This document shows positions 1 to 64,000 of a stretch of 64,000 nucleotides of DNA, piece by piece. The notes beneath the pieces are model-generated. The model was not told where the DNA came from. It worked only from the letters and a program-made list of their open reading frames with translations, and did not search any database. Position 1 is the first letter of the stretch. Every line of letters starts with the position of its first letter. The stretch lies in IMG/VR virus record IMGVR_UViG_3300020498_000003. The stretch is one strand, 5' to 3'. This DNA is from a virus. Lineage: Duplodnaviria > Heunggongvirae > Uroviricota > Caudoviricetes. Position numbers and translations under genes: made by a program.

Positions 1-3000
1 ATTGCCTTTTGGAATAGAACATCAATCGCTGATTTGATATCTGCACATCCACCACCATATGTTCCATCATCTAATATAATTGTTAGATCCTTATATTTTG
101 ATGTTGTTATTCCATATAGTGAAGCATATTCTGTAGTTCCAGTAACAATCCAATTGTTAACTGCATATTGGCAAAGTTCATTTGCCTTTTCCATTGCAAC
201 TACAGTAGGTAGAAGTTCATTCTTGATATACTCGATGTTATCATCGGATCCAACATAGAACTTCATTGCATTGATAGTATTAACATCTCCTCCAGATACT
301 AGATCTGAAATAATAGATGGTAAAATATACTGTACCAGATCTCTCTTACATGTTGCAGAAGAACCACCAGGATAGTTAAATGCCTTATACTGAACTCCAT
401 TTAGGGTATAAGTAAATTGACTATCAATATGAGCGATAGTCTCATCAGCAATGAAGTTTCTATTGAACCAGATTAGATCACCAGCATCTCTATAAACATT
501 TCCTGTAGGTGCAATCGTGTCATTAATGGAATTCCATAATGTGTCAATCTGAGCACGAACATCAGCACAGTCTCCAAGATCAATTGTGATATCAACTGGA
601 GGAATTGGGAATCTTTCAGTGTATTCTGGAGTTTCACTCAATTGACCAATTACTGCTTGCTGACAAAGTTCATTCATTTGAGTGTGGGTATAAACACTCT
701 GGAGGACTTGTCTCTCAATAAATCTTAGACCACCATTACTATCAAGATAGAATCTTGCAGCAGTGATTGACTCATAGTTTCCACCATTTTCAATATCAGA
801 AATTACAGCTTGTAGTAGTAGTGATAAATCTAATTTACATCTATTTGTTCCTTCGGTAGATGATGCGCTATCTCCAGGTATAACTAGATCTGGATAACGA
901 TTTTTTAGTCTACCTGCTGCCTCATCGATAATATAAGCAGAATTTAGTCTTAGTAGATTTGCAGCATCTCTAAATCTGTGTTGAGCATCAGAGTAGATTT
1001 GATCAGTAGTAATAATTTTATCAGAAGTATCAATTTGCTTGACAACAAATGGAATAGCGAAATATGTCGATACTTTTGCTGTTATTGAGTTATAAGAAAT
1101 ATTCTCTCCGACTATAAAGTTTCCAGTCTTATCTCCAACATAAATTGTTTTTAATGCATAATTGACACCAATAATGTCTGCTGACACTCCACTAATTGAT
1201 CCAAGTATAGTATTTCCTATTTGGAAATTACCTCCACTCAAATCATAATATGTTAGTTTTCTAACCTCAATAGACTCATCTTCACTAAAATCGTCAGTTT
1301 CATTTCTATATTCTACTTTAATATTTTGTACAAATTCTCCTTGTAGTAACTCTGCAGTTGGATTTGTGTAATTTAACAGTGTATTCTGAATTTCCTCAAA
1401 GTCCACAAATGTACTTTCTACCTTGATATCAGAATCATCAATATCAACTACTTCAGCAACACTTCTACTAATATCATCAACAATAGTATTTGGATTTGAT
1501 GGATTTACGATTCTGTTGAATAGTAAACCATAGAATCTACTTGGGTCACTGATGGATACTGAAGATACTGGATCAATCTTAATACTGGTTAAGATCTTAT
1601 GGTTCGCTGTTGAAGTTTGACCAATAATGATCTCATTTGCTACAAAAGTTCCAGAAATTGAACTTAGAATGAGTCTCTTGATTTGTGGATTCCAAAATAC
1701 AACTTCTCCAACTGCAGATGATGTTGATCCAACAACTTCTTCTCCGATTTGGAAATCACCAACGAATGAGTAATCTGAATTGATTACGATGTATACATTA
1801 GGATCTGTGTATGGAGCTAGTGATATAACTTTGGCAACAATTCCAGTTTGTGCTGAAATTATAAAGTCATCAATATCAATGTTTAGTAGTCCAGAAGGAG
1901 AATCATAAGTACCAGAAGTTTTGCTAATGACAATTTTATTTGTTATTACATTTGACTGTGGTTCTAAATTAATTTCTTCTACTACTGCAGTTTGCTTACT
2001 TAAGTTAGTAAGTTTTTCTTGGAATCTGTATATATTGCTGTTAATAATAGATTCAACAGAGACTATGTTTGCATTTAATCCAGTTGCAGGTGATATTACA
2101 GTTTCTGTATTTAAGAAGGTTCCCTGAATATTGAATACTGTTAGTGTGGTTGATGTTGAAGAAACAACCGTCGCTGTTGCATTAGATACAAGACCTCTAA
2201 TAGTATTTCCAAGTTCTGGGATAATGCCACTAATATTATTAATTGTTATTAATTTTGTTTCCTCAAACTGAAGTTCAACCTCTGCATAACTAATTTTGGT
2301 TGGTGCAGGAGGTGGCTCACTGAAGATGATATTTCCTTGCTGAACATTAAATGAACTTCCAGGTGCCTGAACAACTCCATTTATGGTAATCATAAATTGA
2401 CTTGTCTGTGCAACAACAATATTTCCATCAATTGTTAGTGGGAAAATTCTTCTTTCTCCATCAAACAGAGTGGAAATATCATCCAATTTCTGAACAACAG
2501 ATGTTAGAATTTCCTCAGAAGATGTTAGTCTCTTATTTCTGAACAGAACTTGAGTATTATCAAATTCACTGTAGATTGGTTCTGCTAGAGCAAAGTTATC
2601 TATGTGAGAAACTACAGAACTCTCAATTAGATTTACACTCTTGACTAACTCAAAGTCTGTTTTATTAGTTAATCCCTTGTTCTCTCCAGTAACTCCAATT
2701 TCACCAAAAATCTTAAATCCAGCTGGGTGTACATTATCAATTACGATATTTTTCCATTCTTCAATAGAGATAGGACTCTTAATATTATATGAGAACGCTT
2801 GGTATAGGTAAGAGTCTTGAACTCTTTGTACAATTTCACTTGGTTTGCCAACATCATCTAGGAATTTGCCAGTTGTTTTTGTAATAGAATCAACTTCTAG
2901 AATACCTCTAGCAATACTAATATCACCAATAGTACCACTTGCCTTAGAAATTGATCCAGTTACATTTTGACCAATCTCAAAATCACCACTATAGTCAACT

Positions 3001-6000
3001 AATTTGAGTAGTCTTGGACCAATTTGCCATCCATCATTATTTGATACTATTCCAATTGCAGTTGCATTATCGATGTTTAGACCCTGGAATACTGTTTCTC
3101 CAGATAGGAATCTTGCAGTTTCTAGTACAGATTCTGCCTTACCACCGAAGGAATCTGTTAGAATGATCTGTCTTCCAGTACCATTATTAACAAATGAGAT
3201 AAAGTTTCCAGTTTCTGCATCAACTGGTGTTAGTGCAATACGAAGCTGGTCATCTTCTAAACCAGATGTTGTACCAGAAATTGCATAGTAAGTCTGATTT
3301 GGATTGATGAAACCGAATGATGTTAGTGGGAAGTCAGCACCTTCTCCAAGGTCTCTGATATCAAACTTAACCTCAGCACCATTTGGAATTCCATGTGGGA
3401 ATGCAAACTGGAATAACTGTAGGTCAATGTTTACAACATATGTGAAACTAGACTTTAATTCGACAGTTGGTTCTGTTGTATATCCAGATCCAGGATTCTT
3501 AATTACAATAGCATTAATTCTACCATTTCTTAGGATTGCTTCTGCAATTGCACCAGTTCCTCCACCACCAGTAATTACAACTTCTGGAGGTGAAGTATAT
3601 CCAGTACCAGGATCAATCACCTTGATGCTGCTTAATACGCTAGTACTTGTTAACTGTAGATTAACTGGGAATGTGATTTCTGGTCTTAATGTATAGTCAT
3701 GAGTATAATCAAAACCAAAGTTGTTGTTCTTTAGTCTCTTAATTTTACCAACACTACTTCCCTTAACAAAAATAGAAGCACCAGTTCCTCTTGGTGGAAT
3801 TACTACTCGTAACTCAGCACCAGATCCAGTTAGTTGTGGACCAAGAATACCAGGAATTGCATCAATATCAATAAATGCTGTAGTATATCCTTTTCCTGGA
3901 TCAGTTACAATAACTTCAACAATTTGACCTGCAGGATCTGTACTTCCATCTACTGTAATTCTTACTTTTCCTCCAGCTCCATCTCCAGAAATTGGAACTC
4001 CAAAGTATTCCCCTGCTTCATATTCTGTTCCAGGATCTATAATTTCTACTCTTTCAATCTTTCTGGAAGATTCAATATCGGTAATGATAGGTAGTTTTTT
4101 ATAGAAACCACCACCATTAATGAGTCTAATAGAACCGATAGAACCTACTGCCTTTTTAGATGTGGTGGTATATGAAGATAATGCTGCAACTGCTGCCTTC
4201 TCTGGCTCAAATTTGATTGGGAAAATCAATTGATTTGCACCAGTTGTAATAGTTGCACCTCCAAGTTCCTTAACCTCAAATGTACCAATATAAGGACTTG
4301 GTAGAACATCAATGTAAGAATTATCTCCAACAGGACTTTCAGATCCAATTCTTGCTGGGTCTGCATAGTAACTGATATTTGATACATCGTCAGTTACCTT
4401 AAATGAAATGAATGGAGAGTTTCCTGGCTCATCTATACCTGGAGTTCCTTTTCTAACAATATTCTTGAAAGTATATTCAATTTTGTTTAGATTATCTCTG
4501 TAGAAAGATAAGAAGTGTCCTAGGTTTGATGGATCAGATGTATCAAAGGTATACTGCTGTCCATAAATTAATCTAATGATAGGATGCTTGACATAAACAC
4601 TAAACGATGTTCCAGATCCAATAACTGAAGATGGTGATGTCTTAATGCTGAAAATAAATTCTTTCTTATTAAGAACACTACTTACATAGTAAGTACCATC
4701 AGTATTGGAATATTCAGGTGATGATTGTAGAGAAATAATATCTCCAATATTCAAGTAATGTGATGTAGCAGATCTTACAAATAATTGATCAGTATTTGCT
4801 GATGTGTTAATTTGCAATACTTTCTTCAGATTTGTAGTTAATGTAATTTGAGTTACTGCGGTTAGTCCTGAAATAGTTAATTGCTTCTTATCAGAACTAA
4901 ATGAGAAGAATGAACTTCCAAGGATATATACAGATCCTCTAGAGTATGAAGATCCAGAAATAACTTCATCAACTCTTACTTGATAATCATCATCCGAATA
5001 ATCCTTAAAGATTGCAGATAATCCTACAGGAATATCAAAGACAAATGTTCCTGGAGTAGTAGCATCTTCATTAGCAAAGATGTATTTTGGTATCTCATTT
5101 ACAGCATTATCGGATGTCTCTAATGATCCGCTGCTATTGACAAAAGTACCATTAACAGAAGAAATTAGTATCTGATTATCTTGTGGAATTACATCAATAA
5201 TTTTTGCTGTTGCAATAGAGACATTAGATGAATTCTTTTGAGTAAGAGTCGTTCCTTTTGTAAAATTAAATTCCTGATTCAATGTTAGTCTTCTTACATT
5301 ATCAACTTTAGATGTTGCGAATGTTCTAAAGAAGAATTTATCATACGACTTAGCAGATAGAATTGGTTTTCTTCCTCCAGGGGAAGGAATAGTTGCAGTT
5401 CTAGTTGACCAAGTATCAAGAGTGGATACTATAGTTTGTGTATTTTGATCTAAGAACGATAATACATCAGTAAAGTCTAATACTTGGAATCCTTCATTAG
5501 CTAAGATATAATTAGAAATATTTGTTTCTAATGCAATATTATTAAGTGTATATAATGTTCTGGAAATTTCTAGATTTGCATTTGTGAATTGAATATCACC
5601 AAGTCTGACTGAATCTGAGTTTTTGTCTAGTTTAATAGAGTATGATTTTGCAGTTCCATGGTCATATGGAGTTAATGCTGCTGATGGAACAGATGATGGT
5701 CCAGAATATGTAATAGAGTAATTACTATATCTAATTTCATCAACTCTCATTGGCCAAGAAGAATATGATGTAGTAGATCCAAACTCAATTGTAGTTGGAT
5801 TCATATCTACACTTTCACTTATGGTTGCAATTTGCGTACCATTCCAAATTAATTTATATGTTGTAATTCCACTAGAGAACTCTTTCTTTAACGCAACATG
5901 GACCCATCCAGATGTTAAATCTGTAATATAAGTAGATGCAGCAGTAAGTTGTGAAATTGATGCTGCATCATTACTTAATCTAACTTTTCCGTATGTGGAT

Positions 6001-9000
6001 GGAGAACTAGTATCTGCAAATATAACAACTCTTACCCCATTAGTTCCATTGGTGCATCTAATTAATAGTGGAACTTTTGCAGTAGCTGCAGTATCCCACT
6101 TAATCCATTTTTCTAGAGTCCAGGATGAAGATGCAATACTTGTGGTTATTGACATCTTAGCACTTTGACTCATATTATAAGCATATGTTCCATACTTAGA
6201 GGTTGTTCCAATAGAAACAGTTCCTGAAGTTACAATATTAGAAACTCTACCCAATCTATCTACATAATCAGATCCATCGAATAAGAATTGAGTTCTATTT
6301 GGATAGTATCTTCCAGTTATAGTTGGATCTCCAGATACATCAGATACACATGACACTACATCGTATCCATATGAATAATCTGTTGTTTCAATCTTATTTG
6401 ATTTAATTACATTACCAAGATAGTTGATCTTTGAGATAATTACATATTTCGCATTATTTGCATCTGTTATAGAACATGCAATATTGATCTCTCCAAATAC
6501 ATCAATAGATGTTTTTGCTGTCTGTAATGTTTGTGCTTGAGATATAGTATATGAATTTGCCCACTTGATTTCACCATCAGATAGGAGTCTTAGAACAGAA
6601 ACTTTATTTTTGGTATTTGATGAGATTGTTCTTTGAGTTGCAGTAATATACAACTCATCATATTCATCAACAATAAGAGTTAGATCCTCGAAGTCACTAT
6701 CAAGTGCTCCATAGGTCTTTGCCCAATCTACGACAATTTTATTAGCAATAATATTTGCTTTTGATATGTAAATGCTTGTAGATGACTTACCTAAGAGATA
6801 TATTTCATTCTTTGAGTTTACTTTAACCTGGAAGAACTTATCTTCTGTTGAGGGGGAAGTGATCTTTCTTCTAGTTAATGTATCTCCATTAGATGCAATG
6901 TACATAACTATTGCATCATTAGTGTGATTCGTGTTTGTTGATGTATAACCACAAATTAGAATATTTCCATTGTAGATTGTGATGTCTGTAGCATAATCTC
7001 CTCTACTTGCACCACTAATACCACCATATTGCCTTTGCCAATTAATAGTGGATGAAGTTCCAGAAGAATTTTCTGTTAATTTGACAACAATGATATCTGG
7101 GTTAAATGAATTTGATAGTATTGGATTTGGTCTAGTAGTACCAATTATGTAAATTGAGTTGCCATCCTTAGCAATACCATTAAATACGCAATTCTTAGTT
7201 TCTTGAGTTGGTTGTACTGATGATAAAGTTCTTTGCCAGATCAAGAATCCTTCAGAGTTGAATTTAGCAACAAATCCATGAGTGTCTCCATTTGTGGTCT
7301 TAATAGATCCAACAATATAAGATTCTTTGGTATCCAGTACACTAGAATTTAATACTGTAATTTCTTGACCAGAAGTTAATGTAATTGTGTAGTAATTTGA
7401 TCTGGTTTGGATTTGTGGATGACTTATCCTAATTCTAGGAGTATCATCGAATGAATTGCCAGAATTGATGATCTTAATATCATTCAGTACACCAGTTGAT
7501 GTAATTGATGGAATAATCTCAGCATCTTTTCCGTTATCCGATTCAATATCAATAGCAATGGGAATATCACTTGAATATCCAATACCAGTTCTTGCAACCT
7601 CGACTTTTTCTAGACCAGGAATAGTGACCATTTTGATGGTCTTACTAACTGGTTCCATTTGAGGTTGTGTGATAACTTCTATTTTATCTCCAACTTCTAA
7701 ATTATGTTGAACTTCTGTAGTAATGACACCCTCAAAACTATCAAGTTGTTCATTATAACGATAGTTATAATTTGTGATTTCTTCACCAAGAATCTTAGAA
7801 ATTGCAGCAGAAGCACCATATCCATCTGTTCCAGTATTATCGAATACTAGAGTATCTCCAACCTGGTAGTTAACACCAGAGTTTTCAATTAGAAACTCTG
7901 AAATCTTTGCATCCTCAAACTTAGTTGTAGTCTCAACCTCGATATCGACTTTAGATGCAATGTCGATTGTGGGAAAATAATCAAAGATTTCTAACTTACT
8001 TTCTTCTAATAGTAAACTGAATGTCTCTAATTCCTGTTCAGATAGAACACCATCTTTGTTTAAGTCTTCAATCTCAAAGGATAGGAAGTCTCCACTTTCG
8101 AGTGTGAGGATATTTGTGATTTCATTAGATTGTCTTTCTACATCAATATCAACATTCTCGAATGGATCCCTGTATCTAACAATTCCAGTGGGAATATTAG
8201 ACTGAATTGCAAACTGATTTAGGTTCCAATTATCTGGTTGAGAGTAGAAACTTGGACCAACAATATATGGGAATGCTGGAGTTCCATCAGAATTAATAGT
8301 TACAAAGTATGCATAAACACCATCTGGGAATTCTGGAGTTTTAGTGAATCTTCCATTGTATTGATCAAGGAAGATAGACTCACTTCTGAAGACATATTCA
8401 TAGTCATCGATGAAAGTTCCAGCTGAAAAATTCAGTAGAGACGGACCATCAATTCTAACTGGGTTAATATTAAGAATTTCATCATAAACTAAGTTAGTCT
8501 TTAATCTATAACCACTTCGTACTTGAGAAATACCACTATTGATATTTGTTGGGTCTGTTAGTCCATATGGACCGTAGATTGGATTTCCATCAAATGCCCA
8601 TCCAATGATTGGTGAGTGAACAAGACCAGAATCTTTCTCAGCAATTTGACCATTCACCACTCTTAGGTTGTCACCTAAAACAAATCTTAACTGAGTTGGA
8701 TTTGAGATGTGTCCATACTCTCCACCAAATTGTTTATTATAACCCTCAAAGATTGAACCATTCGCATAATCAAAATTAGTTGTTCTGTTTAGGTTAAATG
8801 TCCACTCAAAGATTTCTGCATTAAATTCTGCTCCTTCACCAATTGACTCTAATCTAATTTGAGTAGTTCCTTGTCTATAACCAACACCTCTGTTAACAAT
8901 AGTAATGCCAGTTACCTTTCCTGCATCTGCACCCTCTATTGAAATTGTTGCTTTAGCGACAGCACCAAATCCTTCTCCAGTAATAATAACTTTAGGTGCA

Positions 9001-12000
9001 GTGGTATAACCAGAACCAGATGCAATTACAGCAACAGATGCTAATCTACCATTATTGACATATGCCTCTGCAGCAGCACCAGAACCACTACTTAGTGTAA
9101 TTGTGGGAGGAATGCTAAAATTATTTCCTGGATCTTCAATAATTACTCTATTGATAGGACCTCTCACAATTGCATTTGCCGTAGCTCCAATGCCACCTCC
9201 ACCGACAATATTTACTGTTGGTCTAGATGTGAATCCATTGCCAGGAGTGTTGACTAGAATTCTAGATACGGTTCCATTTGTTATAATAGCAGTAGCAGTT
9301 GCACCATCTCCACCACCTCCAGAAATTGATACTAGTGGTGATGATACATATCCAGATCCTCCAGAAAGAACCTCAATTTCGACTACAGAACCATTTACAA
9401 TGACTCTAGCATATGCTGGATCACCATTGCCTCTGATGGTCATATTTGGAGGTACTACGGCATCATAGTCCTTTCCCCCATCGACGATGTTGATGCTTGT
9501 TATAGGACCATATGGGAACTTCTGAGTGGACTTATAGTTCCATACACTAACACCATTAACGAATGTTCCTACTGGACCTGGAGTAGATTCTTGCTTTAGT
9601 GAAATAGTGGTTGGTACTTTGGGGAATCTATTTAATTTTCTCTGATTTCCTGGTAATAGTGCAGTTCCTAAGAAAGGTCCAATCTTATAATTGGGAATTC
9701 CACTAGCAGCAACATAAACATAGTTTTCATTGAAGAAACTATTCTGAATATTAGTTGCAAATTTATTGATTGTGTTATTAATTGAAGTAGAATCACTCTT
9801 TCCTTTGTTTAAGTCAATGGAAACAAGTATATTACCCTGAGGATTTAAGTTAGCTGGTTGTGGTAACTGATATGTAAACGATGTTCTAGTTGGAATCGAT
9901 GTTACTAAGAATGAACCATTATACACAATTGGGTTAGCACCATATACAGTAACTTGATCTCCAATTAGAAGACCATGTTGGTTTTGGCATACCACTGTTG
10001 CAGTTTGATTATTTTGACCACCGAAACTAATTTGCTGAACTTGTAATAACTTTTTAACATTATATAACCAACTATCTAATAGTTTATTCTCTTCTGTAGA
10101 ACCTAACTTGGAGATGTTTAATTTATCACCTTCCAAATAATATTTACCATCGTCTAGTAGGATTGTTTTATTTGCTTCGACAATACCCAATACAGATAAC
10201 ACAACTTCTTGTGTAGTTCCTTTGTTTACATAAACATAGAAATTTGATGAACAAATTGTTCCAGAATCCCATTCCTGTCGAATTCCAGATAGTTGTCTAG
10301 TACATTCAATAAACTGTGTTAAAGATTTCTCCTTATACCTGATAATCTCAGACCCAACAATAACTTCACCATTTCTTTCTGGCCAACCAATGGTTGAGTC
10401 TACCGTAACGATAACATCATCTAATAATAATTTTTCAGATAATTTAGTCTTGTATGGAATAGTGAATGAACCAATGATGGTTTCTTCTGCAAGAACTAGT
10501 TCATATACATCATAATCTGGTGTCTGAATTGCAATATAATTTTCTATCAGTGCTTGTGCAAATTTAACACTTGGATCAATTTCGTCTTCAAGTTGCTCTA
10601 GTAGACCATTTGTTAGATTGCGAGGATCCCCACTAACTAACTTTGCTCTCATAATGGTGTCTACAGACCATACAGATGCCGATGGCTTAATGATTTGGTC
10701 CTTTGGATATGAGATATCAATAGATACTCCATATAGAACATTGAAGAGATATTTCAATGCAAACTGAGTACCCTTAGATGCATAGAAATCTTTTGCAGTT
10801 CTTAGTACATTAGAGATGTTGACTCCACTTAATGAAATTTTTGGGAATCCTGGTAAATATTGATCAACTAGTCTGTCAATGACTTTAGCAAAAAATACAG
10901 AATCTAAACTCTTAACTAAACTACCACTGATGTGGGTTGCTACTATAGAATTTTTTTCAGATGCAAAAATAGCCTGGTTATCTTCAGTATAACCAATAAT
11001 TCCGCTAACTCCTCTGCTACAACCTACAAATTCTGACTTATTGTAATTTCTTCCATTGTTAATTACTTCAACACCAGTAATTTCTCCTTTACCAATCGTA
11101 GCAGATGCTTTGGCAGAGTCTGGTTCTGAAATATAAACTTTTGGTGGTTGGGAAGAAGAATACCCAGTTCCAAATTCAACGATACTGATATCCGTAATTT
11201 GCCCATTAAAGATTGTAGCAACAGCTTTTGCTCCAGATCCACCAATTGGATTTCCTAAATTGTCTTTTCTATCATCTACGATATACACACTAGGAATATT
11301 GGAATATCCACTTCCACCAGATAGCAATTCGATAGAAATAACTCTACCAAAACTATCAACCTGAACATCAAGTACCTGAGCACCAGTAGGTTGTACAACT
11401 TTAACTCTTGGTAAATTTGTTGATGAATATCCTGTTCCTGGATTGAGGATAGATACGGAAACTAATTCTCCACTAGCGTTCAGTACACCTTGTAGAACTG
11501 CCTGAATAGAATTGGGTTCTGATGGTGAATCGATATAGATTTGTGGAGGAGTATTGTATCCAACTCCAGAAGAAATTACATCAACAAAAGTAATTTGACC
11601 ATTATTTGGATTTACAGTTACATCACCAACCTCTGCTCCATATGGATTGATAAACTGAATCCTAGGAACAAAGTCATAACCACTACCACTATTTGTGATA
11701 GTAATCGACTCTACAGATCCTTCTGCATTTACTGTAGCAAATCCCTTTGGTAGAGTGCCATCAGATCTTTGTGGTGCTTGGAATGACAATAATGGGGGAT
11801 TAGTTTGTGAATATCCAGAACCACCCTGCAATAGAGTCGCTACCTTTACGCCATTGACTAAAGCTTTGGCAGTAGCATTCTCACCATTTCCTTTGGTTAA
11901 TGTTATTTTTGGAGTATTTTCAATTGTGTAATTTTGACCACCATCTTTGATGATTACAGAATCTAATTCGCCATTATCGTCAATGACAGAGTATGCTACA

Positions 12001-12890
12001 CATCCAGATCCAATAGATGGTGATGTGTAGTTAATAAACGCTACATACGGAACAATATTACTATTTTCCTTGAGGATTATAGTATCTTGATAGATAGAGA
12101 AATCTTGATAAGGAACTAATAGTTTTTTGTTCTGAATTGCAATTACAAGTATATCTGAAGTTGGAACTACTGGTGCTCCACTATTTCTTAATCTAAATTT
12201 ATTACTATCTAATTGTGTAGCAGACGCTACTATGATTTCAGTTGTCTCAAAACCTTTCAAGTATGTGATCGAAATCTCAGACGAATCATCTCCTTCACCT
12301 AAAGCATCGAATTCTCTAGGAGGAACGGTGAATATAATATTATCTTCTAAAATTTGATAATCTACATTAGGAACTTGTAAGTCTCCATATAGTTTAACAA
12401 TAAGGTGATTTGCACTTACTGGAAATACAGGTTCATTATTTGCAGTAAGATTGAATGATGTTCTTACCCCATTGAATTGTCTAAATGGGTTCGATAAGAT
12501 AATTTGCTTTCTCTGAAATTCGGAATATGAAATTGCAGGAGAAAATGTAATAGATGGAGATTTTCTAACTTCTCTGTAGTAGATTACCTCATCATCTATT
12601 AATATAGTACCATCGATATCCAAAAATCCATCTGTATTTTCTACCTGAATATTGGCAGTATCTAAGTTGACATCGAAAATAGTTTCAGTAGTACCATCAA
12701 GTTTTGTTAGATCATATGAATCGATGTTCATATAATCTGTTAGATTATTGATGATGTTTAATGGACCACCAATTTTTTCTTGTGATCTATAGTACCCTTC
12801 CATAAATGCCTGGAAGAGTGGATTAGATTCCTGAATAAATTCTGGAATCTGATTAGAAACTGAAAGTGAGACGGATTTATTGTCGTGCAT
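1..12890 (-). CDS. giant virion structural protein in the gp7 position (baseplate/fibre), N-terminus at ~12890, runs past window start (>=4296 aa, C-terminus missing)
   Basis: ATG at ~12890, 27 nt downstream of the gp6-like stop. By-hand translation of the minus frame is stop-free at every spot checked (starts at 12890, 11159, 119 down to 1). No competing minus ORF appears in the track. Contains dozens of tandem ~80-aa modules with the motif h-N/D-GG-SGY-(S/T)-x-PP-h-h. The plus-strand PPPP ORFs are its antisense. Confidence 0.7.
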   Translation of the reverse strand, partial: MHDNKSVSLSVSNQIPEFIQESNPLFQAFMEGYYRSQEKIGGPLNIINNLTDYMNIDSYDLTKLDGTTETIFDVNLDTANIQVENTDGFLDIDGTILIDDEVIYYREVRKSPSITFSPAISYSEFQRKQIILSNPFRQFNGVRTSFNLTANNEPVFPVSANHLIVKLYGDLQVPNVDYQILEDNIIFTVPPREFDALGEGDDSSEISITYLKGFETTEIIVASATQLDSNKFRLRNSGAPVVPTSDILVIAIQNKKLLVPYQDFSIYQDTIILKENSNIVPYVAFINYTSPSIGSGCVAYSVIDDNGELDSVIIKDGGQNYTIENTPKITLTKGNGENATAKALVNGVKVATLLQGGSGYSQTNPPLLSFQAPQRSDGTLPKGFATVNAEGSVESITITNSGSGYDFVPRIQFINPYGAEVGDVTVNPNNGQITFVDVISSGVGYNTPPQIYIDSPSEPNSIQAVLQGVLNASGELVSVSILNPGTGYSSTNLPRVKVVQPTGAQVLDVQVDSFGRVISIELLSGGSGYSNIPSVYIVDDRKDNLGNPIGGSGAKAVATIFNGQITDISIVEFGTGYSSSQPPKVYISEPDSAKASATIGKGEITGVEVINNGRNYNKSEFVGCSRGVSGIIGYTEDNQAIFASEKNSIVATHISGSLVKSLDSVFFAKVIDRLVDQYLPGFPKISLSGVNISNVLRTAKDFYASKGTQFALKYLFNVLYGVSIDISYPKDQIIKPSASVWSVDTIMRAKLVSGDPRNLTNGLLEQLEDEIDPSVKFAQALIENYIAIQTPDYDVYELVLAEETIIGSFTIPYKTKLSEKLLLDDVIVTVDSTIGWPERNGEVIVGSEIIRYKEKSLTQFIECTRQLSGIRQEWDSGTICSSNFYVYVNKGTTQEVVLSVLGIVEANKTILLDDGKYYLEGDKLNISKLGSTEENKLLDSWLYNVKKLLQVQQISFGGQNNQTATVVCQNQHGLLIGDQVTVYGANPIVYNGSFLVTSIPTRTSFTYQLPQPANLNPQGNILVSIDLNKGKSDSTSINNTINKFATNIQNSFFNENYVYVAASGIPNYKIGPFLGTALLPGNQRKLNRFPKVPTTISLKQESTPGPVGTFVNGVSVWNYKSTQKFPYGPITSINIVDGGKDYDAVVPPNMTIRGNGDPAYARVIVNGSVVEIEVLSGGSGYVSSPLVSISGGGGDGATATAIITNGTVSRILVNTPGNGFTSRPTVNIVGGGGIGATANAIVRGPINRVIIEDPGNNFSIPPTITLSSGSGAAAEAYVNNGRLASVAVIASGSGYTTAPKVIITGEGFGAVAKATISIEGADAGKVTGITIVNRGVGYRQGTTQIRLESIGEGAEFNAEIFEWTFNLNRTTNFDYANGSIFEGYNKQFGGEYGHISNPTQLRFVLGDNLRVVNGQIAEKDSGLVHSPIIGWAFDGNPIYGPYGLTDPTNINSGISQVRSGYRLKTNLVYDEILNINPVRIDGPSLLNFSAGTFIDDYEYVFRSESIFLDQYNGRFTKTPEFPDGVYAYFVTINSDGTPAFPYIVGPSFYSQPDNWNLNQFAIQSNIPTGIVRYRDPFENVDIDVERQSNEITNILTLESGDFLSFEIEDLNKDGVLSEQELETFSLLLEESKLEIFDYFPTIDIASKVDIEVETTTKFEDAKISEFLIENSGVNYQVGDTLVFDNTGTDGYGASAAISKILGEEITNYNYRYNEQLDSFEGVITTEVQHNLEVGDKIEVITQPQMEPVSKTIKMVTIPGLEKVEVARTGIGYSSDIPIAIDIESDNGKDAEIIPSITSTGVLNDIKIINSGNSFDDTPRIRISHPQIQTRSNYYTITLTSGQEITVLNSSVLDTKESYIVGSIKTTNGDTHGFVAKFNSEGFLIWQRTLSSVQPTQETKNCVFNGIAKDGNSIYIIGTTRPNPILSNSFNPDIIVVKLTENSSGTSSTINWQRQYGGISGASRGDYATDITIYNGNILICGYTSTNTNHTNDAIVMYIASNGDTLTRRKITSPSTEDKFFQVKVNSKNEIYLLGKSSTSIYISKANIIANKIVVDWAKTYGALDSDFEDLTLIVDEYDELYITATQRTISSNTKNKVSVLRLLSDGEIKWANSYTISQAQTLQTAKTSIDVFGEINIACSITDANNAKYVIISKINYLGNVIKSNKIETTDYSYGYDVVSCVSDVSGDPTITGRYYPNRTQFLFDGSDYVDRLGRVSNIVTSGTVSIGTTSKYGTYAYNMSQSAKMSITTSIASSSWTLEKWIKWDTAATAKVPLLIRCTNGTNGVRVVIFADTSSPSTYGKVRLSNDAASISQLTAASTYITDLTSGWVHVALKKEFSSGITTYKLIWNGTQIATISESVDMNPTTIEFGSTTSYSSWPMRVDEIRYSNYSITYSGPSSVPSAALTPYDHGTAKSYSIKLDKNSDSVRLGDIQFTNANLEISRTLYTLNNIALETNISNYILANEGFQVLDFTDVLSFLDQNTQTIVSTLDTWSTRTATIPSPGGRKPILSAKSYDKFFFRTFATSKVDNVRRLTLNQEFNFTKGTTLTQKNSSNVSIATAKIIDVIPQDNQILISSVNGTFVNSSGSLETSDNAVNEIPKYIFANEDATTPGTFVFDIPVGLSAIFKDYSDDDYQVRVDEVISGSSYSRGSVYILGSSFFSFSSDKKQLTISGLTAVTQITLTTNLKKVLQINTSANTDQLFVRSATSHYLNIGDIISLQSSPEYSNTDGTYYVSSVLNKKEFIFSIKTSPSSVIGSGTSFSVYVKHPIIRLIYGQQYTFDTSDPSNLGHFLSFYRDNLNKIEYTFKNIVRKGTPGIDEPGNSPFISFKVTDDVSNISYYADPARIGSESPVGDNSYIDVLPSPYIGTFEVKELGGATITTGANQLIFPIKFEPEKAAVAALSSYTTTSKKAVGSIGSIRLINGGGFYKKLPIITDIESSRKIERVEIIDPGTEYEAGEYFGVPISGDGAGGKVRITVDGSTDPAGQIVEVIVTDPGKGYTTAFIDIDAIPGILGPQLTGSGAELRVVIPPRGTGASIFVKGSSVGKIKRLKNNNFGFDYTHDYTLRPEITFPVNLQLTSTSVLSSIKVIDPGTGYTSPPEVVITGGGGTGAIAEAILRNGRINAIVIKNPGSGYTTEPTVELKSSFTYVVNIDLQLFQFAFPHGIPNGAEVKFDIRDLGEGADFPLTSFGFINPNQTYYAISGTTSGLEDDQLRIALTPVDAETGNFISFVNNGTGRQIILTDSFGGKAESVLETARFLSGETVFQGLNIDNATAIGIVSNNDGWQIGPRLLKLVDYSGDFEIGQNVTGSISKASGTIGDISIARGILEVDSITKTTGKFLDDVGKPSEIVQRVQDSYLYQAFSYNIKSPISIEEWKNIVIDNVHPAGFKIFGEIGVTGENKGLTNKTDFELVKSVNLIESSVVSHIDNFALAEPIYSEFDNTQVLFRNKRLTSSEEILTSVVQKLDDISTLFDGERRIFPLTIDGNIVVAQTSQFMITINGVVQAPGSSFNVQQGNIIFSEPPPAPTKISYAEVELQFEETKLITINNISGIIPELGNTIRGLVSNATATVVSSTSTTLTVFNIQGTFLNTETVISPATGLNANIVSVESIINSNIYRFQEKLTNLSKQTAVVEEINLEPQSNVITNKIVISKTSGTYDSPSGLLNIDIDDFIISAQTGIVAKVISLAPYTDPNVYIVINSDYSFVGDFQIGEEVVGSTSSAVGEVVFWNPQIKRLILSSISGTFVANEIIIGQTSTANHKILTSIKIDPVSSVSISDPSRFYGLLFNRIVNPSNPNTIVDDISRSVAEVVDIDDSDIKVESTFVDFEEIQNTLLNYTNPTAELLQGEFVQNIKVEYRNETDDFSEDESIEVRKLTYYDLSGGNFQIGNTILGSISGVSADIIGVNYALKTIYVGDKTGNFIVGENISYNSITAKVSTYFAIPFVVKQIDTSDKIITTDQIYSDAQHRFRDAANLLRLNSAYIIDEAAGRLKNRYPDLVIPGDSASSTEGTNRCKLDLSLLLQAVISDIENGGNYESITAARFYLDSNGGLRFIERQVLQSVYTHTQMNELCQQAVIGQLSETPEYTERFPIPPVDITIDLGDCADVRAQIDTLWNSINDTIAPTGNVYRDAGDLIWFNRNFIADETIAHIDSQFTYTLNGVQYKAFNYPGGSSATCKRDLVQYILPSIISDLVSGGDVNTINAMKFYVGSDDNIEYIKNELLPTVVAMEKANELCQYAVNNWIVTGTTEYASLYGITTSKYKDLTIILDDGTYGGGCADIKSAIDVLFQKA

Positions 12891-12915
12891 TGTCTATATT
12901 TACCTAATATATGTA

Positions 12916-15168
12916 TTAGATGAAGCAGGATCCTGGTCCAGATGGAGTACCAGAAGAGGGTGCTAATAGCGAAGGGGCAAACGATAATAATTTAATCGAT
13001 GGGAAACCAATACTTGTTGGTGATCCAGTGATACCTCCAGTTGGGAATGTTGATACTACTGGAGATCCAGCAGGGACCACTCCAATTGTTGGTGTGATGA
13101 ATGACATAACAGCGCCAGGAACGATTGCAGAAGGGGTGATTGATGGAGAGAATGGTGCGACACCTACAGTAATGCTAGTGGGCACTGCAGTCGATCCTGA
13201 TGTGATCTGTGTTGATGTGCCAAATCCAGTTATTGAAGTCGTAGTTCCACCTATTCCAGTAGTTCCAGTAGTTCCTGTGGTAGATGTTCCACCTGCAGAT
13301 CCTCCAGTACCAATGCCTGTTGGAGTTGTATCTCCAGCAACTCCAGTAGTTCCAATAGTGGTTGCAGCAGTTCCTATTGCTGTTGCTGGTTGGAAATCTG
13401 TGGATAGAGATACCTGAGAGAGTTGCTGCAGTAAAGTATCTTCTAAATCGGTTTGACCCTCAAGGTTAACTGGTCCAAAAATAATCTCACCAGTTGCACA
13501 ACTATATGTACCTACATTTCTATCAAGAATGACTTTTTTGTTGTTTGCTAAGGTATATGATCTTAGATTTCCAAAACCATCATCCTCAAAATACTGAGGT
13601 ACTCCAGGTCTATCTACAGTATAGTAAACACTACTCTGTATAGTCTTTCCTGGAGTAGTACTGCAACTACAGTTTAATTGAGTGCCAAACTCAACTCTAA
13701 AAGATTTTGGTCCAGTTGCTAATGGATATTCTTCAATTCTATAAAGAGCAATTGAAGAAATAACATCTTCAATATTTTTGTCTGCTTGAAGAATATCTGT
13801 ATGTAATTTACTCACAGAGAATGTTTTATTGAAGTTAGAAAGATCTTCATTATCTCCATATTCTTGCAATGCTTGAAGTGCTTTATTCTTTAACTTATCA
13901 GAGGTGCTTTCTGAAAGTGTACCATCACCAAAGTTAGTAACAAAGTTCTTAGTCACAACAAGCATATTGAGATCTACATATATTTCTTTTGGATCTTCAA
14001 TGACAACATCTACAGATGCCATAGCATATGGTCTGAGATTTCTTATAATTTCTTGCTTAGTTAAGTTATTGACCTTTGTTCCTGTTTTGGTTCTAATTGA
14101 TAGAAAGACTTTACCATACACTGGTGGAGTTACCGATTCTCCTCCATATGCATTGACATATCTAGCATTTGGATAAATTACTTTTGTTAGACTTTCGTAG
14201 TCTTTTGCTGTAACTGCTCTATTTTGTGCAGCATAATATTTTGGAGCATTATATTTAATAGATTTTACAGACTCTTGCAAATCACCAATTTGAGACTTTG
14301 CACGGACAGTTAGAGTTATATCATCGACAATTCTATTTTCTGCATCTACTATCTGTCCAGTAAATGAAAACTGTTGTATATTATTCGCTTCAATTCCGTT
14401 AGTTACGACATACTCTAGTACGACTACTTGACCGTCTTCAAGTTTCTTTCCAATTATTCCATCACCGAAAGAAACTCTATATCTTCTATCTTCATCTTCA
14501 CTCAAGAAGAATGATCTCGTAGTAGCATCGATTGATGTGATGTTTTGTACTAGATTGTACTTATCCGATTCTGTGGATTGGATATTTGGTCTTACTGATA
14601 CCTTTAATAGTTCTGTATCTACTTTTTCATTAGGAATGATATATCTTTGATCAATAGTAGTATCAACAACATATTCATACTTGAGCAAATTACCTTCGTA
14701 AACTGTAATGTCGGTAAAAGTTGCTATTCCAGTTGTTGAATCTACTCTAACTGTTTTGTCTTCAGTAATCACAAAAGAGTAAGACTTACCAGCAGAAATT
14801 CCACTACAAATATTTCCCTTTTTTAAGGTAACTAGTAGTGGATATGCATTATTCTGTGCAATTTGTGTTTGTACTTCTACTGCAATACATGCCTTAGATG
14901 CTTTTGCGGATCTAGGTGTATAGTTTAGTAACTTTGCTAGACTAGTTACATTATCTCTTATCGTGGCACTATCTAAGAATAACTCATTTAATGCCATATT
15001 AGCATTAAATGCAGAGTAATATGTATTGTACGCTAGTACATCAAGGAGATATGATAAAGTAGAACCAGTGAAATCATAGTCCGAGAACTCAGGACGAGTT
15101 CTCATATAAGACTTTATAGATTCCCTAATCTCATCAAAATCAATATTAGTTAAATTTGTTGGTTTCAT
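12916..15168 (-). CDS. baseplate wedge protein, gp6/Baseplate_J-like, with a ~170-aa G/T/S/P-rich C-terminal low-complexity tail
   Basis: 750-aa ORF directly coupled (ATGA overlap) to the gp25-like ORF. Position and size fit T4-like gp6. The C-terminal third is low complexity and ends in CFI. Confidence 0.65.
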   Translation of the reverse strand: MKPTNLTNIDFDEIRESIKSYMRTRPEFSDYDFTGSTLSYLLDVLAYNTYYSAFNANMALNELFLDSATIRDNVTSLAKLLNYTPRSAKASKACIAVEVQTQIAQNNAYPLLVTLKKGNICSGISAGKSYSFVITEDKTVRVDSTTGIATFTDITVYEGNLLKYEYVVDTTIDQRYIIPNEKVDTELLKVSVRPNIQSTESDKYNLVQNITSIDATTRSFFLSEDEDRRYRVSFGDGIIGKKLEDGQVVVLEYVVTNGIEANNIQQFSFTGQIVDAENRIVDDITLTVRAKSQIGDLQESVKSIKYNAPKYYAAQNRAVTAKDYESLTKVIYPNARYVNAYGGESVTPPVYGKVFLSIRTKTGTKVNNLTKQEIIRNLRPYAMASVDVVIEDPKEIYVDLNMLVVTKNFVTNFGDGTLSESTSDKLKNKALQALQEYGDNEDLSNFNKTFSVSKLHTDILQADKNIEDVISSIALYRIEEYPLATGPKSFRVEFGTQLNCSCSTTPGKTIQSSVYYTVDRPGVPQYFEDDGFGNLRSYTLANNKKVILDRNVGTYSCATGEIIFGPVNLEGQTDLEDTLLQQLSQVSLSTDFQPATAIGTAATTIGTTGVAGDTTPTGIGTGGSAGGTSTTGTTGTTGIGGTTTSITGFGTSTQITSGSTAVPTSITVGVAPFSPSITPSAIVPGAVMSFITPTIGVVPAGSPVVSTFPTGGITGSPTSIGFPSIKLLSFAPSLLAPSSGTPSGPGSCFI

Positions 15169-15581
15169 TAATCTCCTGGTCTCTGTAGGATGAATGTGCT
15201 ATTGATAGTAATAGTGTCACCAACAATTCTATATTCGATATCTACTCTAACTTCAGAGGAATCTGAGTCTTCAGCACTTACAATACAATCTATTATCTCT
15301 ACCCTAGGCTCATAATTTCTGATAGTATTTATTATAGTTTCTTGGAGTTGAGCAGCAGAAAATCCATCTAGTGGCTCAAATAGTATTTCATATACTCTAG
15401 ATCCAACTTCAGGATCCATTAATTTTTCTCCAAATCGTGTTTGGAGTAAATTTTGCACAGATTGACTTACTGCCTGCTCATTTTTTTGCACCAGAAGATC
15501 CTTTGTTATTGGATTTTTCTTAAAACCAATATTCAGATCCTTAAATTCTCGAAGAAATCTCTGAAATCTATCTTCTGACAT
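15168..15581 (-). CDS. baseplate wedge protein gp25 (GPW/gp25 lysozyme-like family)
   Basis: 137 aa. Contains RNYEPRV, matching the T4 gp25 RNYEPRI motif, and FGE...P..G GPW-type motifs. A TATAAATA late-promoter octamer lies ~27 nt upstream. Confidence 0.85.
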   Translation of the reverse strand: MSEDRFQRFLREFKDLNIGFKKNPITKDLLVQKNEQAVSQSVQNLLQTRFGEKLMDPEVGSRVYEILFEPLDGFSAAQLQETIINTIRNYEPRVEIIDCIVSAEDSDSSEVRVDIEYRIVGDTITINSTFILQRPGD

Positions 15582-15603
15582 TATAAACTCTTTTCTACAA
15601 GAG

Positions 15604-15611
15604 TATTTATA
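15604..15611 (-). promoter_or_regulatory. T4-type late promoter TATAAATA upstream of the gp25-like gene
   Basis: Minus-strand TATAAATA ~27 nt upstream of the ATG at 15581, followed by a GGAG-like RBS. Confidence 0.5.
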
Positions 15612-15614
15612 CGC

Positions 15615-15800
15615 TTAATGCCACCTTTCGACATAATCATCGAACCCATTTTTGCCTCCACATGGTCTTGAATACCTATCTGATGGAGGGTTATTTGGTT
15701 TTTTAGTCTCTATCGATCCATAATCAGTGATCAATTTTGTGGTTCCCCACATTTTTTTCATGTAACTAACATCTCTATCTGGATTTGGGTTAATTGCCAT
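15615..15800 (-). CDS. hypothetical small protein (61 aa)
   Basis: Minus-strand ORF in the structural module. No recognisable motif. Confidence 0.4.
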   Translation of the reverse strand: MAINPNPDRDVSYMKKMWGTTKLITDYGSIETKKPNNPPSDRYSRPCGGKNGFDDYVERWH

Positions 15801-15868
15801 CTGTTTTTCTCCGTAAAATGGTTAAAACAGAACTTTTTACGGGGTTGCTATCCCGAGTTTTGACAATC

Positions 15869-16084
15869 CTAGTCGAATTTTGGGTTAATATTTCTTCCTA
15901 GAGTGTAATTTTTATCAATTCTTATGTCTGAATTCCTAAAAGTCCAACATTCTCCATTACTATCTAGGAACACGACCCACTCAAGGTCGTGTTCTTGTGA
16001 TCTATCAATCATAAAAAAAGCCCAGCCTTTACCTTTTGGGGTAAAAACTGGGATAGTTGGGTTAAGTTGCAACATATTTTGCAT
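15869..16084 (-). CDS. hypothetical small protein (71 aa)
   Basis: Minus-strand ORF between the PAAR and gp25 genes. A GGAG RBS lies upstream. Confidence 0.45.
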   Translation of the reverse strand: MQNMLQLNPTIPVFTPKGKGWAFFMIDRSQEHDLEWVVFLDSNGECWTFRNSDIRIDKNYTLGRNINPKFD

Positions 16085-16092
16085 TTTTGAGA

Positions 16093-16236
16093 TTATTTCC
16101 CTTGTCCGCGATACTTTTTGCGGGCAGGATTACGACTTGATGCTGCATATTTGGTCCCAGCACCAGCACCCTGGCGAGATTTTTTAGGAGGACCAGGAAT
16201 ATAACCATTTTTATTGAAAGATCCAGGTTTGGCCAT
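16093..16236 (-). CDS. small highly basic Gly/Lys-rich protein (47 aa, MAKPGSFNKNGYIPGPPKKSRQG...)
   Basis: ATG with a GAGGTGA RBS. Not in the ORF track (<60 aa). The overlapping plus ORF 15924..16187 is on the wrong strand for this module. Confidence 0.35.
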   Translation of the reverse strand: MAKPGSFNKNGYIPGPPKKSRQGAGAGTKYAASSRNPARKKYRGQGK

Positions 16237-16278
16237 GTGTCACCTCGTTAGAACTTCCCTATTGTAGCACAGATTCGC

Positions 16279-16791
16279 CTATTTGCCAACTATGACATTG
16301 GTGGATCCTCTACCAATAACACTCAAGCAAGGTGGTCCTAGAGGGTCTCCTACTGCTGCTAGACGCTTTCCATTGACAAACACTGTAGTTGTAGTTGCCT
16401 TTACAATTCTATCATGCCCTCTACCGAATAAATCTTCGGTTGTCAACCTACTACAATTACAATTGAATGTTTTTGGTTTACATTTAGATCCTATTGGAAC
16501 AATGACAATATTAGTAGTTGGAGATTTGTGATATTTTAACATATCTCCATCACATAATGGTGTAATTCCATTAATGAATACTGTTCTTGCCAATACCGTT
16601 GGATCTAATGGAGTTAGTTTTGTTGGCGGCCAAAGGCAACTAGCATTCTTTACACTAACTGGTTTTGTTGGTGTTGGTCCAGGAGGACATGCTGGTAAAG
16701 CATTACATGGATTCACATTATGAATATTTGCTGGAATGGCAACACCATGACCAGTACATGTTCCAGTTATAATAGCAGCTAATCCAGGCAT
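16279..16791 (-). CDS. PAAR-repeat baseplate spike-tip protein (gp5.4-like) with a Pro/Cys-rich insertion
   Basis: Motifs VFINGITPLCDGD, VFVNGKRLAAVGDPL and GSTNVIVG are typical of PAAR domains. 170 aa, so larger than minimal PAAR proteins. Confidence 0.75.
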   Translation of the reverse strand: MPGLAAIITGTCTGHGVAIPANIHNVNPCNALPACPPGPTPTKPVSVKNASCLWPPTKLTPLDPTVLARTVFINGITPLCDGDMLKYHKSPTTNIVIVPIGSKCKPKTFNCNCSRLTTEDLFGRGHDRIVKATTTTVFVNGKRLAAVGDPLGPPCLSVIGRGSTNVIVGK

Positions 16792-16803
16792 TTTTATTTT
16801 TAT

Positions 16804-19800
16804 TTATACATTAGTTATTGATGTATCTGATAATTGATCTGGAACTTCATTGTCTTCATCGATCGAAACATTAGATTCATTAAACTTAATGTCCTCTCCA
16901 AGATCTCCATAATTCCTATTACAGAAATAGTCATATGGATTACCATACTTATTTACTGCATCAACAAATGTTTTTGTCTCTTGTGTTAAATCATGAAGTA
17001 TCTGAAGATTTCCACTAATTTCCCAACTACGAATATTCTCTACAATCACATCGTCATTAGCACCATATATGGTTCTTCCCCATAAGTATGACTTTGTGTA
17101 TGGTGTATAACCTAGGAATGAACCAAAGATAGATGATAGTGGATAATACACATCACAAAATGCATCTGCTATATTAGCACCAGGATCTTTTGATTGTATT
17201 TGAGTCAATCTAGCAGCATAGGTTGGATTGTCTAGTAGACACTTTGTACATTTTCCTATGTCTGGATTAGTAGGATTTGGATTAATTCTCACACCTAGTC
17301 TAACATTAATCCATGTAAACTCCCTTGGATCAGGACAGAAGTTTTGGATTAGATATTTAATTTTATTAGTTGAACAAGGTAATTTATAAAATCCTCCTTT
17401 AACTGTTCGTATTGTAGTTGCATCTAAGTCAAATTTTCTCTCCTGTGGAGTCTTAGGATATGGTATTTTATCAATTGCAGTTCTATATTCAGAATTAATT
17501 TGATTTAATATATTTTGGTCAAATCCTCTATTCAATGAAGTTCTAGATTTATTAGCAACTTCTTGTGGACTCTCCCTACTAATTACGGAATTTGCCAGGA
17601 TGTCTGTTTGTGCTATTATATTTGCAGAATTGTCAAATGTGATATTATTAGAGGTATCATCATCTTGTGGTAAATTCCTTTCTACAGGAGTTGCCAAAAA
17701 TTCTCTAAATTGAGTTGAGTAATGATCAAGATACCCATCTTTACCTAACTGCGATGTTGATGCTTTTGCAGATGCAGTTCTTTCCAATCTATCTAAATCT
17801 GAAATTTTTGTTAAAATATCAGATGAAGTTCCAACTGGCAAATTAGTAGGAACAGAAGTTGTATCTAGATTTACTGATACGCTAGTATTTGCTAGTTTTC
17901 TTTGATCTTCTGTCAATACGCTATTGATGTCGGTACTTACATTCAGCTGACCAACATTATTTGTTGTTGCAGTTTTTCTTAGTAGTGTTGCAGCATCAGT
18001 CTTTGCATTTTTTTGTTCTTCATCATATTGAATCTGTACATCTTGTGTAAATTTATATTCTTTTCTATTTGTAGTATTGAATTGATCAGACCACTTTGGA
18101 TCCATGAAATTTTCTGGATACTCGTATCTGATTTTCTGTCTAGACAATTCCATATCAATAATATCTGGAATTGTTTCTGATATTACAACTTCATCATAAT
18201 TAATTTGCTGATCACTATTATATTGATTAAGATTGAAATTCTTAAATGCTGGTGATTTTGATAATAGTATTTGATTGTCTGGTTCACTCTTTACTGTAGT
18301 TGATGCTTCTTGTGCAATAATTTTTTTCTTTCTTACAATATAAGGAACAGAAATTTTTGGTGGGTTTTCTACAGAGTATCCACTACCACCATCTTTAACA
18401 ATAACATTGATTAATCTTCCATTTGATATTACTGGTTGAACTTCTGCTCTTCTTCCAGAACCAGTACATCTCTTTATAGCATCAACAACATCAGCACCTT
18501 GCAAAATCAATTGGTTGTATAATGTATGATTAAATTCAGTTGGGGGAGGATCAACTACTAATCTTACTTGTTCTATATTTCTATTTGATAGACCATACCC
18601 TTTCTTTAGGATCTGAGCACCAACAATTCTTCCATTATTGACTATACCCATCACTTGAGGTTTTATTAAGTCTGGCTCAAATGGAACACCCTCAGATGTA
18701 AATGCAGTACCGTATTGTATTTCTTTTTTTGTAAACTCATACTTACCAAAAAGAGCTGCCCTATCCTTGATACCAAACCCAGCAATGACTTTAATCTGTT
18801 GACCACCACTTGTGGTGTACATGGTATCTTTAACAAAGTCATTAGAACCTTGACTAATCTTTGCGTATCTAACATTAAACTCATCGTCTAATGTGCTAAT
18901 TCTATCGATTGTCCATCCATGTACAGTATCTCCAGGTTCAAGAGATGTGTTTTGTAGATCTACTACAACTTGTCTATCTGTGGTTTCTGCTATCATCAGA
19001 GAGATACCAATCCTTTCACTCTTTGGTGCATCTTCTGATGGGTAGTACAAATAGAATACTTCCTGATCTCCCCACAAACTTTGATCCTCATCATAACGAG
19101 AAGTATCGGTACTTCCATAACCAGAACCAAAACTTAAAATTTTGTGAATTCTCCATGCAGTGTTGTAGGATTCTGTATCTGCATTCCAAATAGATTGTAT
19201 CTTCATTCTTAATTTTAATCCACCTGGAAAACTGTAATCCTGATAGACAATTGCATCTCTAACTTTCCATACAGCATCCCCTTGTGGAGACAGATAAGTT
19301 ATACCTTCTGCTCCATCCCAAGCAGATTTATATGGAGTATCGTTTAATGACTTACCTCTATAGACATCACCAACATTAATTCCAGTCTGAGCATCTCTTG
19401 TTGACCATACAATTTGTGAATTCTTTGTTAATGTTATTGCCCACCCTGCTGGATTAGCTTCCCAAGATCCTCCAGGATTATTTGCCACATCAACAAAAAT
19501 ATCCACTGATTGGTTTTGAGTAATAGTAAATGTACTAGTATACTTAGTACTACCAGTAGTTAATCCACCAGTATGTGTATTTGTATTATGAATCAATACC
19601 CCAGTACTAGTATTATAAACTTTTACACTTCCCGAATCATCAACACCAAACTCAATTGTGTATGTGCCACTTGTAAGAGAAATTGAACTATGAATGATTT
19701 CTAGTGGTCTTCCTGATAAGTTGTTTTGTGTATCATTACACCACACAGCATATTGATTGCCCCAAGTAGTCCACCCACTAGGACGAGACACTGCATAGAC

Positions 19801-21510
19801 TCCTCCTTTGATTTTAGTTTCAGATATTCTGAATCCAGAAGGAACACCTCTAGATGCCCCAGCAGAGACCTGCTCAGGTGCTCCAAGTCTCAAATATCCT
19901 GCAGTATAAGTTGTGCCATTTCTTGTGAATCTAATTGGGAATACTTGCCCCTCTACATATTTCCCATCTCCAGCATTGATAACATATAGAAGTGTTAATC
20001 TAGTATCGCTAGCACCATCTTCATCTGATAGTTTTTCTAAGCGAATCTTAATCGCCAAACCACTTCCAGTTGTTCCTCCACTGATAGCAGAAGATCCCTC
20101 AAATCTAAAAATTTCTTCTACTGAATTTACACCAGAATACGAAGACCCCCAAACAGTAGATCCTAGACCACAAACAACAGGGACATCCTGTACTGCTCTT
20201 CTATAGTTTTTGGAATCTGTATTAGATTCGCCTGATGGTCTAGAAAAGAAGAAGTATTCGTTTCCTAGTACTAATCCAGAATCAGGATCGAAAATATTTG
20301 TAAATTTTATTTGACCAATGTATACCAAATCACCTGGAGGTTTATTTTGTCTCTGTACATTGATATCATAATTCTTGCCACTCTCTGGTAATACACTTCC
20401 TTTTGTGATAGAATTAACTCTTACTCGTGCATCTGGTCTATTAGTATCATCCTTTCCATTTGTTGGAGTGATCGTAAGATTTACAGTAGCTACGACTTGG
20501 TTACCACTATTCTTAATTTGTGCTGATACATTATAAACATTAGTTGTACTTGAACTATCTAATAGTCTCTCTGCTGGTCCATCAAAAGAACCGATCTCAG
20601 TATATAAAAATCTTCCAGTAGTTCCATTATCACGGGTTAGCATTTTCTGCCATGGACCTAATCCACCGAAATCGGTTTTTTTAATATCTCCAACCAGACG
20701 CATTTTAACATCAGCAAAGTTGGGTGTAGTCTCACCTAACAATCTGAATAGAATTGCATTATCTTTAGTTCCAACAGAATGAATTAGTGGATTCTCATCC
20801 TTTTCATCTGGATCTGTAAGTTTTCCATCTTCTGTAGTATACTCCACATAAGATTCATCGGGAGTTTGATCACAGTAGTATGGAGTTTTGATCGGAGTAT
20901 ATTGATATGTGTTATATGATGATCCACCACTTGAACCAGGAACAATAACCAAGGTCCAGCAAATAGCATGACATGGTAATCCAGTCAAATGCTCTTTAGT
21001 ATCCCAAAGGTATAGGAATACACTATCACTATATCCTGGCTCAAAACTTAGTTCTGATGGATAGTGATCCCAATAACGATACTTAAACGGAGTTGCATTA
21101 ATATTAGGATTATATGCTCCACCTGGTCTTGTATAAACGGGACAAAAACTTTCCCACCAAATACCTTGACCTTGTAGTGATTTGTATAACTTACCAGCAT
21201 TCGATCCTGTTGTTGCTACTGAATCAAATTGATCTTGATTTGCTGCTGTCGTTGATGATGATGTTTGACCAGTCTGAGGATTTGTTGTCGTAGTTGTTGT
21301 CAAACCACCACCAGAGAATAAACTGGTAGGTGATTCACACAAATCCTCATAGTAATACATTACACAGTCACGATCCCATGAAGGAACCGTAAGAGCACTT
21401 GTATCTCTTTTAGGATACATCTCTTTGGTTAATTGAACTCCAGTTCCAGATTGTGCTGGTCCTCTTCCACTTGGAGTAAAATCTGGACATGTGTATTGAT
21501 TACAAGTCAT
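16804..21510 (-). CDS. large virion structural protein (1568 aa; baseplate or fibre associated)
   Basis: Long ORF directly upstream of the PAAR gene. Contains VKDGGSGYSVENPPKISV, the same GSGY module found in the giant ORF. Rich in G/S/T. Confidence 0.7.
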   Translation of the reverse strand: MTCNQYTCPDFTPSGRGPAQSGTGVQLTKEMYPKRDTSALTVPSWDRDCVMYYYEDLCESPTSLFSGGGLTTTTTTNPQTGQTSSSTTAANQDQFDSVATTGSNAGKLYKSLQGQGIWWESFCPVYTRPGGAYNPNINATPFKYRYWDHYPSELSFEPGYSDSVFLYLWDTKEHLTGLPCHAICWTLVIVPGSSGGSSYNTYQYTPIKTPYYCDQTPDESYVEYTTEDGKLTDPDEKDENPLIHSVGTKDNAILFRLLGETTPNFADVKMRLVGDIKKTDFGGLGPWQKMLTRDNGTTGRFLYTEIGSFDGPAERLLDSSSTTNVYNVSAQIKNSGNQVVATVNLTITPTNGKDDTNRPDARVRVNSITKGSVLPESGKNYDINVQRQNKPPGDLVYIGQIKFTNIFDPDSGLVLGNEYFFFSRPSGESNTDSKNYRRAVQDVPVVCGLGSTVWGSSYSGVNSVEEIFRFEGSSAISGGTTGSGLAIKIRLEKLSDEDGASDTRLTLLYVINAGDGKYVEGQVFPIRFTRNGTTYTAGYLRLGAPEQVSAGASRGVPSGFRISETKIKGGVYAVSRPSGWTTWGNQYAVWCNDTQNNLSGRPLEIIHSSISLTSGTYTIEFGVDDSGSVKVYNTSTGVLIHNTNTHTGGLTTGSTKYTSTFTITQNQSVDIFVDVANNPGGSWEANPAGWAITLTKNSQIVWSTRDAQTGINVGDVYRGKSLNDTPYKSAWDGAEGITYLSPQGDAVWKVRDAIVYQDYSFPGGLKLRMKIQSIWNADTESYNTAWRIHKILSFGSGYGSTDTSRYDEDQSLWGDQEVFYLYYPSEDAPKSERIGISLMIAETTDRQVVVDLQNTSLEPGDTVHGWTIDRISTLDDEFNVRYAKISQGSNDFVKDTMYTTSGGQQIKVIAGFGIKDRAALFGKYEFTKKEIQYGTAFTSEGVPFEPDLIKPQVMGIVNNGRIVGAQILKKGYGLSNRNIEQVRLVVDPPPTEFNHTLYNQLILQGADVVDAIKRCTGSGRRAEVQPVISNGRLINVIVKDGGSGYSVENPPKISVPYIVRKKKIIAQEASTTVKSEPDNQILLSKSPAFKNFNLNQYNSDQQINYDEVVISETIPDIIDMELSRQKIRYEYPENFMDPKWSDQFNTTNRKEYKFTQDVQIQYDEEQKNAKTDAATLLRKTATTNNVGQLNVSTDINSVLTEDQRKLANTSVSVNLDTTSVPTNLPVGTSSDILTKISDLDRLERTASAKASTSQLGKDGYLDHYSTQFREFLATPVERNLPQDDDTSNNITFDNSANIIAQTDILANSVISRESPQEVANKSRTSLNRGFDQNILNQINSEYRTAIDKIPYPKTPQERKFDLDATTIRTVKGGFYKLPCSTNKIKYLIQNFCPDPREFTWINVRLGVRINPNPTNPDIGKCTKCLLDNPTYAARLTQIQSKDPGANIADAFCDVYYPLSSIFGSFLGYTPYTKSYLWGRTIYGANDDVIVENIRSWEISGNLQILHDLTQETKTFVDAVNKYGNPYDYFCNRNYGDLGEDIKFNESNVSIDEDNEVPDQLSDTSITNV

Positions 21511-21513
21511 GCA

Positions 21514-21846
21514 TCATTTAGAATGATTCTCCAAATTATTTAGTCTGCTATACAGATCATCTAAGGTTTTTCCGAGACTTAGATATTCCTCTGAATCTTG
21601 TGGACGGTATTGAAGACTACTTGGACCAATGAGTTCTGTGGTAGCAAATTTTTCTATACGCTCAAAACGCGCATTGAGTTCTTCCTGCTGTTTCACAAGC
21701 TCTACTTCAAGAGTATTGATGCGTTCAATTAATCTCTTGATGATGTTATTAATCACATCATGCGCTAGTTGATTATCAGCAAACCGAACTTCTGCAGAAT
21801 TATCCGCAAGTAGTTTGGATAATGATGTATAATTATAGTTATTCAT
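21514..21846 (-). CDS. hypothetical coiled-coil protein (110 aa)
   Basis: Heptad-like Leu/Glu-rich sequence. Stop abuts the start of the 1568-aa ORF. Confidence 0.5.
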   Translation of the reverse strand: MNNYNYTSLSKLLADNSAEVRFADNQLAHDVINNIIKRLIERINTLEVELVKQQEELNARFERIEKFATTELIGPSSLQYRPQDSEEYLSLGKTLDDLYSRLNNLENHSK

Positions 21847-21864
21847 ACTCTAAGGGTAACGGGG

Positions 21865-22038
21865 TTACGAGGTTTTTTCGACTTTTTTTAGAATGAGACT
21901 CTCACCATCTGGACCTAACTCATAATCGACTTCATCGCCTTCCATGAGATTCATTTCATCAATAATCTCCTGAGGGAATTCGATAAACAAATCGCCCTCA
22001 GGAGTCTCTTGTACTTCTATGATAAATTTTCTGGACAT
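21865..22038 (-). CDS. AbrB/MazE/SpoVT-like swapped-hairpin DNA-binding protein (57 aa)
   Basis: MSRKFIIEVQETPEGDLFIEFPQEIIDEMNLMEGDEVDYELGPDGESLILKKV matches the h-P-x-E-h-R-x-x-L-x-h-x-x-G-D-x-V-x-h-E-x-x-D-G-x-h-h-L-K-P-V pattern of AbrB/MazE domains. AGGAG RBS 9 nt upstream. Not in the track (<60 aa). Confidence 0.45.
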   Translation of the reverse strand: MSRKFIIEVQETPEGDLFIEFPQEIIDEMNLMEGDEVDYELGPDGESLILKKVEKTS

Positions 22039-22247
22039 TTAGAAACTCCTGTGATATATCGATATTCTGCAGAGAGAAATTTTGCGATTTCTTCTGCTTC
22101 TTTATATGTATCAAAATAGAGAACTTCTTTCATGTCTTCTCCTGCCTCAGTCCGACCATCTTCCCAGTACCTGTACATAGGTAAGAGTTGGGGGTCTCTA
22201 TCTGGAAATGGTGGTGAGAGAATTATGAAAAATTTATCAGATTCCAT
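22017..22247 (-). CDS. hypothetical protein (track ORF 22017..22307; internal Met at ~22247 is the likely start)
   Basis: Minus ORF overlapping the ends of its neighbours. Exact start uncertain. Confidence 0.3.
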   Translation of the reverse strand: MESDKFFIILSPPFPDRDPQLLPMYRYWEDGRTEAGEDMKEVLYFDTYKEAEEIAKFLSAEYRYITGVSKCPENLS

Positions 22248-22446
22248 CTTTGATTGTATACCCCTGTCTTTCGAGTAATTCTTTGTAGTCATCCAGTTCC
22301 AAAACATCGAATGATTCTTTATGCTTTGGACCTAAACTTGAAAATACTTTACGGGCATCCTCAGTGCTCGTTGAGTAAATCTCTGCAATCTTCATTTCAT
22401 TCGTCTCAGGATCCACATAACGGATACCATATAAGGTTGGTTGCAT
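22237..22446 (-). CDS. hypothetical protein (69 aa)
   Basis: Minus ORF preceded by a GAAGGAGAAACC RBS. Confidence 0.4.
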   Translation of the reverse strand: MQPTLYGIRYVDPETNEMKIAEIYSTSTEDARKVFSSLGPKHKESFDVLELDDYKELLERQGYTIKDGI

Positions 22447-22691
22447 AATTCGGTTTCTCCTTCAATTTTTTGGCGCGAAAATTTTTTGATCTAGGGACTC
22501 CCAAGGGGACCCATCGAAAATTATTTAGAGGGATACTTAGATGCCTTCCGTAACACTTTATAGATTACAGGGACCCATTGTTTTTATATAACGGCCGCCC
22601 GCCATCACGATATCGTTATATCATACTGCCTGTCTGCCCTAAATTATATCGAAAGGGGACAGATGACCTGCCCCCAGTATATCTAACTCAT

Positions 22692-22847
22692 CAGAAGTCG
22701 ATCATCTCCAGAGTGGGCACATTGTCGTTCTGAGTGTCATCGTTGCCATCGCTAATCGTGTCGTTGGCGATTACATCGAGAATGCTCAGAATCTCGCTGC
22801 CATTGTTACCTTGACGCAGCATGGAGATCATCACTTGCTTAGACATA
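22692..22847 (-). CDS. small acidic protein (51 aa, MSKQVMISMLRQGNNGSEILSILDVIANDTISDGNDDTQNDNVPTLEMIDF) in a GC-elevated island
   Basis: ATG..TGA ORF with ~50% GC in an AT-rich genome, followed by a GGGGaCAG/CTGcCCCC hairpin and TTT. Not in the track. Confidence 0.3.
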
Positions 22848-22947
22848 GTAGGTCGGTTCGTTGTTAGTTAGGATATTGGGTAGTTTATAGTCTTGCCCAG
22901 GACTAGTTGTTGTTTCGAGGGGGGAGAATTGATGATTCTCAGTATAG

Positions 22948-22979
22948 TTTTCCACAGATTTGAGTATAACCTGTGGAAA
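22948..22979. repeat. inverted repeat TTTCCACAG-N13-CTGTGGAAA (candidate operator)
   Basis: Perfect 9-10 bp arms seen directly in the sequence. Its partner is at ~23554..23598. Confidence 0.6.
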
Positions 22980-22984
22980 ACTTA

Positions 22985-23440
22985 TCAGGCAATACGCATA
23001 CCTGAGAAGAAAGGAATCGTGCCGTAGTCGTTAGAACTAAAGAACCATTGTCCTTTCTTTTGGAATACACCTTCCCCAGGGATTCCATGCTCGCTGAGAA
23101 TAGCATTCAAGCGAGACTTTGTGGTAGGAGTCTGCCAACCACCGTCGAACAGTTCGATATAGGTAGGACCGATCTCAGCAATCAGATTGCCGTGCAGATA
23201 AACCTGAGACTTATCATGACCAGAGAAGTACAGAACCTCGGTGTTATCGAGTTTCCAATCTTTGCCTGCAGTGATAGCAGCATTCATGAGGCGTTCGATC
23301 TTACGCATGGGAGGCGATTGAAGGGGGTTTAGAGGTGTCGGGGGTGGGGTTGTATCCCTCCCCTCCGATGCACTTAATATAGGGCATTCTGGAGGGGTCT
23401 GGGAGATGGGTGTGCCACTAAGATTTCTGGTCGGTGACAC
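22985..23440 (-). CDS. hypothetical protein (151 aa as tracked; a likely real start at the internal MRKIERL, ~23308, gives ~107 aa)
   Basis: Minus ORF flanked by the two TTTTCCACA palindromes. The N-terminal Pro-rich 44 aa overlaps GC-rich leader-like sequence. Confidence 0.45.
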   Translation of the reverse strand: MSPTRNLSGTPISQTPPECPILSASEGRDTTPPPTPLNPLQSPPMRKIERLMNAAITAGKDWKLDNTEVLYFSGHDKSQVYLHGNLIAEIGPTYIELFDGGWQTPTTKSRLNAILSEHGIPGEGVFQKKGQWFFSSNDYGTIPFFSGMRIA

Positions 23441-23553
23441 TTGACAAATGCTCTGAGTCGTGGTAGAACGGGCTTAACTTGCATCTGTTCTCTACATTTA
23501 TCTCTCAATACATTTCACGCACATATATTTTTTTGTACATTTTTAATTAACAC

Positions 23554-23598
23554 TTTTTCCACAGGTTTTTCCACAATCAGGTATAAAATTGTGGAAAA
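23554..23598. repeat. TTTTTCCACAG direct half-site plus inverted repeat TTTTTCCACAAT-N10-ATTGTGGAAAA
   Basis: 11-bp perfect inverted-repeat arms. Shares the TTTTCCACA arm with the palindrome at ~22948. Confidence 0.6.
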
Positions 23599-23779
23599 CT
23601 TCGCGGAACTCAATCATAGATCCTTTGAGACCTTTCGTAGAGACGCCTATCCAAATGATCGAGATATTCATCTGGTTTCATTACATCATCCCAATCAAGA
23701 TCATCTCGTTCAATGTAATCAGTGTTGTAGTAATCGTGATTCATCTTGTTAGTGTTAGTGTTCATGATAGTGTTATTCT

Positions 23780-24034
23780 TCAGATGTAAATGTCAGGATC
23801 AATGCTATACTCAGTGAGCAACTCTGGATAATAGTCGTTTGCCTCTTTTACGAGTTCGTTATCAGTCATCCTTTCCATATTCTCTACTAGCATATCAAAT
23901 GCGAATCGTACTAGTGTATCCATGTCCATGCTATCTACGACTAGTTCAGCATAATCAGCAATGAAAGAATCACGATCGAAGGTGTTAGTCATTTGGGAAT
24001 GTTTGATGATTTCAGTGTAAAGGTCAGTGGTCAT
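23780..24034 (-). CDS. hypothetical early protein (84 aa)
   Basis: Minus ORF. Acidic. Confidence 0.45.
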   Translation of the reverse strand: MTTDLYTEIIKHSQMTNTFDRDSFIADYAELVVDSMDMDTLVRFAFDMLVENMERMTDNELVKEANDYYPELLTEYSIDPDIYI

Positions 24035-24284
24035 TTGTGAGTCTTGTTTGTTGGTTTGTTGTTAAAAAGTATGGATCGGATTTGTTTAGTTTGTTTGCGA
24101 ACTTGATTCGTTTGGCGTTGTTCACGACTCATTTGATTTCACCTTGAAGAGTGTTACCGACGAAGATAAATGCAGATCCTATAGTATAACGAACTTGAGG
24201 AGAAATGAGGCAAAGGACAATGATCAGAACAGTGAACAGATTCATTTTGTTAGGAGATTTGCAGGTGAGTCGTTTAGTCAAAGT

Positions 24285-24539
24285 TCAGAGATCTTCCATC
24301 AGTTCAGCAAGTTCAACCAGCGAAAGATTTGCGTCACTGTAAGAAACACCATCGGGAGTTTTAGTAGCACCCCAGAGTTCTTTCATCTCTTGGGCAAACT
24401 CCAAATAGGTGCCACATGTCTTGGCAAAGTTATACAGACCTTCATCATTCTGAATCCACAGTGCAACATTCCAGGTTTCGTAATTGGCATAACCGTTGTA
24501 ACCTTTGTCGAGAATGTTGGTTTGGAAAGTAACAGTCAT
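24285..24539 (-). CDS. hypothetical early protein (84 aa; YANYETWNVALWI motif)
   Basis: Minus ORF immediately downstream of a family-A promoter and a conserved GGGGT..ACCCC leader hairpin. Confidence 0.5.
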   Translation of the reverse strand: MTVTFQTNILDKGYNGYANYETWNVALWIQNDEGLYNFAKTCGTYLEFAQEMKELWGATKTPDGVSYSDANLSLVELAELMEDL

Positions 24540-24583
24540 TTGAGGGATTTGTGTGTGGGGTCTTTCTCAACCCCGATGAACAT

Positions 24584-24640
24584 AGTATGGCAGGGATCAG
24601 GGGGAAAGTCAAGCGTTTTCGGATAAGTGTTGCTTATGGG
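24584..24640 (-). promoter_or_regulatory. early promoter, family A: TTGACT-N17-CATACT with upstream ATAAGCAAC block
   Basis: Minus-strand TTGACT at ~24607-24612 and CATACT at ~24584-24589. The conserved gttgcttat block lies on the plus strand at ~24630. Confidence 0.55.
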
Positions 24641-24677
24641 TCTGATAAGCAGCATTTATGAGTTTTTGCTTGACAAT

Positions 24678-24911
24678 TCACCCCATTTCTTCATAATCGT
24701 ATGGGGTCAAATCCTCAGGCACATATAAACAATCATCGATCACATACTCATCCATGTAATAGTCTACTGTCACACCCATTTGTTCAGCATACCATGCAAC
24801 TTTGTGATAGAGGTCTACATCAATCTCGTAGTATTCTGTTTCGATCATTACCATTTCCATGTCAATTCTTCTCGGTTTGAGTATAGACTGCGCGGAACAG
24901 TTCCGCATCAC
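24678..24911 (-). CDS. hypothetical early protein (77 aa)
   Basis: Minus ORF. Confidence 0.45.
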   Translation of the reverse strand: MMRNCSAQSILKPRRIDMEMVMIETEYYEIDVDLYHKVAWYAEQMGVTVDYYMDEYVIDDCLYVPEDLTPYDYEEMG

Positions 24912-24986
24912 GCTGAATCAAAAATGCGTTCCATCCGATCATGAAACCAAGGGCACAAATGCCTGCTGCAATATACTTACGATTCA

Positions 24987-25247
24987 TCACCAAGTACCTC
25001 GTTGAACATGAATGTTGCGAATCTCAGTGTAAATGAACTTCTTCAGTTTTGGATCTTCAGTGTTATCAAATGCAACATATAGACGATTCAGATATTCGTC
25101 TTGTGTCATACATTTGATAGTCTTGGCACTGCTAACTCCGATCTCGTTAAGTGTAGATCCTGCCTGCACTTTGTTCTTGCCGAAGTTACCTGAGACACGA
25201 CCAGTTGTTCTCAGTTTGGGTTTGATCTTTGAGAGGTTAGAGTTCAT
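24987..25247 (-). CDS. hypothetical early protein (track 24987..25301; likely start at the Met that overlaps the upstream stop as TGATG)
   Basis: TGATG stop/start coupling with 25247..25522. Confidence 0.4.
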   Translation of the reverse strand: MNSNLSKIKPKLRTTGRVSGNFGKNKVQAGSTLNEIGVSSAKTIKCMTQDEYLNRLYVAFDNTEDPKLKKFIYTEIRNIHVQRGTW

Positions 25248-25522
25248 CAGACGAGTTGAAGTGTAGGAGCAGGTTGAACATAAATGTTGGTATTCTTGCA
25301 ACCAACGCTATAACCAGAAGGAGGCAACATCGAGCGATCATCTAACACCTTCCAGGTATCTTTAGTCTCTTCGATGACAGCAAAACCAAATTGTCCTGCC
25401 ACACACATATTATCAAGACCAAACCTTTCAGCAGCACGAGCAGTAGAATGACTGCTCTTCATGTTATACCAATGGTTCGGAATGTCAGAACGACCGAAAC
25501 AAATGCAGAGGTAATTAGTCAT
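25247..25522 (-). CDS. hypothetical early protein (91 aa)
   Basis: Minus ORF. Confidence 0.45.
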   Translation of the reverse strand: MTNYLCICFGRSDIPNHWYNMKSSHSTARAAERFGLDNMCVAGQFGFAVIEETKDTWKVLDDRSMLPPSGYSVGCKNTNIYVQPAPTLQLV

Positions 25523-25543
25523 GAGTTTGTGTAAAGAATAGAA

Positions 25544-25774
25544 TCAGAAGTGTGCTTCGGACCAGTCAAGTTGTGCAGAAAACTCTGCAATCAAATTATA
25601 GCATTTGGTGCGAGTTTGCTCATCAGCACCCTGCATGAATGAGAGGCAATACTTCATCTTTTGCTCGGGATGTGCGTTGATTCGTGCAATCTCTGCTTTC
25701 TGCTTTTCACGGTAAGAATTATAAGCAAACATCTCACGATCTTCGATGCTCATGTTGTGAAACTGGCGTTGCAT
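25544..25774 (-). CDS. hypothetical early protein (76 aa)
   Basis: Minus ORF downstream of a family-B promoter and conserved leader. Confidence 0.45.
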   Translation of the reverse strand: MQRQFHNMSIEDREMFAYNSYREKQKAEIARINAHPEQKMKYCLSFMQGADEQTRTKCYNLIAEFSAQLDWSEAHF

Positions 25775-25825
25775 TTGTGTTAGTTAAGAGTGTGTGGGTT
25801 AGGGTCTCTCTCAACCCCGATGAAC

Positions 25826-25868
25826 ATACAATAGAGCATCTGCAGGATGCCCGTAGTTCGTGGTGATA
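25826..25868 (-). promoter_or_regulatory. early promoter, family B (conserved CCGTTTTGTATCACCACGAACTA block plus CTATTGTAT -10 region)
   Basis: Near-identical block again at ~26846..26888. Followed by the conserved leader GTTCATCGGGGTTGAGAGAGACCC. Confidence 0.4.
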
Positions 25869-26088
25869 CAAAACGAGCAATCCATTGATCAGTGCTGTTT
25901 ATGAGTCAAACTCTAACCCATAACTTCTCTGCATACCTTAAATTGCTCCCATTCGCTATCATCAAAGTTGTCAGATGCGTATGGGATGCCTACCATGATC
26001 GAACAATACCGATCCACATATTCAGGATTGGGTTGCATGTTTGCCTGCTTTGCTGATAGGATGGCAGCGAGAAGAAACTCTAAAGTCA

Positions 26089-26301
26089 TCAACCACCACC
26101 GTACTCATATGCTACAATACCAGCAGGATGATTCACACCTTCGATAACAGTGAACTTGCCATACTTATCGAACTCATCAGCATGATATTCGCTGAACTCT
26201 TTGATAAAGAACTCACGGCACTGTTCTTTAGACTCAGCAGCAATTACACACATTCCAGAGGTGTAATCAGACAGGACATTGTTGATGATATAGAGATTCA
26301 T
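26089..26301 (-). CDS. hypothetical early protein (70 aa)
   Basis: Minus ORF. Confidence 0.45.
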   Translation of the reverse strand: MNLYIINNVLSDYTSGMCVIAAESKEQCREFFIKEFSEYHADEFDKYGKFTVIEGVNHPAGIVAYEYGGG

Positions 26302-26304
26302 GAT

Positions 26305-26466
26305 TCAGACAGAAGGAGTAACTTCGATTTCTTTAATGTTCAACCCACAGAGTTGATTGTAGACACGATTGAGGATCAATTTGTCTGCGGTCTTTGCATT
26401 GGATTTCTCATACCAAATGGTACAACATCCATCGTTAGTCTCAACACGAACGCGATAGTTTTTCAT
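26305..26466 (-). CDS. hypothetical micro-protein (53 aa, MKNYRVRVETNDGCCTIWYEK...)
   Basis: ATG..TGA ORF that tiles between its neighbours. Not in the track. Confidence 0.3.
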   Translation of the reverse strand: MKNYRVRVETNDGCCTIWYEKSNAKTADKLILNRVYNQLCGLNIKEIEVTPSV

Positions 26467-26474
26467 GATCAGAA

Positions 26475-26648
26475 ACGAATGATAGGATGGTCTAAATCAA
26501 GAACCTCACATTCTTGAGTGGAATACACTAATTCTACACTTGCTTGATAATACTCATCAGGTTCATCTTCAGAGCAAATAGCAACATCCTGATTCAGTTG
26601 ATCTTCAGAAAGTTGTTGCAGTTGTTGCAGGAGTTCTTTATAGGTCAT
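26475..26648 (-). CDS. hypothetical acidic micro-protein (57 aa, MTYKELLQQLQQLSEDQLNQ...)
   Basis: ATG..TGA ORF that tiles between its neighbours. Not in the track. Confidence 0.3.
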
Positions 26649-26651
26649 GAT

Positions 26652-26816
26652 TCAGTAGTTAGAAACAACGGTGAAGATGATGCCAGTCTCGTTATAACGA
26701 AGAGTCACATCACAGTAATACTCTTCAGACAGATTGTATGCGAGATCGTATGCACTATCGAGATCGGTAGTAGTGTTCTCCCAGGGAGCAGAAGGACAGA
26801 GGACATCGATTCGCAT
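26652..26816 (-). CDS. hypothetical early protein (track 26652..26888; the real start is probably MRIDVL at ~26816)
   Basis: The track start would overlap the family-B promoter. Internal ATG follows an aacga x3 tandem repeat. Confidence 0.4.
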   Translation of the reverse strand: MRIDVLCPSAPWENTTTDLDSAYDLAYNLSEEYYCDVTLRYNETGIIFTVVSNY

Positions 26817-26845
26817 TCGTTTCGTTTCGTTTGGTATGCATATAG

Positions 26846-26888
26846 TATGGCACGGATCAGGTGCCCTGTCTAGTTCGTGGTGATACAA
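26846..26888 (-). promoter_or_regulatory. early promoter, family B (second copy)
   Basis: tgccatactatatgc plus ctagttcgtggtgatacaaaacgg, conserved with ~25826..25868. Confidence 0.4.
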
Positions 26889-27095
26889 AACGGAAAATTG
26901 GTTGAGTCTCCTGAGACTGGGGTGAGATCTGAAATGCTGCTGCTGATAGGATGCCTCTCAGTCTCGGGTGCGTCTTGCCTGAGATCCCTTGCCACCACTG
27001 GGGTCAAAACCCGAAAAATTGACGATTCTGGGGTGGGGGTGCTAGTGTGCGTCCCCCACAATCCCAGAGCAGAAAAAATCGAAAGTATAAAGAAC

Positions 27096-28328
27096 TCACC
27101 GAGTCATGGTGGAAATAGCAGGGAGACCTTGCACGAAGATGGTATCGACAACACCCTGCAATCGCTTGGCAATAGCACTACCGTAGTTGGTGAACACTGG
27201 CACAACTACACTACCAAACTGCTTGCGATACAGATGACATGCACCAGCAGGAATCTTGCCAGTAGCAATATCCTTGGCATCATCTTTGTCCATACGGATA
27301 ACACGACCGACTGTTTGTGCCATCTCGATGATAGGCATCTGACGCAACATGATGCAGGTAGTCAGACCAGGAACATTGATACCTTCGGACAGGATGCTAT
27401 AGTGAAGCAGCACAAATTTCTTGCTAGGATCTTTGCCCCACTCGGTCAGAGTGTCAAAGAACTTCTCACGATTGACCTTTGTACGATTAACATAAGCACC
27501 GTGCTTAGAAGTGATGTGAAGGATGCCAAATCCACGCTCTTCGAGTTCCCGAAGAATGTCAGAGTTAGTGAGCATATTCCACATAACTTTGGTGCTGGGA
27601 GCAGCAACGAGCACCTTAGGATTGTCCTGCTCCAGACTATCGAGAATGTCCACAATCATGTTGCGGTCTGCCTCAGCAGCAGTACGCTTATCGCGGGTGA
27701 TGTCTACTTTGTAGGTCGAAACTTGCGGAGGAATGATGCAACCACCGTCGATCAGTTCTTGAGCACGAACAGTCTCAATGATCTTGCCGTAGATACCAAC
27801 ATTGTTCATTCCGTTGGCATTAGGATTTGCGTGATGCTTGGGAGTAGCAGTAAAGAAATACTTGCTATCTGCGGTCATCGAAGTAGCAGCAACCGCAATG
27901 AAGTGCTTTTTCTGAGTGGAATTGTGTGCCTCGTCGAAGTATGCCACATCGACATTCACACCAGCATCAACAACACGACCGAGAGAATGATAGGTGGTGA
28001 AGATGATACGATTAGTGTCCGCATGTTGCACAACCCAATCCGCAATCTTTTCGGAGTTGGTAGTCTTAGTGTGATGAGTTTCACCACTGTGAACATGCAA
28101 CACATTGGCACTGGTGATAAACTCCAGAAACTCTGCGGAGAGTTGCTCTGCCAGAAGGATTCGGGGTGCTACAACAACAGCAACCTGACCAGGATTCTGC
28201 ACAAATCGTTGCAGCAGATTCATGATCATGATAAGAGTTTTGCCACCACCAGTAGGCACAATGATCTGACCAATATCGTGCTGATTCATTGCATCAAGAG
28301 CACGGGATTGGTGGGGACGCAGTTGCAT
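27096..28328 (-). CDS. SF2 DEAD/DEAH-box helicase (UvsW-like / type III restriction res-like), ~410 aa
   Basis: Q-motif LRPHQ, Walker A VPTGGGKT, DEAH box FDEAH, motif III TATP, motif VI QTVGRVIR. The likely start is the internal ATG at 28328 (track start 28385 is a TTG inside the promoter). Confidence 0.8.
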   Translation of the reverse strand: MQLRPHQSRALDAMNQHDIGQIIVPTGGGKTLIMIMNLLQRFVQNPGQVAVVVAPRILLAEQLSAEFLEFITSANVLHVHSGETHHTKTTNSEKIADWVVQHADTNRIIFTTYHSLGRVVDAGVNVDVAYFDEAHNSTQKKHFIAVAATSMTADSKYFFTATPKHHANPNANGMNNVGIYGKIIETVRAQELIDGGCIIPPQVSTYKVDITRDKRTAAEADRNMIVDILDSLEQDNPKVLVAAPSTKVMWNMLTNSDILRELEERGFGILHITSKHGAYVNRTKVNREKFFDTLTEWGKDPSKKFVLLHYSILSEGINVPGLTTCIMLRQMPIIEMAQTVGRVIRMDKDDAKDIATGKIPAGACHLYRKQFGSVVVPVFTNYGSAIAKRLQGVVDTIFVQGLPAISTMTR

Positions 28329-28356
28329 AACGAAGTGATTTGCTTGGTATGTGAAT

Positions 28357-28410
28357 ACAATAGGGCATCTGGGGGCACAAGTCAACCCCTCAACGATCAG
28401 CAGTGCTTAT
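28357..28410 (-). promoter_or_regulatory. early promoter, family A: TTGACT-N17-TATTGT embedded in a GGGG..CCCC hairpin, with upstream ATAAGCAC-CTGATCG block
   Basis: Minus TTGACT at ~28380-28385 and TATTGT at ~28357-28362, with a 17-nt spacer. The stem pair is GGGG/CCCC. Confidence 0.6.
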
Positions 28411-28685
28411 CAGACTGATTCAGTTAGCTTATCTTTTAACTTTTGCATCGCAGAGTAACATGTAGTCTGCTCCAGTTTGACTACACTACCCACTGTCTTA
28501 CTATTAACTGGTGCGTGGAATTGTTTTGTCTTGGTGTTGTAGAATCCCCAGATAGACTTAACACCAGAGCACCCACAATAGTTAAAGTGATTGTCATTAA
28601 CAATCCAGATTGCAGATACATTTGCCTTGAAATCTGTGCGTTCATAGTGATAACCTTCAGGGGCCTTGTGAAATAACAACTTCAT
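28410..28685 (-). CDS. hypothetical early protein (91 aa)
   Basis: Minus ORF. Confidence 0.45.
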   Translation of the reverse strand: MKLLFHKAPEGYHYERTDFKANVSAIWIVNDNHFNYCGCSGVKSIWGFYNTKTKQFHAPVNSKTVGSVVKLEQTTCYSAMQKLKDKLTESV

Positions 28686-28888
28686 GAGATTGCCTTAGGA
28701 AGACCTACAACAATGAAGAACGCCAGAAGTGCAACAATGTCCCAACACTTATTCTGAACCATGTAGGGGAGCGCCAGGATGTTGCCTGCAAGGTATAACC
28801 GAGCACCAATCACCTCATCAACATATAAGGTGATTACATATGCGAAACACAGTACAAAACTGGAGATGATTCGTGCTTTGTCAGTCAT
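28682..28888 (-). CDS. small membrane protein (68 aa, two predicted TM helices)
   Basis: Hydrophobic stretches FVLCFAYVITLYV and IVALLAFFIVVGL. Overlaps neighbours by 4 nt. Confidence 0.45.
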   Translation of the reverse strand: MTDKARIISSFVLCFAYVITLYVDEVIGARLYLAGNILALPYMVQNKCWDIVALLAFFIVVGLPKAIS

Positions 28889-29076
28889 CGTGTTTGATTG
28901 CGATACTTTCGTTTGGTATATTTGCTCACAATACTATCAATCACAGGATACCATGGTTCTTTATTGCTAGGGTATCCAAGTTGCCGTGCTTCAGTGAGCA
29001 ACAGCATGATGCAGTTCTCTTCTTCTTGAGTGAGATTGAGGTAGTTGATAATACTCGTTTCAGTCATCATCTTCAT
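28885..29076 (-). CDS. hypothetical early protein (63 aa)
   Basis: Minus ORF, coupled. Confidence 0.4.
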   Translation of the reverse strand: MKMMTETSIINYLNLTQEEENCIMLLLTEARQLGYPSNKEPWYPVIDSIVSKYTKRKYRNQTR

Positions 29077-29425
29077 CAGTAAGGTTTGCCCATTGATCGT
29101 AGATTGCAGGTTCTACATCACCTAGAAGTTGTTGTGCATAGTGTAGAGTTCCCCTCTCAAAATAACCATTGCGAAAGTCATCAGTTTGCCCCCGATGTTT
29201 ATACCAACTGAGAACACCATGACCAACATCAAAACGACTTACGATTGCCATGTAGTTATCATCACACCACACTTTCTTCTCTTCTGCAATATCACGAAGA
29301 GCATTAAGTGTAGCACAGTTCCAGTTGCGTTCTAGAAAGTTACCATTCTCATCAAATCCACATTTGGGATCATCACCAGACCAATCTTTCACTCTAGTAG
29401 AACAACGAGGACATTTGTAAGTCAT
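29060..29425 (-). CDS. zinc-ribbon protein (121 aa; CPRC...C..C)
   Basis: N-terminal CxxC motif and a downstream Cys pair. Confidence 0.45.
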   Translation of the reverse strand: MTYKCPRCSTRVKDWSGDDPKCGFDENGNFLERNWNCATLNALRDIAEEKKVWCDDNYMAIVSRFDVGHGVLSWYKHRGQTDDFRNGYFERGTLHYAQQLLGDVEPAIYDQWANLTDEDDD

Positions 29426-29588
29426 TTGATTTCAGTTAAAGTAATCAGTCCAGCAGAGGATCTTCCTTTTCGATGTCATCTTGCATATCAAGAGGCATCA
29501 TATCACGATCATCAATGTCGAGATCAAAGATCTCACCAGGCATGTCCATGATTTCGTCCCACATGTGCTTTGTTTCGATTACTTTGTA

Positions 29589-29650
29589 ATGATAGGGTGG
29601 ATCGGTGCCAAAGTCAACCCCTCAACGATCAGGGTTGCTTATGGTTCACC
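29589..29650 (-). promoter_or_regulatory. early promoter, family A: TTGACT-N17-TATCAT
   Basis: Minus TTGACT at ~29612-29617 and TATCAT at ~29589-29594, plus the GTTGAGGGGTTGAC and ATAAGCAACC blocks. Drives an acidic 39-aa micro-ORF (~29446..29565) and the zinc-ribbon gene. Confidence 0.55.
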
Positions 29651-30551
29651 AGTGCTTAGGCAAAGTAAAGTTATAGAACGAGAACTTCTGCCGTTTGACT
29701 AACTTGTAAGCACCGAACTGGTTAGACATAACGAAACCCTCATGATTGACTGCTTCGTAGTCAACACCAAGGTCGATGATAGTGTCAACAACCTCAACAG
29801 ATTTCAGACCTTCCATAATCATCTCCTTTGCCTTGGTGATGAGATTGAACAGCAGCAATAAGTTGCCGTCGATAGCATCAACAGGACGATTATCACGAAT
29901 GCACTTGTTAATCAAGATCTGCAGTTTTGCTACTTCTTTTGCATCAGGGTACTTAACAAAATTGCTAACCACACTTGCAAGACCAAGAATGTAATCAACT
30001 CTACGACGACGGGAGGCAACAACTGCATCAGTATTTACAAAATAGGTAGACATGAAATTGTGCTTGAGATACTCTGGCACACTGAAACTTGCTTGCAGAG
30101 TCTTCATCGTATCGCCATGATAAGAAGTATGACAAGCAAACACAATAGAAGCAGAATCGGGAATGGAATCGAAAGTGTAAGTGATAGTATTGGGAGTAAA
30201 CTGATTCGTACCACCAAAACCAATAAAATCACCTTGATAAATGCCTTCCAACCTCGGAAGAGTTTCAAGACAGGTGTGAAGGATTGCGGCGACTTTCTGG
30301 TTCGTGCCATGATACTTCTCGATGTCAGCGTGAGTATAATTGATCTTCACTTTGACCTTGTTGAATACACTTTTAGTGCCAACAAAAAACTTACCATTCT
30401 CAGGATTCGTGCCAAATACAATAGCAGGAGCACCGTCCCATTTCACAGTGACAGTAGAATCACGATAACGCAGAAACTTGATAACATTCTGCACAGATTC
30501 CTTGCCCAGCAGTACAGAATCTTCGGGATGTTCGAGATGGGTGTTTTTCAT
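29646..30551 (-). CDS. putative ATP-dependent polynucleotide (RNA/DNA) ligase-like nucleotidyltransferase (~302 aa)
   Basis: Motif I KWDG, candidate motif III YQGDFIGFG, motif IV EGFVMS and motif V KLVKRQK, in ligase/capping-enzyme order. No OB domain. The start is taken at the ATG (MKNTHLE) downstream of the promoter; the track start is a TTG inside the promoter. Confidence 0.4.
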   Translation of the reverse strand: MKNTHLEHPEDSVLLGKESVQNVIKFLRYRDSTVTVKWDGAPAIVFGTNPENGKFFVGTKSVFNKVKVKINYTHADIEKYHGTNQKVAAILHTCLETLPRLEGIYQGDFIGFGGTNQFTPNTITYTFDSIPDSASIVFACHTSYHGDTMKTLQASFSVPEYLKHNFMSTYFVNTDAVVASRRRRVDYILGLASVVSNFVKYPDAKEVAKLQILINKCIRDNRPVDAIDGNLLLLFNLITKAKEMIMEGLKSVEVVDTIIDLGVDYEAVNHEGFVMSNQFGAYKLVKRQKFSFYNFTLPKHW

Positions 30552-30557
30552 GTCTTT

Positions 30558-30606
30558 AGTATGGCACAAAAAAAGGGGGAAGTCAACCCCTTAGGACCAG
30601 TTCGCT
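30558..30606 (-). promoter_or_regulatory. early promoter/terminator composite, family A: GGGGTTGACTTCCCCC hairpin + T8 + CATACT
   Basis: Minus TTGACT at ~30581-30586 sits in the loop of a GGGG/CCCC stem followed by TTTTTTTT. CATACT follows at a 17-nt spacer. Confidence 0.6.
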
Positions 30607-30624
30607 GACTGGCATATGGTATAA

Positions 30625-31248
30625 TCAAAGGAAGAGATTACGGTGAATATGAAACAGAACATTATAGCGATTTGACTTGCTTTTCTTACCCTCACGCTGA
30701 AAGTGAAAGAGTGTTTTACCATTCAGTTTCAGGTGAATACCACCACGAAGAAACTTCCACTCTGCCTTCTTCACTTTATCGCAGATCTCACCATAAGTCA
30801 GTTCATATTCCACATCATTTTTAATATCACGATAAACCACATGGGTAATGTCAAACCCATTGCGTACAATTAAATCGACAACTTTTTCTTTATTTTGATC
30901 GAGAAACTGGGAGAACGCTTGCACATAATCAGAATCAATTTGACTCACAGTGCGACGATCTTTGCCCTGATAATTATATCCATCACAACCACAGAAGTGA
31001 CGAACAAACTCGGCAGATTGATCATCCAAATTGAGAATGTTAATGAAATGCTTTTGTGTAGTCAAGTGGACCTGAGTTGATGACCCACTAGCATTTTTAA
31101 TGCTCTTGCGTTCTGTATCATTTGCACCATCAATCTTGGTACGAGATCCACCAATCTGTTTCAGACCGTGAGCATCACAAACTGCTTTCTCTTTAATGTC
31201 AGAATACTCTGCACGAATCTTGTAACCTTGTTCAGCAGTGAGGGGCAT
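30625..31248 (-). CDS. hypothetical protein, possible PD-(D/E)xK-type nuclease (track 30625..31278; likely start MPLTAEQ)
   Basis: TKIDGANDTERKSIK gives a D...ExK arrangement. Otherwise unrecognised. Sits directly downstream of the ligase-like gene. Confidence 0.3.
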   Translation of the reverse strand: MPLTAEQGYKIRAEYSDIKEKAVCDAHGLKQIGGSRTKIDGANDTERKSIKNASGSSTQVHLTTQKHFINILNLDDQSAEFVRHFCGCDGYNYQGKDRRTVSQIDSDYVQAFSQFLDQNKEKVVDLIVRNGFDITHVVYRDIKNDVEYELTYGEICDKVKKAEWKFLRGGIHLKLNGKTLFHFQREGKKSKSNRYNVLFHIHRNLFL

Positions 31249-31269
31249 TTGTTTAATCTCAACCAACAT

Positions 31270-31330
31270 ACAATACAAAAAAAGAGGGGTGTTGTCAACC
31301 CCTCAATGATCAGCGTTGCTTATTGCTCTT
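31270..31330 (-). promoter_or_regulatory. early promoter/terminator composite, family A: GAGGGGTTGACAACACCCCTC hairpin + T7 + TATTGT
   Basis: TTGACA-N17-TATTGT. The -35 lies in the loop of a 7-bp GC stem followed by a T-tract. Confidence 0.6.
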
Positions 31331-31592
31331 CATCATACCGATAAGGAGACTTTGGATGGCATTTAGTATGAATCCAAATATAATCGTGGATTGCATCTAG
31401 ATCTTCATCGTAGACCCAACTATGAAACTCATCAGGGGTCATCAATTCATCTTCAAGAATACGCAGATTCATGTTGACAAGGACACCTGAACCGAACAAT
31501 TCACCATCATAATTTTCGATTAGATCATTTGCTCGTTTCCAGAGTTCATCAACTACAGATTGTTTGCGAGTAATAGTTTCAGTCATAATCAC
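31320..31592 (-). CDS. hypothetical early protein (90 aa)
   Basis: Minus ORF; 4-nt overlap with the SPFH gene's stop. Confidence 0.45.
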   Translation of the reverse strand: MIMTETITRKQSVVDELWKRANDLIENYDGELFGSGVLVNMNLRILEDELMTPDEFHSWVYDEDLDAIHDYIWIHTKCHPKSPYRYDEEQ

Positions 31593-32407
31593 TTACCAGT
31601 CATACCACCAGGGAGGAAGTTCATCGAAGAACCATTAACAATGATCATCTTTTCGATACCACCATTCTTAAATGCCTCACGCATAATTTCGTTGCGTTGG
31701 TATTCAAGATACTGCGGAGTGATAGTCGAAGCAAGAGATTTGTTCTCGTTTGCTTTCAGTTCAGCAGTACGGTTCTTAACAATCTGCTCCTGTTCTGCGG
31801 ACTGTGCAGTAACCACACGATTCACAGCAGCAACTAGATCAGAGGGAAGATCTGCCTTCACAACCACAACAGATTCGATCTGAATCTTACCTGCAAGGTT
31901 GTTCTTTTCCAGAGACAGATTCAGGTTATTCTTGATAGTATCCTGAATCTTATCCAGACTGCTGTTCACTTCCAGAGCAGGATATTCGTCAACCGATTGG
32001 TTCACAGCAGAGGTAATCAGTCGTTTGATGAAACTTGCCATCAGTTCAATCTGACCATTCTCACTGACACCGTGGTTCGACATATCGTACCCAGTGTAGA
32101 AGTCATAAAGACTCGAAGGTGTAAGACTGTAAGTAACAACCACATCCATATCTTTCATGATGGTGTTGTCTTTGGTCTTCGGAGTCAGGTTATCCGATTG
32201 AACCGTAATCTTACGAGTGTTGAACACTTTAATGCTGCCAAATCCATCATATTTAATACCAGGAGTCAGCACTTCATTGTTCACTTTACCATCGAATCCC
32301 ACATAGAGACCATTCTCACCAGTGTTAATCGTGGTGAATTGTCCTGCAGTAAAGATCAGGGCAACGAGAACACCACCAACACCAAGAACAATTTTGCCAG
32401 TAGACAT
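31589..32407 (-). CDS. SPFH/band-7 (prohibitin/HflK-like) membrane protein (272 aa)
   Basis: N-terminal TM helix (IVLGVGGVLVALIFTAG), SPFH core, and a C-terminal coiled coil with AQSAEQEQI and an EAFKNGG-type end typical of HflK/C and stomatin. Confidence 0.7.
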   Translation of the reverse strand: MSTGKIVLGVGGVLVALIFTAGQFTTINTGENGLYVGFDGKVNNEVLTPGIKYDGFGSIKVFNTRKITVQSDNLTPKTKDNTIMKDMDVVVTYSLTPSSLYDFYTGYDMSNHGVSENGQIELMASFIKRLITSAVNQSVDEYPALEVNSSLDKIQDTIKNNLNLSLEKNNLAGKIQIESVVVVKADLPSDLVAAVNRVVTAQSAEQEQIVKNRTAELKANENKSLASTITPQYLEYQRNEIMREAFKNGGIEKMIIVNGSSMNFLPGGMTGK

Positions 32408-32435
32408 AGTTTAGTTAGGGAGTAAGGAACAGGAA

Positions 32436-32597
32436 TCAGTCAGAAGTAAGACCAGCATAGATAAATGCTGCTCCTACAATTAGAATAAGAATGAGAGGCA
32501 GCATCTTGATAAAGAATAAGACAGGAAGACCTCTCGAAAGTAGAACGAGCAGGATCAAAAATACACCTGCTCCAGTACCAAGAATGCGACCGATCAT
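32436..32597 (-). CDS. small hydrophobic membrane protein (53 aa, MIGRILGTGAGVFLILLVLLSRGLPVLFFIKMLPLILILIVGAAFIYAGLTSD)
   Basis: Alternative frame to track ORF 32440..32655. ATGA coupling to the upstream micro-ORF. Two TM helices. More plausible than the Cys/Ser-rich track frame. Confidence 0.4.
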   Translation of the reverse strand: MIGRILGTGAGVFLILLVLLSRGLPVLFFIKMLPLILILIVGAAFIYAGLTSD

Positions 32598-32752
32598 TGT
32601 GCAGGGAATTGAATGGGTTGATATTCATAACCAAATCCTCGGGCAGATTTGGCATTATTCTTTACGACTTCACGCAGTTTCTTACGCTTGTAAAGTTCTT
32701 TCTTGACCTGAGCATATTGCTCATTGGTCATCGGCATGTCTTCAATGTTCAT
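32594..32752 (-). CDS. hypothetical basic micro-protein (52 aa)
   Basis: ATG..TGA, ATGA-coupled to the downstream TM ORF. Not in the track. Confidence 0.3.
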   Translation of the reverse strand: MNIEDMPMTNEQYAQVKKELYKRKKLREVVKNNAKSARGFGYEYQPIQFPAQ

Positions 32753-32761
32753 AGTTAATTC

Positions 32762-32890
32762 TCAACGACGATAAGGAGAGTTCCAGTACCTACGATAGGC
32801 AGTAACCAGAATAATAGCAGTCGAAACCACACCAACAAGACCAAGGAAGGTAACAGCATCGCCAGCGAAAGTGTAAGTGTCAGGATTCAT
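32762..32890 (-). CDS. single-pass membrane micro-protein (42 aa)
   Basis: ATG at the stop of the HTH gene. Hydrophobic core FLGLVGVVSTAIILV. Not in the track. Confidence 0.3.
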   Translation of the reverse strand: MNPDTYTFAGDAVTFLGLVGVVSTAIILVTAYRRYWNSPYRR

Positions 32891-32892
32891 AA

Positions 32893-33168
32893 TTAGAGAT
32901 TGATTGGGCAACAGGAACCGATGCGAATTTGAGTGTAAGAACCAGATTTAGGGATCAAAGTGTGATGAATCCCATAATAATAGCGGCGAGCATTTGTCTC
33001 GCTGATATTAAGTGCAAGTGCAATATCCTTAAAGGTATAACCTTGCTTACGCAGACTGTTACATCGAACAGTCCAGGTTAATGATTCATCAGTAGCACTA
33101 ACTGTAGAAGTTTCCCGTGCTTTAGGAATACGAAACATCACAACCTTCCTGCTTGATTGACAAAACAT
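32893..33168 (-). CDS. HTH DNA-binding protein (sigma-70 region-4/LuxR-like helix-turn-helix)
   Basis: GYTFKDIALALNISETNARRYYY is a classical HTH. Confidence 0.45.
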   Translation of the reverse strand: MFCQSSRKVVMFRIPKARETSTVSATDESLTWTVRCNSLRKQGYTFKDIALALNISETNARRYYYGIHHTLIPKSGSYTQIRIGSCCPINL

Positions 33169-33461
33169 TTGGCATCACAAACTGTATCGAAATATGCGAT
33201 AGTTTCAAGATCAACAGCAGCAGCACCAGCAGCAAGTTGAATCTCTTTTACCTTACGAAGTTGAAATCCTTCGAGAACACCACCATAAATCTCACCAATA
33301 TATTGTCCATCAGCAAAGATCCATTCTTGATATGCAGGATCTTGCATGTTGCGTTCGTAAGTGATGTCGGGCATTGCCTTTTCTTGACTACCTTTATAGT
33401 ATTGCATGGAATCAGGGAGTTTTGGGAGATTGGTGGTCAGTTCAGTGAGTGGCATAATCAA
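33138..33461 (-). CDS. hypothetical early protein (107 aa)
   Basis: Minus ORF, overlapping coupling. Confidence 0.45.
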   Translation of the reverse strand: MIMPLTELTTNLPKLPDSMQYYKGSQEKAMPDITYERNMQDPAYQEWIFADGQYIGEIYGGVLEGFQLRKVKEIQLAAGAAAVDLETIAYFDTVCDAKCFVNQAGRL

Positions 33462-33793
33462 TGCTCAACAATACGCTCCATGAATAGGAAACCATAATTA
33501 TCTCCCTCTTCTGCTATTGCCCATTCCATATATTCCATGGCAAGTGCTCTAGCATCACCAGTACGATTCTCTGCTTCTAGGATCTCAAATCGTTTCTCAC
33601 AACGATTTAGTTGATCTTCGATAATTTCAGAAGCATACTTTTCTGGACTCTGGAAAAGTTTTGCGAGTTTGCGTTGACTAATCATTGTGTTGGAGTCTTC
33701 CAAGAAACTGTTTTTTCGCTTTTTTGAGTTGACGAGTCCTAGCGGATCGCTTAGGACTCTTATTGTTTCTACCACGATTTCGTGGAGATTCAT
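33458..33793 (-). CDS. hypothetical early protein (track 33458..33856; likely start MNLHEIVV at ~33793)
   Basis: The track start lies in the -35 of the promoter. The internal ATG is downstream of the -10. Confidence 0.4.
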   Translation of the reverse strand: MNLHEIVVETIRVLSDPLGLVNSKKRKNSFLEDSNTMISQRKLAKLFQSPEKYASEIIEDQLNRCEKRFEILEAENRTGDARALAMEYMEWAIAEEGDNYGFLFMERIVEH

Positions 33794-33827
33794 GTGATTT
33801 AAGTCGCATTTTTCTGACCTCTTGATT

Positions 33828-33885
33828 AGAATAGGGCATGACCCCACCAAAGTCAAGGGGTCATGGATTAGTGTTGCTTATGAAT
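33828..33885 (-). promoter_or_regulatory. early promoter, family A: ATGACCCC-TTGACTTTGGT-GGGGTCAT hairpin with TTGACT-N17-TATTCT
   Basis: 8-bp stem with the -35 in the loop. Upstream ATAAGCAACAC block. Confidence 0.55.
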
Positions 33886-33890
33886 GAACA

Positions 33891-34124
33891 TTACAGATCA
33901 AACTCTCCTAATGCGTTGTTTGTTTGTGATAATCTTTGGGCCCAGGTTGCACCGCCTTCTCTACCTAAACAGGGATTTGCACAGTTCTGGCGTTTATCAT
34001 CAGGTAAATTGTTGCAGACGAGACCAGCAAGATCTAGTTCATTCCCTTTTTTACCTGTACCAGACCAATAATGCTGTCCGTCGATCCACTTTGCTCCACA
34101 AACAGAGCATTGTTTGTTATCCAT
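33891..34124 (-). CDS. zinc-finger protein (77 aa; CSVCG...C...C)
   Basis: CxxC plus downstream Cys residues. A CTAAATA late-type motif and GGAG RBS lie upstream. Confidence 0.45.
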   Translation of the reverse strand: MDNKQCSVCGAKWIDGQHYWSGTGKKGNELDLAGLVCNNLPDDKRQNCANPCLGREGGATWAQRLSQTNNALGEFDL

Positions 34125-34187
34125 AGATCGACTCCATATAAGGTATATTATTTAGAGATTATAGCATCTCAAGTTAAGACTGCTGTA

Positions 34188-34589
34188 TCAAAAACTACAA
34201 TAAGTATCTCTTTTTGTGAGAGACTTCACAACAGTATGATAATTATCCTGACACTGATCATACTTGACTTTGAGTTCATCATGCTCAGAATCTACACGAT
34301 AGAATAGATCTTGAAGATGTTCATAATCTAATTGTAGTGAATCATACTCTTGTTTTAGAGTGTTGTACTCATCAATAGCAGCACGATAGTTCTTTTTAGT
34401 TTGCTCTAGTTCTGCTGCATCACACATTGCACCAAGTTCATCATCAGTATATTGCTCCGATGATAGTTGCTCTTTGTCGATATAACTGTCAATCATGCCA
34501 ACTATAGAAACATAGAGATCTTGATACTCATCTTTTACGCAATGTGAGAACGAATACAACACATCACGAACATTACGAAGATCATTCAT
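34188..34589 (-). CDS. hypothetical coiled-coil protein (133 aa)
   Basis: Minus ORF, acidic, heptad-rich. Confidence 0.45.
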   Translation of the reverse strand: MNDLRNVRDVLYSFSHCVKDEYQDLYVSIVGMIDSYIDKEQLSSEQYTDDELGAMCDAAELEQTKKNYRAAIDEYNTLKQEYDSLQLDYEHLQDLFYRVDSEHDELKVKYDQCQDNYHTVVKSLTKRDTYCSF

Positions 34590-34782
34590 CGTCTTTCAAC
34601 TTCTCCTGATTAACATAGTCCTGTAGGATTTGTTCAAGCATAGCAGTGATCTGCTCCTCTGTCAAGTTATTCATGAAAGTATATTTCGGATCTTCAGGAT
34701 CCCATTCGATTGTTAGAGTACCATCAGGATTCTCAGTTACTCTCAAAGTGTCATTCTCAAACTCTCTAAATTCTTCACTCAT
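34582..34782 (-). CDS. hypothetical protein (66 aa)
   Basis: Minus ORF. Confidence 0.4.
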   Translation of the reverse strand: MSEEFREFENDTLRVTENPDGTLTIEWDPEDPKYTFMNNLTEEQITAMLEQILQDYVNQEKLKDDE

Positions 34783-34783
34783 G

Positions 34784-34969
34784 TTATTCTCCTAAATTAA
34801 AATCAGATAAGTGTTCCCATTTGGGTTCTTGTAGTATTTCTAATCGATTATATAACTCATACAATTCGTTTGTCATTCCAATATTCTCGTCTTCTAAATA
34901 TTCAACTCTTTTCTCTAGTTCATTTACCTTTTCGACAAGTTTTTTGACTATTAGATTGAGTGTATTCAT
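34784..34969 (-). CDS. hypothetical coiled-coil protein (61 aa)
   Basis: Minus ORF. Confidence 0.4.
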   Translation of the reverse strand: MNTLNLIVKKLVEKVNELEKRVEYLEDENIGMTNELYELYNRLEILQEPKWEHLSDFNLGE

Positions 34970-34970
34970 A

Positions 34971-35156
34971 TTAGTAATTTGTCGGAGTTGTACGAGTTAC
35001 AAAATCACCTTTGCCCTCCAAACTCTGAACCATGAGTTCAGTAAAGCGTTCCATTTTTGCAGGATGAACAGATGCAGGATCATAAGTAATCGCATCTTTT
35101 AGCATCTTCAGTTCGTTCCATTCTTCTTGTGTCATGTCGGTTCTGTCGGATACCAT
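34971..35156 (-). CDS. hypothetical protein (61 aa)
   Basis: Minus ORF. Confidence 0.4.
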   Translation of the reverse strand: MVSDRTDMTQEEWNELKMLKDAITYDPASVHPAKMERFTELMVQSLEGKGDFVTRTTPTNY

Positions 35157-35211
35157 ACTATATTGTCACGAAATGCTGATAAAGTGCGATTTCTTAATGA
35201 TTGCTTTGGGT

Positions 35212-35544
35212 TCAATTAACAAAACTACACTCTAGAGTATAATCTTTCTTGTTTATTTTATGTCGTTCGATGTATTTAGTTGCGTGTGATTCATGCTGAA
35301 ACCAGCAGATCTTTTTACCAGTTCCCTCCTTATGTTCAATACGATAAGGGAATGTTTCATAGGGAAACTTGGTTTCATTGTACTCTACTGCAACAACATT
35401 CACAGCAGGTTCTACAACCTTCTTTGCCCTAGGTTTAGTGGCAGGTTTCTTTGCTGGTGCCTTAGGTTTGGTTGTAGTCTTCTTCTTAGCAGCAGGTTTC
35501 TTTGCTACTGGTTTCGTCTCTTCAGTTTTCTTAGGTCGTGGCAT
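35212..35544 (-). CDS. lysine/alanine/proline-rich histone-H1-like DNA-binding protein (110 aa)
   Basis: N-terminal KKPAAKKKTTTKPKAPAKKPATKPRAKK repeats, followed by a Cys/His-containing C-terminal domain. Confidence 0.45.
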   Translation of the reverse strand: MPRPKKTEETKPVAKKPAAKKKTTTKPKAPAKKPATKPRAKKVVEPAVNVVAVEYNETKFPYETFPYRIEHKEGTGKKICWFQHESHATKYIERHKINKKDYTLECSFVN

Positions 35545-35939
35545 CAGCGTCCTGTTACATCTGTGTAGTCCTGTATCCTACCACATCTGAAGTGGATTTG
35601 CAACCTAGGACATTCTTCCCATGATTCTTGCCCAGCAGCAGGATACACTTCGATATATTTTGTGATGTAACATGGTTGATACTTACCATGCACACCAGTA
35701 GGTATCCATTCCCAGTTCATCCATGCTCGTTCAGGATTATAATTAGGATGCCCTTCTTCGTATATCTCAAGTGTGCTGCATCCAATATAACTTGGATACC
35801 ATAAAAGACCACTGGGGTCTAACCAGTAGTCTGTCATTGTGCCACCAATACCATCCTCGATGTCTTTAGTTTGACACACTACATTTGTAAATTGTTCACC
35901 CAAATCGTAGGATGAACGAAAATAGTCGAACATTCCCAA
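35544..35939 (-). CDS. hypothetical protein (131 aa)
   Basis: Minus ORF; ATGA coupling. Confidence 0.45.
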   Translation of the reverse strand: MGMFDYFRSSYDLGEQFTNVVCQTKDIEDGIGGTMTDYWLDPSGLLWYPSYIGCSTLEIYEEGHPNYNPERAWMNWEWIPTGVHGKYQPCYITKYIEVYPAAGQESWEECPRLQIHFRCGRIQDYTDVTGR

Positions 35940-35941
35940 GG

Positions 35942-36217
35942 TTAGTTACCTCCGTGTTTTTCTACAGTTGCTTTCCAAAAGTCAGATGTCATGTTATTCG
36001 ACCCTTCAACCTTAGCAACAACCACACCATCAATCAAGGCAATCAGAGTTGGTGTTGCAACTACACCACAATCAGTAGCAAATTGAGTCCACTGCTTACC
36101 CTCTTTAGCATTAGTGATGGTGATAACATTCTCCCATCCTTCTACTTTCTTCAGTTGTGTTTCAGCATACATGCAAGGTCTACATCCTTCCTGCACAAAT
36201 AAGTGAATTTCAGTCAT
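35942..36217 (-). CDS. thioredoxin/glutaredoxin-fold redox protein (CxxC: GCRPC)
   Basis: The MTEIHLFVQEGCRPC N-terminus is typical of NrdH/glutaredoxin-like proteins. Start taken at M6 of the track ORF. Confidence 0.5.
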   Translation of the reverse strand: MTEIHLFVQEGCRPCMYAETQLKKVEGWENVITITNAKEGKQWTQFATDCGVVATPTLIALIDGVVVAKVEGSNNMTSDFWKATVEKHGGN

Positions 36218-36443
36218 TAGTATTCTTAGCAATCCCGTGTATCATATTTAAGAAGTCAGTACCAATAGTAGAATGATCTACAGTAAAACTATCTATGAAT
36301 GTTTCCCATCCTTGGTCGTTTGATTTTTCTTGCTCAAATGCCCACATATATCCATTTTCATTCATCAGTGCTGCTTCAATCTCACCACGGATGAGTGATC
36401 GTAAGATTTCAATTTGTTCTTTAGTCATTCTGTTTGCTCCCAA
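36210..36443 (-). CDS. hypothetical protein (77 aa)
   Basis: Minus ORF. Confidence 0.4.
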   Translation of the reverse strand: MGANRMTKEQIEILRSLIRGEIEAALMNENGYMWAFEQEKSNDQGWETFIDSFTVDHSTIGTDFLNMIHGIAKNTND

Positions 36444-36736
36444 AGTTTCTCGTGTATCATTTTAACACACTGATTCCATTTATAAGAGTTTGTGTCATGC
36501 TCTTTTGGCAACCATTCTTCAACAGCATCTACAATCTCGTCACACATATCAATAGAGAAACCAAGTTTGTTTCTCATCACACTCCACAATGATTCAGTCA
36601 TAAGGCACCTGCACATCTTTTTTCCACACATCAGTGAAGCACAACCAAGGCTCTTCTTTGTGTGACATTTCTGCCATCCAATGTTGACCATTCTCGTCAA
36701 TCGCATCCAAGTAATGAATGCTTGTCTTGGGGTCAA
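36425..36736 (-). CDS. hypothetical protein (frame and start ambiguous with overlapping 36594..36776)
   Basis: Two overlapping minus frames are present. Only one is likely real. Confidence 0.3.
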   Translation of the reverse strand: MTPRQAFITWMRLTRMVNIGWQKCHTKKSLGCASLMCGKKMCRCLMTESLWSVMRNKLGFSIDMCDEIVDAVEEWLPKEHDTNSYKWNQCVKMIHEKLWEQTE

Positions 36737-36765
36737 TCGTGCGAGTCACATAGACAAACTTTACT

Positions 36766-37065
36766 TTAGAAGTCATACTTCACCTCTGTTTCTTTCATAC
36801 GAAGCAGGAAACTATCGTCACCAATGTCACCACTGTAGAGATAATCAATATGCTTCATAATCTCTGCCATCTTACGCAGTTTGGGGATTTGCTCCTGTAA
36901 AACATCAATCACATCAGGGTCGTGGTTGGGATACCATTCACAACCATAAGTGCGATCTTCATTCCTTTCCTTACCATTATTCTCAATCTCTACTTCCAAC
37001 TCATCAGCAAATTGTGCTACCTTGTAGTAATCGTATCCACAATCTCCAAAGTGTCCGCCGCTCAT
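36766..37065 (-). CDS. hypothetical protein (99 aa)
   Basis: Minus ORF. Confidence 0.45.
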   Translation of the reverse strand: MSGGHFGDCGYDYYKVAQFADELEVEIENNGKERNEDRTYGCEWYPNHDPDVIDVLQEQIPKLRKMAEIMKHIDYLYSGDIGDDSFLLRMKETEVKYDF

Positions 37066-37274
37066 TTCTTACCCTCCAACTCATCAATCTTTTCGTTGAC
37101 AATACCAGTCACATCAATGGTGTATGGATTTCTACCCTCAATCTCACAATCAAGGAGAAACTCCATAAATGTGCCAAGAATCAAACAAGCACGGCGTTTG
37201 TCATGCTCGGTGATAGTTGTGTGGGGCATCGCAACATAGTTGACGATGTGCTCGTAGAGTTCGTCGTAAGTCAT
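37062..37274 (-). CDS. hypothetical protein (70 aa)
   Basis: Minus ORF; 4-nt overlaps. Confidence 0.4.
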   Translation of the reverse strand: MTYDELYEHIVNYVAMPHTTITEHDKRRACLILGTFMEFLLDCEIEGRNPYTIDVTGIVNEKIDELEGKK

Positions 37275-37558
37275 GGTGTTGTCTCAGTAGTAGTTACAGG
37301 TGGCGGTGGTGGCGGTAGTGTAGCAGGTTGTGGTACTTGTTGAACCACTGGAGGCGCAGGAGGTGGTAGTTTTAATGCTGTTGGAGGAACTTGTGGTTGT
37401 TGTGCTTCTTCAAGTTTCTTTTCCAGTTCCATAACTTTTTGATCCAATGGTGTCAAAGGAACTTCTTTTTGAGAATCTGCAAGTTTCCATCCAGTAGCAC
37501 CAGCAGCAAAGATACTTGCAAGAGCAGCAAATACAGAAACAGTTTTAGAGAAACTCAT
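37271..37558 (-). CDS. secreted proline-rich protein (signal peptide + PQVPPTALKLPPPAPP..PPPPPP)
   Basis: N-terminal MSFSKTVSVFAALASIFAAGATG resembles a signal peptide. The C-terminal half is Pro-rich. Confidence 0.45.
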   Translation of the reverse strand: MSFSKTVSVFAALASIFAAGATGWKLADSQKEVPLTPLDQKVMELEKKLEEAQQPQVPPTALKLPPPAPPVVQQVPQPATLPPPPPPVTTTETTP

Positions 37559-37737
37559 TGATAATCTTCTTCCTCAAAGGTAAAGTATTCGTAGATAGCA
37601 GACATTACGGCATCTTCAATCCTCTCGATAATAGCACCTTCAGAAGGATTCTCAACATGTTTGTGTGCTAACGCATACCCACGACGCACACCTTCTTCGA
37701 TTGCCATTTCTAAGATGACACGGGTTTTAGGTTTCAT
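37555..37737 (-). CDS. hypothetical protein (60 aa)
   Basis: Minus ORF; ATGA coupling. Confidence 0.4.
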   Translation of the reverse strand: MKPKTRVILEMAIEEGVRRGYALAHKHVENPSEGAIIERIEDAVMSAIYEYFTFEEEDYQ

Positions 37738-37877
37738 TTCTTCACCTCACAAGCAGGAGTCATATCAACTAAGATTGCAGCAAGTTTCAATCCACCAAGC
37801 ACCGCAGTTGGAGCAATAAAAATTAACAACAGAATGCCAAGGGGGATGGCAACATATTCCTCAAAAAAGCTTTTCAT
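37734..37877 (-). CDS. membrane micro-protein (~47 aa, MKSFFEEYVAIPLGILLLIFIAPTAVLGGLKLAAILVDM...)
   Basis: ATGA coupling at both ends. Not in the track. Confidence 0.3.
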   Translation of the reverse strand: MKSFFEEYVAIPLGILLLIFIAPTAVLGGLKLAAILVDMTPACEVKK

Positions 37878-38059
37878 TCTTCATCCTCCACAGGGAACAT
37901 AGCAGCATACTCTTCATCAGTGACAGTGAGAATCTCTAAGGTGCCATTCTCAGTTGCCTCTGTGATTTCTTCATCATACATCACAAAGTAACGAGCAAAC
38001 TCGTGTAAACTGGTGCTGCCAAACTCAACAACACCATCAATCAAACAGAGGTAGTTCAT
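37874..38059 (-). CDS. hypothetical protein (61 aa)
   Basis: Minus ORF. Confidence 0.4.
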   Translation of the reverse strand: MNYLCLIDGVVEFGSTSLHEFARYFVMYDEEITEATENGTLEILTVTDEEYAAMFPVEDEE

Positions 38060-38313
38060 TCATTCCACCCAGAAAAGTATTCCGCAAAAAAGTAAAAACT
38101 CAAAGACCTTTGGTTTGTTTGGAAAGTTATACCAAAAAGAGAAGAAGCAAAGAACGAAAGTTCTATATGAAATCCCCCAAAAGTATCAACCGTTCCACTT
38201 GGAATTTGATAATTAACCCAAAGGAATGAACGATTTTTGATGATTCCAAACTGCCAAGTAAGGTCAGTTTCATCTTCATCCCATACTTTTTTATCGTATT
38301 GAAAGAGTTTCAC
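38056..38313 (-). CDS. hypothetical protein (85 aa)
   Basis: Minus ORF. Confidence 0.4.
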   Translation of the reverse strand: MKLFQYDKKVWDEDETDLTWQFGIIKNRSFLWVNYQIPSGTVDTFGGFHIELSFFASSLFGITFQTNQRSLSFYFFAEYFSGWNE

Positions 38314-38546
38314 AAGATTACATCCTTGATTTCAGTGATAACTTCCCAGTGTGCGTCAGCTTTGTCACCGAAACGATTAGTTCCAGTGCGAGTGCTGACC
38401 CAGAAGAAGTATTTACGATTTTCGGAAGCAAGGAACAACTCACCTCCAGTATCCTGTTCTACAATACACACAGGATTGTTTTCCATGATGTTAGCAAGAC
38501 GATTCTTTGCCTTGCTAGATTTAGGTTTTACAGTGACACGCTTCAT
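38310..38546 (-). CDS. hypothetical protein (78 aa)
   Basis: Minus ORF. Confidence 0.4.
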   Translation of the reverse strand: MKRVTVKPKSSKAKNRLANIMENNPVCIVEQDTGGELFLASENRKYFFWVSTRTGTNRFGDKADAHWEVITEIKDVIL

Positions 38547-38743
38547 TTGAGGAGACCTTGAAGAAGGAGAATAATGAAGATAATAGCAAGGACAGTGAGA
38601 CCAATCAGAGCACTAATCCACAGCGGCGACAGCACCCACCACCAAGACCAAGTGATGTTACCAGTAAGTTTCAGACCAATAAACAGAACAGTCAGCAGAC
38701 CAGGGAATCCGATACCGCTGGAAGAAGAAGAGTTGCTGGACAT
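38543..38743 (-). CDS. small membrane protein (66 aa, Trp-rich, two TM helices)
   Basis: Hydrophobic LLTVLFIGL and ISALIGLTVLAIIFIILLL. Immediately downstream of a family-A promoter. Confidence 0.45.
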   Translation of the reverse strand: MSSNSSSSSGIGFPGLLTVLFIGLKLTGNITWSWWWVLSPLWISALIGLTVLAIIFIILLLQGLLK

Positions 38744-38767
38744 GGCGTGTCTTTCGTTGATGAATAC

Positions 38768-38825
38768 AATATAACACCCCCCAACAGCGTTGTCAAGGGG
38801 TGATTGATAAGCATTGCTTATTGGT
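38768..38825 (-). promoter_or_regulatory. early promoter, family A: CACCCC-TTGACAACGCTGTT-GGGGGGTG with TTGACA-N17/18-T(T)ATATT
   Basis: -35 in a hairpin loop. Upstream ATAAGCAATGC block. Confidence 0.55.
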
Positions 38826-39468
38826 ACTTGGTAAAAATATTAGTTTGCCTTTGTTTGTGTTGCATTTCTTTTTTCTTAATGTGAGAAGCAAAGGCAAGAT
38901 TGTCAATTACTGCAAGTTTCTGCATAATGTCACTCTTAGTGTTATTGAACTCCTTTTCAGGATCATACTGAGAGAAGAAATTACTTTCTTTCAACATCAC
39001 TTGACCAGTTCCGTAGTTGTAGTTAATGCAATCTAGATAATCGAAGATGTTAAACAAGCACAGATCAGTAGACAAATTATCTTTGGAAGATCCTTTAACA
39101 TTGATAACAAAAATATAGTATGAATCAATCTCTCCAGAGTCAAACTTGGTAAGAAGTCGGTCGAAAGCTACCATATTGGGTTGACCTTTTCCCTTTTCAT
39201 ATCCCAACTTAACATTCACAAGAGTATTACCTTTCCACACAAAATCTTCCATCTTTCTAGTTTGCTTACCCTTACCTTTAACCTTTGATGGTTTGCTAAA
39301 ATTAGCATCTATGCTTGCAAGTTTATCAACAAGATTCTCTTCTACCATTTCACCAAAAGAGTGACCAGGTTCTTTAACTGTAGGATCAAATCCAACTTCA
39401 TTTAGGCACAAGTCAATATTATCTTTGACCAGTTCCAAGATATAAAGTTGCTCTTGCTTAGTGATCAT
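38818..39468 (-). CDS. hypothetical protein (216 aa)
   Basis: Minus ORF downstream of a family-A promoter. No confident motif. Confidence 0.5.
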   Translation of the reverse strand: MITKQEQLYILELVKDNIDLCLNEVGFDPTVKEPGHSFGEMVEENLVDKLASIDANFSKPSKVKGKGKQTRKMEDFVWKGNTLVNVKLGYEKGKGQPNMVAFDRLLTKFDSGEIDSYYIFVINVKGSSKDNLSTDLCLFNIFDYLDCINYNYGTGQVMLKESNFFSQYDPEKEFNNTKSDIMQKLAVIDNLAFASHIKKKEMQHKQRQTNIFTKYQ

Positions 39469-39487
39469 TTAGTGTTTGTATTTCACA

Positions 39488-39545
39488 TACAATAACACCC
39501 CTCAACCGAAAAGTCAAGGGGTGATTGATAAGTGTTACGGATAGG
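39488..39545 (-). promoter_or_regulatory. early promoter, family A: CACCCCT-TGACTTTTCGGTTG-AGGGGTG with TTGACT-N17-TATTGT
   Basis: Same architecture as the other family-A copies. Confidence 0.55.
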
Positions 39546-40056
39546 TGCCGACGATCTCAATAGAATATCTTATCTGTCCACCAAATCCAGTAAAAGATGT
39601 ATCTATCTCTGCTTTAAGTTCGGATACTGTTGCCTTTCGATCTGCAACTTCCTTCATAACTTTACAGAACTGCTGATCCATTTGTGTAGTGTTAGGAAAG
39701 CAGAAGTTATTTGGTACTACAGAGGAAACACTTGTGCCATTACTAATCAGTGCATCAGCTTTGATATAATCACCATTCATACTCATTCTACCATTCGATA
39801 CAGTAGCAGTAGGAATGACTTGATCAGTTAAACCATTATATACTGAAAGTTCGTTAGTAGCAGCATTAAAAGATAGTTGTCCATGTATAGGAGCATTAGT
39901 AATTGCAGTAGTAAATGCACCACTATGAAGTGCAGATAACTTACTCTTCAATTCTTCTCTAAGTTCATCCTCTTTATCTTCTACAACTTCCTCTACAATT
40001 TCTTCTTTCTTTTCACCATACATTTCGTCGAATGTATCAAGCAACGGATTAGTCAT
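39535..40056 (-). CDS. hypothetical protein (173 aa)
   Basis: Minus ORF. Confidence 0.45.
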   Translation of the reverse strand: MTNPLLDTFDEMYGEKKEEIVEEVVEDKEDELREELKSKLSALHSGAFTTAITNAPIHGQLSFNAATNELSVYNGLTDQVIPTATVSNGRMSMNGDYIKADALISNGTSVSSVVPNNFCFPNTTQMDQQFCKVMKEVADRKATVSELKAEIDTSFTGFGGQIRYSIEIVGTYP

Positions 40057-40318
40057 AATCTCTCCGATAATACTCTAAGTTGCGGGGGGCAGTTGTAAGA
40101 AAATCACAGCGAATCTCAAACCATTTCCAGCGGAATGAGAATCCTGTTACAGATCGACTGCCAAAACTAATCAGCAGCATTGGAAATAGTTCAGTGGCAG
40201 GGTAATCATCCCACTGAATAGAAACATCCATCAGTGCGAATAGAGGATACCATGGGAAAAGTTGAAAATACCATTCATGCCCAAAGTCTTCGTAGTGACA
40301 GTAATCAAGGAGTTTCAC
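40049..40318 (-). CDS. hypothetical protein (89 aa)
   Basis: Minus ORF. Confidence 0.4.
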   Translation of the reverse strand: MKLLDYCHYEDFGHEWYFQLFPWYPLFALMDVSIQWDDYPATELFPMLLISFGSRSVTGFSFRWKWFEIRCDFLTTAPRNLEYYRRDYD

Positions 40319-40527
40319 AGGTTTTCTACCTCTTTAGATAGAGTCATCATATCACTCCTGTCAAGTACAGTCAAGTTATTGAGTTTCTGTGCTGTCATGC
40401 TCTTCACATGTTCCATGGTTTTGCGAATGATAGCAGCAACAAGTTTCTGCTCTGTATCTGCCCATGTGTTTCGTTCATTCCACACAGCATCCATTAGTTT
40501 TTGTGCTCTATCAGTCATCATTATCAT
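40315..40527 (-). CDS. hypothetical protein (70 aa)
   Basis: Minus ORF. Confidence 0.4.
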   Translation of the reverse strand: MIMMTDRAQKLMDAVWNERNTWADTEQKLVAAIIRKTMEHVKSMTAQKLNNLTVLDRSDMMTLSKEVENL

Positions 40528-40858
40528 CCCAAGGTGCTTTACGATTCATAAGATCTTTAAGTGTTTGTTTTATTGATGGTGGATTTGCAATCATATGCAT
40601 CAGTTTATCATAATCTTCCTGAGAAACATAAATCTTCTCTGGTTCCTGTGCTAATCGCATCTTGCGTTCTGGACTGATAGTTATATTGTATGGGTCATCA
40701 TAAGGATAGATGTATTCTTGCATCCATCCAATACTCAATGCTTCCCAGAACTCCTGATAACCCCATTCATCACCGTCATCATAACAGTCAAGAATATACA
40801 GGACATTATGAAATCCATCAAGGAAATCTTGCCACTTTGATTGAGTCTCAAATCTCAT
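40511..40858 (-). CDS. hypothetical protein (115 aa)
   Basis: Minus ORF. Confidence 0.45.
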   Translation of the reverse strand: MRFETQSKWQDFLDGFHNVLYILDCYDDGDEWGYQEFWEALSIGWMQEYIYPYDDPYNITISPERKMRLAQEPEKIYVSQEDYDKLMHMIANPPSIKQTLKDLMNRKAPWDDNDD

Positions 40859-41042
40859 TCCATTCCTCGTATCTGGTGTTTATTTTACCATTGTTGAGGA
40901 AGATATTCAAGTGCCCTGTGCGACCATCCTCAAAATAGAATGCCATCCACACATGCTCGCCTTCATCCATCACTTCATAGTGGTAGGATTTGATATTATC
41001 CAGCAGAAACTCGTCTGGGTTGAATAGTTCTTTGTCAGTCAT
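40848..41042 (-). CDS. hypothetical protein (64 aa)
   Basis: Minus ORF. Confidence 0.4.
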   Translation of the reverse strand: MTDKELFNPDEFLLDNIKSYHYEVMDEGEHVWMAFYFEDGRTGHLNIFLNNGKINTRYEEWNEI

Positions 41043-41341
41043 GAGTAATTAAAGTGTAAATGTGTTTCCCAAGTAAATGCTGGTTGGTCTCTCCTTTGCA
41101 TCATTTCTGCGACGAAATATGGAATAAAACTTGTGTATTTGTCCAGAAACTCCCTCTCAGTAAGTTCATCAAATCCGTGCATATAATGATCACAATCAAC
41201 AAACTTTGCAAACTTTTCATATTCACGATCTCTATCATCAACTCTTTGATAGTTGCGACAGATCTTCAACCAGAATGAACGACCTTCACCAGTTGCACAA
41301 TAATCAATCGCAAAGAAACGATAAAAAGGTTTGTCATCCAT
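41039..41341 (-). CDS. hypothetical protein (100 aa)
   Basis: Minus ORF. Confidence 0.45.
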   Translation of the reverse strand: MDDKPFYRFFAIDYCATGEGRSFWLKICRNYQRVDDRDREYEKFAKFVDCDHYMHGFDELTEREFLDKYTSFIPYFVAEMMQRRDQPAFTWETHLHFNYS

Positions 41342-41735
41342 TGTTTTGTCTCACTCTTTTAAGAAATGCAGTTGCCTGCTCATCCAATCGTTCAATCAAA
41401 TCCTCAATATCAGAGATCGCAATCTCATTATACTCACGATTGAGGTTCTCACAACGCAAAGCATCAATCATAGATTGAAATGCAATCATTTGTTGATGCT
41501 CTGGTGTGATAGGTGTGCCGTGAGGAAGTCCAGCACATTCCATATTGTAGTAGTCGTTATATCGTTGAAGAACACGATTGCTCTTCTCACGACGCTCTGC
41601 TTCTTCAAGCATTTGTTCATAGTTCATAGTGTTTTTCCTCGCTGCCCAACCTAAATTGGGCCAAGTATCATGATAGATTTGATTTAATTTTTCATTATCG
41701 TAAATCATGCAACGAATCCCCATACTTTCCACCAC
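41334..41735 (-). CDS. hypothetical protein (133 aa)
   Basis: Minus ORF. Confidence 0.45.
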   Translation of the reverse strand: MVESMGIRCMIYDNEKLNQIYHDTWPNLGWAARKNTMNYEQMLEEAERREKSNRVLQRYNDYYNMECAGLPHGTPITPEHQQMIAFQSMIDALRCENLNREYNEIAISDIEDLIERLDEQATAFLKRVRQNNG

Positions 41736-42031
41736 TTACCAAGATTCAATGCAGCAATAATAGTTACAAACTCCCTATCTGCAAGTTCTTGATTTAGTGC
41801 TTCTAGTGTATCTGGATCAAAGCAAGATGACCAACGATCATATGCACATCGAAATACATCTGCCCACAAATCTCTTGTAGGAACCTCAAAGTTATCCTTC
41901 ATGTCTAGTTTATAATATGGGCAACTTTCTGAGCACATATAAGCATATGCCAAAAGTTCTCCCAGAGTATCGTCTTCTACTTCATTGATACCCTCAGAAA
42001 AATTAGATACATCGAATGAATTAAAGGTCAT
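41705..42031 (-). CDS. hypothetical protein (108 aa)
   Basis: Minus ORF. Confidence 0.45.
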   Translation of the reverse strand: MTFNSFDVSNFSEGINEVEDDTLGELLAYAYMCSESCPYYKLDMKDNFEVPTRDLWADVFRCAYDRWSSCFDPDTLEALNQELADREFVTIIAALNLGKWWKVWGFVA

Positions 42032-42184
42032 TTAATCACCCCAACAGATTTAAGATACCTACGATATGCCATATATCTACCAAGTTTTGGTTGTCCTGGT
42101 ACATCTAACTGATGACAGATTTCACAATACATTAAAAACTCATACCATGGCGTAGTAGGATCTAGCACATGATATGGATATTGT

Positions 42185-42460
42185 TTAGAGTTTTCCACCT
42201 ACCACACCTTCATACGAAGACCCAACATTTTCACCCCATCCTTCTTGTATTCCTTTAAGATAAAACCTGGTGGCAGAAATACATAATTCTTTCGTGAGGG
42301 ATGTGATAAGTGGTTTCCCATCTTTGTCAAAAGAATGCCACAGTTTGTACGGAGTTTCTTCAACATAAAAGGCATCATCATAGAAAGTTCGTTCGTTGTT
42401 CTGGTTGTCTTGGTTGCTCATCTGGCACTCCTTCAATAATAATTTGTGCTGGTTCATCAT
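42185..42460 (-). CDS. hypothetical protein (91 aa)
   Basis: Minus ORF. Confidence 0.4.
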   Translation of the reverse strand: MMNQHKLLLKECQMSNQDNQNNERTFYDDAFYVEETPYKLWHSFDKDGKPLITSLTKELCISATRFYLKGIQEGWGENVGSSYEGVVGGKL

Positions 42461-42617
42461 TCCAGTGCCGAATTACACCAGCAACAATAAAACAGTTTGT
42501 AATAAGATAAGTTGCAAATATAATAGTCCTGACAATCGCAACTTTATCAGCAACACAATCTTTCTTGTGTGCCTTTTCTCCTAGTGCCTTTGCCCACAGT
42601 CTCCACATTACACCCAT
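42378..42617 (-). CDS. hypothetical membrane protein (79 aa)
   Basis: Hydrophobic segment IIFATYLITNCFIVAGVI. Confidence 0.35.
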   Translation of the reverse strand: MGVMWRLWAKALGEKAHKKDCVADKVAIVRTIIFATYLITNCFIVAGVIRHWNDEPAQIIIEGVPDEQPRQPEQRTNFL

Positions 42618-43135
42618 TCTGGTTTCCTATCTGGTTTACGAAGATAATTATCCTTTACCCAAGGTTTAGATGCAACATACATTTTATATGCTGTAAAAGT
42701 ATCTATGCTAGTATCAAGTTTGTACTCTTCGGGCATAGCACGGGCAAAGTAATCTGCCATACTATAGCATGTAATTGCTTTGCCTGTCTTCTCATGAAAG
42801 ATTTTCTTCGCATTGAAAAGACTATTATTGCAGGCATGAATCTTGCCATACCGATATTTGTATTCGGTACAGAGTGCAAGACCATGTACAATCAACCAGG
42901 CAGTATTATAGATATTCTTTGCTGCCCATTGTGTGCAGGGATGGTTGCGAAATGCACCACCTTTAGTTTCATAATCGCATCCATCTTTCTTAGGGATAGT
43001 TCCCCAATCGTAGTACCACTTAGAATAAATGATAGAAAGCATCTGACACGATTCTAGAGGCATTTTTACCACATGTTTGTCAGGCAAAACCCGAGCAGAT
43101 TCATGTGGATTGTTAGATGTCACGAAGATATTCAT
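42608..43135 (-). CDS. putative pyrimidine-dimer DNA glycosylase (Pyr_excise / DenV-like)
   Basis: N-terminal IFVTSNNPHESARVLPDKHVVKMPLESCQML and the central GGAFRNHPCTQW resemble the conserved N-terminus and GYRNHPQ block of the PF03013 family. Recalled from memory, not searched. Confidence 0.5.
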   Translation of the reverse strand: MNIFVTSNNPHESARVLPDKHVVKMPLESCQMLSIIYSKWYYDWGTIPKKDGCDYETKGGAFRNHPCTQWAAKNIYNTAWLIVHGLALCTEYKYRYGKIHACNNSLFNAKKIFHEKTGKAITCYSMADYFARAMPEEYKLDTSIDTFTAYKMYVASKPWVKDNYLRKPDRKPEWV

Positions 43136-43585
43136 GATAAAGTTTGATGTACTTCTGGTAGAGCAGTTCTAGTGTAGCAGCATCTCCTGATTCGTCAAGT
43201 TCCAACATGCGATCTCTCGCATCTTGCAACAAATCACAGACTCGCATAACTCGTAAGTGTTTCATTATGTCGTCTGTTCCCTAACTTGTGTGTAGACAAC
43301 ATCAAACATTTCATCAAGAATTTCAGAACAACGCCAATACTCATCACTATTGAGAACAGTTTTGTCCAGTTGATAACGACGGACTGCATCATAGATGAGT
43401 CGGAGTTCTGCGTGATTAAACTTCGGAAGTGTAGTCTGGGTCATGATACTTTAGATACTCACGAAAGGTCATTTTCATTTCTTTCTGCGTCATACCACAG
43501 TGGGCAGCAGCAGTAGGAAGATTCATCGTAGCACGAAATAGTGCTTGATTTGCTTCCTTAACATTTTCTGGTGTGGTTTTTACTG

Positions 43586-43786
43586 TCATCTAAAATCTTC
43601 AGGTTGCAAATTATCAAGTTTATCAAACAGTTTATCAACTGATTTCAGTTTTTCAATGTGACACATCAATTCTGCGATTGCTTGATTGATCATCGGTCGT
43701 TCATTTCGTGCAGCAAAAGCAAGTGCATTACGCAACGATGCTTGTGCTTCATCCAGTGATTCTTCTACTTGTGGTGATAATGCCAT
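43586..43786 (-). CDS. hypothetical protein (66 aa)
   Basis: Minus ORF. Confidence 0.4.
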   Translation of the reverse strand: MALSPQVEESLDEAQASLRNALAFAARNERPMINQAIAELMCHIEKLKSVDKLFDKLDNLQPEDFR

Positions 43787-43971
43787 TAGTCAGATGCTCT
43801 CCAGTGTGTAAGTTTAACTCGTTTATCTTGAAACTCTTCAACTGCTTGAAGAATCATTTGAGCAGATTCTTGAGCATCTGCTTCATCCCAACCGTCACCA
43901 TGTTGCCCACTGATGTAGTAGGCATATAGTTGATCTTTAATTACATCCATTAGTTTGTCGTAGTGTGTCAT
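43786..43971 (-). CDS. hypothetical protein (61 aa)
   Basis: Minus ORF; ATGA coupling. Confidence 0.4.
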   Translation of the reverse strand: MTHYDKLMDVIKDQLYAYYISGQHGDGWDEADAQESAQMILQAVEEFQDKRVKLTHWRASD

Positions 43972-44108
43972 CCTACCAGTTGTCGAATAAGTTCGTCTTC
44001 ATCGCCAAGAACTGCATCAGTCCAGTCCTCATCTTCATCAAACTCATTGATACGATCGTATTGATCAATCGCAGAGAAATCGAAGTTGTCCATCAGGTCG
44101 TTTGTCAT
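43968..44108 (-). CDS. hypothetical acidic protein (track 43968..44159; start likely MTNDLMDNFDF at ~44108)
   Basis: Internal ATG sits downstream of the -10 TATAGT. The track start would lie inside the promoter. Confidence 0.4.
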   Translation of the reverse strand: MTNDLMDNFDFSAIDQYDRINEFDEDEDWTDAVLGDEDELIRQLVG

Positions 44109-44118
44109 TAACAGGATT

Positions 44119-44160
44119 ACTATAGGGCAAAGAAAAGGGGGTGTCAAGCCCCCAATCAAT
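44119..44160 (-). promoter_or_regulatory. early promoter/terminator composite: GGGGG-CTTGACA-CCCCC hairpin + TTTTCTTT + TATAGT
   Basis: TTGACA-N17-TATAGT. The -35 is in the loop of a perfect 5-bp GC stem followed by a T-rich run. Confidence 0.65.
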
Positions 44161-44396
44161 CAGTTCTTCTTATGATTCCACGGAATCGGTGGAAGTCCTA
44201 ACTCTTTATTAAACTTATTCAGATCTCTAAGAAGTTTCCACTTCAGATAGATTCTCATAACTTCTGTCTGTGCATGACGAAGTTTAAGATTGATAAAAAT
44301 TAAAACTCGGTTCATTCCTTCTGGATAAACCCAGAAGAAATAACCAAGGACACACAAAAATGTGACAAAAGAGTAGTAGGATAAGTTTGTAATCAT
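44160..44396 (-). CDS. membrane protein (78 aa; N-terminal TM helix)
   Basis: YYSFVTFLCVLGYFFWVY hydrophobic segment. Confidence 0.45.
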   Translation of the reverse strand: MITNLSYYSFVTFLCVLGYFFWVYPEGMNRVLIFINLKLRHAQTEVMRIYLKWKLLRDLNKFNKELGLPPIPWNHKKN

Positions 44397-44690
44397 TTAT
44401 TTTTGTAGATAGGGATCAACTAATCTGAGAAGATGTTCCCACATTTGCTTCTCTTGTTTAGTTGGTTGCTTTACTGATTGATCCCAGTCAAGCAAAACAT
44501 TGGTGAGAAACTTACATTCCTCAGCAGAAAGTTCAATTTGAGTCATTGGTGATTGGAGTTTCATAGTTAGTAGTAATCAGTAGTGTACTCGACATCGAAT
44601 TCTGGATAATCATCGTACTGATCATCATCAACATTGTCAAACTGCTGGGATTCAGCAATAGTTTCGTAGTTAATTTGGTCTTGGTTCATA

Positions 44691-44879
44691 TCAATACTGA
44701 TCTTCTTCATAATAATCCGATACATTATTGACATTGAACTTTTTGGAACCACGCTTCTTGGAACGAGGATTGTCTGAATACTCATCACGATAACGCTCAG
44801 AAGATCCCTTTTGACGCTTATCGCGCAGAGATTTGCCCCAAGAGTTGTGATGATCATCACGACGGAAAGTGCGACCCAT
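44691..44879 (-). CDS. small Arg/Lys-rich basic protein (62 aa)
   Basis: Starts right after the promoter at ~44915-44945. An acidic 40-aa ORF follows (track 44567..44860, internal start ~44689). Confidence 0.4.
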   Translation of the reverse strand: MGRTFRRDDHHNSWGKSLRDKRQKGSSERYRDEYSDNPRSKKRGSKKFNVNNVSDYYEEDQY

Positions 44880-44914
44880 TAGTGTTTGTTTTGCCTTGAA
44901 TGAACTACCTCTAT

Positions 44915-44950
44915 ATAGTACCGCAAAAAAGAGGGGGTGTCAAGCCCCCT
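44915..44950 (-). promoter_or_regulatory. early promoter/terminator composite: GAGGGGG-CTTGACA-CCCCCTC hairpin + T6 + TACTAT
   Basis: TTGACA-N17-TACTAT with the -35 in the hairpin loop. Confidence 0.65.
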
Positions 44951-45122
44951 CCTCAATTGATAAGTTTTCGTGATCTTTGTATAGATTTAGTGCTTCAACT
45001 CCACCAATTAGTTTGACTAGATATTCTTCTCGATCAGCAAGGTTATCCTTTAATTGCTGTATTTCCATCTTAGTCTTAATTTGTTGTGCCTCAAGGTTTT
45101 CGATTAGTTCTTCAATTGTCAT
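44940..45122 (-). CDS. hypothetical coiled-coil protein (60 aa)
   Basis: Minus ORF. Confidence 0.4.
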   Translation of the reverse strand: MTIEELIENLEAQQIKTKMEIQQLKDNLADREEYLVKLIGGVEALNLYKDHENLSIEEGA

Positions 45123-45127
45123 ATTCG

Positions 45128-45994
45128 TTAAATTAAATATCTAATAATAATTATACCACTTCCACCAAGTCCACCAGATCTAGTATGATCGGCAGTTCCT
45201 CCACCACCTCCACCAGTATTTGGAGATCCATTTGCACCATTTGTTCCAGAACCATGTGGACCTATGCCGCCATTCCCACCGCCGCCAATACCACCAGTAT
45301 TCCCTCCCGTATATCTTTCATACCCAGGATATGTTCCAGCAGCACCACCACCTGCATAGTACATATTTGTTCCAGAAATAGAACTTAATCTTCCTGCTCC
45401 ACCATCATTAAAATTAGTTGAAGTTGGTGATCCAGCTGCACCACCTCCACCTCCACCATAATTGACTGTACCATTATTATTTGCTCCAGCAAATCCTTGA
45501 CCAGCAGTAGCCTGTCCACCTATTCTACCATCACTCCAGTTTTGTGCTCCTCCGCCAGATCCGCCAGAAGTTCCATTTGCACTATAGTTTCCCCCTCCAC
45601 CACCTCCAACTGCAGTAAAAGTCAAAAAACTACTACTGGAGCCATTTCCACCTGCTCCTCCTGGACTACTATTAGTACCAGCAGTAGGTATTCCACCTCC
45701 ACCAACAACAACATTATATGTTCCAGGAGTAATTAATATACTTCCTGTTATAACTCCTCCTCCACCACCACCACCGCCGTGGTGGCGACCACCTGCTCCT
45801 CCGCCTCCGACAATAAGATATTCTATCTGAGAATCTCCAGATGATATAATAAATTGAGAAGTGCCAACAGTAGTAAATGTATGTATTTTGTACTGAGATG
45901 CAAAAGTAATACTACCTCCAGTAGCTTGCATAGGTCCTTTGGATATTCTACCAAAAGATCTCAATCCATTAAATGTAGAAAATAAAGGACTCAT
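45128..45994 (-). CDS. glycine-rich structural protein (Gly_rich/PF12810-like poly-G blocks; tail-fibre associated)
   Basis: EYLIVGGGGAGG...GGGGGGGG blocks (not Gly-X-Y). Paralogous Gly-rich region in 51020..52222. Confidence 0.55.
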   Translation of the reverse strand: MSPLFSTFNGLRSFGRISKGPMQATGGSITFASQYKIHTFTTVGTSQFIISSGDSQIEYLIVGGGGAGGRHHGGGGGGGGVITGSILITPGTYNVVVGGGGIPTAGTNSSPGGAGGNGSSSSFLTFTAVGGGGGGNYSANGTSGGSGGGAQNWSDGRIGGQATAGQGFAGANNNGTVNYGGGGGGAAGSPTSTNFNDGGAGRLSSISGTNMYYAGGGAAGTYPGYERYTGGNTGGIGGGGNGGIGPHGSGTNGANGSPNTGGGGGGTADHTRSGGLGGSGIIIIRYLI

Positions 45995-45995
45995 A

Positions 45996-46502
45996 TTAAT
46001 TAAAATCCGACTTAGTACCGTATACTACCCAACTTGGAGTTGTGGTTGAACTTATATTAATAATGCTAAATGTGTAAATATCAGTTCTACTTGTTCCTGG
46101 AGTTGGTGCTGTTCCTCCAGACCATCTTATGGTAGTAGAAGAACCATTAACATTTATACTATTTCCAAATCCATATCCAGTTCCACCCTGAACAACAATC
46201 AAACTGACTGCAAATGCTCGTAGAGGTGTGGTTGGAACATTAGTAAATGATGCAGTAATTGTTCCAGCAACTGATGGATGATAGAAAACTGTAGTTGTAC
46301 TTAAACTGTAAGTTTGTGCTCCAGAAGTAGATGCAGGTCTTACTTCTAGAATTTCAGTAGCAGTTCCAAATGTCAAAAATTGAGGGATAGTGACATTCCC
46401 AGAAGAATCGTAACTAAGGAATGTCGTTGACCCATCTGCATTTGTAATTGCACCAGATGGTGAACCACTTAGTCTAATATTAGTAATGGATAAGCTACTC
46501 AT
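45996..46502 (-). CDS. hypothetical structural protein (168 aa; S/T-rich)
   Basis: Minus ORF inside the fibre module. Confidence 0.5.
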   Translation of the reverse strand: MSSLSITNIRLSGSPSGAITNADGSTTFLSYDSSGNVTIPQFLTFGTATEILEVRPASTSGAQTYSLSTTTVFYHPSVAGTITASFTNVPTTPLRAFAVSLIVVQGGTGYGFGNSINVNGSSTTIRWSGGTAPTPGTSRTDIYTFSIINISSTTTPSWVVYGTKSDFN

Positions 46503-46512
46503 CTTTTACCTG

Positions 46513-48231
46513 CTATTTGTTTTTTGATATGACCAAAATATACAATCCATTCCACCATAGAGATGAATCCTCAATTTGATGAAGAATCTTCTTCTCAAAT
46601 AATACTTCTAGATTATTTATATCAATAAAGTCGTTTGTTGATATAACGGCATCATCCATATTTGCATCATCAATTACAAGAATAAAAGTATCTTGTAGAT
46701 GAGGAAGAATGGTATTTAATGATTCTAGTTGTTCCTGATGAGAATGCTCACCATCATAAAATACAACATTTGGTGAGTATAACGGATGAAAATCCTCAGA
46801 TGTCAAATCCTTACAATGTTTTTGTATGAATTTTACTGAGTTTTGACCCATATACTTACTTGAATTGTCAATAAAATCTTGTAAAGGATCTTCAGACTGA
46901 ATCCACTCAATATCATCACGATATGGTCGAATATCTGGTAATTCATAATGATCTACTGCATATGCTTTTGCACTATTGTTTTGTAGTGCAGCAAAGAATG
47001 TAGACCCATTATAAACACCAACTTCTAGATAAACTGGATTATATACTTGACAGAGATTGTTTAGAAGATGTCTAACTCTATCGGATGACAATCCAACAAT
47101 ATCATATGTGATCGAATCAAAATTAGATACATTCTGTGAGGACTTATCTATTGACTTGATAACATGAGAGACATAAGGATGGATTTGTCTGTGCTGCTTT
47201 CTCAATCTAGATTCAACAACAGATTCGCAGTAATTACATTTCCAGCAGTCAAACTTACATGTTTTAATCTTATCTCTCCAAATATCAATTGGTCGATCTT
47301 GGAGGGAAACATCTTCAATGTAGGAATTAAATGTAGGGAATAACAATTCTTCATTATCTGCCCATCTCTTAATAATATCCATAGACTCTGAAAGACGCAT
47401 AGCAGACTCTCTACCGTGCATCTTGAATACATCTATACCAAGATCTATAAACTCTTCCCAATCGGTCTTCCAGGGCGGTAGATTGGCAGCTTTGAGTGAG
47501 GCAGAAGTGTCTTCATGCTCCCATCTAGAGCAAGAAATCCTACTGATTGCATCACCAAAGAACTCAACATGATTTTCATCACGATTACTGTTATATTGAT
47601 AATGTTCTGGCATGATTGGACAACCACCCCAGCAGTTTTCATTTGCTAGTAGAGAGATCTTAACTGGTTTTCCAATCGAAGCACAGTATTCTTTTGCTTC
47701 TTTGATTGCAACTAATTGATCCCTATCGCGCATTAGATCACGATCAAGATTAATATAATTAAATCCTGCCTTTGCTAGAGAGACAATTTCATTTGCCTGA
47801 CGAACCTCACGCAGAATAGTATTCTTAATATACAACTCAGGAAAAGCATTCTGGATTTGACCAGTCATAACCCAAGAGGTATGAGGAATGGTCGCAATCT
47901 TAACTCCAGCATTATACACTGGTTTATAGTTTTCAATGAAAATATCTAAATTTTCTTGAGTAGGAGGAACATGTATATTATTGAATGTTGCAGATAACGG
48001 AATTCCAGTCTGTTGAGAAATGTACAGAGAATTACCTGTAAGTTGCTGCGGATTGGAAAAAATATCCCCCATAGCATCTTGCATGAATGGGGGCATTCTA
48101 CAGGTGAAATATAAGTCAAAGATATAATCTTTGTACTCTAACAAGAATGGAATTAAAACTTCATTTACTGTCTTCTCATCAAGTTTCGGATTTATTGGAA
48201 GACTGAATACTCTTGAATTCATTAATATCAC
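46513..48231 (-). CDS. two-domain enzyme: N-terminal unidentified domain + C-terminal class-I SAM-dependent methyltransferase (Methyltransf_24 / TylF-CmcI-like)
   Basis: C-terminal half has LEVGVYNGSTFFA (motif I) and FYDGEHSHQEQLESL (the DGxHSYE motif of Methyltransf_24). N-terminal half has CWGGC and EFFGDAISRISCS. Confidence 0.55.
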   Translation of the reverse strand: MILMNSRVFSLPINPKLDEKTVNEVLIPFLLEYKDYIFDLYFTCRMPPFMQDAMGDIFSNPQQLTGNSLYISQQTGIPLSATFNNIHVPPTQENLDIFIENYKPVYNAGVKIATIPHTSWVMTGQIQNAFPELYIKNTILREVRQANEIVSLAKAGFNYINLDRDLMRDRDQLVAIKEAKEYCASIGKPVKISLLANENCWGGCPIMPEHYQYNSNRDENHVEFFGDAISRISCSRWEHEDTSASLKAANLPPWKTDWEEFIDLGIDVFKMHGRESAMRLSESMDIIKRWADNEELLFPTFNSYIEDVSLQDRPIDIWRDKIKTCKFDCWKCNYCESVVESRLRKQHRQIHPYVSHVIKSIDKSSQNVSNFDSITYDIVGLSSDRVRHLLNNLCQVYNPVYLEVGVYNGSTFFAALQNNSAKAYAVDHYELPDIRPYRDDIEWIQSEDPLQDFIDNSSKYMGQNSVKFIQKHCKDLTSEDFHPLYSPNVVFYDGEHSHQEQLESLNTILPHLQDTFILVIDDANMDDAVISTNDFIDINNLEVLFEKKILHQIEDSSLWWNGLYILVISKNK

Positions 48232-48940
48232 CTTTTAGTTTATTAAGTAGTGGAACCTCTAGATTGTCTTCGATTCCATGGAATGTTGGAAGTGCTGTTG
48301 TTGGATTCTTTTCTAGTTCCTTTAGATAAGGAAGTAGATTACTATGAATCTTAGAAATACCAACATTTAATAATCCAGAATATTGAACAGCAACTTGAAG
48401 AGTTGCAATCTGGTCTTCCTCCTTTAGCATAGAAATAGAGTCCATATTTCCAACTCCAATTCTACCATGAGCAACAATATCTAGTGCTGCTTGCTTACCC
48501 AATCTAGCAACCCAATAAGTTCTTTCTTCATCATGATCAAACTCAAGATGTTTCTCAAGTTCTTCTTCAGTCATGTCTAAACTCTGAAGATATTCAACAA
48601 AAACATCTAATTCACTAATAAGTGCTGCTGATTTTCTTTTCCAAGTACTATTATCTAGTTTTCTATCCTCAAGATCCAACATTAAAGACTCTTTTTGGAA
48701 TGGATCTTCGCAGTTTTCAATCTCATGTTCTAATTTTCTAATCTCCAATAGAGTTCTTTTATGTTGAACTACAAGTTTATCGAAGTTGTGAAATCTATTC
48801 TCACATTCTAATAGAGCTTGCTTAATCTTACGACTTTTAGTTACATGGGAATTTACAACAAAATCATTAATTTGTTCGGGCGACATTCCAATCGACCATT
48901 TTTGTGATATCTCTTTAATTTGTTCTCTCGATAAAGTCAT
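48179..48940 (-). CDS. hypothetical protein (253 aa; coiled-coil rich)
   Basis: Minus ORF in the structural module. Confidence 0.5.
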   Translation of the reverse strand: MTLSREQIKEISQKWSIGMSPEQINDFVVNSHVTKSRKIKQALLECENRFHNFDKLVVQHKRTLLEIRKLEHEIENCEDPFQKESLMLDLEDRKLDNSTWKRKSAALISELDVFVEYLQSLDMTEEELEKHLEFDHDEERTYWVARLGKQAALDIVAHGRIGVGNMDSISMLKEEDQIATLQVAVQYSGLLNVGISKIHSNLLPYLKELEKNPTTALPTFHGIEDNLEVPLLNKLKGDINEFKSIQSSNKSET

Positions 48941-48955
48941 GATTTACTCCACTTA

Positions 48956-49705
48956 TTAAAATTTTAGTCCAGGTTTTACTCCTAATCGTTGAATAGAACC
49001 ATCTTCTAGTTTTATATATCTTCCTTCTTCCTTAGCCTGTTCATTGTGCATAGGAAGACCCATATAATCCTCAAAGAGGACATTTAATTCTTTTATCGTT
49101 TCGCAGGAATAGAATTTTTGTTTTAATTTCTGAGATCTGATATAAAGATCTTTGACAGAGTTTTCGTACTTAGTCTTACTATCAAACAAGGAATCTACAA
49201 AATTAGGATTTTGTTTAATTTCAGATAGTGTATCACAGAACTCATCATCTGTCAACTGTAGTTGCCAAGATGCTCTCTCCAAATCAGTAGTTAGTGCAAT
49301 CAATTGCTTATACTTTAGATTGAATTCATGTTCAATTACCAATTTTGCAACTAACTTCATTGTTTTCACAACACAGTCATATCGCTTTTCAGTCATTGGA
49401 ATTTTGATCTTTGCATCGAATCTTTCCTTATAACTTTCAACATTTAATGAATCATCATATTCCAATTGAAGATCTATCTCATCTGAAGAAACTTTGATTT
49501 CTGATCTTGGATCACCAAAAGACCTAAATCCAAATACTGCAGTTTCCATATCAATTTCATAATAAAAAGATGAAACTTCTTTTAGAACATCTAGTTCACT
49601 TTCATCAATCGAGAATGAAATCCACCCTAGGATAGTTCCATAGGGAACATAGGTAGATAATCTGTTTAATGCTTGTAAATCGTTAGTTAAAAAATACTTT
49701 TTCAT
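48956..49705 (-). CDS. hypothetical protein (249 aa)
   Basis: Minus ORF. Confidence 0.5.
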   Translation of the reverse strand: MKKYFLTNDLQALNRLSTYVPYGTILGWISFSIDESELDVLKEVSSFYYEIDMETAVFGFRSFGDPRSEIKVSSDEIDLQLEYDDSLNVESYKERFDAKIKIPMTEKRYDCVVKTMKLVAKLVIEHEFNLKYKQLIALTTDLERASWQLQLTDDEFCDTLSEIKQNPNFVDSLFDSKTKYENSVKDLYIRSQKLKQKFYSCETIKELNVLFEDYMGLPMHNEQAKEEGRYIKLEDGSIQRLGVKPGLKF

Positions 49706-49707
49706 TT

Positions 49708-50988
49708 TTATACTCCAGTGTAACCAGATTCTACAGTTCCAAACTCAGTTCCAGCAGCAGATGCTCTACCACCATGTCCTGATGCATTTACACTACTATT
49801 AAACGAAAATACATGAGTCGTATAATCTATAATGCCACCTTGATTATTCTGTGCTCCATTATACATTCCGACCATATATCCAGCAGTATTTCCAGTATGG
49901 AAAGATTCTTCTCCAGTTACACCTGGTTTTCCAACTGATTGTATTTCTACTCCAGTATCAAAGTTTCTTCTTGACATCGCAGCAGAAGTTGAATATCCAC
50001 CACCAGTATTCCAATACATATCTCCACTTCTTCCACAAAGAGTTTTATTTGTTCCATCTGTACCTGGAGGACTTGTCCAAGTTGAATATACTTCAGTTGC
50101 AAAATCATATCTATATCCATTTGATTTTTTAGTCCATCCATAAGTTGGTCCTTGACCACCAGCAGGATTATCTGGACCACCTTCAGGATTACCATTAGGA
50201 ACTAGAGCACTTGTTTCATTGGTTAAGTTATATCTATCTGGTCTAGCATCACCTGCACCATACACATATGCGAATCTAAAATCTCTCTTCATTAGAGTAA
50301 CTCTATTTCTTGCAGAAGTTACAGAAGTAGTTCCAGCATTTGTGTTTGTATTCATGTTCATCTTTGATACTGTCGCAGAAGTACCATCCCACGCATTAGA
50401 TGTAGTAAATACATAGGCTATCATGCTTAAACTTTGAGCACCCGCACAATAAGCATCAGAAAAAGATAAAACATCTGAAATGAAAGCTTGACTGAGAGTA
50501 GCATGTGTTAATGCATTTGCACTTCTCCATGATGTGGAGTTTTGATAACCACACATAGAATAACCTCTGGTTATATTAAATGCGGTTCTAAACTGTGCTG
50601 CTGGATCTAGGAACCAATAAGCAGTAGTACCATTAGATCTTAAATATGCACCAGCAGTGGCAGAACTTTGTGCTGGTAGAGAAATTGGAGCATTTTGCCA
50701 TGACATTCCTCCAGTACCATCAGCAGTCAATAATTGACCAGATGCACCAGTGCCATTAGATGCAGAGATACCACCAGTCATAGTAATAGAACCAGTAAAT
50801 CTGGCACTACCAACAACATCCAATGCACGATCTGGATTTGTTTTGCCAATACCAATTCTATTGTTGGCAACATCAATATAAAGAGTTCCAGAATCAAAAC
50901 TAAAGTTACCAGCAGATTCTATGGTCAGATCAGGACCAGTATCTGATATATTAGTACCTTTGATTTTGTCAACTTTTAACTGTGACAT
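49708..50988 (-). CDS. tail fibre-like protein (426 aa; G/S/T/N-rich)
   Basis: Composition and position fit a fibre. An ATAAATA late motif lies ~25 nt upstream. Confidence 0.55.
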   Translation of the reverse strand: MSQLKVDKIKGTNISDTGPDLTIESAGNFSFDSGTLYIDVANNRIGIGKTNPDRALDVVGSARFTGSITMTGGISASNGTGASGQLLTADGTGGMSWQNAPISLPAQSSATAGAYLRSNGTTAYWFLDPAAQFRTAFNITRGYSMCGYQNSTSWRSANALTHATLSQAFISDVLSFSDAYCAGAQSLSMIAYVFTTSNAWDGTSATVSKMNMNTNTNAGTTSVTSARNRVTLMKRDFRFAYVYGAGDARPDRYNLTNETSALVPNGNPEGGPDNPAGGQGPTYGWTKKSNGYRYDFATEVYSTWTSPPGTDGTNKTLCGRSGDMYWNTGGGYSTSAAMSRRNFDTGVEIQSVGKPGVTGEESFHTGNTAGYMVGMYNGAQNNQGGIIDYTTHVFSFNSSVNASGHGGRASAAGTEFGTVESGYTGV

Positions 50989-51019
50989 TTTTAGTATTCT
51001 CTTTTCCTATAGTTATTTA

Positions 51020-52222
51020 TTATGGAACTGGTATTGAAATATTTGTTCCGCTATATGAATATGGAGTAGATACTCCATTTCTAATTACAATAGCATATCC
51101 ATTTCTTCCAGTACCACTAACATCTCCACCATAAGCTATGCTACTACCAGGATATTGAGAAACACCAAGTCCAGCGGGAACCTTAAAGTTTCCTTGAACA
51201 TTCAATCCATTTCTTACATATGTACCATTAACAAATCCAGATCCACCTCCTCCACCACCCATGGTATTTGATTCGGAATAACCACCTGCAGATCCACCCC
51301 AATATCCACCACCGCCAGCACCACCATATCCATTAACTCTACAAGTACCACCAAAAAGAGCTCCTGGTGGGAAATTAGTATTGTCAGCATCACTAGATGC
51401 AGTAGAACCAGCAGAACCTTGAGTTCCACCCCTACCTCTATAACCAGTTTTTCCATCATATGGTGAGTTTCCATCTTGACCAGTTGTTCCTCCACCTGCT
51501 CCACCATAGTTTCCTGTTCCAGCGCGAGAGGATCCGCCACCGCCACCTCCACCAGCTAAAAGAACACAATTACCTTGAGTTACACTATTCAAGAAAACTC
51601 CGCTGTATCCACCACCATTAGATCCATATCTATTATCACCACCAGTTCTATTTGCTGCTCCACCACCGCCAAATCCTAAAGAACTTCCATTTACTACTCC
51701 ACCTTGCCCAACTTGAAGTATTAAGGTGGAACCTGATGGAACTCCTCTTATTTCACCATAAGCATATCCTCCTCCACCACCTTCTGAACCAAAACTCCAT
51801 CCACCTGGAGTTCCACCTCCGCCTCCTGCTCCCCAGAGATGAATAATAAATTGAGATAATCCTCCACCAAGAACAACCCATCCCTGACTTAATGTATATA
51901 TTTCTACTCCCTCATCGGTATTATATCCCATTATACCATTAACTAAATTAGTTGTTGGTCTAGTCGCAGTTGTCCATGTGGGAAGATTTACTCGTCCACT
52001 AGATGTAACAACAGAAGCTTGTATATTTCCAGTAGTTGTGATATTTCCACCAAGAGTTAAGTTTCCAGATGAGTCTGGTGTCCATATACTCACACCACTG
52101 GTATTTTGTATTGTATTTGCTCTTAAAATACCAGAAATAATTAACTTATGTGTGGATGGAACAGTAACCTCAAAATTGGTTTGAGATATTCCCTGAAGTT
52201 TTGCGACTCTTAATACACTCAT
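51020..52222 (-). CDS. tail fibre protein: conserved N-terminal attachment domain + Gly-rich (PF12810-like) C-terminal domain
   Basis: N-terminal ...LTLGGNITTTGNIQASVVTSSGRVNLPTWTTATRPTTNLVNGIMGYNTDEGVEIY is paralogous to 52249..53307. C-terminal GGGGGYWGGSAGGY blocks. Confidence 0.6.
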   Translation of the reverse strand: MSVLRVAKLQGISQTNFEVTVPSTHKLIISGILRANTIQNTSGVSIWTPDSSGNLTLGGNITTTGNIQASVVTSSGRVNLPTWTTATRPTTNLVNGIMGYNTDEGVEIYTLSQGWVVLGGGLSQFIIHLWGAGGGGGTPGGWSFGSEGGGGGYAYGEIRGVPSGSTLILQVGQGGVVNGSSLGFGGGGAANRTGGDNRYGSNGGGYSGVFLNSVTQGNCVLLAGGGGGGGSSRAGTGNYGGAGGGTTGQDGNSPYDGKTGYRGRGGTQGSAGSTASSDADNTNFPPGALFGGTCRVNGYGGAGGGGYWGGSAGGYSESNTMGGGGGGSGFVNGTYVRNGLNVQGNFKVPAGLGVSQYPGSSIAYGGDVSGTGRNGYAIVIRNGVSTPYSYSGTNISIPVP

Positions 52223-52248
52223 GGTTAAAATACCTTATATTTTATTTA

Positions 52249-53307
52249 TTATAACAAACTTGATAATTGAGCATAACATAAATCACACTCAGAATCAGAC
52301 AATCTTCTATTGTATGCGGCAAAGAATTTAATATCTCCCCAACCTTGAGATGCATCACCAACATTAGTGTTTCCATTATGGTAAGCACCTATGGATCCAA
52401 AACCTCTATTGTATCTAGCATTACTATTAGTAATAGTTCCTACAGTAGATCCATTAACATACATGGAGTATGTTGGGTTATCATTATTAGTCCACCTCCA
52501 AATCATAACCATAAAGGAATTGGAAGCATACCCAGGTAAAGACTGTTGGGAATATCCAGTAGATATAAATCCAGCACTATCATTATCATAGATACCAATT
52601 GCCCATCCACCATCTTGCCCCATAACATGGTGATCATTCACATAAGAACGAGTCAAAGTTCTCCAGTTAGAAGTGCTATTTCGCATTCTAGTGACTGTAA
52701 CATAAGTAACATCTCCAGATAATGAGATATCTGATGAATTTTTAGCACAACCAAATGACCCATTAAAATCAAAATACTTACCGCCAGTATTAAAAGCACT
52801 AGCGTTTACATTAAAATTATTATTAATACCACTGGTATCATACCATATTGCGCCAGAACCAGGATATGATGCAGTATCTGTAGCATCAAGTCTTAATATT
52901 AAACCATTAGTTGGTATTTGTTTTGTCTGCGTGCTAGTAGTAGATTGCTGAACATCAATCCATCCAGCAGCAGTACTATATGCTTCTACCTTTACTCTCT
53001 CAGTATTAAGACCCATCAACCCATTAACTAAGTTAGTCGTTGGTCTAGTAGAAGTTGTCCAAGTAGGCAATATAAATCTTCCAGATGCAGCGACATTAAC
53101 TGCCGAAATTTGTCCAGTCGTAGTAATACTACCAGCAAAAGTTATAGTATTTCCAGTTGAACTTACTATGGTAAGACCAGAAGTATTTTGTATGGTATTT
53201 ACTCTCAAAATACCATCGACTATTAATTTAGTGTCACTCGCAAGTTCTATTTCATTTGATGGGAAAAGACCTTGTAGTTGTCCAACAGATAATGATTTAG
53301 AAGTCAT
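52249..53307 (-). CDS. tail fibre protein: conserved N-terminal attachment domain + ConA/LamG-like lectin C-terminal domain
   Basis: Shares ~110 N-terminal residues with 51020..52222. C-terminal FDFNGSF...WTNND pattern resembles a concanavalin-like jelly roll. Confidence 0.55.
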   Translation of the reverse strand: MTSKSLSVGQLQGLFPSNEIELASDTKLIVDGILRVNTIQNTSGLTIVSSTGNTITFAGSITTTGQISAVNVAASGRFILPTWTTSTRPTTNLVNGLMGLNTERVKVEAYSTAAGWIDVQQSTTSTQTKQIPTNGLILRLDATDTASYPGSGAIWYDTSGINNNFNVNASAFNTGGKYFDFNGSFGCAKNSSDISLSGDVTYVTVTRMRNSTSNWRTLTRSYVNDHHVMGQDGGWAIGIYDNDSAGFISTGYSQQSLPGYASNSFMVMIWRWTNNDNPTYSMYVNGSTVGTITNSNARYNRGFGSIGAYHNGNTNVGDASQGWGDIKFFAAYNRRLSDSECDLCYAQLSSLL

Positions 53308-53723
53308 ACTATGCTCCAGCTACCTCCAGTATCAACAGTTACTGTATAACCATTTGCAATAGTTATTGGTCCAGCTGACATTCCATTTGCATACTGAACT
53401 CCTTGTGATGGTCCAATAGTAATATTTTCAGTTACACTATTTCTATTAGTTCTAATTAAAGAATCCAATCCTTTTGCTGGACCGCCGCCGCCAATTTGAC
53501 CCCATCCATCAGTTCCCTGACCGTCAGAATCAGACTTATAAACTTCAACATTATCAATTGTCGTATTGAATCTGATAGTACCATAAGAAACACCAGCTGG
53601 TCTCTGAAATGAGGTTCCAACTGGCAATTGCAAAACACTATTAGCATTCAAGAATGACAACTGACTTATCAATGCTTGTGTTGATGTGCTTATTTGATTG
53701 CCATTAATTTGGGTTAATGCCAT
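53304..53723 (-). CDS. small fibre/structural protein (139 aa)
   Basis: ATAAATA late motif ~30 nt upstream and an AGGAG RBS. G/T/S-rich. Confidence 0.5.
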   Translation of the reverse strand: MALTQINGNQISTSTQALISQLSFLNANSVLQLPVGTSFQRPAGVSYGTIRFNTTIDNVEVYKSDSDGQGTDGWGQIGGGGPAKGLDSLIRTNRNSVTENITIGPSQGVQYANGMSAGPITIANGYTVTVDTGGSWSIV

Positions 53724-53753
53724 AGGTTTTAACCTCTACTCCTTTAGTATTTA

Positions 53754-56700
53754 TTAGATTGGTAGTTCTCTAATCTGAATTACATCACCAGTTCTTGGTG
53801 CATCACCAGCACCGAACACAACATTAGTTCCAGAAACTGTATAATTTAGATCGGGCACTTGGCAAACACCATTAATGAATACTAAAATACTTCTCGAAGT
53901 ATGTCCAGTGGTGATAGTAAATGTCTGGGTGGTTCCATCTCCATTATATTGTCTTAGTAGATACTTGGATGCGCTAATGCCACCTTTACCATCTACTACA
54001 AGATCTCCGCTGATGTGAGCATTTCCATTTACATCTAATCTATAAGTAGAGTTTGCAGTTGTACCTAGTGCCATATTGGTATTAGCACCAAAAGTAGCAA
54101 TATCAATAAATCCTGTATTTGTTAAACCAAACTTAGTCCAGGTTCCACTATAATACATCCATCCAAGATTCTTACCAGGAGTCCAAGATGTATTGTAAAC
54201 AATGTCTCCATCAGTTGGAGTAGTATAGGTTGCAATTCCAGAAAGATTTGGTTGCCCTAATCCATTATCTGGTGCCATCAGAGTAGATTTTAGAATCGTA
54301 CCATCTGGGTTGGTGTAAGTTAATTTCTTAACTTGCAAATCACTATCTGAAGTAAGTTTGCCCTGGAATGTTACAGGACCTGCAAATAATGATTGCAACT
54401 GGTTAGATGCACCACCAAGGACTGTGAGTTTATCGGTAAGAACAAGTTCAGAGAATGTCTGAATTGTAGTGTTCTCTTCACCAATAACATTCAACTGAGC
54501 AATATCATTCTGAGTAATCTGACCCGTAACTGGGTTGATGATCTGGTTTCCGATGAATAGATCACCGTTGGAGTTTAGACCAGAATAGAATGAAACACCT
54601 GCTGCTTCTTTTAGTGACTGAGATAGACGAATTTGCTCAAAGGTTAGAACTTCAACTTGTGCTTGTGGGAATGCAGTTGAGTAGTTACCAGGACCGAAAC
54701 CAGTGTACTCAAAAGTATGGTTTCCAGAACGCTGAATAGAGTGTCTTCTAAGTTCAATTGGAATTGAAACTGTATTGCCCTCAAGATCAACTCTTAAAGG
54801 AATCTTACGAGTTTCAGAATCTCCAAGTCTAGAAGTTAGAGTAAAGTTACCTAGAGTACCTGCACTTGGGTTCCAAGATAAGTTATTTTGAGATTCTGCA
54901 AGGAAGAATTGTGATGCTTCTTTAGTAATACTTCTCTTAGAATCTAAGTTTGGAGTTGGAGTAGCACCATCAGTAGAGTATACCAATCCAATAGTAACAT
55001 TATCAGCAATAGAAACTGCAGCCGATGGATCAGAATTTGGATTATCTCTGTCAAATGCAGGATATACTTCGTTTACATTCTGCGAGAATCTAAAGTCATC
55101 AAAGTTTGATGTAGTTGGAGAAATAGATGCACACAAGAAACTTAGATAGTAGATACCATCTGCAACTCCTCTATCAAACTTTTGATGCTCCTCAATTTCA
55201 TAGATGTAGTAAACTTTATTGTATTGAGGGGAACTAGTTTCACTTGATCTTGGTTGTATAACATAACCAGTGATAGGTGCTCTAGGAATTGGGAATGAAT
55301 CTTTGTTTAAGACATAGCGCAATCTATAAATTCTATCCTTAAGAACACGAGCATCAGGTACTCTCTTAATAAAGGTAGTTGGTGTAAATGTAATTGTATT
55401 ATATTGAGTGTTACTGATTAGAGTAGTGTAGATTTCATTGTTTGTAGAAGAAACCTGTAAGTACCAACCACCGACAACTTGCTGGCCACCAATCGTATAA
55501 GTATTTGCATCAAATTTAAGTGGACTACCAGCAGTATTAACAGTAGAAGTAGAAACTGATGGTCCAAATGGAGTTATGGATGCCGACTTAATGGTTGCAA
55601 CAGTTGCACCAGAACTTATAAGTAAGCAATAAATCTTATCTGCTACCGCACCAACACCAGATCCATCCTGGCGAGCACCAATGCTATAACCTTGAATCTT
55701 TGCTGGAGGAGGTGAAGTTAGAGTAGTATATCCAAATAGATATAGTCTCTGGTTATTTGCTGCTGCTCTAGTTCTCTGAATATCAACATTCACCCAGTTT
55801 ACAGAAATTTCATTAACATCTGATAGTGACTTAGGTGGAATGATGTGTGTAAGTTCACCAAACTTATCTTTGGTAAATGCTTCTGTCTTAAATCCTTTAC
55901 ATCTTAAAGCAGTGTTACCGAAGTTGGAGTTGGAGTTAGTGATGGACATGTCAGCACCACTATCAGCAAAGAAGTGATCGCCATATCCCACCGCGAACAC
56001 CGAAACGACCTGAATGAATGCGTCGTTTGATGCCTTAACATGGCAATGTCTCCACCCCTTCTTGTATCTGGCAGTACCATCTAGGTGAGCACCTTGACCA
56101 GCTTCATCATAAGCACCAGTAGAAGTATTATAGCGTACAAATGCACGGTCATCTTTCTGTAGAGATAGACCAGTGAACTGTGCCACAACCATGGACTTAA
56201 ATCCAGTTACCTTGCTACCATCTGCGTGCATACCATTCATACCCCACACAGAGCGTAGAGATAGGTTGAAGATGTATGGAGATGCAGAGTCTACTGTGTC
56301 AATCTCAACCTTAACTAGAATGTTCGTACCAATAGCATTTCCAGTTGGTTCATCTGCCATCTGGTATGTAAATACATTACCCTGTGCAGATGTTACAACA
56401 AAAGAACCATTGTATAATGATGCATCGAGTTCAGACTGAGTACCAGTAGAACCAGTTACACCAGAAATATTAATAGAAACACCAACAGAGAAACCGTGAT
56501 TGATTGGATTTCCTAGTTCATCAACAGTGAATGCAGTAGCAGTCTGACCATTTCTTGTGATTTGTAAAACTTGGAATTCGTCAGAGATAGGACCAACGAT
56601 TCTATTCTCTTCAATTCTTGGTTGAATCTGGTCTTGTCCTGGAAGTCCAGTAGTATCAGGAATTGCAGTGAAACCTCTAGAGATTTTCTGATAGTAGATC

Positions 56701-57443
56701 TCTAGGTCAGTTCTTGATTGAATATCAGGTACAGGTGAAGAACTGATATCAAAGTTTGGTTTTACTAATCCTTCTTGAATTAGGAATGAAAGTGGATTCT
56801 TACCATCAGCAAACTCAAATGATGTTAGTTTGTGGTGAGAATATGTTGGTTGAATAGTTGTAGCATCATTCTCCTTATAATATACTCCCGTTTGATCACC
56901 ATCAAAGAACGAAAACTGCCAGAAGTAGCAACCACCAGTTGCTCTAAAGATTGCAGTTTTAGATGGTTCGTTAGCAGGAGTAATTCCTAAAGCTGATCTA
57001 ATTGTTGGATATGGAACATACTTAGGAATAATTTTAGTTCTTCTAAGGTCAGATCCAATAATAGAACAACCTCTAGGAATAATAACTCCACCTTCTACAG
57101 AGTTAAACTTATAAAGTACATTGTTAGGTGATGTCAAATCAAAGTTTGAGTTTGCATCAAGAGGTGGAATTTCTGTATAAAGAATTTCTCCAGGTCTGTT
57201 ATCAATAATATATTCGGATGGGTATAGATAAATGCTAAATGCGTCGAACTCGTCGTTAGATAAACCTACACGATATGAGAATCTTGCTACCTCTAGAAGT
57301 GCCCTTTGCAGTGACTTAAATGGTCTAAGTGCCGAGTTACCTCTATTGTCAATAGCATCAGAAGCATCAAAGTCATCTGGGTTGACATAGATAATGCGAC
57401 CTGTTCTAGAGGTAATAATATTCTTGAGTCTTGTTAATGACAT
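53754..57443 (-). CDS. large tail fibre/structural protein (1229 aa) with a C-terminal segment resembling the phage T7 gp17 N-terminal (tail-attachment) domain
   Basis: C-terminal YLLRQYNGDGTTQTFTITTGHTSRSILVFINGVCQVPDLNYTVSGTNVVFGAGDAPRTGDVIQIREL aligns by eye with the T7 gp17 N-terminus (YQLDGSNRDFNIPF...FVVVTLIGV...DYRF...GYTTIELRRV). ATAAATA late motif upstream. Confidence 0.6.
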   Translation of the reverse strand: MSLTRLKNIITSRTGRIIYVNPDDFDASDAIDNRGNSALRPFKSLQRALLEVARFSYRVGLSNDEFDAFSIYLYPSEYIIDNRPGEILYTEIPPLDANSNFDLTSPNNVLYKFNSVEGGVIIPRGCSIIGSDLRRTKIIPKYVPYPTIRSALGITPANEPSKTAIFRATGGCYFWQFSFFDGDQTGVYYKENDATTIQPTYSHHKLTSFEFADGKNPLSFLIQEGLVKPNFDISSSPVPDIQSRTDLEIYYQKISRGFTAIPDTTGLPGQDQIQPRIEENRIVGPISDEFQVLQITRNGQTATAFTVDELGNPINHGFSVGVSINISGVTGSTGTQSELDASLYNGSFVVTSAQGNVFTYQMADEPTGNAIGTNILVKVEIDTVDSASPYIFNLSLRSVWGMNGMHADGSKVTGFKSMVVAQFTGLSLQKDDRAFVRYNTSTGAYDEAGQGAHLDGTARYKKGWRHCHVKASNDAFIQVVSVFAVGYGDHFFADSGADMSITNSNSNFGNTALRCKGFKTEAFTKDKFGELTHIIPPKSLSDVNEISVNWVNVDIQRTRAAANNQRLYLFGYTTLTSPPPAKIQGYSIGARQDGSGVGAVADKIYCLLISSGATVATIKSASITPFGPSVSTSTVNTAGSPLKFDANTYTIGGQQVVGGWYLQVSSTNNEIYTTLISNTQYNTITFTPTTFIKRVPDARVLKDRIYRLRYVLNKDSFPIPRAPITGYVIQPRSSETSSPQYNKVYYIYEIEEHQKFDRGVADGIYYLSFLCASISPTTSNFDDFRFSQNVNEVYPAFDRDNPNSDPSAAVSIADNVTIGLVYSTDGATPTPNLDSKRSITKEASQFFLAESQNNLSWNPSAGTLGNFTLTSRLGDSETRKIPLRVDLEGNTVSIPIELRRHSIQRSGNHTFEYTGFGPGNYSTAFPQAQVEVLTFEQIRLSQSLKEAAGVSFYSGLNSNGDLFIGNQIINPVTGQITQNDIAQLNVIGEENTTIQTFSELVLTDKLTVLGGASNQLQSLFAGPVTFQGKLTSDSDLQVKKLTYTNPDGTILKSTLMAPDNGLGQPNLSGIATYTTPTDGDIVYNTSWTPGKNLGWMYYSGTWTKFGLTNTGFIDIATFGANTNMALGTTANSTYRLDVNGNAHISGDLVVDGKGGISASKYLLRQYNGDGTTQTFTITTGHTSRSILVFINGVCQVPDLNYTVSGTNVVFGAGDAPRTGDVIQIRELPI

Positions 57444-57469
57444 CTATCTACCCTATTTTGTATTATTTA

Positions 57470-59299
57470 TTATGAACCAGGTTGTCTTTGATAATAAACT
57501 ACCACATAATCTGAAGTACTATCCTCAAATCCATTAGCAGAATAACTTAAATCAGCAGCACTTGAATATACCATGAGACTTTGACCTGGACCCACTACAA
57601 CCCCAGTGTTCTTGTCAATAGAATTTGCAGCAATTGTTTTATCATAAACAATATAATCTTCAACACTAATAGTACTAACTGAAGAGACAGTTGCTAATGT
57701 CCTATCTGTACCAGGAACTCTAGGTGAATCATAAAAAGTATCAGTAGCAACAAATGATTGTGAATTTGCACCCAGACTAATTTTTAATGCTGTTCCAGTT
57801 TTACCTTGAACATATCCATATGCACCAGCACTTACTGAAGTAATGGTATAAGTTACATTATTTACAGTAAATGAATCATTACTTGCAAGTGTTCCTTGAA
57901 GATCATATAGATATACATTTGTGTAATTTGGACTTAAATCAATTTGCAAGAATCCATTATTTGTCATCTGTGCATGTACTGCACAATATAAAAATATACT
58001 TGAATTTGATCCAATATTAGAAGTACTTAGATCAATTTCACTGTATGCTCCAGAAGTTCCTGCTGTTCCAACTTTAGTAACACCAGTAGTAAACTCAACT
58101 CCACCACCATGAGTACCATCTGGAGTTATGCTAAATCTTAGTGGATGACCAGTATTAGATGAATCACTTTGAGTAAATCTAACAATTCGATTAGCATCTA
58201 CTGGAATTGATGCTGGAAACTCATAGGATCCAGATCCTAAATCATATACAAATTTATTTCCTGGTTGGAATGGAGAACCACCACCAGATCCAATAGAAAC
58301 ATTAAGATTTACAGTAGCACCAGAACCATTATCAACTTGTTCGGTTAGTTGGAAAAAATTAAATAATGGATTACCTACTAAACTGTAGATAGTAACAGTA
58401 GCACCATTAGCATGAGCTGCAGCAGAACTTCCAAGCTGTCCTCTTCCTACAGTAATATCATTACCATTAATGCCCTGAACAACCATAAATTCATTTCCAA
58501 TTGAGAGATAATTCCCAACAGTAATTGAAGCTGCGCTAGCAACGGTTAAAATTAAATCTATTGACTCAAATTGAGCACCTTCTGCAACTGTAGTTGTATT
58601 GCCAGTGCTTCTAAAAACAGTAGATGGAGTTCCTGCACTTATGCTGACTGCAGTAGTTCCAAATTGTGCTCTAGTTAAAGTAATTTGATACCCAGTAATG
58701 GCAGAAATTCTCATAATTTCTCCACCAGAAGCAATATAATCATTTGCCAAAATACCAGTATTATTATTAATCCTTGCACTGGTGGCAGAAGAAGATATTG
58801 CAGGAATGTTCAAGAAGAAATTAACTGGATTTACTCTATAAATTGTAGCTTGTAGTCCAGTTACAGATCCAGTAATAGTATCACCCACATCAAAAGTACC
58901 AACTTGTGTAGTGTCATTAATATTAATCTGACCAATACTTTCAACTTTTGTTGGGTATGTAATTGTGGATGTTGGTTTTAAGATATCATGATACTTAAAT
59001 CTAGCCTTGTTTGTTCCAACTACTATTTCATCTCCTGGATCAACCTGATCCACTGAAATACCAGGAGAAATTACAATATTATAGTCAGAAATCACATTGC
59101 CCTTAACAAAGGAATAACTTGCAGAATCCAATGTTAAAATTTGATCATAATCTCTAATAGCTGCTCTATATGTTGCAGAAGAAGCACTTTGATTGCAAAC
59201 ATTTAAGACTACGCTCGCAGCTTTATCAATAGGGCATCTATAAAGTGTAGTATTTGTAGTTGCAGCTGGTTTTGCTGCTGCTAATCTTCCTGCTGTCAT
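57470..59299 (-). CDS. virion structural/fibre protein (609 aa)
   Basis: G/S/T/N-rich, beta-rich composition. 2-nt gap to the next gene. Confidence 0.6.
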   Translation of the reverse strand: MTAGRLAAAKPAATTNTTLYRCPIDKAASVVLNVCNQSASSATYRAAIRDYDQILTLDSASYSFVKGNVISDYNIVISPGISVDQVDPGDEIVVGTNKARFKYHDILKPTSTITYPTKVESIGQININDTTQVGTFDVGDTITGSVTGLQATIYRVNPVNFFLNIPAISSSATSARINNNTGILANDYIASGGEIMRISAITGYQITLTRAQFGTTAVSISAGTPSTVFRSTGNTTTVAEGAQFESIDLILTVASAASITVGNYLSIGNEFMVVQGINGNDITVGRGQLGSSAAAHANGATVTIYSLVGNPLFNFFQLTEQVDNGSGATVNLNVSIGSGGGSPFQPGNKFVYDLGSGSYEFPASIPVDANRIVRFTQSDSSNTGHPLRFSITPDGTHGGGVEFTTGVTKVGTAGTSGAYSEIDLSTSNIGSNSSIFLYCAVHAQMTNNGFLQIDLSPNYTNVYLYDLQGTLASNDSFTVNNVTYTITSVSAGAYGYVQGKTGTALKISLGANSQSFVATDTFYDSPRVPGTDRTLATVSSVSTISVEDYIVYDKTIAANSIDKNTGVVVGPGQSLMVYSSAADLSYSANGFEDSTSDYVVVYYQRQPGS

Positions 59300-59302
59300 T
59301 TT

Positions 59303-60667
59303 TTACCAACCTGCTAAAAAGTGTGTTCTTAATCTTAATCTTCCCCCAAAGGAGTCTGCCGAAATTGCTCCACTAAATGCAATTCCTTCTAAAGTTGTAG
59401 TATTGCTTGAAGCTAATAGAGTAGCGTCTTCATTTGGAAATGTTATTGTTCTAGTAGAAGTAATATTAGATAAGTTAAATCTAACTCTACGATCACCATC
59501 AACAATATCAACAAACTCTGGTTTGTCATAAGACTTATTTCTTAGAGTTTGTGTTGCTCTTTCGGTAACTAATATACTAGTTGTTCCTGCATTATTTAGC
59601 GTTGTAGGAAAACCAAAAGAGTTATTTGTGTTAGTAACAATATTACTTAACTCAAAGTTTATTTTCTTAGTTTGATCTGAAGTATCTGCAAATATTGGAG
59701 AGAGATAAGTCTTGTTACTTACAGTTTGAGTAGAAGCATCACCAAGAAGTCTAACATTAACATCAGGTAATGTAATGGTTCTTGTTTGGGTTAATTGTGA
59801 TGCATCAACCAATGCCTTAAACTGTGTTGTAGCGTTTGCAGCAATACTTGGTTGTACCAAAGTCTTATTTGATGTAGTCTGCTCCGAAATATCATCAAGT
59901 AATGCTGATTGAGTAATTCCTGGACCTGGATCTGGTAAGAAATATGTTTTAGTACCAGATGGAGTTGTAATCCAGTCAATACCAAATTTTGCTTCTTTAT
60001 TGCCATCAAGAACAAAAAAGTCATCCTCGTCTACACGAATAACTTTGTTTGTTAATGTTTGACTTGTACTATCTCCAACAAGAGTTGTACTATTACCAAT
60101 ATTAACTGTTGGTAAAGCAAAGATCTTTAGTCCAGTACCAATGCCACTTGCCTCAAATCGTGCTCTTCTAGAAGAACTTGTATCATCAACAATCTCAAAC
60201 TGAGTATCTTGTAATCTAAAGAGAGATCCAGACTGAACTCCTACTGTTCCAGATCCTTTTGGTTGGAAAACAATATTAGCATTCTGCTCTGTAGCAAGTG
60301 CTTGAATCTTATTGGTTACAAAAGTTGCAGATTCTGTAATTTTACTTAGGTAAAATGCAGATGTACCAAAAGTAATTCCAATCTCATCATAATTATTTTG
60401 ATATAATCCAGTTGCTCTATTGAGGTCAAATGCTAGTCCTGGAGCAGTAATAGATCCTCCAGCAACACCCCTAAACAACTGATTGATTTTTGCCTTTCTA
60501 TTTGGAATCAGAGGATCAGCAATAACAACAGGAAGAATTGCTTCTCCTGTTAAAATCTCATCCGTAAGATTATCTAATTGTGATATTTTTCTGGTTGTTG
60601 CCACAAGTCTCTCTTCGGAGTTATCTTCAGATTTATTTATACAAGAAAAAGGACTAGGGTATTTCAC
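59303..60667 (-). CDS. tail fibre protein with four TQTL(T/S/R)NK-type repeats
   Basis: Repeats TQTLTNKVI / TQTVSNKTY / TQTLRNKSY / SNKTLVQP, each followed by PxF(A/V)D. Confidence 0.6.
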   Translation of the reverse strand: MKYPSPFSCINKSEDNSEERLVATTRKISQLDNLTDEILTGEAILPVVIADPLIPNRKAKINQLFRGVAGGSITAPGLAFDLNRATGLYQNNYDEIGITFGTSAFYLSKITESATFVTNKIQALATEQNANIVFQPKGSGTVGVQSGSLFRLQDTQFEIVDDTSSSRRARFEASGIGTGLKIFALPTVNIGNSTTLVGDSTSQTLTNKVIRVDEDDFFVLDGNKEAKFGIDWITTPSGTKTYFLPDPGPGITQSALLDDISEQTTSNKTLVQPSIAANATTQFKALVDASQLTQTRTITLPDVNVRLLGDASTQTVSNKTYLSPIFADTSDQTKKINFELSNIVTNTNNSFGFPTTLNNAGTTSILVTERATQTLRNKSYDKPEFVDIVDGDRRVRFNLSNITSTRTITFPNEDATLLASSNTTTLEGIAFSGAISADSFGGRLRLRTHFLAGW

Positions 60668-60709
60668 CTAGTCCCTTCACTTCCTTCACACGGACAACTT
60701 ATTATACCA

Positions 60710-60931
60710 CTAAAATGGTGGTCCGTCAAATCCTTCAATTGAATGTATCTTCTTCTTTAAGTCTTTTACTAAAGTACGAACTATCTGAGACTGCTCTTCA
60801 TAGAATGGATCCCCAGTACTCAAATAAAATTCTTGTAATTTATCTACATACTTTAATAATTGGTATATGTGAGGATTCCAGGGATCTCTACTTGGAGCAA
60901 AGAATGTTCTTCGCTCTGTCTCTGGTGGCAT
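60710..60931 (-). CDS. hypothetical protein (73 aa)
   Basis: ATAAATA late motif upstream. Confidence 0.4.
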   Translation of the reverse strand: MPPETERRTFFAPSRDPWNPHIYQLLKYVDKLQEFYLSTGDPFYEEQSQIVRTLVKDLKKKIHSIEGFDGPPF

Positions 60932-60965
60932 GTATACCTACTGCATACCTTAGTATTTATCAAAA

Positions 60966-61919
60966 TTATTCCAACATCTTACCAACTCTATCAATATATC
61001 CTTGACGAATTAGTTCTCCATAGGATTGATTTTCGTCAGTTCGATTTCTACAAGAACCGACTCCACAGAAACCGCAATTTCGACCAGTGATCAGATAATT
61101 TTTAACTACATTTTTGTATGTAGAGGCAATATTCTCTCTCAAAACTTCAGAAATGTCAATACCATTAGCAGATATCAATGCCAATGAGTTTAGTACATAA
61201 TCCATAATATGGGAATGTCTCATCCCATTGATTTCACAAAAATCCATGTAATCTTTTGGATTCTCATTCCCTAAACTGTATAGAATTGAATACACTGTAC
61301 CAATCTTGTGTGATAACTCTTCAGAATAGAAGAGATCACCAACATCAGTGACTAATCCATTGATTGAAATATCAGAGATTGCATTCTTATCCCAAGGAAC
61401 ATTCCAATTTGTCTGAACAAGATAATCAATTAGTTCTCTGAGTTTCTGTGGATTTGGATTCTCTTTGTAGAATCTCCTTCCACAATGATATTGCACTTTT
61501 AGATAAAACTGCTGTGCTTCTTCATCAATAACTTCATATCCAAGAACATCAATTGAGGTTTTCTCGAAACTTGGTTCATCATAAAGATTCTCAAGGATAT
61601 TCAGTTCCTTATATCCACATGCACCAATCCAATCTGTGAAGTGAGTTTGGTATCTTTCCTGAAATACTCCAGTCTTACCCTCAAAGCATTTCTTAGAAAC
61701 TAAATTCCCAAGATAGAAAATACAACTCGGTTTAATTAGAGTATATTCATTGCTCATCTTATCTTCTGGAATATGATGAGAAAGATAGGGAACTCCTACA
61801 CCTTTATAGTAGAAGTCTTTTCCTTTAGCAACTCTTCCATCAACATACTCAATAGAATCATTGAGTGGTATTGATTTTACAACTTCACCATATTTGTCAT
61901 ATACTAGAATATCAGTCAT
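60966..61919 (-). CDS. hypothetical protein (317 aa; C-terminal CGFCGVGSC Cys cluster)
   Basis: First gene after the tRNA-Asn/Thr pair. No confident family. Confidence 0.5.
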   Translation of the reverse strand: MTDILVYDKYGEVVKSIPLNDSIEYVDGRVAKGKDFYYKGVGVPYLSHHIPEDKMSNEYTLIKPSCIFYLGNLVSKKCFEGKTGVFQERYQTHFTDWIGACGYKELNILENLYDEPSFEKTSIDVLGYEVIDEEAQQFYLKVQYHCGRRFYKENPNPQKLRELIDYLVQTNWNVPWDKNAISDISINGLVTDVGDLFYSEELSHKIGTVYSILYSLGNENPKDYMDFCEINGMRHSHIMDYVLNSLALISANGIDISEVLRENIASTYKNVVKNYLITGRNCGFCGVGSCRNRTDENQSYGELIRQGYIDRVGKMLE

Positions 61920-61960
61920 GGGGCGGAATCAATAATATGTCTGAGCGTTTTTGATCTTAA

Positions 61961-62032
61961 CTGGGGTGGCAGGGCTCGAACCTGCGACCAATCGATTAAC
62001 AGTCGATAGCTCTACCGCTGAGCTACACCCCA
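61961..62032 (-). tRNA. tRNA-Asn (anticodon GUU)
   Basis: Cloverleaf TGGGGTG-TAGCTCAGCGGTAGAGC-ATCGA CTGTTAA TCGAT-GCAGG TTCGAGC CCTGC-CACCCCA. 7-bp acceptor stem. Confidence 0.75.
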
Positions 62033-62051
62033 ATGTGGAGGTTAATCTCCA

Positions 62052-62125
62052 AGCCCCCCATCGGACTTGAACCGATGACCTACGGTTTACAAAACCGTTG
62101 CTCTATCCAGCTGAGCTAGAGAGGC
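62052..62125 (-). tRNA. tRNA-Thr (anticodon UGU)
   Basis: GCCTCTC-TAGCTCAGCTGGATAGAGC-ACGGT TTTGTAA ACCGT-ATCGG TTCAAGT CCGAT-GGGGGGC. Two G-U pairs in the acceptor stem. Confidence 0.65.
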
Positions 62126-62126
62126 A

Positions 62127-62399
62127 TTAATCGAAATCTGGAGGCATACACTCTGGATTCTCCAGTTCCACATCGAAGAGGCATGGATGTACCTCTTCGT
62201 CTATCAGATAGAAGGAAGTCTTATACAAATCTTCTGGTTCCCATCTGAGTTGTTGATCAGCAAGTTTGATCAATTCTATATCATATATAGCATCTTTGTC
62301 AAGCTCATCAAAAGTAAAAGGAGTTGAATTAATGAAGTACATTCGTACAATCATTTCACCCCTGTTATACCAACAATATGCTTGAGTGATTTTGTACAT
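62127..62399 (-). CDS. hypothetical protein (90 aa)
   Basis: Minus ORF between tRNA-Thr and speD. Confidence 0.45.
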   Translation of the reverse strand: MYKITQAYCWYNRGEMIVRMYFINSTPFTFDELDKDAIYDIELIKLADQQLRWEPEDLYKTSFYLIDEEVHPCLFDVELENPECMPPDFD

Positions 62400-62405
62400 T
62401 AGGAC

Positions 62406-62624
62406 CTATCCGATGGATCTTGCAGGATTCATGACTGGAAATACAGGTGGAATCTCACTATGAACAATAACCTCATTCCAGAATGTAGGATGACAAATCA
62501 CACAACAGTCAAGAGGTGCATCATCATTAACATTAACACATATAGTAATATAGTGATCGGATACGAATCGAATGTAACCTTTGATGTGTTTCCATTCGAC
62601 ATAAGAACCGATGCTAAAACTCAT
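62406..62624 (-). CDS. hypothetical Cys-rich protein (track 62406..62678; start probably MSFSIGSYVEW at ~62624)
   Basis: The track start would overlap speD. The internal Met overlaps the speD stop. Confidence 0.4.
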   Translation of the reverse strand: MSFSIGSYVEWKHIKGYIRFVSDHYITICVNVNDDAPLDCCVICHPTFWNEVIVHSEIPPVFPVMNPARSIG

Positions 62625-62964
62625 AACCACCCCTTGGGAAAGATTTAGTTGCGTGTGATTTAGGACTAAATTGTTCAATTACATGCCATACTGCATTTTC
62701 GGGATTACTCAATCCACATGTATAGATGTCGATTGCAGCACATCCTCTCTCTGGCCAGGTATGAATTGAAACATGAGATTCTGCAAGTAAAAGAATGAAA
62801 GTGATGCCTTGGGGATCAAATTTATGAAAAACAGAATTTAAGATCGTAGCACCAGATTTAATTGCTGCTTGGCGTAGTGTTTTATCAATGAAATCTAGAT
62901 CATCAAGTAATTCACTTTTAACGCCATAGACTTCAAGGGTGCAGTGTTTTCCTAAATTTTCCAA
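62614..62964 (-). CDS. speD: S-adenosylmethionine decarboxylase proenzyme (pyruvoyl-dependent, SpeH/SpeD class 1), ~116 aa
   Basis: LLLAESHVSIHTWPERGCAAIDIYTCG matches the AdoMetDC processing/active-site motif (ESHxSIHTWPE). Inferred TTG start at 62964, 9 nt after a GGAGA RBS. The track's ATG start (63111) would read through tRNA-Leu. Confidence 0.8.
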   Translation of the reverse strand: MENLGKHCTLEVYGVKSELLDDLDFIDKTLRQAAIKSGATILNSVFHKFDPQGITFILLLAESHVSIHTWPERGCAAIDIYTCGLSNPENAVWHVIEQFSPKSHATKSFPRGGYEF

Positions 62965-63009
62965 GGCATACAGTCTCCATTCACTTAATTTCCCACTATT
63001 TAGTGGGAA

Positions 63010-63093
63010 TAGGGAGAGGGGGACTTGAACCCCCACGGGCATATGCCCAACAGATTTTAAGTCTGGTGTGTCTACCGATTCCACCACCTCCCC
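63010..63093 (-). tRNA. tRNA-Leu (anticodon UAA), long variable arm
   Basis: GGGGAGG...CAGA CTTAAAA TCTG...GGGCATATGCCC (variable arm)...GGGGG TTCAAGT CCCCC-TCTCCCT-A. Confidence 0.7.
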
Positions 63094-63136
63094 AGGCGAT
63101 GAGACAATCATATCAGGTTAAGGATTGATTGTCAAG

Positions 63137-63210
63137 TGGGAAATCCTGGACTCGAACCAGGCACCTCACGATTATCAGTCGTGCGCTCTAACCAACTGAG
63201 CTAATCTCCC
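63137..63210 (-). tRNA. tRNA-Ile (anticodon GAU)
   Basis: GGGAGAT-TAGCTCAGTTGGTTAGAGC-GCACGA CTGATAA TCGTG-CCTGG TTCGAGT CCAGG-ATTTCCC-A. Confidence 0.75.
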
Positions 63211-63213
63211 ATA

Positions 63214-63286
63214 TGCTGGTTGCGAGGATCGAACTCGCCTGTATCCGATTATGAGTCGGGTGCTTTCACCAGATAGCTAAACCAGC
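63214..63286 (-). tRNA. tRNA-Met (anticodon CAU; could be elongator, initiator or Ile2/lysidine type)
   Basis: GCTGGTT...CCCGA CTCATAA TCGGA...GCGAG TTCGATC CTCGC-AACCAGC-A. Confidence 0.65.
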
Positions 63287-63309
63287 AACCAGACTCAAGG
63301 ATACCACAA

Positions 63310-63564
63310 TCAGAAGGGCATGTCAAGAGGAGGAGGACCAGCGGAAATTTCAGGAGACTCCATCAACTTTTGCATCTCTTCCAACTCTGCCAATACATCT
63401 TGTGGGATTGGTCCCTTTTCAATTACTGGAACAAGAAGAAAATCTCCATGATCTTCAGTTGTCACTCGTAAAGACATACGATTCCGTCCAACAAGAACTT
63501 CACAGATAAACTCTGCATTTTCAGTAAGTTCTTGGAGATTAATTACAGGTACTTGTGTGTTCAT
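63310..63564 (-). CDS. hypothetical acidic protein (84 aa)
   Basis: Minus ORF; ATGA coupling with 63561..63758. Confidence 0.45.
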   Translation of the reverse strand: MNTQVPVINLQELTENAEFICEVLVGRNRMSLRVTTEDHGDFLLVPVIEKGPIPQDVLAELEEMQKLMESPEISAGPPPLDMPF

Positions 63565-63758
63565 AGCTTAAATTTAATCTGTTCAGTAGGAAGGATTTGT
63601 TGGCAGAATTCTACCATATTTTGGAATTCCTGCAACCCCTCAGCATCAAAATTACAGGATACATCTTTGTATTCCCCATCAGATCCATGCATTTCAACTG
63701 TGCGTTTAGCAAAGTCTATTACTACATGTTCTAAAGTAGAATCATCTCTAATATTCAT
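63561..63758 (-). CDS. hypothetical protein (65 aa)
   Basis: ATG ~30 nt downstream of the TTGACA-N17-TACAAT promoter. Confidence 0.45.
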   Translation of the reverse strand: MNIRDDSTLEHVVIDFAKRTVEMHGSDGEYKDVSCNFDAEGLQEFQNMVEFCQQILPTEQIKFKL

Positions 63759-63787
63759 AGAAGTTGTCTCTGAAGGGCTACAGAGTT

Positions 63788-63816
63788 ATTGTACAGGGTC
63801 TTGGGTCCCCTGTCAA
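63788..63816 (-). promoter_or_regulatory. sigma70-type early promoter TTGACA-N17-TACAAT
   Basis: Minus TTGACA at ~63811-63816 and TACAAT at ~63788-63793, with a 17-nt spacer. Lies between the partial ORF's stop and the 65-aa ORF. Confidence 0.6.
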
Positions 63817-63824
63817 GCCCTCAT

Positions 63825-64000
63825 CAGTTAAGTTTAATTACAGCAGCAGTCAGTGCCATAGTTGCTGTTGCTGTAAGATTCATTGTTGATCCAGAGAATA
63901 TTGACATTGGACCAGATGCAGCATTGATTGACATTGCACCCTTTAAGCAGGATAATACCATTGCACCTGCTCCTGCAGTAATGAATACACCAGGAGCACC
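63825..64000 (-). CDS. C-terminal part of a G/A/S/T-rich small protein (N-terminus beyond window end)
   Basis: Stop-free minus frame ...GAPGVFITAGAGAMVLSCLKGAMSINAASGPMSIFSGSTMNLTATATMALTAAVIKLN-stop, ending TGA at ~63825. Confidence 0.4.

What the first reader, a model, noticed from the sequence alone, without database searches (positions are those of the whole stretch)
1..12890. An ORF of more than 4,296 codons that the ORF track misses, starting right after the gp6-like gene
The minus frame that starts at ATG 12890 is stop-free at every point I checked down to position 1. That makes the protein at least 4.3k aa inside the window, with the C-terminus still to come. It sits in the gp7 position (gp25, gp6, then this ORF). 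It is built from many tandem ~80-aa modules carrying a conserved (K/I)-(D/N)-GG-SGY-(S/T)-x-(N/T)-PP-(K/L)-h-h signature, occasionally separated by poly-Gly linkers (ITGGGGTGA, SISGGGG). The 1568-aa protein upstream of the PAAR gene carries one copy of the same module (VKDGGSGYSVENPPKISV). A baseplate or fibre protein this large and this repetitive is unusual. The repeat may be a carbohydrate-binding or Ig-like module family.
Basis: partly seen in the sequence, partly recalled or inferred. Interest (0 to 1): 0.75.

Follow-up and report, generated by a model that had tools for sequence, protein, structure and literature searches.

The report
Giant cyanophage gp7 with phycobiliprotein-like modules
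The open reading frame is real but ordinary, being the first 4,296 codons of the giant gp7 baseplate protein carried by all four T4-like cyanophage reference genomes checked, yet its far end holds two domains, not described in the literature I could search, with the fold and pigment-attachment motif of cyanobacterial light-harvesting phycobiliproteins, which may bear on why some cyanophages attach to cells only in the light.

Summary
The ORF is confirmed: ATG at 12890, 4,296 sense codons, no stop, running off the window. The ORF list omits ORFs that touch an end, which explains the miss. It is the gp7-type baseplate wedge gene of a T4-like cyanomyovirus, sitting after gp25 and gp6. It is 61% identical and collinear with the 5,422- and 5,512-aa genes of phages S-CREM1 and S-H38, so about 1,200 aa lie beyond the window. 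Giant gp7 genes (4,446-7,312 aa) have been annotated in cyanophages since 2005, so the size is not unusual.

The repeat is real but differs from the description. The unit is about 40 aa, not 80. There are 17 firm copies covering 16% of the protein. Each unit is predicted as a three-stranded beta element with no match to Ig-like or any solved fold.

The parts
1..12890 (-). 5' about 78% of a giant gp7-type baseplate wedge gene (4,296 codons, start ATG 12890-12888, C-terminus beyond the window edge)
   Evidence: No stops. 61% aa identity, collinear with S-H38 residues 1-4310 of 5,512. phrog_701 E=0.
12024..12890 (-). N-terminal region, aa 1-289. Its first about 110 aa are conserved even in the gp7 of P-HM1 and P-SSM2.
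   Evidence: blastp against eight gp7 homologues.
11013..12023 (-). GSGY repeat array 1: eight units of about 40 aa (aa 290-626). This is an insertion relative to the gp7 of P-HM1 and P-SSM2.
   Evidence: HMM i-Evalues 1e-9 to 6e-15. Array absent from P-HM1 and P-SSM2 gp7. Conserved in 332 phage records.
9501..11012 (-). Conserved gp7 core, aa 627-1130, the best-conserved part of the protein
   Evidence: 52-72% identity to close homologues, 33% to P-HM1, 26% to P-SSM2. Pfam PF23786 at aa 691-733.
10707..10793 (-). Motif shared with T4 gp7 (aa about 700-728, KDFYASKGTQFALKYLFNVLYGVSIDIS)
   Evidence: Profile A6 against PDB: T4 gp7 residues 732-760, E=2.6e-4, the only significant hit.
8844..9437 (-). 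GSGY repeat array 2: five units joined by poly-Gly linkers (aa 1152-1349). This segment was modelled.
   Evidence: AlphaFold pLDDT 81.9; each unit is a beta hairpin plus a third strand.
8289..8744 (-). YHYH domain (aa 1383-1534)
   Evidence: Pfam PF14240, E=5.4e-27.
7419..7532 (-). Single GSGY unit (aa 1787-1824)
   Evidence: HMM i-Evalue 2.7e-4.
5709..6143 (-). Possible concanavalin-A-like / laminin-G domain (aa 2250-2394); weak evidence
   Evidence: Pfam PF13385, E=0.003, 18.2 bits, below its cut-off of 27.6.
3450..3992 (-). GSGY repeat array 3: three firm units (aa 2967-3011, 3068-3108, 3107-3147)
534..1100 (-). Phycobiliprotein-like module D1 (aa 3931-4119), motif C-K-L-D
12..584 (-). Phycobiliprotein-like module D2 (aa 4103-4293), motif C-K-R-D
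   Evidence: Family HMM i-Evalue 3e-35. Aligned with D1 and nine homologous modules. No Pfam hit on its own.
18346..18459 (-). One GSGY unit inside the neighbouring 1,568-aa baseplate protein (ORF 16804-21510, aa 1018-1055)
Evidence: HMM i-Evalue 1.4e-7; this copy was not part of the seed.

Best explanation
SHOWN. The ORF is the first about 78% of the gp7-type baseplate wedge protein of a T4-like cyanomyovirus (Kyanoviridae). A conserved core (aa 1-110 plus 627-1130, carrying the motif shared with T4 gp7) follows gp25 and gp6. By analogy with T4, I infer that this core anchors the protein in the baseplate wedge. The remaining 3,000+ aa are a lineage-variable mosaic extension. It contains three arrays of about 40-aa, three-stranded beta 'GSGY' units joined by Gly-rich linkers, a YHYH domain, a possible ConA-like domain, and, at the distal end, tandem modules of about 155-190 aa. 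There are two of these modules in the window, and relatives have two or three more beyond it. The modules have the phycobiliprotein (globin-like) fold and keep the Cys-x-Arg-Asp motif that forms the central bilin-attachment site of phycobiliproteins.

INFERRED.
(i) The extension projects from the baseplate periphery as a fibre or whisker involved in contact with the host surface. The GSGY arrays would act as beads-on-a-string spacers.
(ii) The phycobiliprotein-like modules most likely (about 45-50%) still bind a linear tetrapyrrole at the conserved Cys, loaded in the infected cell where bilins and lyases are present.
(iii) If so, they could make baseplate or fibre behaviour light-dependent. 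I put this at about 20% overall.
For: IDENTITY. No stops. Synteny gp25-gp6-ORF. Collinear 61% identity to annotated gp7 of S-H38 and S-CREM1. phrog_701 E=0. T4 gp7 motif E=2.6e-4. PF23786 above its cut-off.

GSGY UNITS. HMM copies. AlphaFold pLDDT 81.9. Units 27% identical on average and no DNA tandem repeat.

PHYCOBILIPROTEIN HOMOLOGY.
- PF00502 is the top hit in 7 of 9 isolated modules, and 2 exceed the cut-off.
- An 11-module profile gives 142 PDB hits at E<=1; the 60 listed are all phycobiliproteins, best 1.1e-5.
- An independent 70-module profile gives 114 hits at E<=1; 58 of the 60 listed are phycobiliproteins or the engineered phycobiliprotein smURFP, best 4.1e-5. Family C/R/D align to alpha-Cys84/Arg86/Asp87.
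- Family member P0127 scores PF00502 E=7.7e-12.
- Foldseek top 50 are all phycobiliproteins.

FUNCTIONAL SITE. In 1,161 modules: C 96%, R 95%, D 99%, a second D 99%, Y 97%. 93% of modules have the full CxRD. No other column has more than 6% Cys, so this is not an intramodule disulfide. Cys makes up only 0.4% of the whole protein. Covalent bilin at alpha-Cys84 and beta-Cys82 is documented in PMC6614406.

DISTRIBUTION. 366 and 251 of 50,697 phage records, all cyanophages or unclassified marine viruses. Essentially absent from 185,579 cellular genomes.

PHENOTYPE CORRELATION. P-HM1 (2 modules, CARD and CIRD) and S-PM2 (5 modules with CxRD) show light-dependent adsorption. P-SSM2 and P-SSP7 have no module and adsorb in the dark (phenotypes from PMC6628666).
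Against: - Baseplate location is inferred from synteny and a 29-aa motif, not shown here; similarity to T4 gp7 is otherwise undetectable.
- The module model has low confidence (pLDDT 60.5, 7-sequence alignment), and the Foldseek E-values are weak (5e-3 and above).
- Sequence similarity to phycobiliproteins is concentrated in about 60-70 residues, and 7 of 8 small family members give no Pfam hit.
- In this window D1 has Leu in place of Arg (CKLD), and D2 fails Pfam alone.
- P-SSM4's module lacks the motif.
- Arrays of up to 35 modules look more like a structural rod than a sensor.
- P-SSM2 has pebS and ho1 but no module, so phage bilin genes are not explained by the modules alone.
- Three poly-module proteins sit on contigs binned with heterotrophs.
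- The phenotype correlation has n=4 and is phylogenetically confounded. The S-PM2 phenotype is cited second-hand.
- No pigment on cyanophage particles has been reported in the literature I could search.
Confidence: 0.72

Rival explanations
1. The phycobiliprotein-like modules are purely structural. An anciently captured phycobiliprotein fold would have been re-used as a stiff helical bead for building fibres, with no chromophore. The C/R/D/D/Y residues would be kept for folding or for contacts between modules.
For: Tandem arrays of up to 34-35 modules fill more than 95% of some proteins, as in rod-building repeats. The modules are annotated within tail fibres and baseplate proteins. Identity to true phycobiliproteins is only about 10-20%. 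Some modules lack the motif (ours D1 is CKLD; the P-SSM4 module has none). No pigmented virion is reported in the searched literature.
Against: Diverged structural repeats usually conserve hydrophobic core, Gly or paired Cys residues. Here the five best-conserved positions are an unpaired Cys, Arg, Asp, Asp and Tyr (95-99%), and three of them coincide with the phycobiliprotein chromophore site. A free Cys kept at 96% in a protein with 0.4% Cys overall is hard to explain structurally.
Confidence: 0.35
2. The modules bind some other ligand or receptor through the conserved pocket, for example a host surface molecule or a metal. They would serve as receptor-binding units unrelated to light.
For: They are located in distal parts of baseplate and fibre proteins. 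A polar site is conserved.
Against: Nothing positive points to another ligand. The closest structural relatives are bilin binders: phycobiliproteins, the ApcE bilin domain and photocobilins.
Confidence: 0.15
3. One reading: the GSGY repeat is an approximately 80-aa Ig-like or carbohydrate-binding module, and it is the defining building block of the protein.
For: The repeat is real and beta-rich, and it recurs in other baseplate proteins. Ig-like and lectin domains are common on phage fibres (general knowledge).
Against: The period is about 40 aa and coverage is only 16%. The model shows three strands per unit, far fewer than an Ig fold. There is no Foldseek, PDB-sequence or Pfam match.
Confidence: 0.08
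4. The long frame is an artefact: a pseudogene, an assembly chimera, or a compositional accident.
For: None beyond the fact that it is truncated by the window.
Against: P is about 1e-136 by chance. It is collinear at 61% aa identity with full-length annotated genes in two isolates and three metagenomic orthologues. No near-identical DNA repeats are present.
Confidence: 0.01

Closest known systems
Giant gp7 / 'baseplate wedge initiator' / 'virion structural protein' of T4-like cyanomyoviruses (phrog_701; e.g. S-H38 QPB07964, S-CREM1 SCREM1_163, P-SSM4 PSSM4_080, P-SSM2 PSSM2_111, P-HM1 PHM1_087)
   Same: Same position after gp25 and gp6. Collinear 61% identity with S-H38 and S-CREM1. Same N-terminal core, GSGY arrays, YHYH domain and C-terminal phycobiliprotein-like modules.
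   Different: Only about 72% nucleotide identity over parts of the gene to any deposited phage, so this is a new phage lineage. Domain content varies between lineages: the gp7 of P-HM1 and P-SSM2 lacks GSGY array 1, and P-SSM2 lacks the phycobiliprotein-like modules altogether.
Bacteriophage T4 gp7 (1,032 aa; PDB 5HX2, 5IV5, 9F4A)
   Same: Gene order gp25-gp6-gp7. A 29-residue motif, DFYAxKG...LF.LLY, shared with T4 gp7 residues 732-760. Pfam Baseplate_wedge hit.
   Different: More than five times longer. No other detectable sequence similarity. T4 gp7 has no GSGY repeats, YHYH domain or phycobiliprotein-like domains.
Phycobiliproteins (Pfam PF00502: phycocyanin, allophycocyanin and phycoerythrin alpha and beta subunits)
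   Different: Fused in tandem inside giant virion proteins instead of being free 17-20 kDa subunits. Only 10-20% identity. A shorter loop before the Cys. No evidence for alpha-beta pairing, for trimer or hexamer discs, or for any chromophore. Encoded by phages, not by cells.
ApcE (core-membrane linker) phycobiliprotein domain
   Different: ApcE has one such domain followed by linker (REP) domains and sits inside the phycobilisome. The phage proteins carry 2-35 tandem copies on a virion.

Membership tests
T4-type gp7 baseplate wedge protein | Gene lies immediately downstream of gp25 and gp6 in the baseplate wedge cluster | tested here: met
   gp25 at 15171-15614 (phrog_261/43), gp6 at 12916-15168 (PF21379), ORF start at 12890.
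T4-type gp7 baseplate wedge protein | Detectable sequence homology to T4 gp7 | tested here: met
   Profile of aa 627-1130 finds T4 gp7 (5hx2, 9f4a) at E=2.6e-4 over 29 residues as the only significant PDB hit. PF23786 scores 29.4 bits against a cut-off of 27. Homology is at motif level only.
T4-type gp7 baseplate wedge protein | Physical presence in the baseplate wedge of the virion | not testable with these tools
   Needs proteomics or cryo-EM. Homologues are annotated 'virion structural protein' in several records.
Cyanomyovirus giant gp7 (phrog_701) | Full-length profile match and collinear alignment with annotated members | tested here: met
   phrog_701 E=0, 5,258 bits, aa 4-3645. Residues 1-4296 align to S-H38 residues 1-4310 at 61% identity.
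Cyanomyovirus giant gp7 (phrog_701) | Gene ends after about 5,400 aa and is followed by gp8 | not testable with these tools
   The C-terminus lies outside the window. In S-H38, S-CREM1, P-SSM2 and P-HM1 the next gene is a wedge or gp8 gene.
Phycobiliprotein family (Pfam PF00502) | Score at or above Pfam's gathering threshold (22.2 bits) | tested here: inconclusive
   D1 alone scores 27.6 bits (met). Within the whole ORF the score is 22.1 bits (just under). D2 alone gives no hit. Among homologous modules, 2 of 9 are above threshold and 7 of 9 have PF00502 as top hit. Family member P0127 scores 45.9 bits.
Phycobiliprotein family (Pfam PF00502) | Globin-like phycobiliprotein fold | tested here: met
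Phycobiliprotein family (Pfam PF00502) | Chromophore-site residues Cys84(82), Arg86(84) and Asp87(85) | tested here: met
   Family-wide C 96%, R 95%, D 99%, aligned to alpha-84/86/87. In this window D2 is CKRD (complete) and D1 is CKLD (Arg replaced by Leu).
Phycobiliprotein family (Pfam PF00502) | Covalently bound bilin chromophore | not testable with these tools
   Requires spectroscopy or mass spectrometry of virions or recombinant modules.
Phycobiliprotein family (Pfam PF00502) | Free alpha and beta subunits that assemble into (alpha-beta)3 discs in a phycobilisome | tested here: not met
   The modules are fused head-to-tail inside virion proteins of 600-7,000 aa. They are therefore phycobiliprotein-like domains, not phycobiliproteins proper.
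   Unit of about 40 aa with 3 strands. Foldseek best E=0.58, probability 0.15 or less. No PDB-sequence or Pfam match.

The most novel reading that the evidence does not exclude
Many T4-like cyanophages carry on their baseplate (gp7) and tail-fibre proteins tandem phycobiliprotein-derived modules that are loaded with a bilin in the infected cell. These modules would act as a virion-borne photoreceptor gating adsorption. That would give a molecular basis for the unexplained light-dependent adsorption of S-PM2 and P-HM1/P-HM2, and a possible second client for phage-encoded bilin genes (ho1, pebS, pcyA, cpeT).
Probability: 0.2. Interest if true: 0.92.

Novelty: new member of a known kind. Interest (0 to 1): 0.62.

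Why it matters
As an ORF this is routine: another member of the giant gp7 family of cyanomyoviruses, from a lineage only about 72% identical at the DNA level to any sequenced isolate.

What could matter is the domain content. About 1,400 representative virion proteins carry up to 35 tandem copies of a module that has the phycobiliprotein fold and keeps its Cys-x-Arg-Asp bilin site at 95-99%. Among phages with a named host the module is found only in cyanophages.

I found no mention of this in the searchable literature. [quoted passage not shown] The role of phage phycobilin-synthesis genes 'remains a mystery' (PMC3037559).

The modules give a concrete candidate that can be tested directly, by Zn-blot or mass spectrometry of virions and by Cys mutants. 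Even if no pigment is bound, re-use of a host light-harvesting fold as a fibre building block would be a striking case of domain capture.

Tried and rejected
1. The word-indexed homologue search (search for homologous proteins) returned only 1 and 2 hits for the module, while exhaustive HMMER found 1,379. That index handles this family poorly, and I did not use the third search.
I rebuilt the alignment from window segments and sub-segments of retrieved proteins (A2, 7 rows), so the module model is shallow and only moderately confident.
3. The search for related loci with the 70-module alignment failed because there was no conserved stretch. It worked with a tighter 39-column core.
4. I looked for further phycobiliprotein-like modules in other window ORFs and found none.
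5. I looked for bilin genes (cpeT, pebS, pcyA, ho1) in the rest of the window and found none among 75 ORFs, so this window cannot speak to co-occurrence.
6. I considered an intramodule disulfide as the reason for the conserved Cys and rejected it, because no second Cys column exceeds 6%.
7. I considered the idea that phage bilin genes exist to serve the modules. It is weakened because P-SSM2 has pebS and ho1 but no module.
8. I tried to read Jia et al. 2010 for wavelength dependence; the paper is not held, and a review added nothing.
9. I checked whether the MAG contig L013 is a known phage. It has no DNA match, and its neighbouring gene is a phage tail-fibre gene, so its host remains unknown.
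Full report
OBSERVATION.
Machine translation of the minus frame from ATG 12890 to base 3 gives 4,296 sense codons and no stop. In-frame stops lie just upstream of the ATG. With the window's composition (37.7% G+C, stop probability 0.070 per codon) the chance of such a frame is about 1e-136. The ORF list omits it only because ORFs that run off an end are not listed.

The genes upstream are gp25 (15171-15614; phrog_261 and phrog_43) and gp6 (12916-15168; Pfam Gp6-like_1st, E=6e-16), so the 'gp7 position' is correct. The quoted linkers and the copy in the 1,568-aa protein are all present.

WHAT THE GENE IS.
The window comes from a T4-like cyanomyovirus. The nearest deposited genomes are Synechococcus phages S-CREM1 and S-H38, only about 72% identical at the DNA level over parts of the gene. 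Both carry a syntenic gene of 5,422 and 5,512 aa, annotated 'baseplate wedge subunit' and 'baseplate wedge initiator'. Our 4,296 residues align collinearly with residues 1-4310 of the S-H38 protein at 61% identity, so about 1,200 residues lie beyond the window.

The protein matches phrog_701 ('virion structural protein', profile length 6,136) at E=0. Giant genes in this slot are standard in the family:
- P-SSM4 gp7: 7,312 aa
- P-SSM2 gp7: 5,195 aa
- P-HM1 gp7: 4,446 aa
P-SSM4's orf080 was already discussed among candidate fibre genes in 2005 (PMC1079782).

The best-conserved part is aa 627-1130 (52-72% identity in close homologues, 33% in P-HM1, 26% in P-SSM2), together with the first about 110 residues. 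A profile of aa 627-1130 finds T4 gp7 as its only significant relative among solved structures (E=2.6e-4). The match is a 29-residue motif, DFYAxKG...LF.LLY, at the place where Pfam's Baseplate_wedge model also hits. The gp7 label therefore holds at motif level. The size is not unusual for this group.

THE GSGY REPEAT.
Motif positions are spaced about 40 aa apart, not 80. An HMM of the unit finds 17 firm copies:
- eight at aa 290-626
- five at aa 1152-1349
- one at aa 1787-1824
- three at aa 2967-3147
A few weak copies are also found. Together the firm copies cover 689 residues, or 16% of the protein.

The same HMM independently finds one copy in the neighbouring 1,568-aa baseplate protein (i-Evalue 1.4e-7). 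The units are 11-47% identical to one another (mean 27%), and no tandem DNA repeat of matching period exists. They are therefore old duplications, not an artefact. Array 1 is missing from the gp7 of P-HM1 and P-SSM2, which makes it a lineage-specific insertion.

I modelled five units with AlphaFold, using orthologous and register-shifted rows. Confidence is good (pLDDT 81.9), and each unit is a beta hairpin plus a third strand, strung together by Gly-rich linkers (pTM 0.50). Foldseek against the PDB gives nothing (best E=0.58). A profile search of PDB sequences gives nothing significant, and Pfam has no model for the repeat. An Ig-like or known carbohydrate-binding fold is not supported. I read the arrays as spacer or rod elements; that is an inference.

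Other domains in the ORF are a YHYH domain (aa 1383-1534, E=5e-27) and a weak ConA-like/laminin-G match (aa 2250-2394).

THE UNEXPECTED PART: PHYCOBILIPROTEIN-LIKE MODULES.
The whole-protein Pfam scan gave a borderline 'Phycobilisome protein' hit at aa 3964-4029. A phmmer search of the 4,296-aa protein against all PDB sequences returned 26 hits. Every one is a phycobiliprotein aligned in register at this site. NCBIfam's allophycocyanin and phycocyanin models also hit there.

The relatives show that this region is a tandem array of modules of about 155-190 aa: five in S-CREM1, four in S-H38, and two inside our window at aa 3931-4119 and 4103-4293.

Sequence evidence:
- Scanned singly, 7 of 9 modules have PF00502 as their top Pfam hit. 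Two exceed the gathering score (27.6 and 25.0 against 22.2), and two align over most of the profile.
- A profile of 11 modules finds 142 PDB sequences at E<=1. The 60 listed are all phycobiliproteins (best 1.1e-5).

Structural evidence:
- An AlphaFold model of module D1 is all-helical but only moderately confident (pLDDT 60.5, pTM 0.63, 7-row alignment).
- Foldseek's top 50 PDB matches are all phycobiliproteins, with weak E-values (5e-3 to 4e-2).

THE FAMILY.
An exhaustive HMMER search of 1.84 billion representative proteins finds 1,379 proteins with the module (942 at E<=1e-10). Many are giants of 2,000-7,000 aa with up to 35 tandem copies. In the 153 proteins retrieved there are 1,621 modules with a median period of 154 aa, and some proteins are more than 95% module.

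Across 1,161 near-complete modules the most conserved positions are C (96%), R (95%) and D (99%) in a C-x-R-D motif. A second D (99%), a Y (97%) and a GGN turn follow. 93% of modules have the complete motif. No other column has more than 6% Cys, so the Cys is not half of an intramodule disulfide. Cys makes up only 0.4% of our protein.

A second, independent profile of 70 diverse modules again retrieves almost only phycobiliproteins from the PDB (best 4.1e-5). It aligns the consensus aKCkRDvGlivDavayDLlyGGn to alpha-phycocyanin [23 protein letters not shown]. This places the family's C, R and D on alpha-Cys84, Arg86 and Asp87. Cys84 (alpha) and Cys82 (beta) carry the covalently bound bilin (PMC6614406). 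That Arg86 binds a propionate and Asp87 the pyrrole nitrogens is my own knowledge of phycobiliprotein structures.

The signal is uneven. Only 1 of 8 small family members reaches Pfam significance (P0127, E=7.7e-12). In our window D1 reads CKLD, while D2 reads CKRD.

DISTRIBUTION.
tblastn of our two modules against 50,697 phage genomes hits 366 records at 886 places. All are Synechococcus or Prochlorococcus phages, apart from one unclassified marine virus. The hits fall in gp7, 'tail fiber' and 'structural' genes. A consensus-type poly-module protein hits 251 records with the same host restriction.

A pattern scan of one genome from each of 185,579 bacterial and archaeal species finds only two loci. 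Both are on MAG or single-cell contigs and encode poly-module proteins next to phage tail-fibre genes. The module is therefore viral, not cellular.

Caveat: those two contigs, and one cluster member, are binned with heterotrophs (Crocinitomicaceae, Gammaproteobacteria, Methylophagaceae). This may be mis-binning. It may also mean that the module is not strictly confined to cyanophages.

A SMALL TEST OF THE LIGHT IDEA.
Adsorption of some cyanomyoviruses needs light. P-HM1 and P-HM2 do not adsorb in the dark, whereas P-SSM2 and the podovirus P-SSP7 do. [quoted passage not shown]

I searched six-frame translations with the deep module HMM at full sensitivity:

| Phage | Modules found | Adsorption in the dark |
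|---|---|---|
| P-HM1 gp7 | two strong modules (CARD, CIRD) | no |
| S-PM2 p088 | five (CRRD, CKRD, CRRD, CRRD, CARD) | no (light-dependent) |
| P-SSM2, complete genome | none | yes |
| P-SSP7, bases 1-45,000 of 45,176 | none | yes |
| P-SSM4 gp7, fetched part | one degenerate module without the motif | not reported |

That is 4 of 4 consistent, but the sample is tiny and phylogenetically confounded, and the S-PM2 phenotype is quoted second-hand.

Against a simple link to phage pigment genes, P-SSM2 has pebS and ho1 yet no module. The role of those genes is described as 'a mystery' in PMC3037559. Our window contains no bilin gene.

LITERATURE.
Full-text searches for phycobiliprotein-like domains in phage or cyanophage structural proteins returned nothing relevant.

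VERDICT.
The ORF and the repeat are real, but the period and extent of the repeat were misjudged. The gene is a new member of a known family.

The point of interest is the phycobiliprotein-fold modules with an intact bilin-site motif, which I could not find described in the searchable literature. My probability estimates are:
- homology to phycobiliproteins: about 0.85
- the modules still bind a tetrapyrrole: about 0.45-0.5
- the modules underlie light-dependent adsorption: about 0.2

Noticed in passing
window 16804-21510 (-) and 16279-16791 (-): The 1,568-aa protein matches phrog_719 'baseplate wedge subunit' (E=4e-82) but has no Pfam domain. It carries one GSGY unit (aa 1018-1055) and perhaps a second weak one (aa 957-985). 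The 170-aa ORF after it has only a sub-threshold PAAR match (21.4 bits against a cut-off of 27).
   Followed up: partly
window 8289-8744 (-): A YHYH domain (PF14240, E=5e-27), a family of unknown function, is embedded in the gp7 extension. It is conserved in the close homologues.
   Followed up: no
window 26874-28415 (+) and 27099-28406 (-): Two long antiparallel ORFs (about 513 and about 435 aa) overlap almost completely. Only one is likely to be a gene. Helicase-family Pfam hits were seen somewhere in the window scan but were not mapped to a strand.
   Followed up: no
L005 2009-2710 and L008 17709-18410 (P-SSM2): P-SSM2 encodes pebS and heme oxygenase and has a 5,195-aa gp7, yet has no phycobiliprotein-like module anywhere in its 252-kb genome. 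This is a counter-example to the idea that phage bilin genes exist only to serve the modules.
   Followed up: yes
L003 13122-28999 (P-SSM4 gp7, 7,312 aa): The fetched 5,292 aa of P-SSM4 gp7 contain a single module (aa about 4453-4604) that has lost the C-x-R-D motif. Its adsorption behaviour in the dark would be informative.
   Followed up: partly
L013 1372-6111 and L014 277-3156: Poly-module fibre proteins with intact CxRD motifs lie on contigs binned as Crocinitomicaceae (72.8-kb MAG contig) and Gammaproteobacteria (single-cell assembly). The neighbouring gene's best match is a Pelagibacter myophage tail fibre. The true host is unknown.
   Followed up: partly
P0004, P0005, P0006 (metagenomic proteins of 4,799-6,382 aa): These proteins consist almost entirely (87-97% in P0004 and P0006) of 30-35 tandem phycobiliprotein-like modules and sit on contigs up to 122 kb. 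Nothing is known about them.
   Followed up: partly
window 53754-57443 (-) and 57470-59299 (-): Two tail-fibre genes (phrog_529 at E=0; phrog_693 at E=3e-104) lie in the same window. Neither contains a phycobiliprotein-like module or a GSGY unit, so in this phage the modules found so far are confined to gp7.
   Followed up: partly
S-CREM1 and S-H38 gp7 (L001, L002), modules with 'VPGGN..C(L/K)(R/D)D': Some modules keep a P-G-G-N motif a few residues before the Cys, as beta-phycobiliproteins do (PGGNAY...C82). In beta subunits, from my own knowledge, that Asn is the methylated Asn72. The loop between the motif and the Cys is about 7 residues shorter in the phage modules.
   Followed up: no

Follow-up and report, generated by a model that had tools for sequence, protein, structure and literature searches.

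Results

Promoter-like elements in the early region

The sequence identifies the window (the whole stretch of DNA analysed, 64,000 nucleotides) as a stretch of a T4-like cyanomyovirus (Kyanoviridae) with Synechococcus phage S-CREM1 as a relative: megablast matched it to S-CREM1 at 84.6% identity, and the two have a run of small hypothetical genes in common. The part between 21 and 46 kb is a hyperplastic early region of small minus-strand ORFans. About a dozen compact elements lie among these early genes, and each appears to hold a host-type promoter, often together with a hairpin terminator (Table 1). The ten elements of family 1 (24.6-44.9 kb, minus strand) consist of TTGAC(A/T), a spacer of exactly 17 nt and a YAnnnT -10 hexamer. 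An earlier note on this DNA had listed the same ten copies and the same constant spacing, and both were confirmed by a pattern search and by an independent profile, R1, built from 40 metagenomic elements with the window sequence excluded, which recovered exactly these ten (E from 4e-14 to 0.0016). Dinucleotide shuffles contained the promoter pattern 5.6 ± 2.3 times, the window itself 21 times, with 20 of these occurrences on the minus (coding) strand. All ten elements are intergenic (gaps of 50-280 nt), co-oriented with the minus-strand ORFs that follow, and located so that the start codon lies 0-60 nt downstream. The two hexamers and their spacing are the most conserved features, the sequence between them varying freely; at the orthologous sites of S-CREM1 they are retained and the flanks diverge.

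Table 1. Features of the early region. The number in the name of each family-1 element is the position of the first T of its -35 hexamer; dG in kcal/mol, fold z in brackets.
Feature	Positions	Strand	Parts	dG (z)	R1 E	Remarks
P24612	24583..24638	-	block 24622-24637; -35 TTGACT 24607-24612; 17-nt spacer; -10 CATACT 24584-24589	0; no hairpin around -35	4e-14 (48.6 bits)	S-CREM1 ortholog L001 9261
P28385	28356..28411	-	block 28395-28410; GGGG/CCCC hairpin, -35 in loop, no T-run; -35 28380-28385; -10 TATTGT 28357-28362	-11.8	2.2e-12	upstream of DNA helicase gene; block overlaps preceding TGA stop
P29617	29589..29643	-	block 29627-29642; -35 29612-29617; -10 TATCAT 29589-29594; leader palindrome ATTACAAAGTAAT 29578-29590	no stable hairpin (+1.0)	3.4e-12	
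P30586	30557..30593	-	hairpin AAGGGG-TTGACTTC-CCCCTT 30573-30592, -35 in loop; T7 run 30568-30574; -10 CATACT 30558-30563	-8.4	5.6e-6	terminator-like by scan; ATG 6 nt past -10
P31298	31269..31323	-	block 31308-31323; hairpin GAGGGG-TTGACAA-CACCCCTC 31284-31304; T7 run 31277-31283; -10 TATTGT 31270-31275	-11.9 (-2.8)	4.3e-12	terminator-like by scan; TAA in block is stop codon of upstream ORF
P33856	33827..33882	-	block 33866-33881; 9-bp hairpin CATGACCCC/GGGGTCATG bracketing -35, arms swapped, no T-run; -35 33851-33856; -10 TATTCT 33828-33833	-16.0 (-3.1)	1.7e-10	
P38796	38768..38821	-	block ATAAGCAATGCTTATC 38806-38821; 12-bp hairpin 38775-38802, -35 in stem; -35 38791-38796; -10 TATATT 38768-38773	-17.7 (-4.1)	2.2e-7	TAA in block is stop of 216-aa ORF
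P39517	39489..39542	-	degenerate block 39527-39542; 12-bp hairpin 39496-39523, -35 in stem; -35 39512-39517; -10 TATTGT 39489-39494	-18.1 (-4.9)	4.4e-6	upstream TAA stop inside degenerate block
P44147	44118..44174	-	degenerate, shifted block ~44157-44174; hairpin GGGGG-CTTGACA-CCCCC 44137-44153; TTTTCTTT 44129-44136; -10 TATAGT 44119-44124	-9.5	2.5e-7	terminator-like by scan
P44943	44915..44966	-	CTTATC remnant of block; 10-bp hairpin GAGGAGGGGG...CCCCCTCTTT ~44928-44954, -35 in loop; -35 44938-44943; T6 run 44925-44930; -10 TACTAT 44915-44920	-16.8 (-3.1)	0.0016	terminator-like by scan
Family-2 element, 25.85 kb	25828..25902	-	block ATAAACAGCACTGATC 25887-25902; box CGTTTTGTATCACCACGAACTA 25854-25875; spacer hairpin 25834-25852; -10 TATTGT 25828-25833		0.052 (block alone)	no -35 hexamer; spacer hairpin flagged by scan
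Family-2 element, 26.87 kb	26844..26892	-	box CGTTTTGTATCACCACGAACTA 26871-26892; weak -35 TAGACA 26867-26872; spacer hairpin GGCAC...GTGCC; -10 CATACT 26844-26849			no upstream block
Leader module	24557..24578	-	CATCGGGGTTGAGAAAGACCCC; GGGGT/ACCCC hairpin			at predicted 5' end of P24612 transcript
Leader module	25801..25822	-	CATCGGGGTTGAGAGAGACCCT			downstream of 25.85-kb promoter
216-aa ORFan	38821..39468	-				no Pfam match; missing from S-CREM1 (blastn synteny, three-way alignment)

A conserved dyad block upstream of the -35 hexamer

A 16-nt block, ATAAGCAAC-N-CT(G/A/T)ATC, with the dyad symmetry ATNAG-N5-CTNAT, precedes the -35 hexamer by 9-10 nt. The earlier note had placed it in all copies; it was present with 0-2 mismatches in six of the ten, degenerate in P39517, P44147 and P44943, and absent from P30586; in IMG/VR locus L028 the gene that P30586 precedes has a promoter with the block instead. 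The block recurs in more than 100 phage elements, where it is far better conserved than the neighbouring linker, stem and spacer, and the gap to the -35 is 9 nt long in most cases (35, against 13 with 10 nt and one with 8 nt). Scanning of the whole 178-kb S-CREM1 genome located it only in the early region. The elements that carry it include those of T7-like cyanopodoviruses, such as a contig (L104) with a tandem pair at a 22-nt period and the isolate S-CBP1 (one mismatch), and T7-like phages have this architecture ahead of their early region and of their RNA polymerase gene. A regulator protein common to the block-bearing T7-like phages and myoviruses was searched for and none was found. No exact copy of the block was found in any cyanobacterial species genome, so a host regulon using it is hypothetical. 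The proposal that the block is an UP element or a binding site was sound in suspecting a binding or UP-like site, but the block is not A/T-rich as an UP element would be. We consider it most likely to act at the DNA level, as a site upstream of the promoter for a host transcription factor or for the alpha subunit of the host RNA polymerase.

Putative family-2 promoters and leader modules

The second pair of elements was found where it had been described, at 25.85 and 26.87 kb, with a shared 22-nt box. This box contains GTA-N8-AAC, and in the 25.85-kb copy the block is shifted 21 nt further upstream, a distance of two helical turns. The leader ascribed to this family is in fact common to the 25.85-kb promoter (25.82 kb) and to the family-1 copy P24612 (24.58 kb); the 26.87-kb element has a different one. 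This module is also present in IMG/VR loci L028, L068 and L105, and a CATCGG leader occurs in T7-like contigs and in S-CBP1. In the NtcA-activated class II promoters of cyanobacteria and cyanophages, GTA-N8-TAC stands some 22 nt before TAN3T, and NtcA promoters have been reported from cyanomyoviruses. The family-2 copies likewise have their motif 22-23 nt ahead of the -10 and no proper -35; unlike in NtcA promoters, the second half-site of this putative NtcA site is AAC instead of TAC, and the entire 22-nt box is conserved. Family-2 copies are better read as promoters in which an NtcA-box-like sequence replaces the -35 and which would depend on an activator.

Hairpins and terminator character

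A GC hairpin around the -35 was predicted in eight of the ten elements (dG -8.4 to -18.1 kcal/mol) and in neither P24612 nor P29617. Placement of the -35 in the hairpin loop, claimed for the whole family, holds for six copies; in the two with 12-bp stems (P39517 and P38796) the hexamer is in the stem. Similarly, the GGGG...CCCC order of the arms is reversed to CCCC...GGGG in three copies, and the single layout proposed for all elements is a composite: only P31298 combines block, GGGG, -35, CCCC and T-run.

The ten 41-nt element segments folded better than 3500 background 41-mers (Mann-Whitney p=5.5e-5), with dG of -9.5 or lower in eight of the ten and in 10% of the background, and z was -2 or lower in six elements. 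For two of the T-run hairpins the gain in stability over shuffled sequence was marginal (z -1.2 and -0.35). Shuffling that preserves the flanks frequently leaves them able to pair, since one flank is rich in G and the opposite one in C. Among 108 related elements, own arms paired better than swapped arms (-8.06 vs -6.08 kcal/mol, p=0.0013). Stems differ between orthologs at the same position: the S-CREM1 counterpart of P28385 (L001 12381) has the stem TCTAGG/CCTAGA and a T5 run, and that of P30586 (L001 16775) has GGGGTC/GACCCC with an identical T7 run. Orthologs of P33856 (S-CREM1 and locus L127) show a compensatory G:C to A:T stem change, and the tail of P44147 is identical in S-CREM1 (L001 30030).

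The four copies in which a T-run had been noticed after the hairpin (P30586, P31298, P44147 and P44943) were all terminator-like by scan. The idea that the element ends the upstream transcript and restarts transcription fits these four; termination does not extend to the family as a whole, because the hairpin is missing from two elements and a further four have one with no U-tract. Intrinsic termination is in general poorly understood in picocyanobacteria.

Recombination at the elements

An aspect missed by the earlier note is recombination with shuffling of the cassettes. The 216-aa ORFan is bordered by P39517 and P38796, which are near-identical, and together with P38796 makes up the segment 38743-39474; at this position S-CREM1 has one chimeric element, whose 5' half resembles P39517 and whose 3' half resembles P38796. 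P29617 and its small ORF are found at another S-CREM1 locus (L001 10011-10104), and P31298 is within a segment missing from S-CREM1. A synteny break with S-CREM1 at 28412/28420, the 5' edge of P28385, corresponds to an indel of a 2OG-oxygenase gene.

Discussion

The main reading, to which we assign a probability of roughly 0.7, is that the ten elements are early promoters at which host RNA polymerase, unmodified and carrying the primary sigma factor, initiates, arranged in cassettes of the PeSL (promoter-early stem-loop) type. Altogether, the earlier observation was confirmed in part and its interpretation partly supported; the idea of early host-type promoters, some with an intrinsic terminator, fits all the sequence and comparative evidence.

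PeSLs of phages RB49 and phi1 combine sigma70 promoters with GGGG..CCCC stem-loops, some overlapping the -35; lacZ fusions demonstrated their promoter and terminator activity, and in a reporter assay one stem-loop equalled rrnB T1 in terminating transcription (Arbiol et al. 2010, PMC2839356). Comeau et al. (2014, PMC4122927) added T4/PST and KVP40/nt-1; few PeSLs were reported in S-PM2, the one cyanophage examined for them. The window cassettes appear to belong to this concept, including its shuffling, already known from T4-like phages. They share with PeSLs the sigma70-type hexamers with a 17-nt spacer, the G-run/C-run stem-loop of variable position (across the -35, within the spacer or at another place), the intergenic location among small ORFans of hyperplastic regions, and the indels or replacements between close relatives that flank them, with chimeric elements at the junctions. 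Insulation and restart of transcription would be a further common trait, which for the window is read from sequence alone. Unlike PeSLs, the window elements belong to a phage of a cyanobacterium, have the 16-nt dyad block in place of the AT-rich upstream region, show no clear Shine-Dalgarno sequence (some copies being nearly leaderless), and share their block with T7-like podoviruses.

Host-type, sigma70-like promoters have also been predicted ahead of the early genes of the marine cyanomyoviruses S-PM2 and Syn9; these phages lack alt, mod, motA and asiA, and it is presumed that host RNA polymerase reads their early promoters in unmodified form (Clokie et al. 2010, PMC2984593; Sullivan et al. 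2010, PMC3037559). Those accounts describe only the -35/-10 motif and mention neither an embedded terminator hairpin nor an upstream block, and promoters and terminators are not a subject of the S-CREM1 genome paper. The four T-run copies resemble intrinsic (Rho-independent) terminators in their GC-rich stem of 5-10 bp, loop of 7-8 nt, T6-T8 run and location downstream of a stop codon, a resemblance from which the window hairpins without a U-tract depart. Unlike in ordinary intrinsic terminators, terminator and promoter would share the same 35 bp, because the loop doubles as the -35 hexamer and the U-tract as the promoter spacer.

The block, as a 5-N5-5 dyad satisfying T-N11-A, resembles operators of LysR, MarR and SlyA regulators, such as the RbcR operator ATTA(G/A)-N5-(C/T)TAAT (PMC13249358) and the MarR/SlyA-type operator TTAGCAAGCTAA (cited in PMC9692554); the copies with the greatest symmetry have the sequence GATAAGCA-N-TGCTTATC. 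Its 5' half-site is ATAAG and not the ATTAG of RbcR, it is centred near -53 and not near -90 or -10, and no host sites matching it as such an operator were found. We regard the likeness as a resemblance only. As no earlier description of the block was found, it is possibly a new cis-element within an already known type of cassette.

That the elements are dispersed, selfish MITE-like repeats with no promoter activity and a coincidental sigma70 resemblance would account for their repetition, similarity and link to rearrangements, and is nonetheless highly improbable: terminal inverted repeats and target-site duplications are missing, what is most conserved is the pair of hexamers at exact spacing, every copy is co-oriented with a gene shortly before its start codon, and the same architecture recurs at the early region and polymerase gene of T7-like phages. 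More room is left for a block that has no binding function and is inherited homology, which recombination or gene conversion between cassettes, together with horizontal transfer among phages infecting the same cell, would have spread and homogenised. PeSL-type cassettes do recombine, and both the failed search for a cognate protein and the lack of exact copies in host genomes agree with this. We still find it doubtful, as the block outconserves its surroundings, keeps a fixed distance of 9-10 nt to the -35 together with its dyad symmetry, is spaced by a 22-nt period in podoviruses and by two turns in the family-2 promoter, and is common to T4-like and T7-like phages otherwise unrelated in sequence.

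The hairpins could also have functions other than termination, as recombination hot spots or protein targets, or as signals for stabilising or processing RNA 3' ends, with incidental T-runs. Arbiol et al. (PMC2839356) speculated that GGGG...CCCC motifs are recombination hot spots or targets of recombination proteins, and the crossover junctions observed here map inside the stem-loop/-35 region, matching the RB49 mini-circle junctions in the loop; a T-run follows only four of the eight window hairpins and 13 of 53 related ones. Against this, T-runs are associated with hairpins among the related elements (13/53 with a hairpin vs 3/55 without, Fisher p=0.005), stand directly after the 3' arm and are kept between orthologs though the stem sequence changes, and the rrnB T1-like termination by a PeSL stem-loop points the same way. 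We therefore consider it unlikely that the hairpins lack a terminator role.

In the reading as PeSL-type cassettes, a transcript arriving from upstream at one of the four T-run copies would form the hairpin and end in the U-tract, immediately ahead of the -10, and a new transcript would start about 7 nt past the -10 and exclude the hairpin, so that each gene or small operon would be insulated and have a promoter to itself. Where the U-tract is missing, the hairpin probably works as an attenuator or protects the 3' end of the upstream mRNA. Being alike and repeated in a single orientation, the cassettes would also serve as crossover points, through which ORFans are inserted, deleted and moved.

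Genomic setting of the putative promoter elements

Comparison by megablast of the 28-34 kb segment of the window with S-CREM1, a T4-like cyanomyovirus of the Kyanoviridae whose host is Synechococcus sp. CB0101, revealed 84.6% identity over 61% of the query. The counterpart region of S-CREM1 contains small co-oriented genes, mostly hypothetical, in a long run adjoining the baseplate genes. This match, along with the small-gene run, indicates that the elements lie in the hyperplastic early region of an S-CREM1 relative, uncultured or unlisted. Most window ORFs flanking the elements had no match in Pfam. An Rfam scan of the window at the gathering score returned five tRNAs and nothing else, and no credible match was obtained between 22 and 46 kb at E<=1; neither the leader nor the hairpins described below thus belong to a known RNA family. 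The tRNA cluster of the window is located at 62-63 kb.

Geometry and position of the ten elements

The ten minus-strand elements proposed in the earlier note, named P24612 to P44943 after the first T of the -35, were verified at all coordinates, and each has a 17-nt spacer. The pattern TTGAC(A/T)-N17-YAnnnT is present in 10/10 copies; over the whole window, TTGACW-N17-YANNNT was found 21 times, against 5.6 +/- 2.3 in dinucleotide-preserving shuffles, with 20 of the 21 matches on the minus (gene) strand. The elements are intergenic, occupying gaps of 50-280 nt immediately 5' of minus-strand ORFs. When the window was scanned, with filters off, using a sequence-only profile (R1) built from 40 elements of IMG/VR contigs with the window sequence excluded, the top ten matches were exactly the ten elements, all on the minus strand (E 4e-14 to 0.0016). 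Promoter-like sites were also detected within and beside the tRNA cluster, which lies outside the element region, and inside the 3' ends of two ORFs (see table); the latter pair, conserved in S-CREM1 (L001 positions 25008 and 20021) and devoid of hairpin and of the upstream block treated below, are possible internal promoters, judging from their sequence.

A search of the terminal 18 nt of every leader revealed no Shine-Dalgarno-like motif, the starts being greedy ATG calls of which some are probably wrong; in P33856, an earlier ATG exists with GAGG about 10 nt upstream. The start codons of P30586 and P44147 are located only 6 and 10 nt past the -10, respectively, which implies leaderless or nearly leaderless mRNAs. 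A perfect palindrome covers the -10 end and the predicted start of P29617, and variants of it (TTAC-N3/4-GTAATC) appear in many metagenomic elements; its role could be that of a 5' hairpin or of an operator for a repressor. In addition, the 21-mer TATCATTACAAAGTAATCGA showed 95% identity (E=7) to intergenic DNA of the marine cyanomyoviruses Syn1, S-RIM44, S-CAM7 and MbCM1.

Features located in the window around the putative promoter elements
Feature	Position (nt)	Strand	Remarks
Family-2 box CGTTTTGTATCACCACGAACTA	25854-25875; 26871-26892	-	Replaces a proper -35
CATCGG leader module	24557-24578; 25801-25822; ~23345-23380	-	CATCGG about 6 nt past the -10, then GGGG...CCCC hairpin
-10 to start codon of P30586	30551-30563	-
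-10 to start codon of P44147	44108-44124	-
Palindrome at P29617	29578-29590	-	ATTAC-AAA-GTAAT
GATC pair, example	29612-29632		One GATC in the 3'-terminal CTGATC of the block, another at positions 9-12 of the spacer; seen in many elements
Divergent promoter-like site	24645-24697	+	Inverted block ATAAGCAGCATTTATG, 9 nt, TTGACA, 16 nt, CATAAT; 11/12 consensus
Inverted repeat of two blocks	24623-24659		15 bp; P24612 block and inverted block
76-aa ORF	24681-24908
Intergenic inverted repeat	~23565-23599; ~22947-22981	-	GTTTTCCACA-N14/15-TGTGGAAAA(C); upstream of the element region
91-aa ORF	32896-33168	-	Helix-turn-helix like sigma-70 region 4
Insertion relative to S-CREM1	38743-39474		216-aa ORFan and P38796
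Sites inside ORF 3' ends	40346-40374; 34637-34665	-	TTGAC(A/T)-N17-TATGAT and TTGACA-N17-TATGCT
Sites at the tRNA cluster	63788-63816; 63298-63326; 63107-63135	-	TTGACA-N17; site at 63816 a weak R1 match (E=0.011)

The hairpin is a frequent but optional module

The earlier note had described one common layout, with the -35 in the loop of a GC hairpin. This layout is a composite, since all its features come together only in P31298 and the other copies are partial. A hairpin at the -35 is predicted in 8/10 elements (dG -8.4 to -18.1 kcal/mol), but not in P24612 and P29617; the loop placement fails for P39517 and P38796, in which the -35 lies within a 12-bp stem. The order of the arms is reversed (CCCC...GGGG) in P33856, P38796 and P39517. 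On the other hand, the four copies said to carry a T-run (P30586, P31298, P44147 and P44943) were all terminator-like by scan. A GC hairpin with an immediate U-tract downstream of a gene exists in these four and not in the other six, and this combination has, at the level of sequence, the anatomy of an intrinsic terminator. Altogether, the pattern noted earlier is real but was over-generalised.

Shuffling of the flanks within each element was uninformative as a control, because the 5' flank is G-rich and the 3' flank C-rich and pairing survives shuffling; a genomic background and an arm-swap control were used instead. Compared with a background of 3500 41-mers drawn from this region on the same strand (mean -5.2, sd 3.2), the ten 41-nt element segments folded better (Mann-Whitney p=5.5e-5), 8/10 reaching a dG of -9.5 or lower vs 10% of the background. 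The arm-swap set combined block-bearing elements of the window, of S-CREM1 and of metagenomic contigs, 108 distinct ones in total; a helix encloses the -35 in 53, a hairpin lies in the spacer in 7 and neither is present in 48. In this set, an element's own arms paired better than arms swapped between elements (-8.06 vs -6.08 kcal/mol, p=0.0013), and T-runs of at least 4 accompanied 13/53 hairpin elements vs 3/55 of those without one (Fisher p=0.005). In the positional orthologs of S-CREM1 the stem sequences differ, yet the -35 is still bracketed: upstream of the helicase gene the stem is TCTAGG/CCTAGA in S-CREM1 vs GGGG/CCCC in the window, and upstream of the DUF6267 gene it is GGGGTC/GACCCC vs AAGGGG/CCCCTT, with an identical T7 run. 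A compensatory G:C to A:T change was also found in the P33856 stem. These data indicate that the hairpin is a frequent, selected, yet optional module. In some copies, such as database loci L049, L085 and L126, two GATC sequences pair with each other and add an outer helix that surrounds the -35 (dG about -23).

A conserved dyad upstream of the -35

Upstream of the -35, the elements carry a 16-nt block with consensus (C/G)ATAAGCAAC-N-CT(G/A/T)ATC, which is conserved far above the neighbouring linker, stem and spacer. Six of the ten copies have a good block and three a degenerate one, but none is present in P30586. In four elements the block contains or overlaps the upstream stop codon. Searching for ATAAGCAAC-N-CTNATC with at most 3 mismatches gave 18 matches in the window vs 8.1 expected, and all seven copies with at most 2 mismatches are on the minus strand, within elements. 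In the complete 178-kb genome of S-CREM1, true block-bearing copies are confined to 76-86.5 kb, among small hypothetical genes. A scan of IMG/VR for ATAAGCAACNCTNATC detected at least 120 loci; among the 133 matches listed, 56 (49 distinct) precede a TTGAC that has a -10 after a 17-nt spacer, and the gap between block and TTGAC measures 9 nt (35 cases), 10 nt (13) or 8 nt (1). The block is a dyad, ATNAG-N5-CTNAT, and its most symmetric copies (GATAAGCA-N-TGCTTATC) match on the opposite strand too.

Back-to-back with P24612, a divergent promoter-like site on the plus strand bears an inverted block and would, from its sequence, transcribe antisense to the 76-aa ORF; the same back-to-back arrangement was observed in contig L111. 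Two copies of a different intergenic inverted repeat, located upstream of the element region, look operator-like on sequence and unrelated to the block.

The block was also found in other phages. Genes for a DNA polymerase, a primase-helicase and an RNA polymerase of the T7 type (phrog_414, E=2.7e-209) are present on contig L104, whose nearest isolates are S-CBP2 and Syn5 (about 46% amino-acid identity); 5' of its early region this contig carries a tandem pair of blocks, CATAAGTCAAGCTTATC-ATTGA-CATAAGCAACACTTATC, 9 nt before TTGACA. Isolate S-CBP1, which infects the same host as S-CREM1, has ATAAGCAACGCTGATG 42 nt 5' of a TTGACA-N17-TATGGT promoter, and the freshwater myovirus isolate DSL-LC03 has three degenerate copies. 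In T7-like contigs L104, L086, L063, L025, L035 and L108, the DNA 3' of the tandem-block promoter comprises an untranslated GC-rich stretch that is conserved (CATCGGATCGAGAGGAGCCGCCGCGAAGGCAGGCC...), with another TTGACA promoter after it; the stretch may correspond to a small RNA or a structured leader located at the early end of these podoviruses.

Candidate factors acting on the block

UP elements, which contact the C-terminal domain of the alpha subunit of RNA polymerase, consist of A/T-rich tracts between -40 and -60. The earlier note had named this as one possible role of the block, an option we reject because the block is not A/T-rich: A/T tracts are absent from it and a mixed-composition dyad is found instead. 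A Pho box (CTTA-N7-CTTA) was rejected by inspection: the 24.6-kb copy can be read as three CTTA/CATA repeats spaced 11 bp apart, but such repeats are absent in most copies, and the block has none of the overlap with the -35 that is typical of Pho boxes. Dam/GATC regulation was considered, GATC being frequent both within the block and in the spacer (positions 9-12), and was set aside since any of G, A and T can stand at the variable base of the block, which makes GATC dispensable. Among known sites, that of the LysR-type regulator RbcR, ATTA(G/A)-N5-(C/T)TAAT (PMC13249358), has a geometry equal to that of the block, ATAAG-N5-CT(G/A/T)AT, but the two differ at the third base of the 5' half-site, and the 3' half-site is matched only by CTAAT copies. 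The block also resembles the SlyA/MarR site TTAGCAAGCTAA (cited in PMC9692554), a resemblance of sequence only.

A binder encoded by the phage was considered in the form of the 91-aa ORF, whose helix-turn-helix matches Pfam Sigma70_r4_2 below the curated cut-off (E=0.0045); this ORF was rejected, since neither S-CREM1 nor any of the fetched loci has a homolog of it, as was the podovirus MarR protein, which is absent from S-CREM1. No early protein or regulator common to the block-bearing myovirus and podovirus sequences was found, the genes shared by S-CBP1 and S-CREM1 being only psbA, hli, thyX-like, lysozyme and lipoprotein genes, which speaks against a shared binder of phage origin and in favour of a host component. 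A search of 185,579 species genomes for the exact pattern block-N9/10-TTGAC, which could miss degenerate sites, gave 6 matches, of which none bears a cyanobacterial label and at least one (L127), with orthologs of the window elements, appears to be a phage contig binned in error. A host regulon therefore stays a candidate only. We tentatively propose, with a probability of roughly one in three, that the block is a true host-factor site, a cis-regulatory sequence placed 9-10 bp 5' of the -35 or two helical turns further, and in tandem in podoviruses, which recruits a host protein to the first promoters of unrelated cyanophage families, namely T4-like Kyanoviridae and T7-like Autographiviridae infecting estuarine/freshwater Synechococcus. 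For the protein bound, a LysR-like or MarR-like regulator is conceivable, as is the alpha subunit of RNA polymerase. A text search of one literature library retrieved no paper with both ATAAGCAAC and 'cyanophage'; the block, for which we found no published description, may be a new component.

Family-2 elements and the leader module

In the two elements of family 2, at 25.85 and 26.87 kb, a shared 22-nt box stands in place of the -35, which is absent or weak. The box contains GTA-N8-AAC 22-23 nt 5' of the -10, matching 5/6 positions of the NtcA consensus GTA-N8-TAC, and NtcA promoters have been reported in cyanomyoviruses. In NtcA-activated promoters, which lack a -35, the site is centred near -41.5 and a TAN3T -10 follows about 22 nt downstream; as read from sequence, the family-2 box would share this geometry, the second half-site being AAC and not TAC. 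Both copies have a hairpin in the spacer, and in the copy at 25.85 kb the block is 21 nt farther from the -10, equivalent to two helical turns.

The leader CATCGGGGTTGAGArAGACCC, previously assigned to family 2, is not specific to it: it occurs in the 25.82-kb copy and in the family-1 copy at 24.58 kb, and not at 26.87 kb. A CATCGG leader was also seen 3' of the block-bearing promoter in T7-like contigs and S-CBP1. The leader would place a hairpin within a few nt of the mRNA 5' end; this module may stabilise the 5' terminus or be conserved as the initial transcribed sequence.

Relation to promoter-early stem-loops

Promoter-early stem-loops (PeSLs) were defined by Arbiol et al. (2010) in the T4-like phages RB49 and phi1, where lacZ fusions revealed promoter and terminator activity and neighbouring PeSLs recombine, excising ORFans as mini-circles (PMC2839356). 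Comeau et al. (2014) extended them to T4/PST and KVP40/nt-1 as composite promoter-terminator motifs (PMC4122927). S-PM2, the only cyanomyovirus previously examined, was reported to contain few; for cyanophage early promoters the literature consulted describes sigma70-like motifs only (PMC2984593, PMC3037559), and the S-CREM1 genome paper mentions neither promoters nor terminators. Like PeSLs, the window elements have a sigma70-like -35/-10 with a spacer of about 17 nt, a stem-loop within or next to the promoter in variable position (enclosing or overlapping the -35 in 8/10, and in the spacer of both family-2 copies), and an intergenic location concentrated among small ORFans of the hyperplastic region.

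They also mark indel and replacement junctions between close relatives. Comparison with S-CREM1 by blastn showed that the segment with the 216-aa ORFan is an insertion between the near-identical P39517 and P38796; at its place S-CREM1 has one chimeric element, whose 5' half and upstream flank resemble P39517 and whose -10 and downstream gene resemble P38796, as expected of a crossover. By the same comparison, the P29617 cassette and its small ORF occupy another locus in S-CREM1, and a 2OG-Fe(II) oxygenase gene indel adjoins the 5' edge of P28385. In addition, the DUF6267 gene promoter is block-bearing in contig L028 and a block-less, terminator-type one in the window and S-CREM1. Unlike PeSLs, the elements have no AT-rich upstream region (AT 0.40-0.64 in the 25 nt upstream vs 0.62 for the whole window), and the dyad block is found there instead. 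The interpretation of the earlier note is thus essentially the known PeSL model, in a lineage where it was previously undocumented; sequence architecture, conservation, position, strand bias and recombination junctions were observed directly.

Regarding the working of the elements, host RNA polymerase with the primary sigma factor would start about 7 nt past each -10. In the four T-run copies, the incoming upstream transcript would fold the hairpin and be released in the U-tract, 3-5 nt before the -10; this terminator, lying wholly upstream of the new start site, would be absent from the new mRNA. Hairpins without a U-tract may serve in attenuation or in protection of the 3' end of the upstream mRNA.

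Implications for cyanophage early transcription

These data extend to cyanomyoviruses the PeSL principle, by which a single element combines the stop and restart of transcription with a recombination handle for swapping ORFans, and give a concrete, testable map of early transcription units for an S-CREM1-like phage. The block is an entry point into how cyanophages, devoid of the Alt, Mod, MotA and AsiA functions of T4, bias host RNA polymerase to early promoters. Should the block indeed be the site of a host factor, it would act as an enhancer or operator of early promoters specific to the host, providing a handle on host-range-specific promoter recognition and a compact, strong promoter-insulator part for picocyanobacterial engineering; a link between host physiology and the early transcription of the phage would then be possible, to which the NtcA-like variant points as well.
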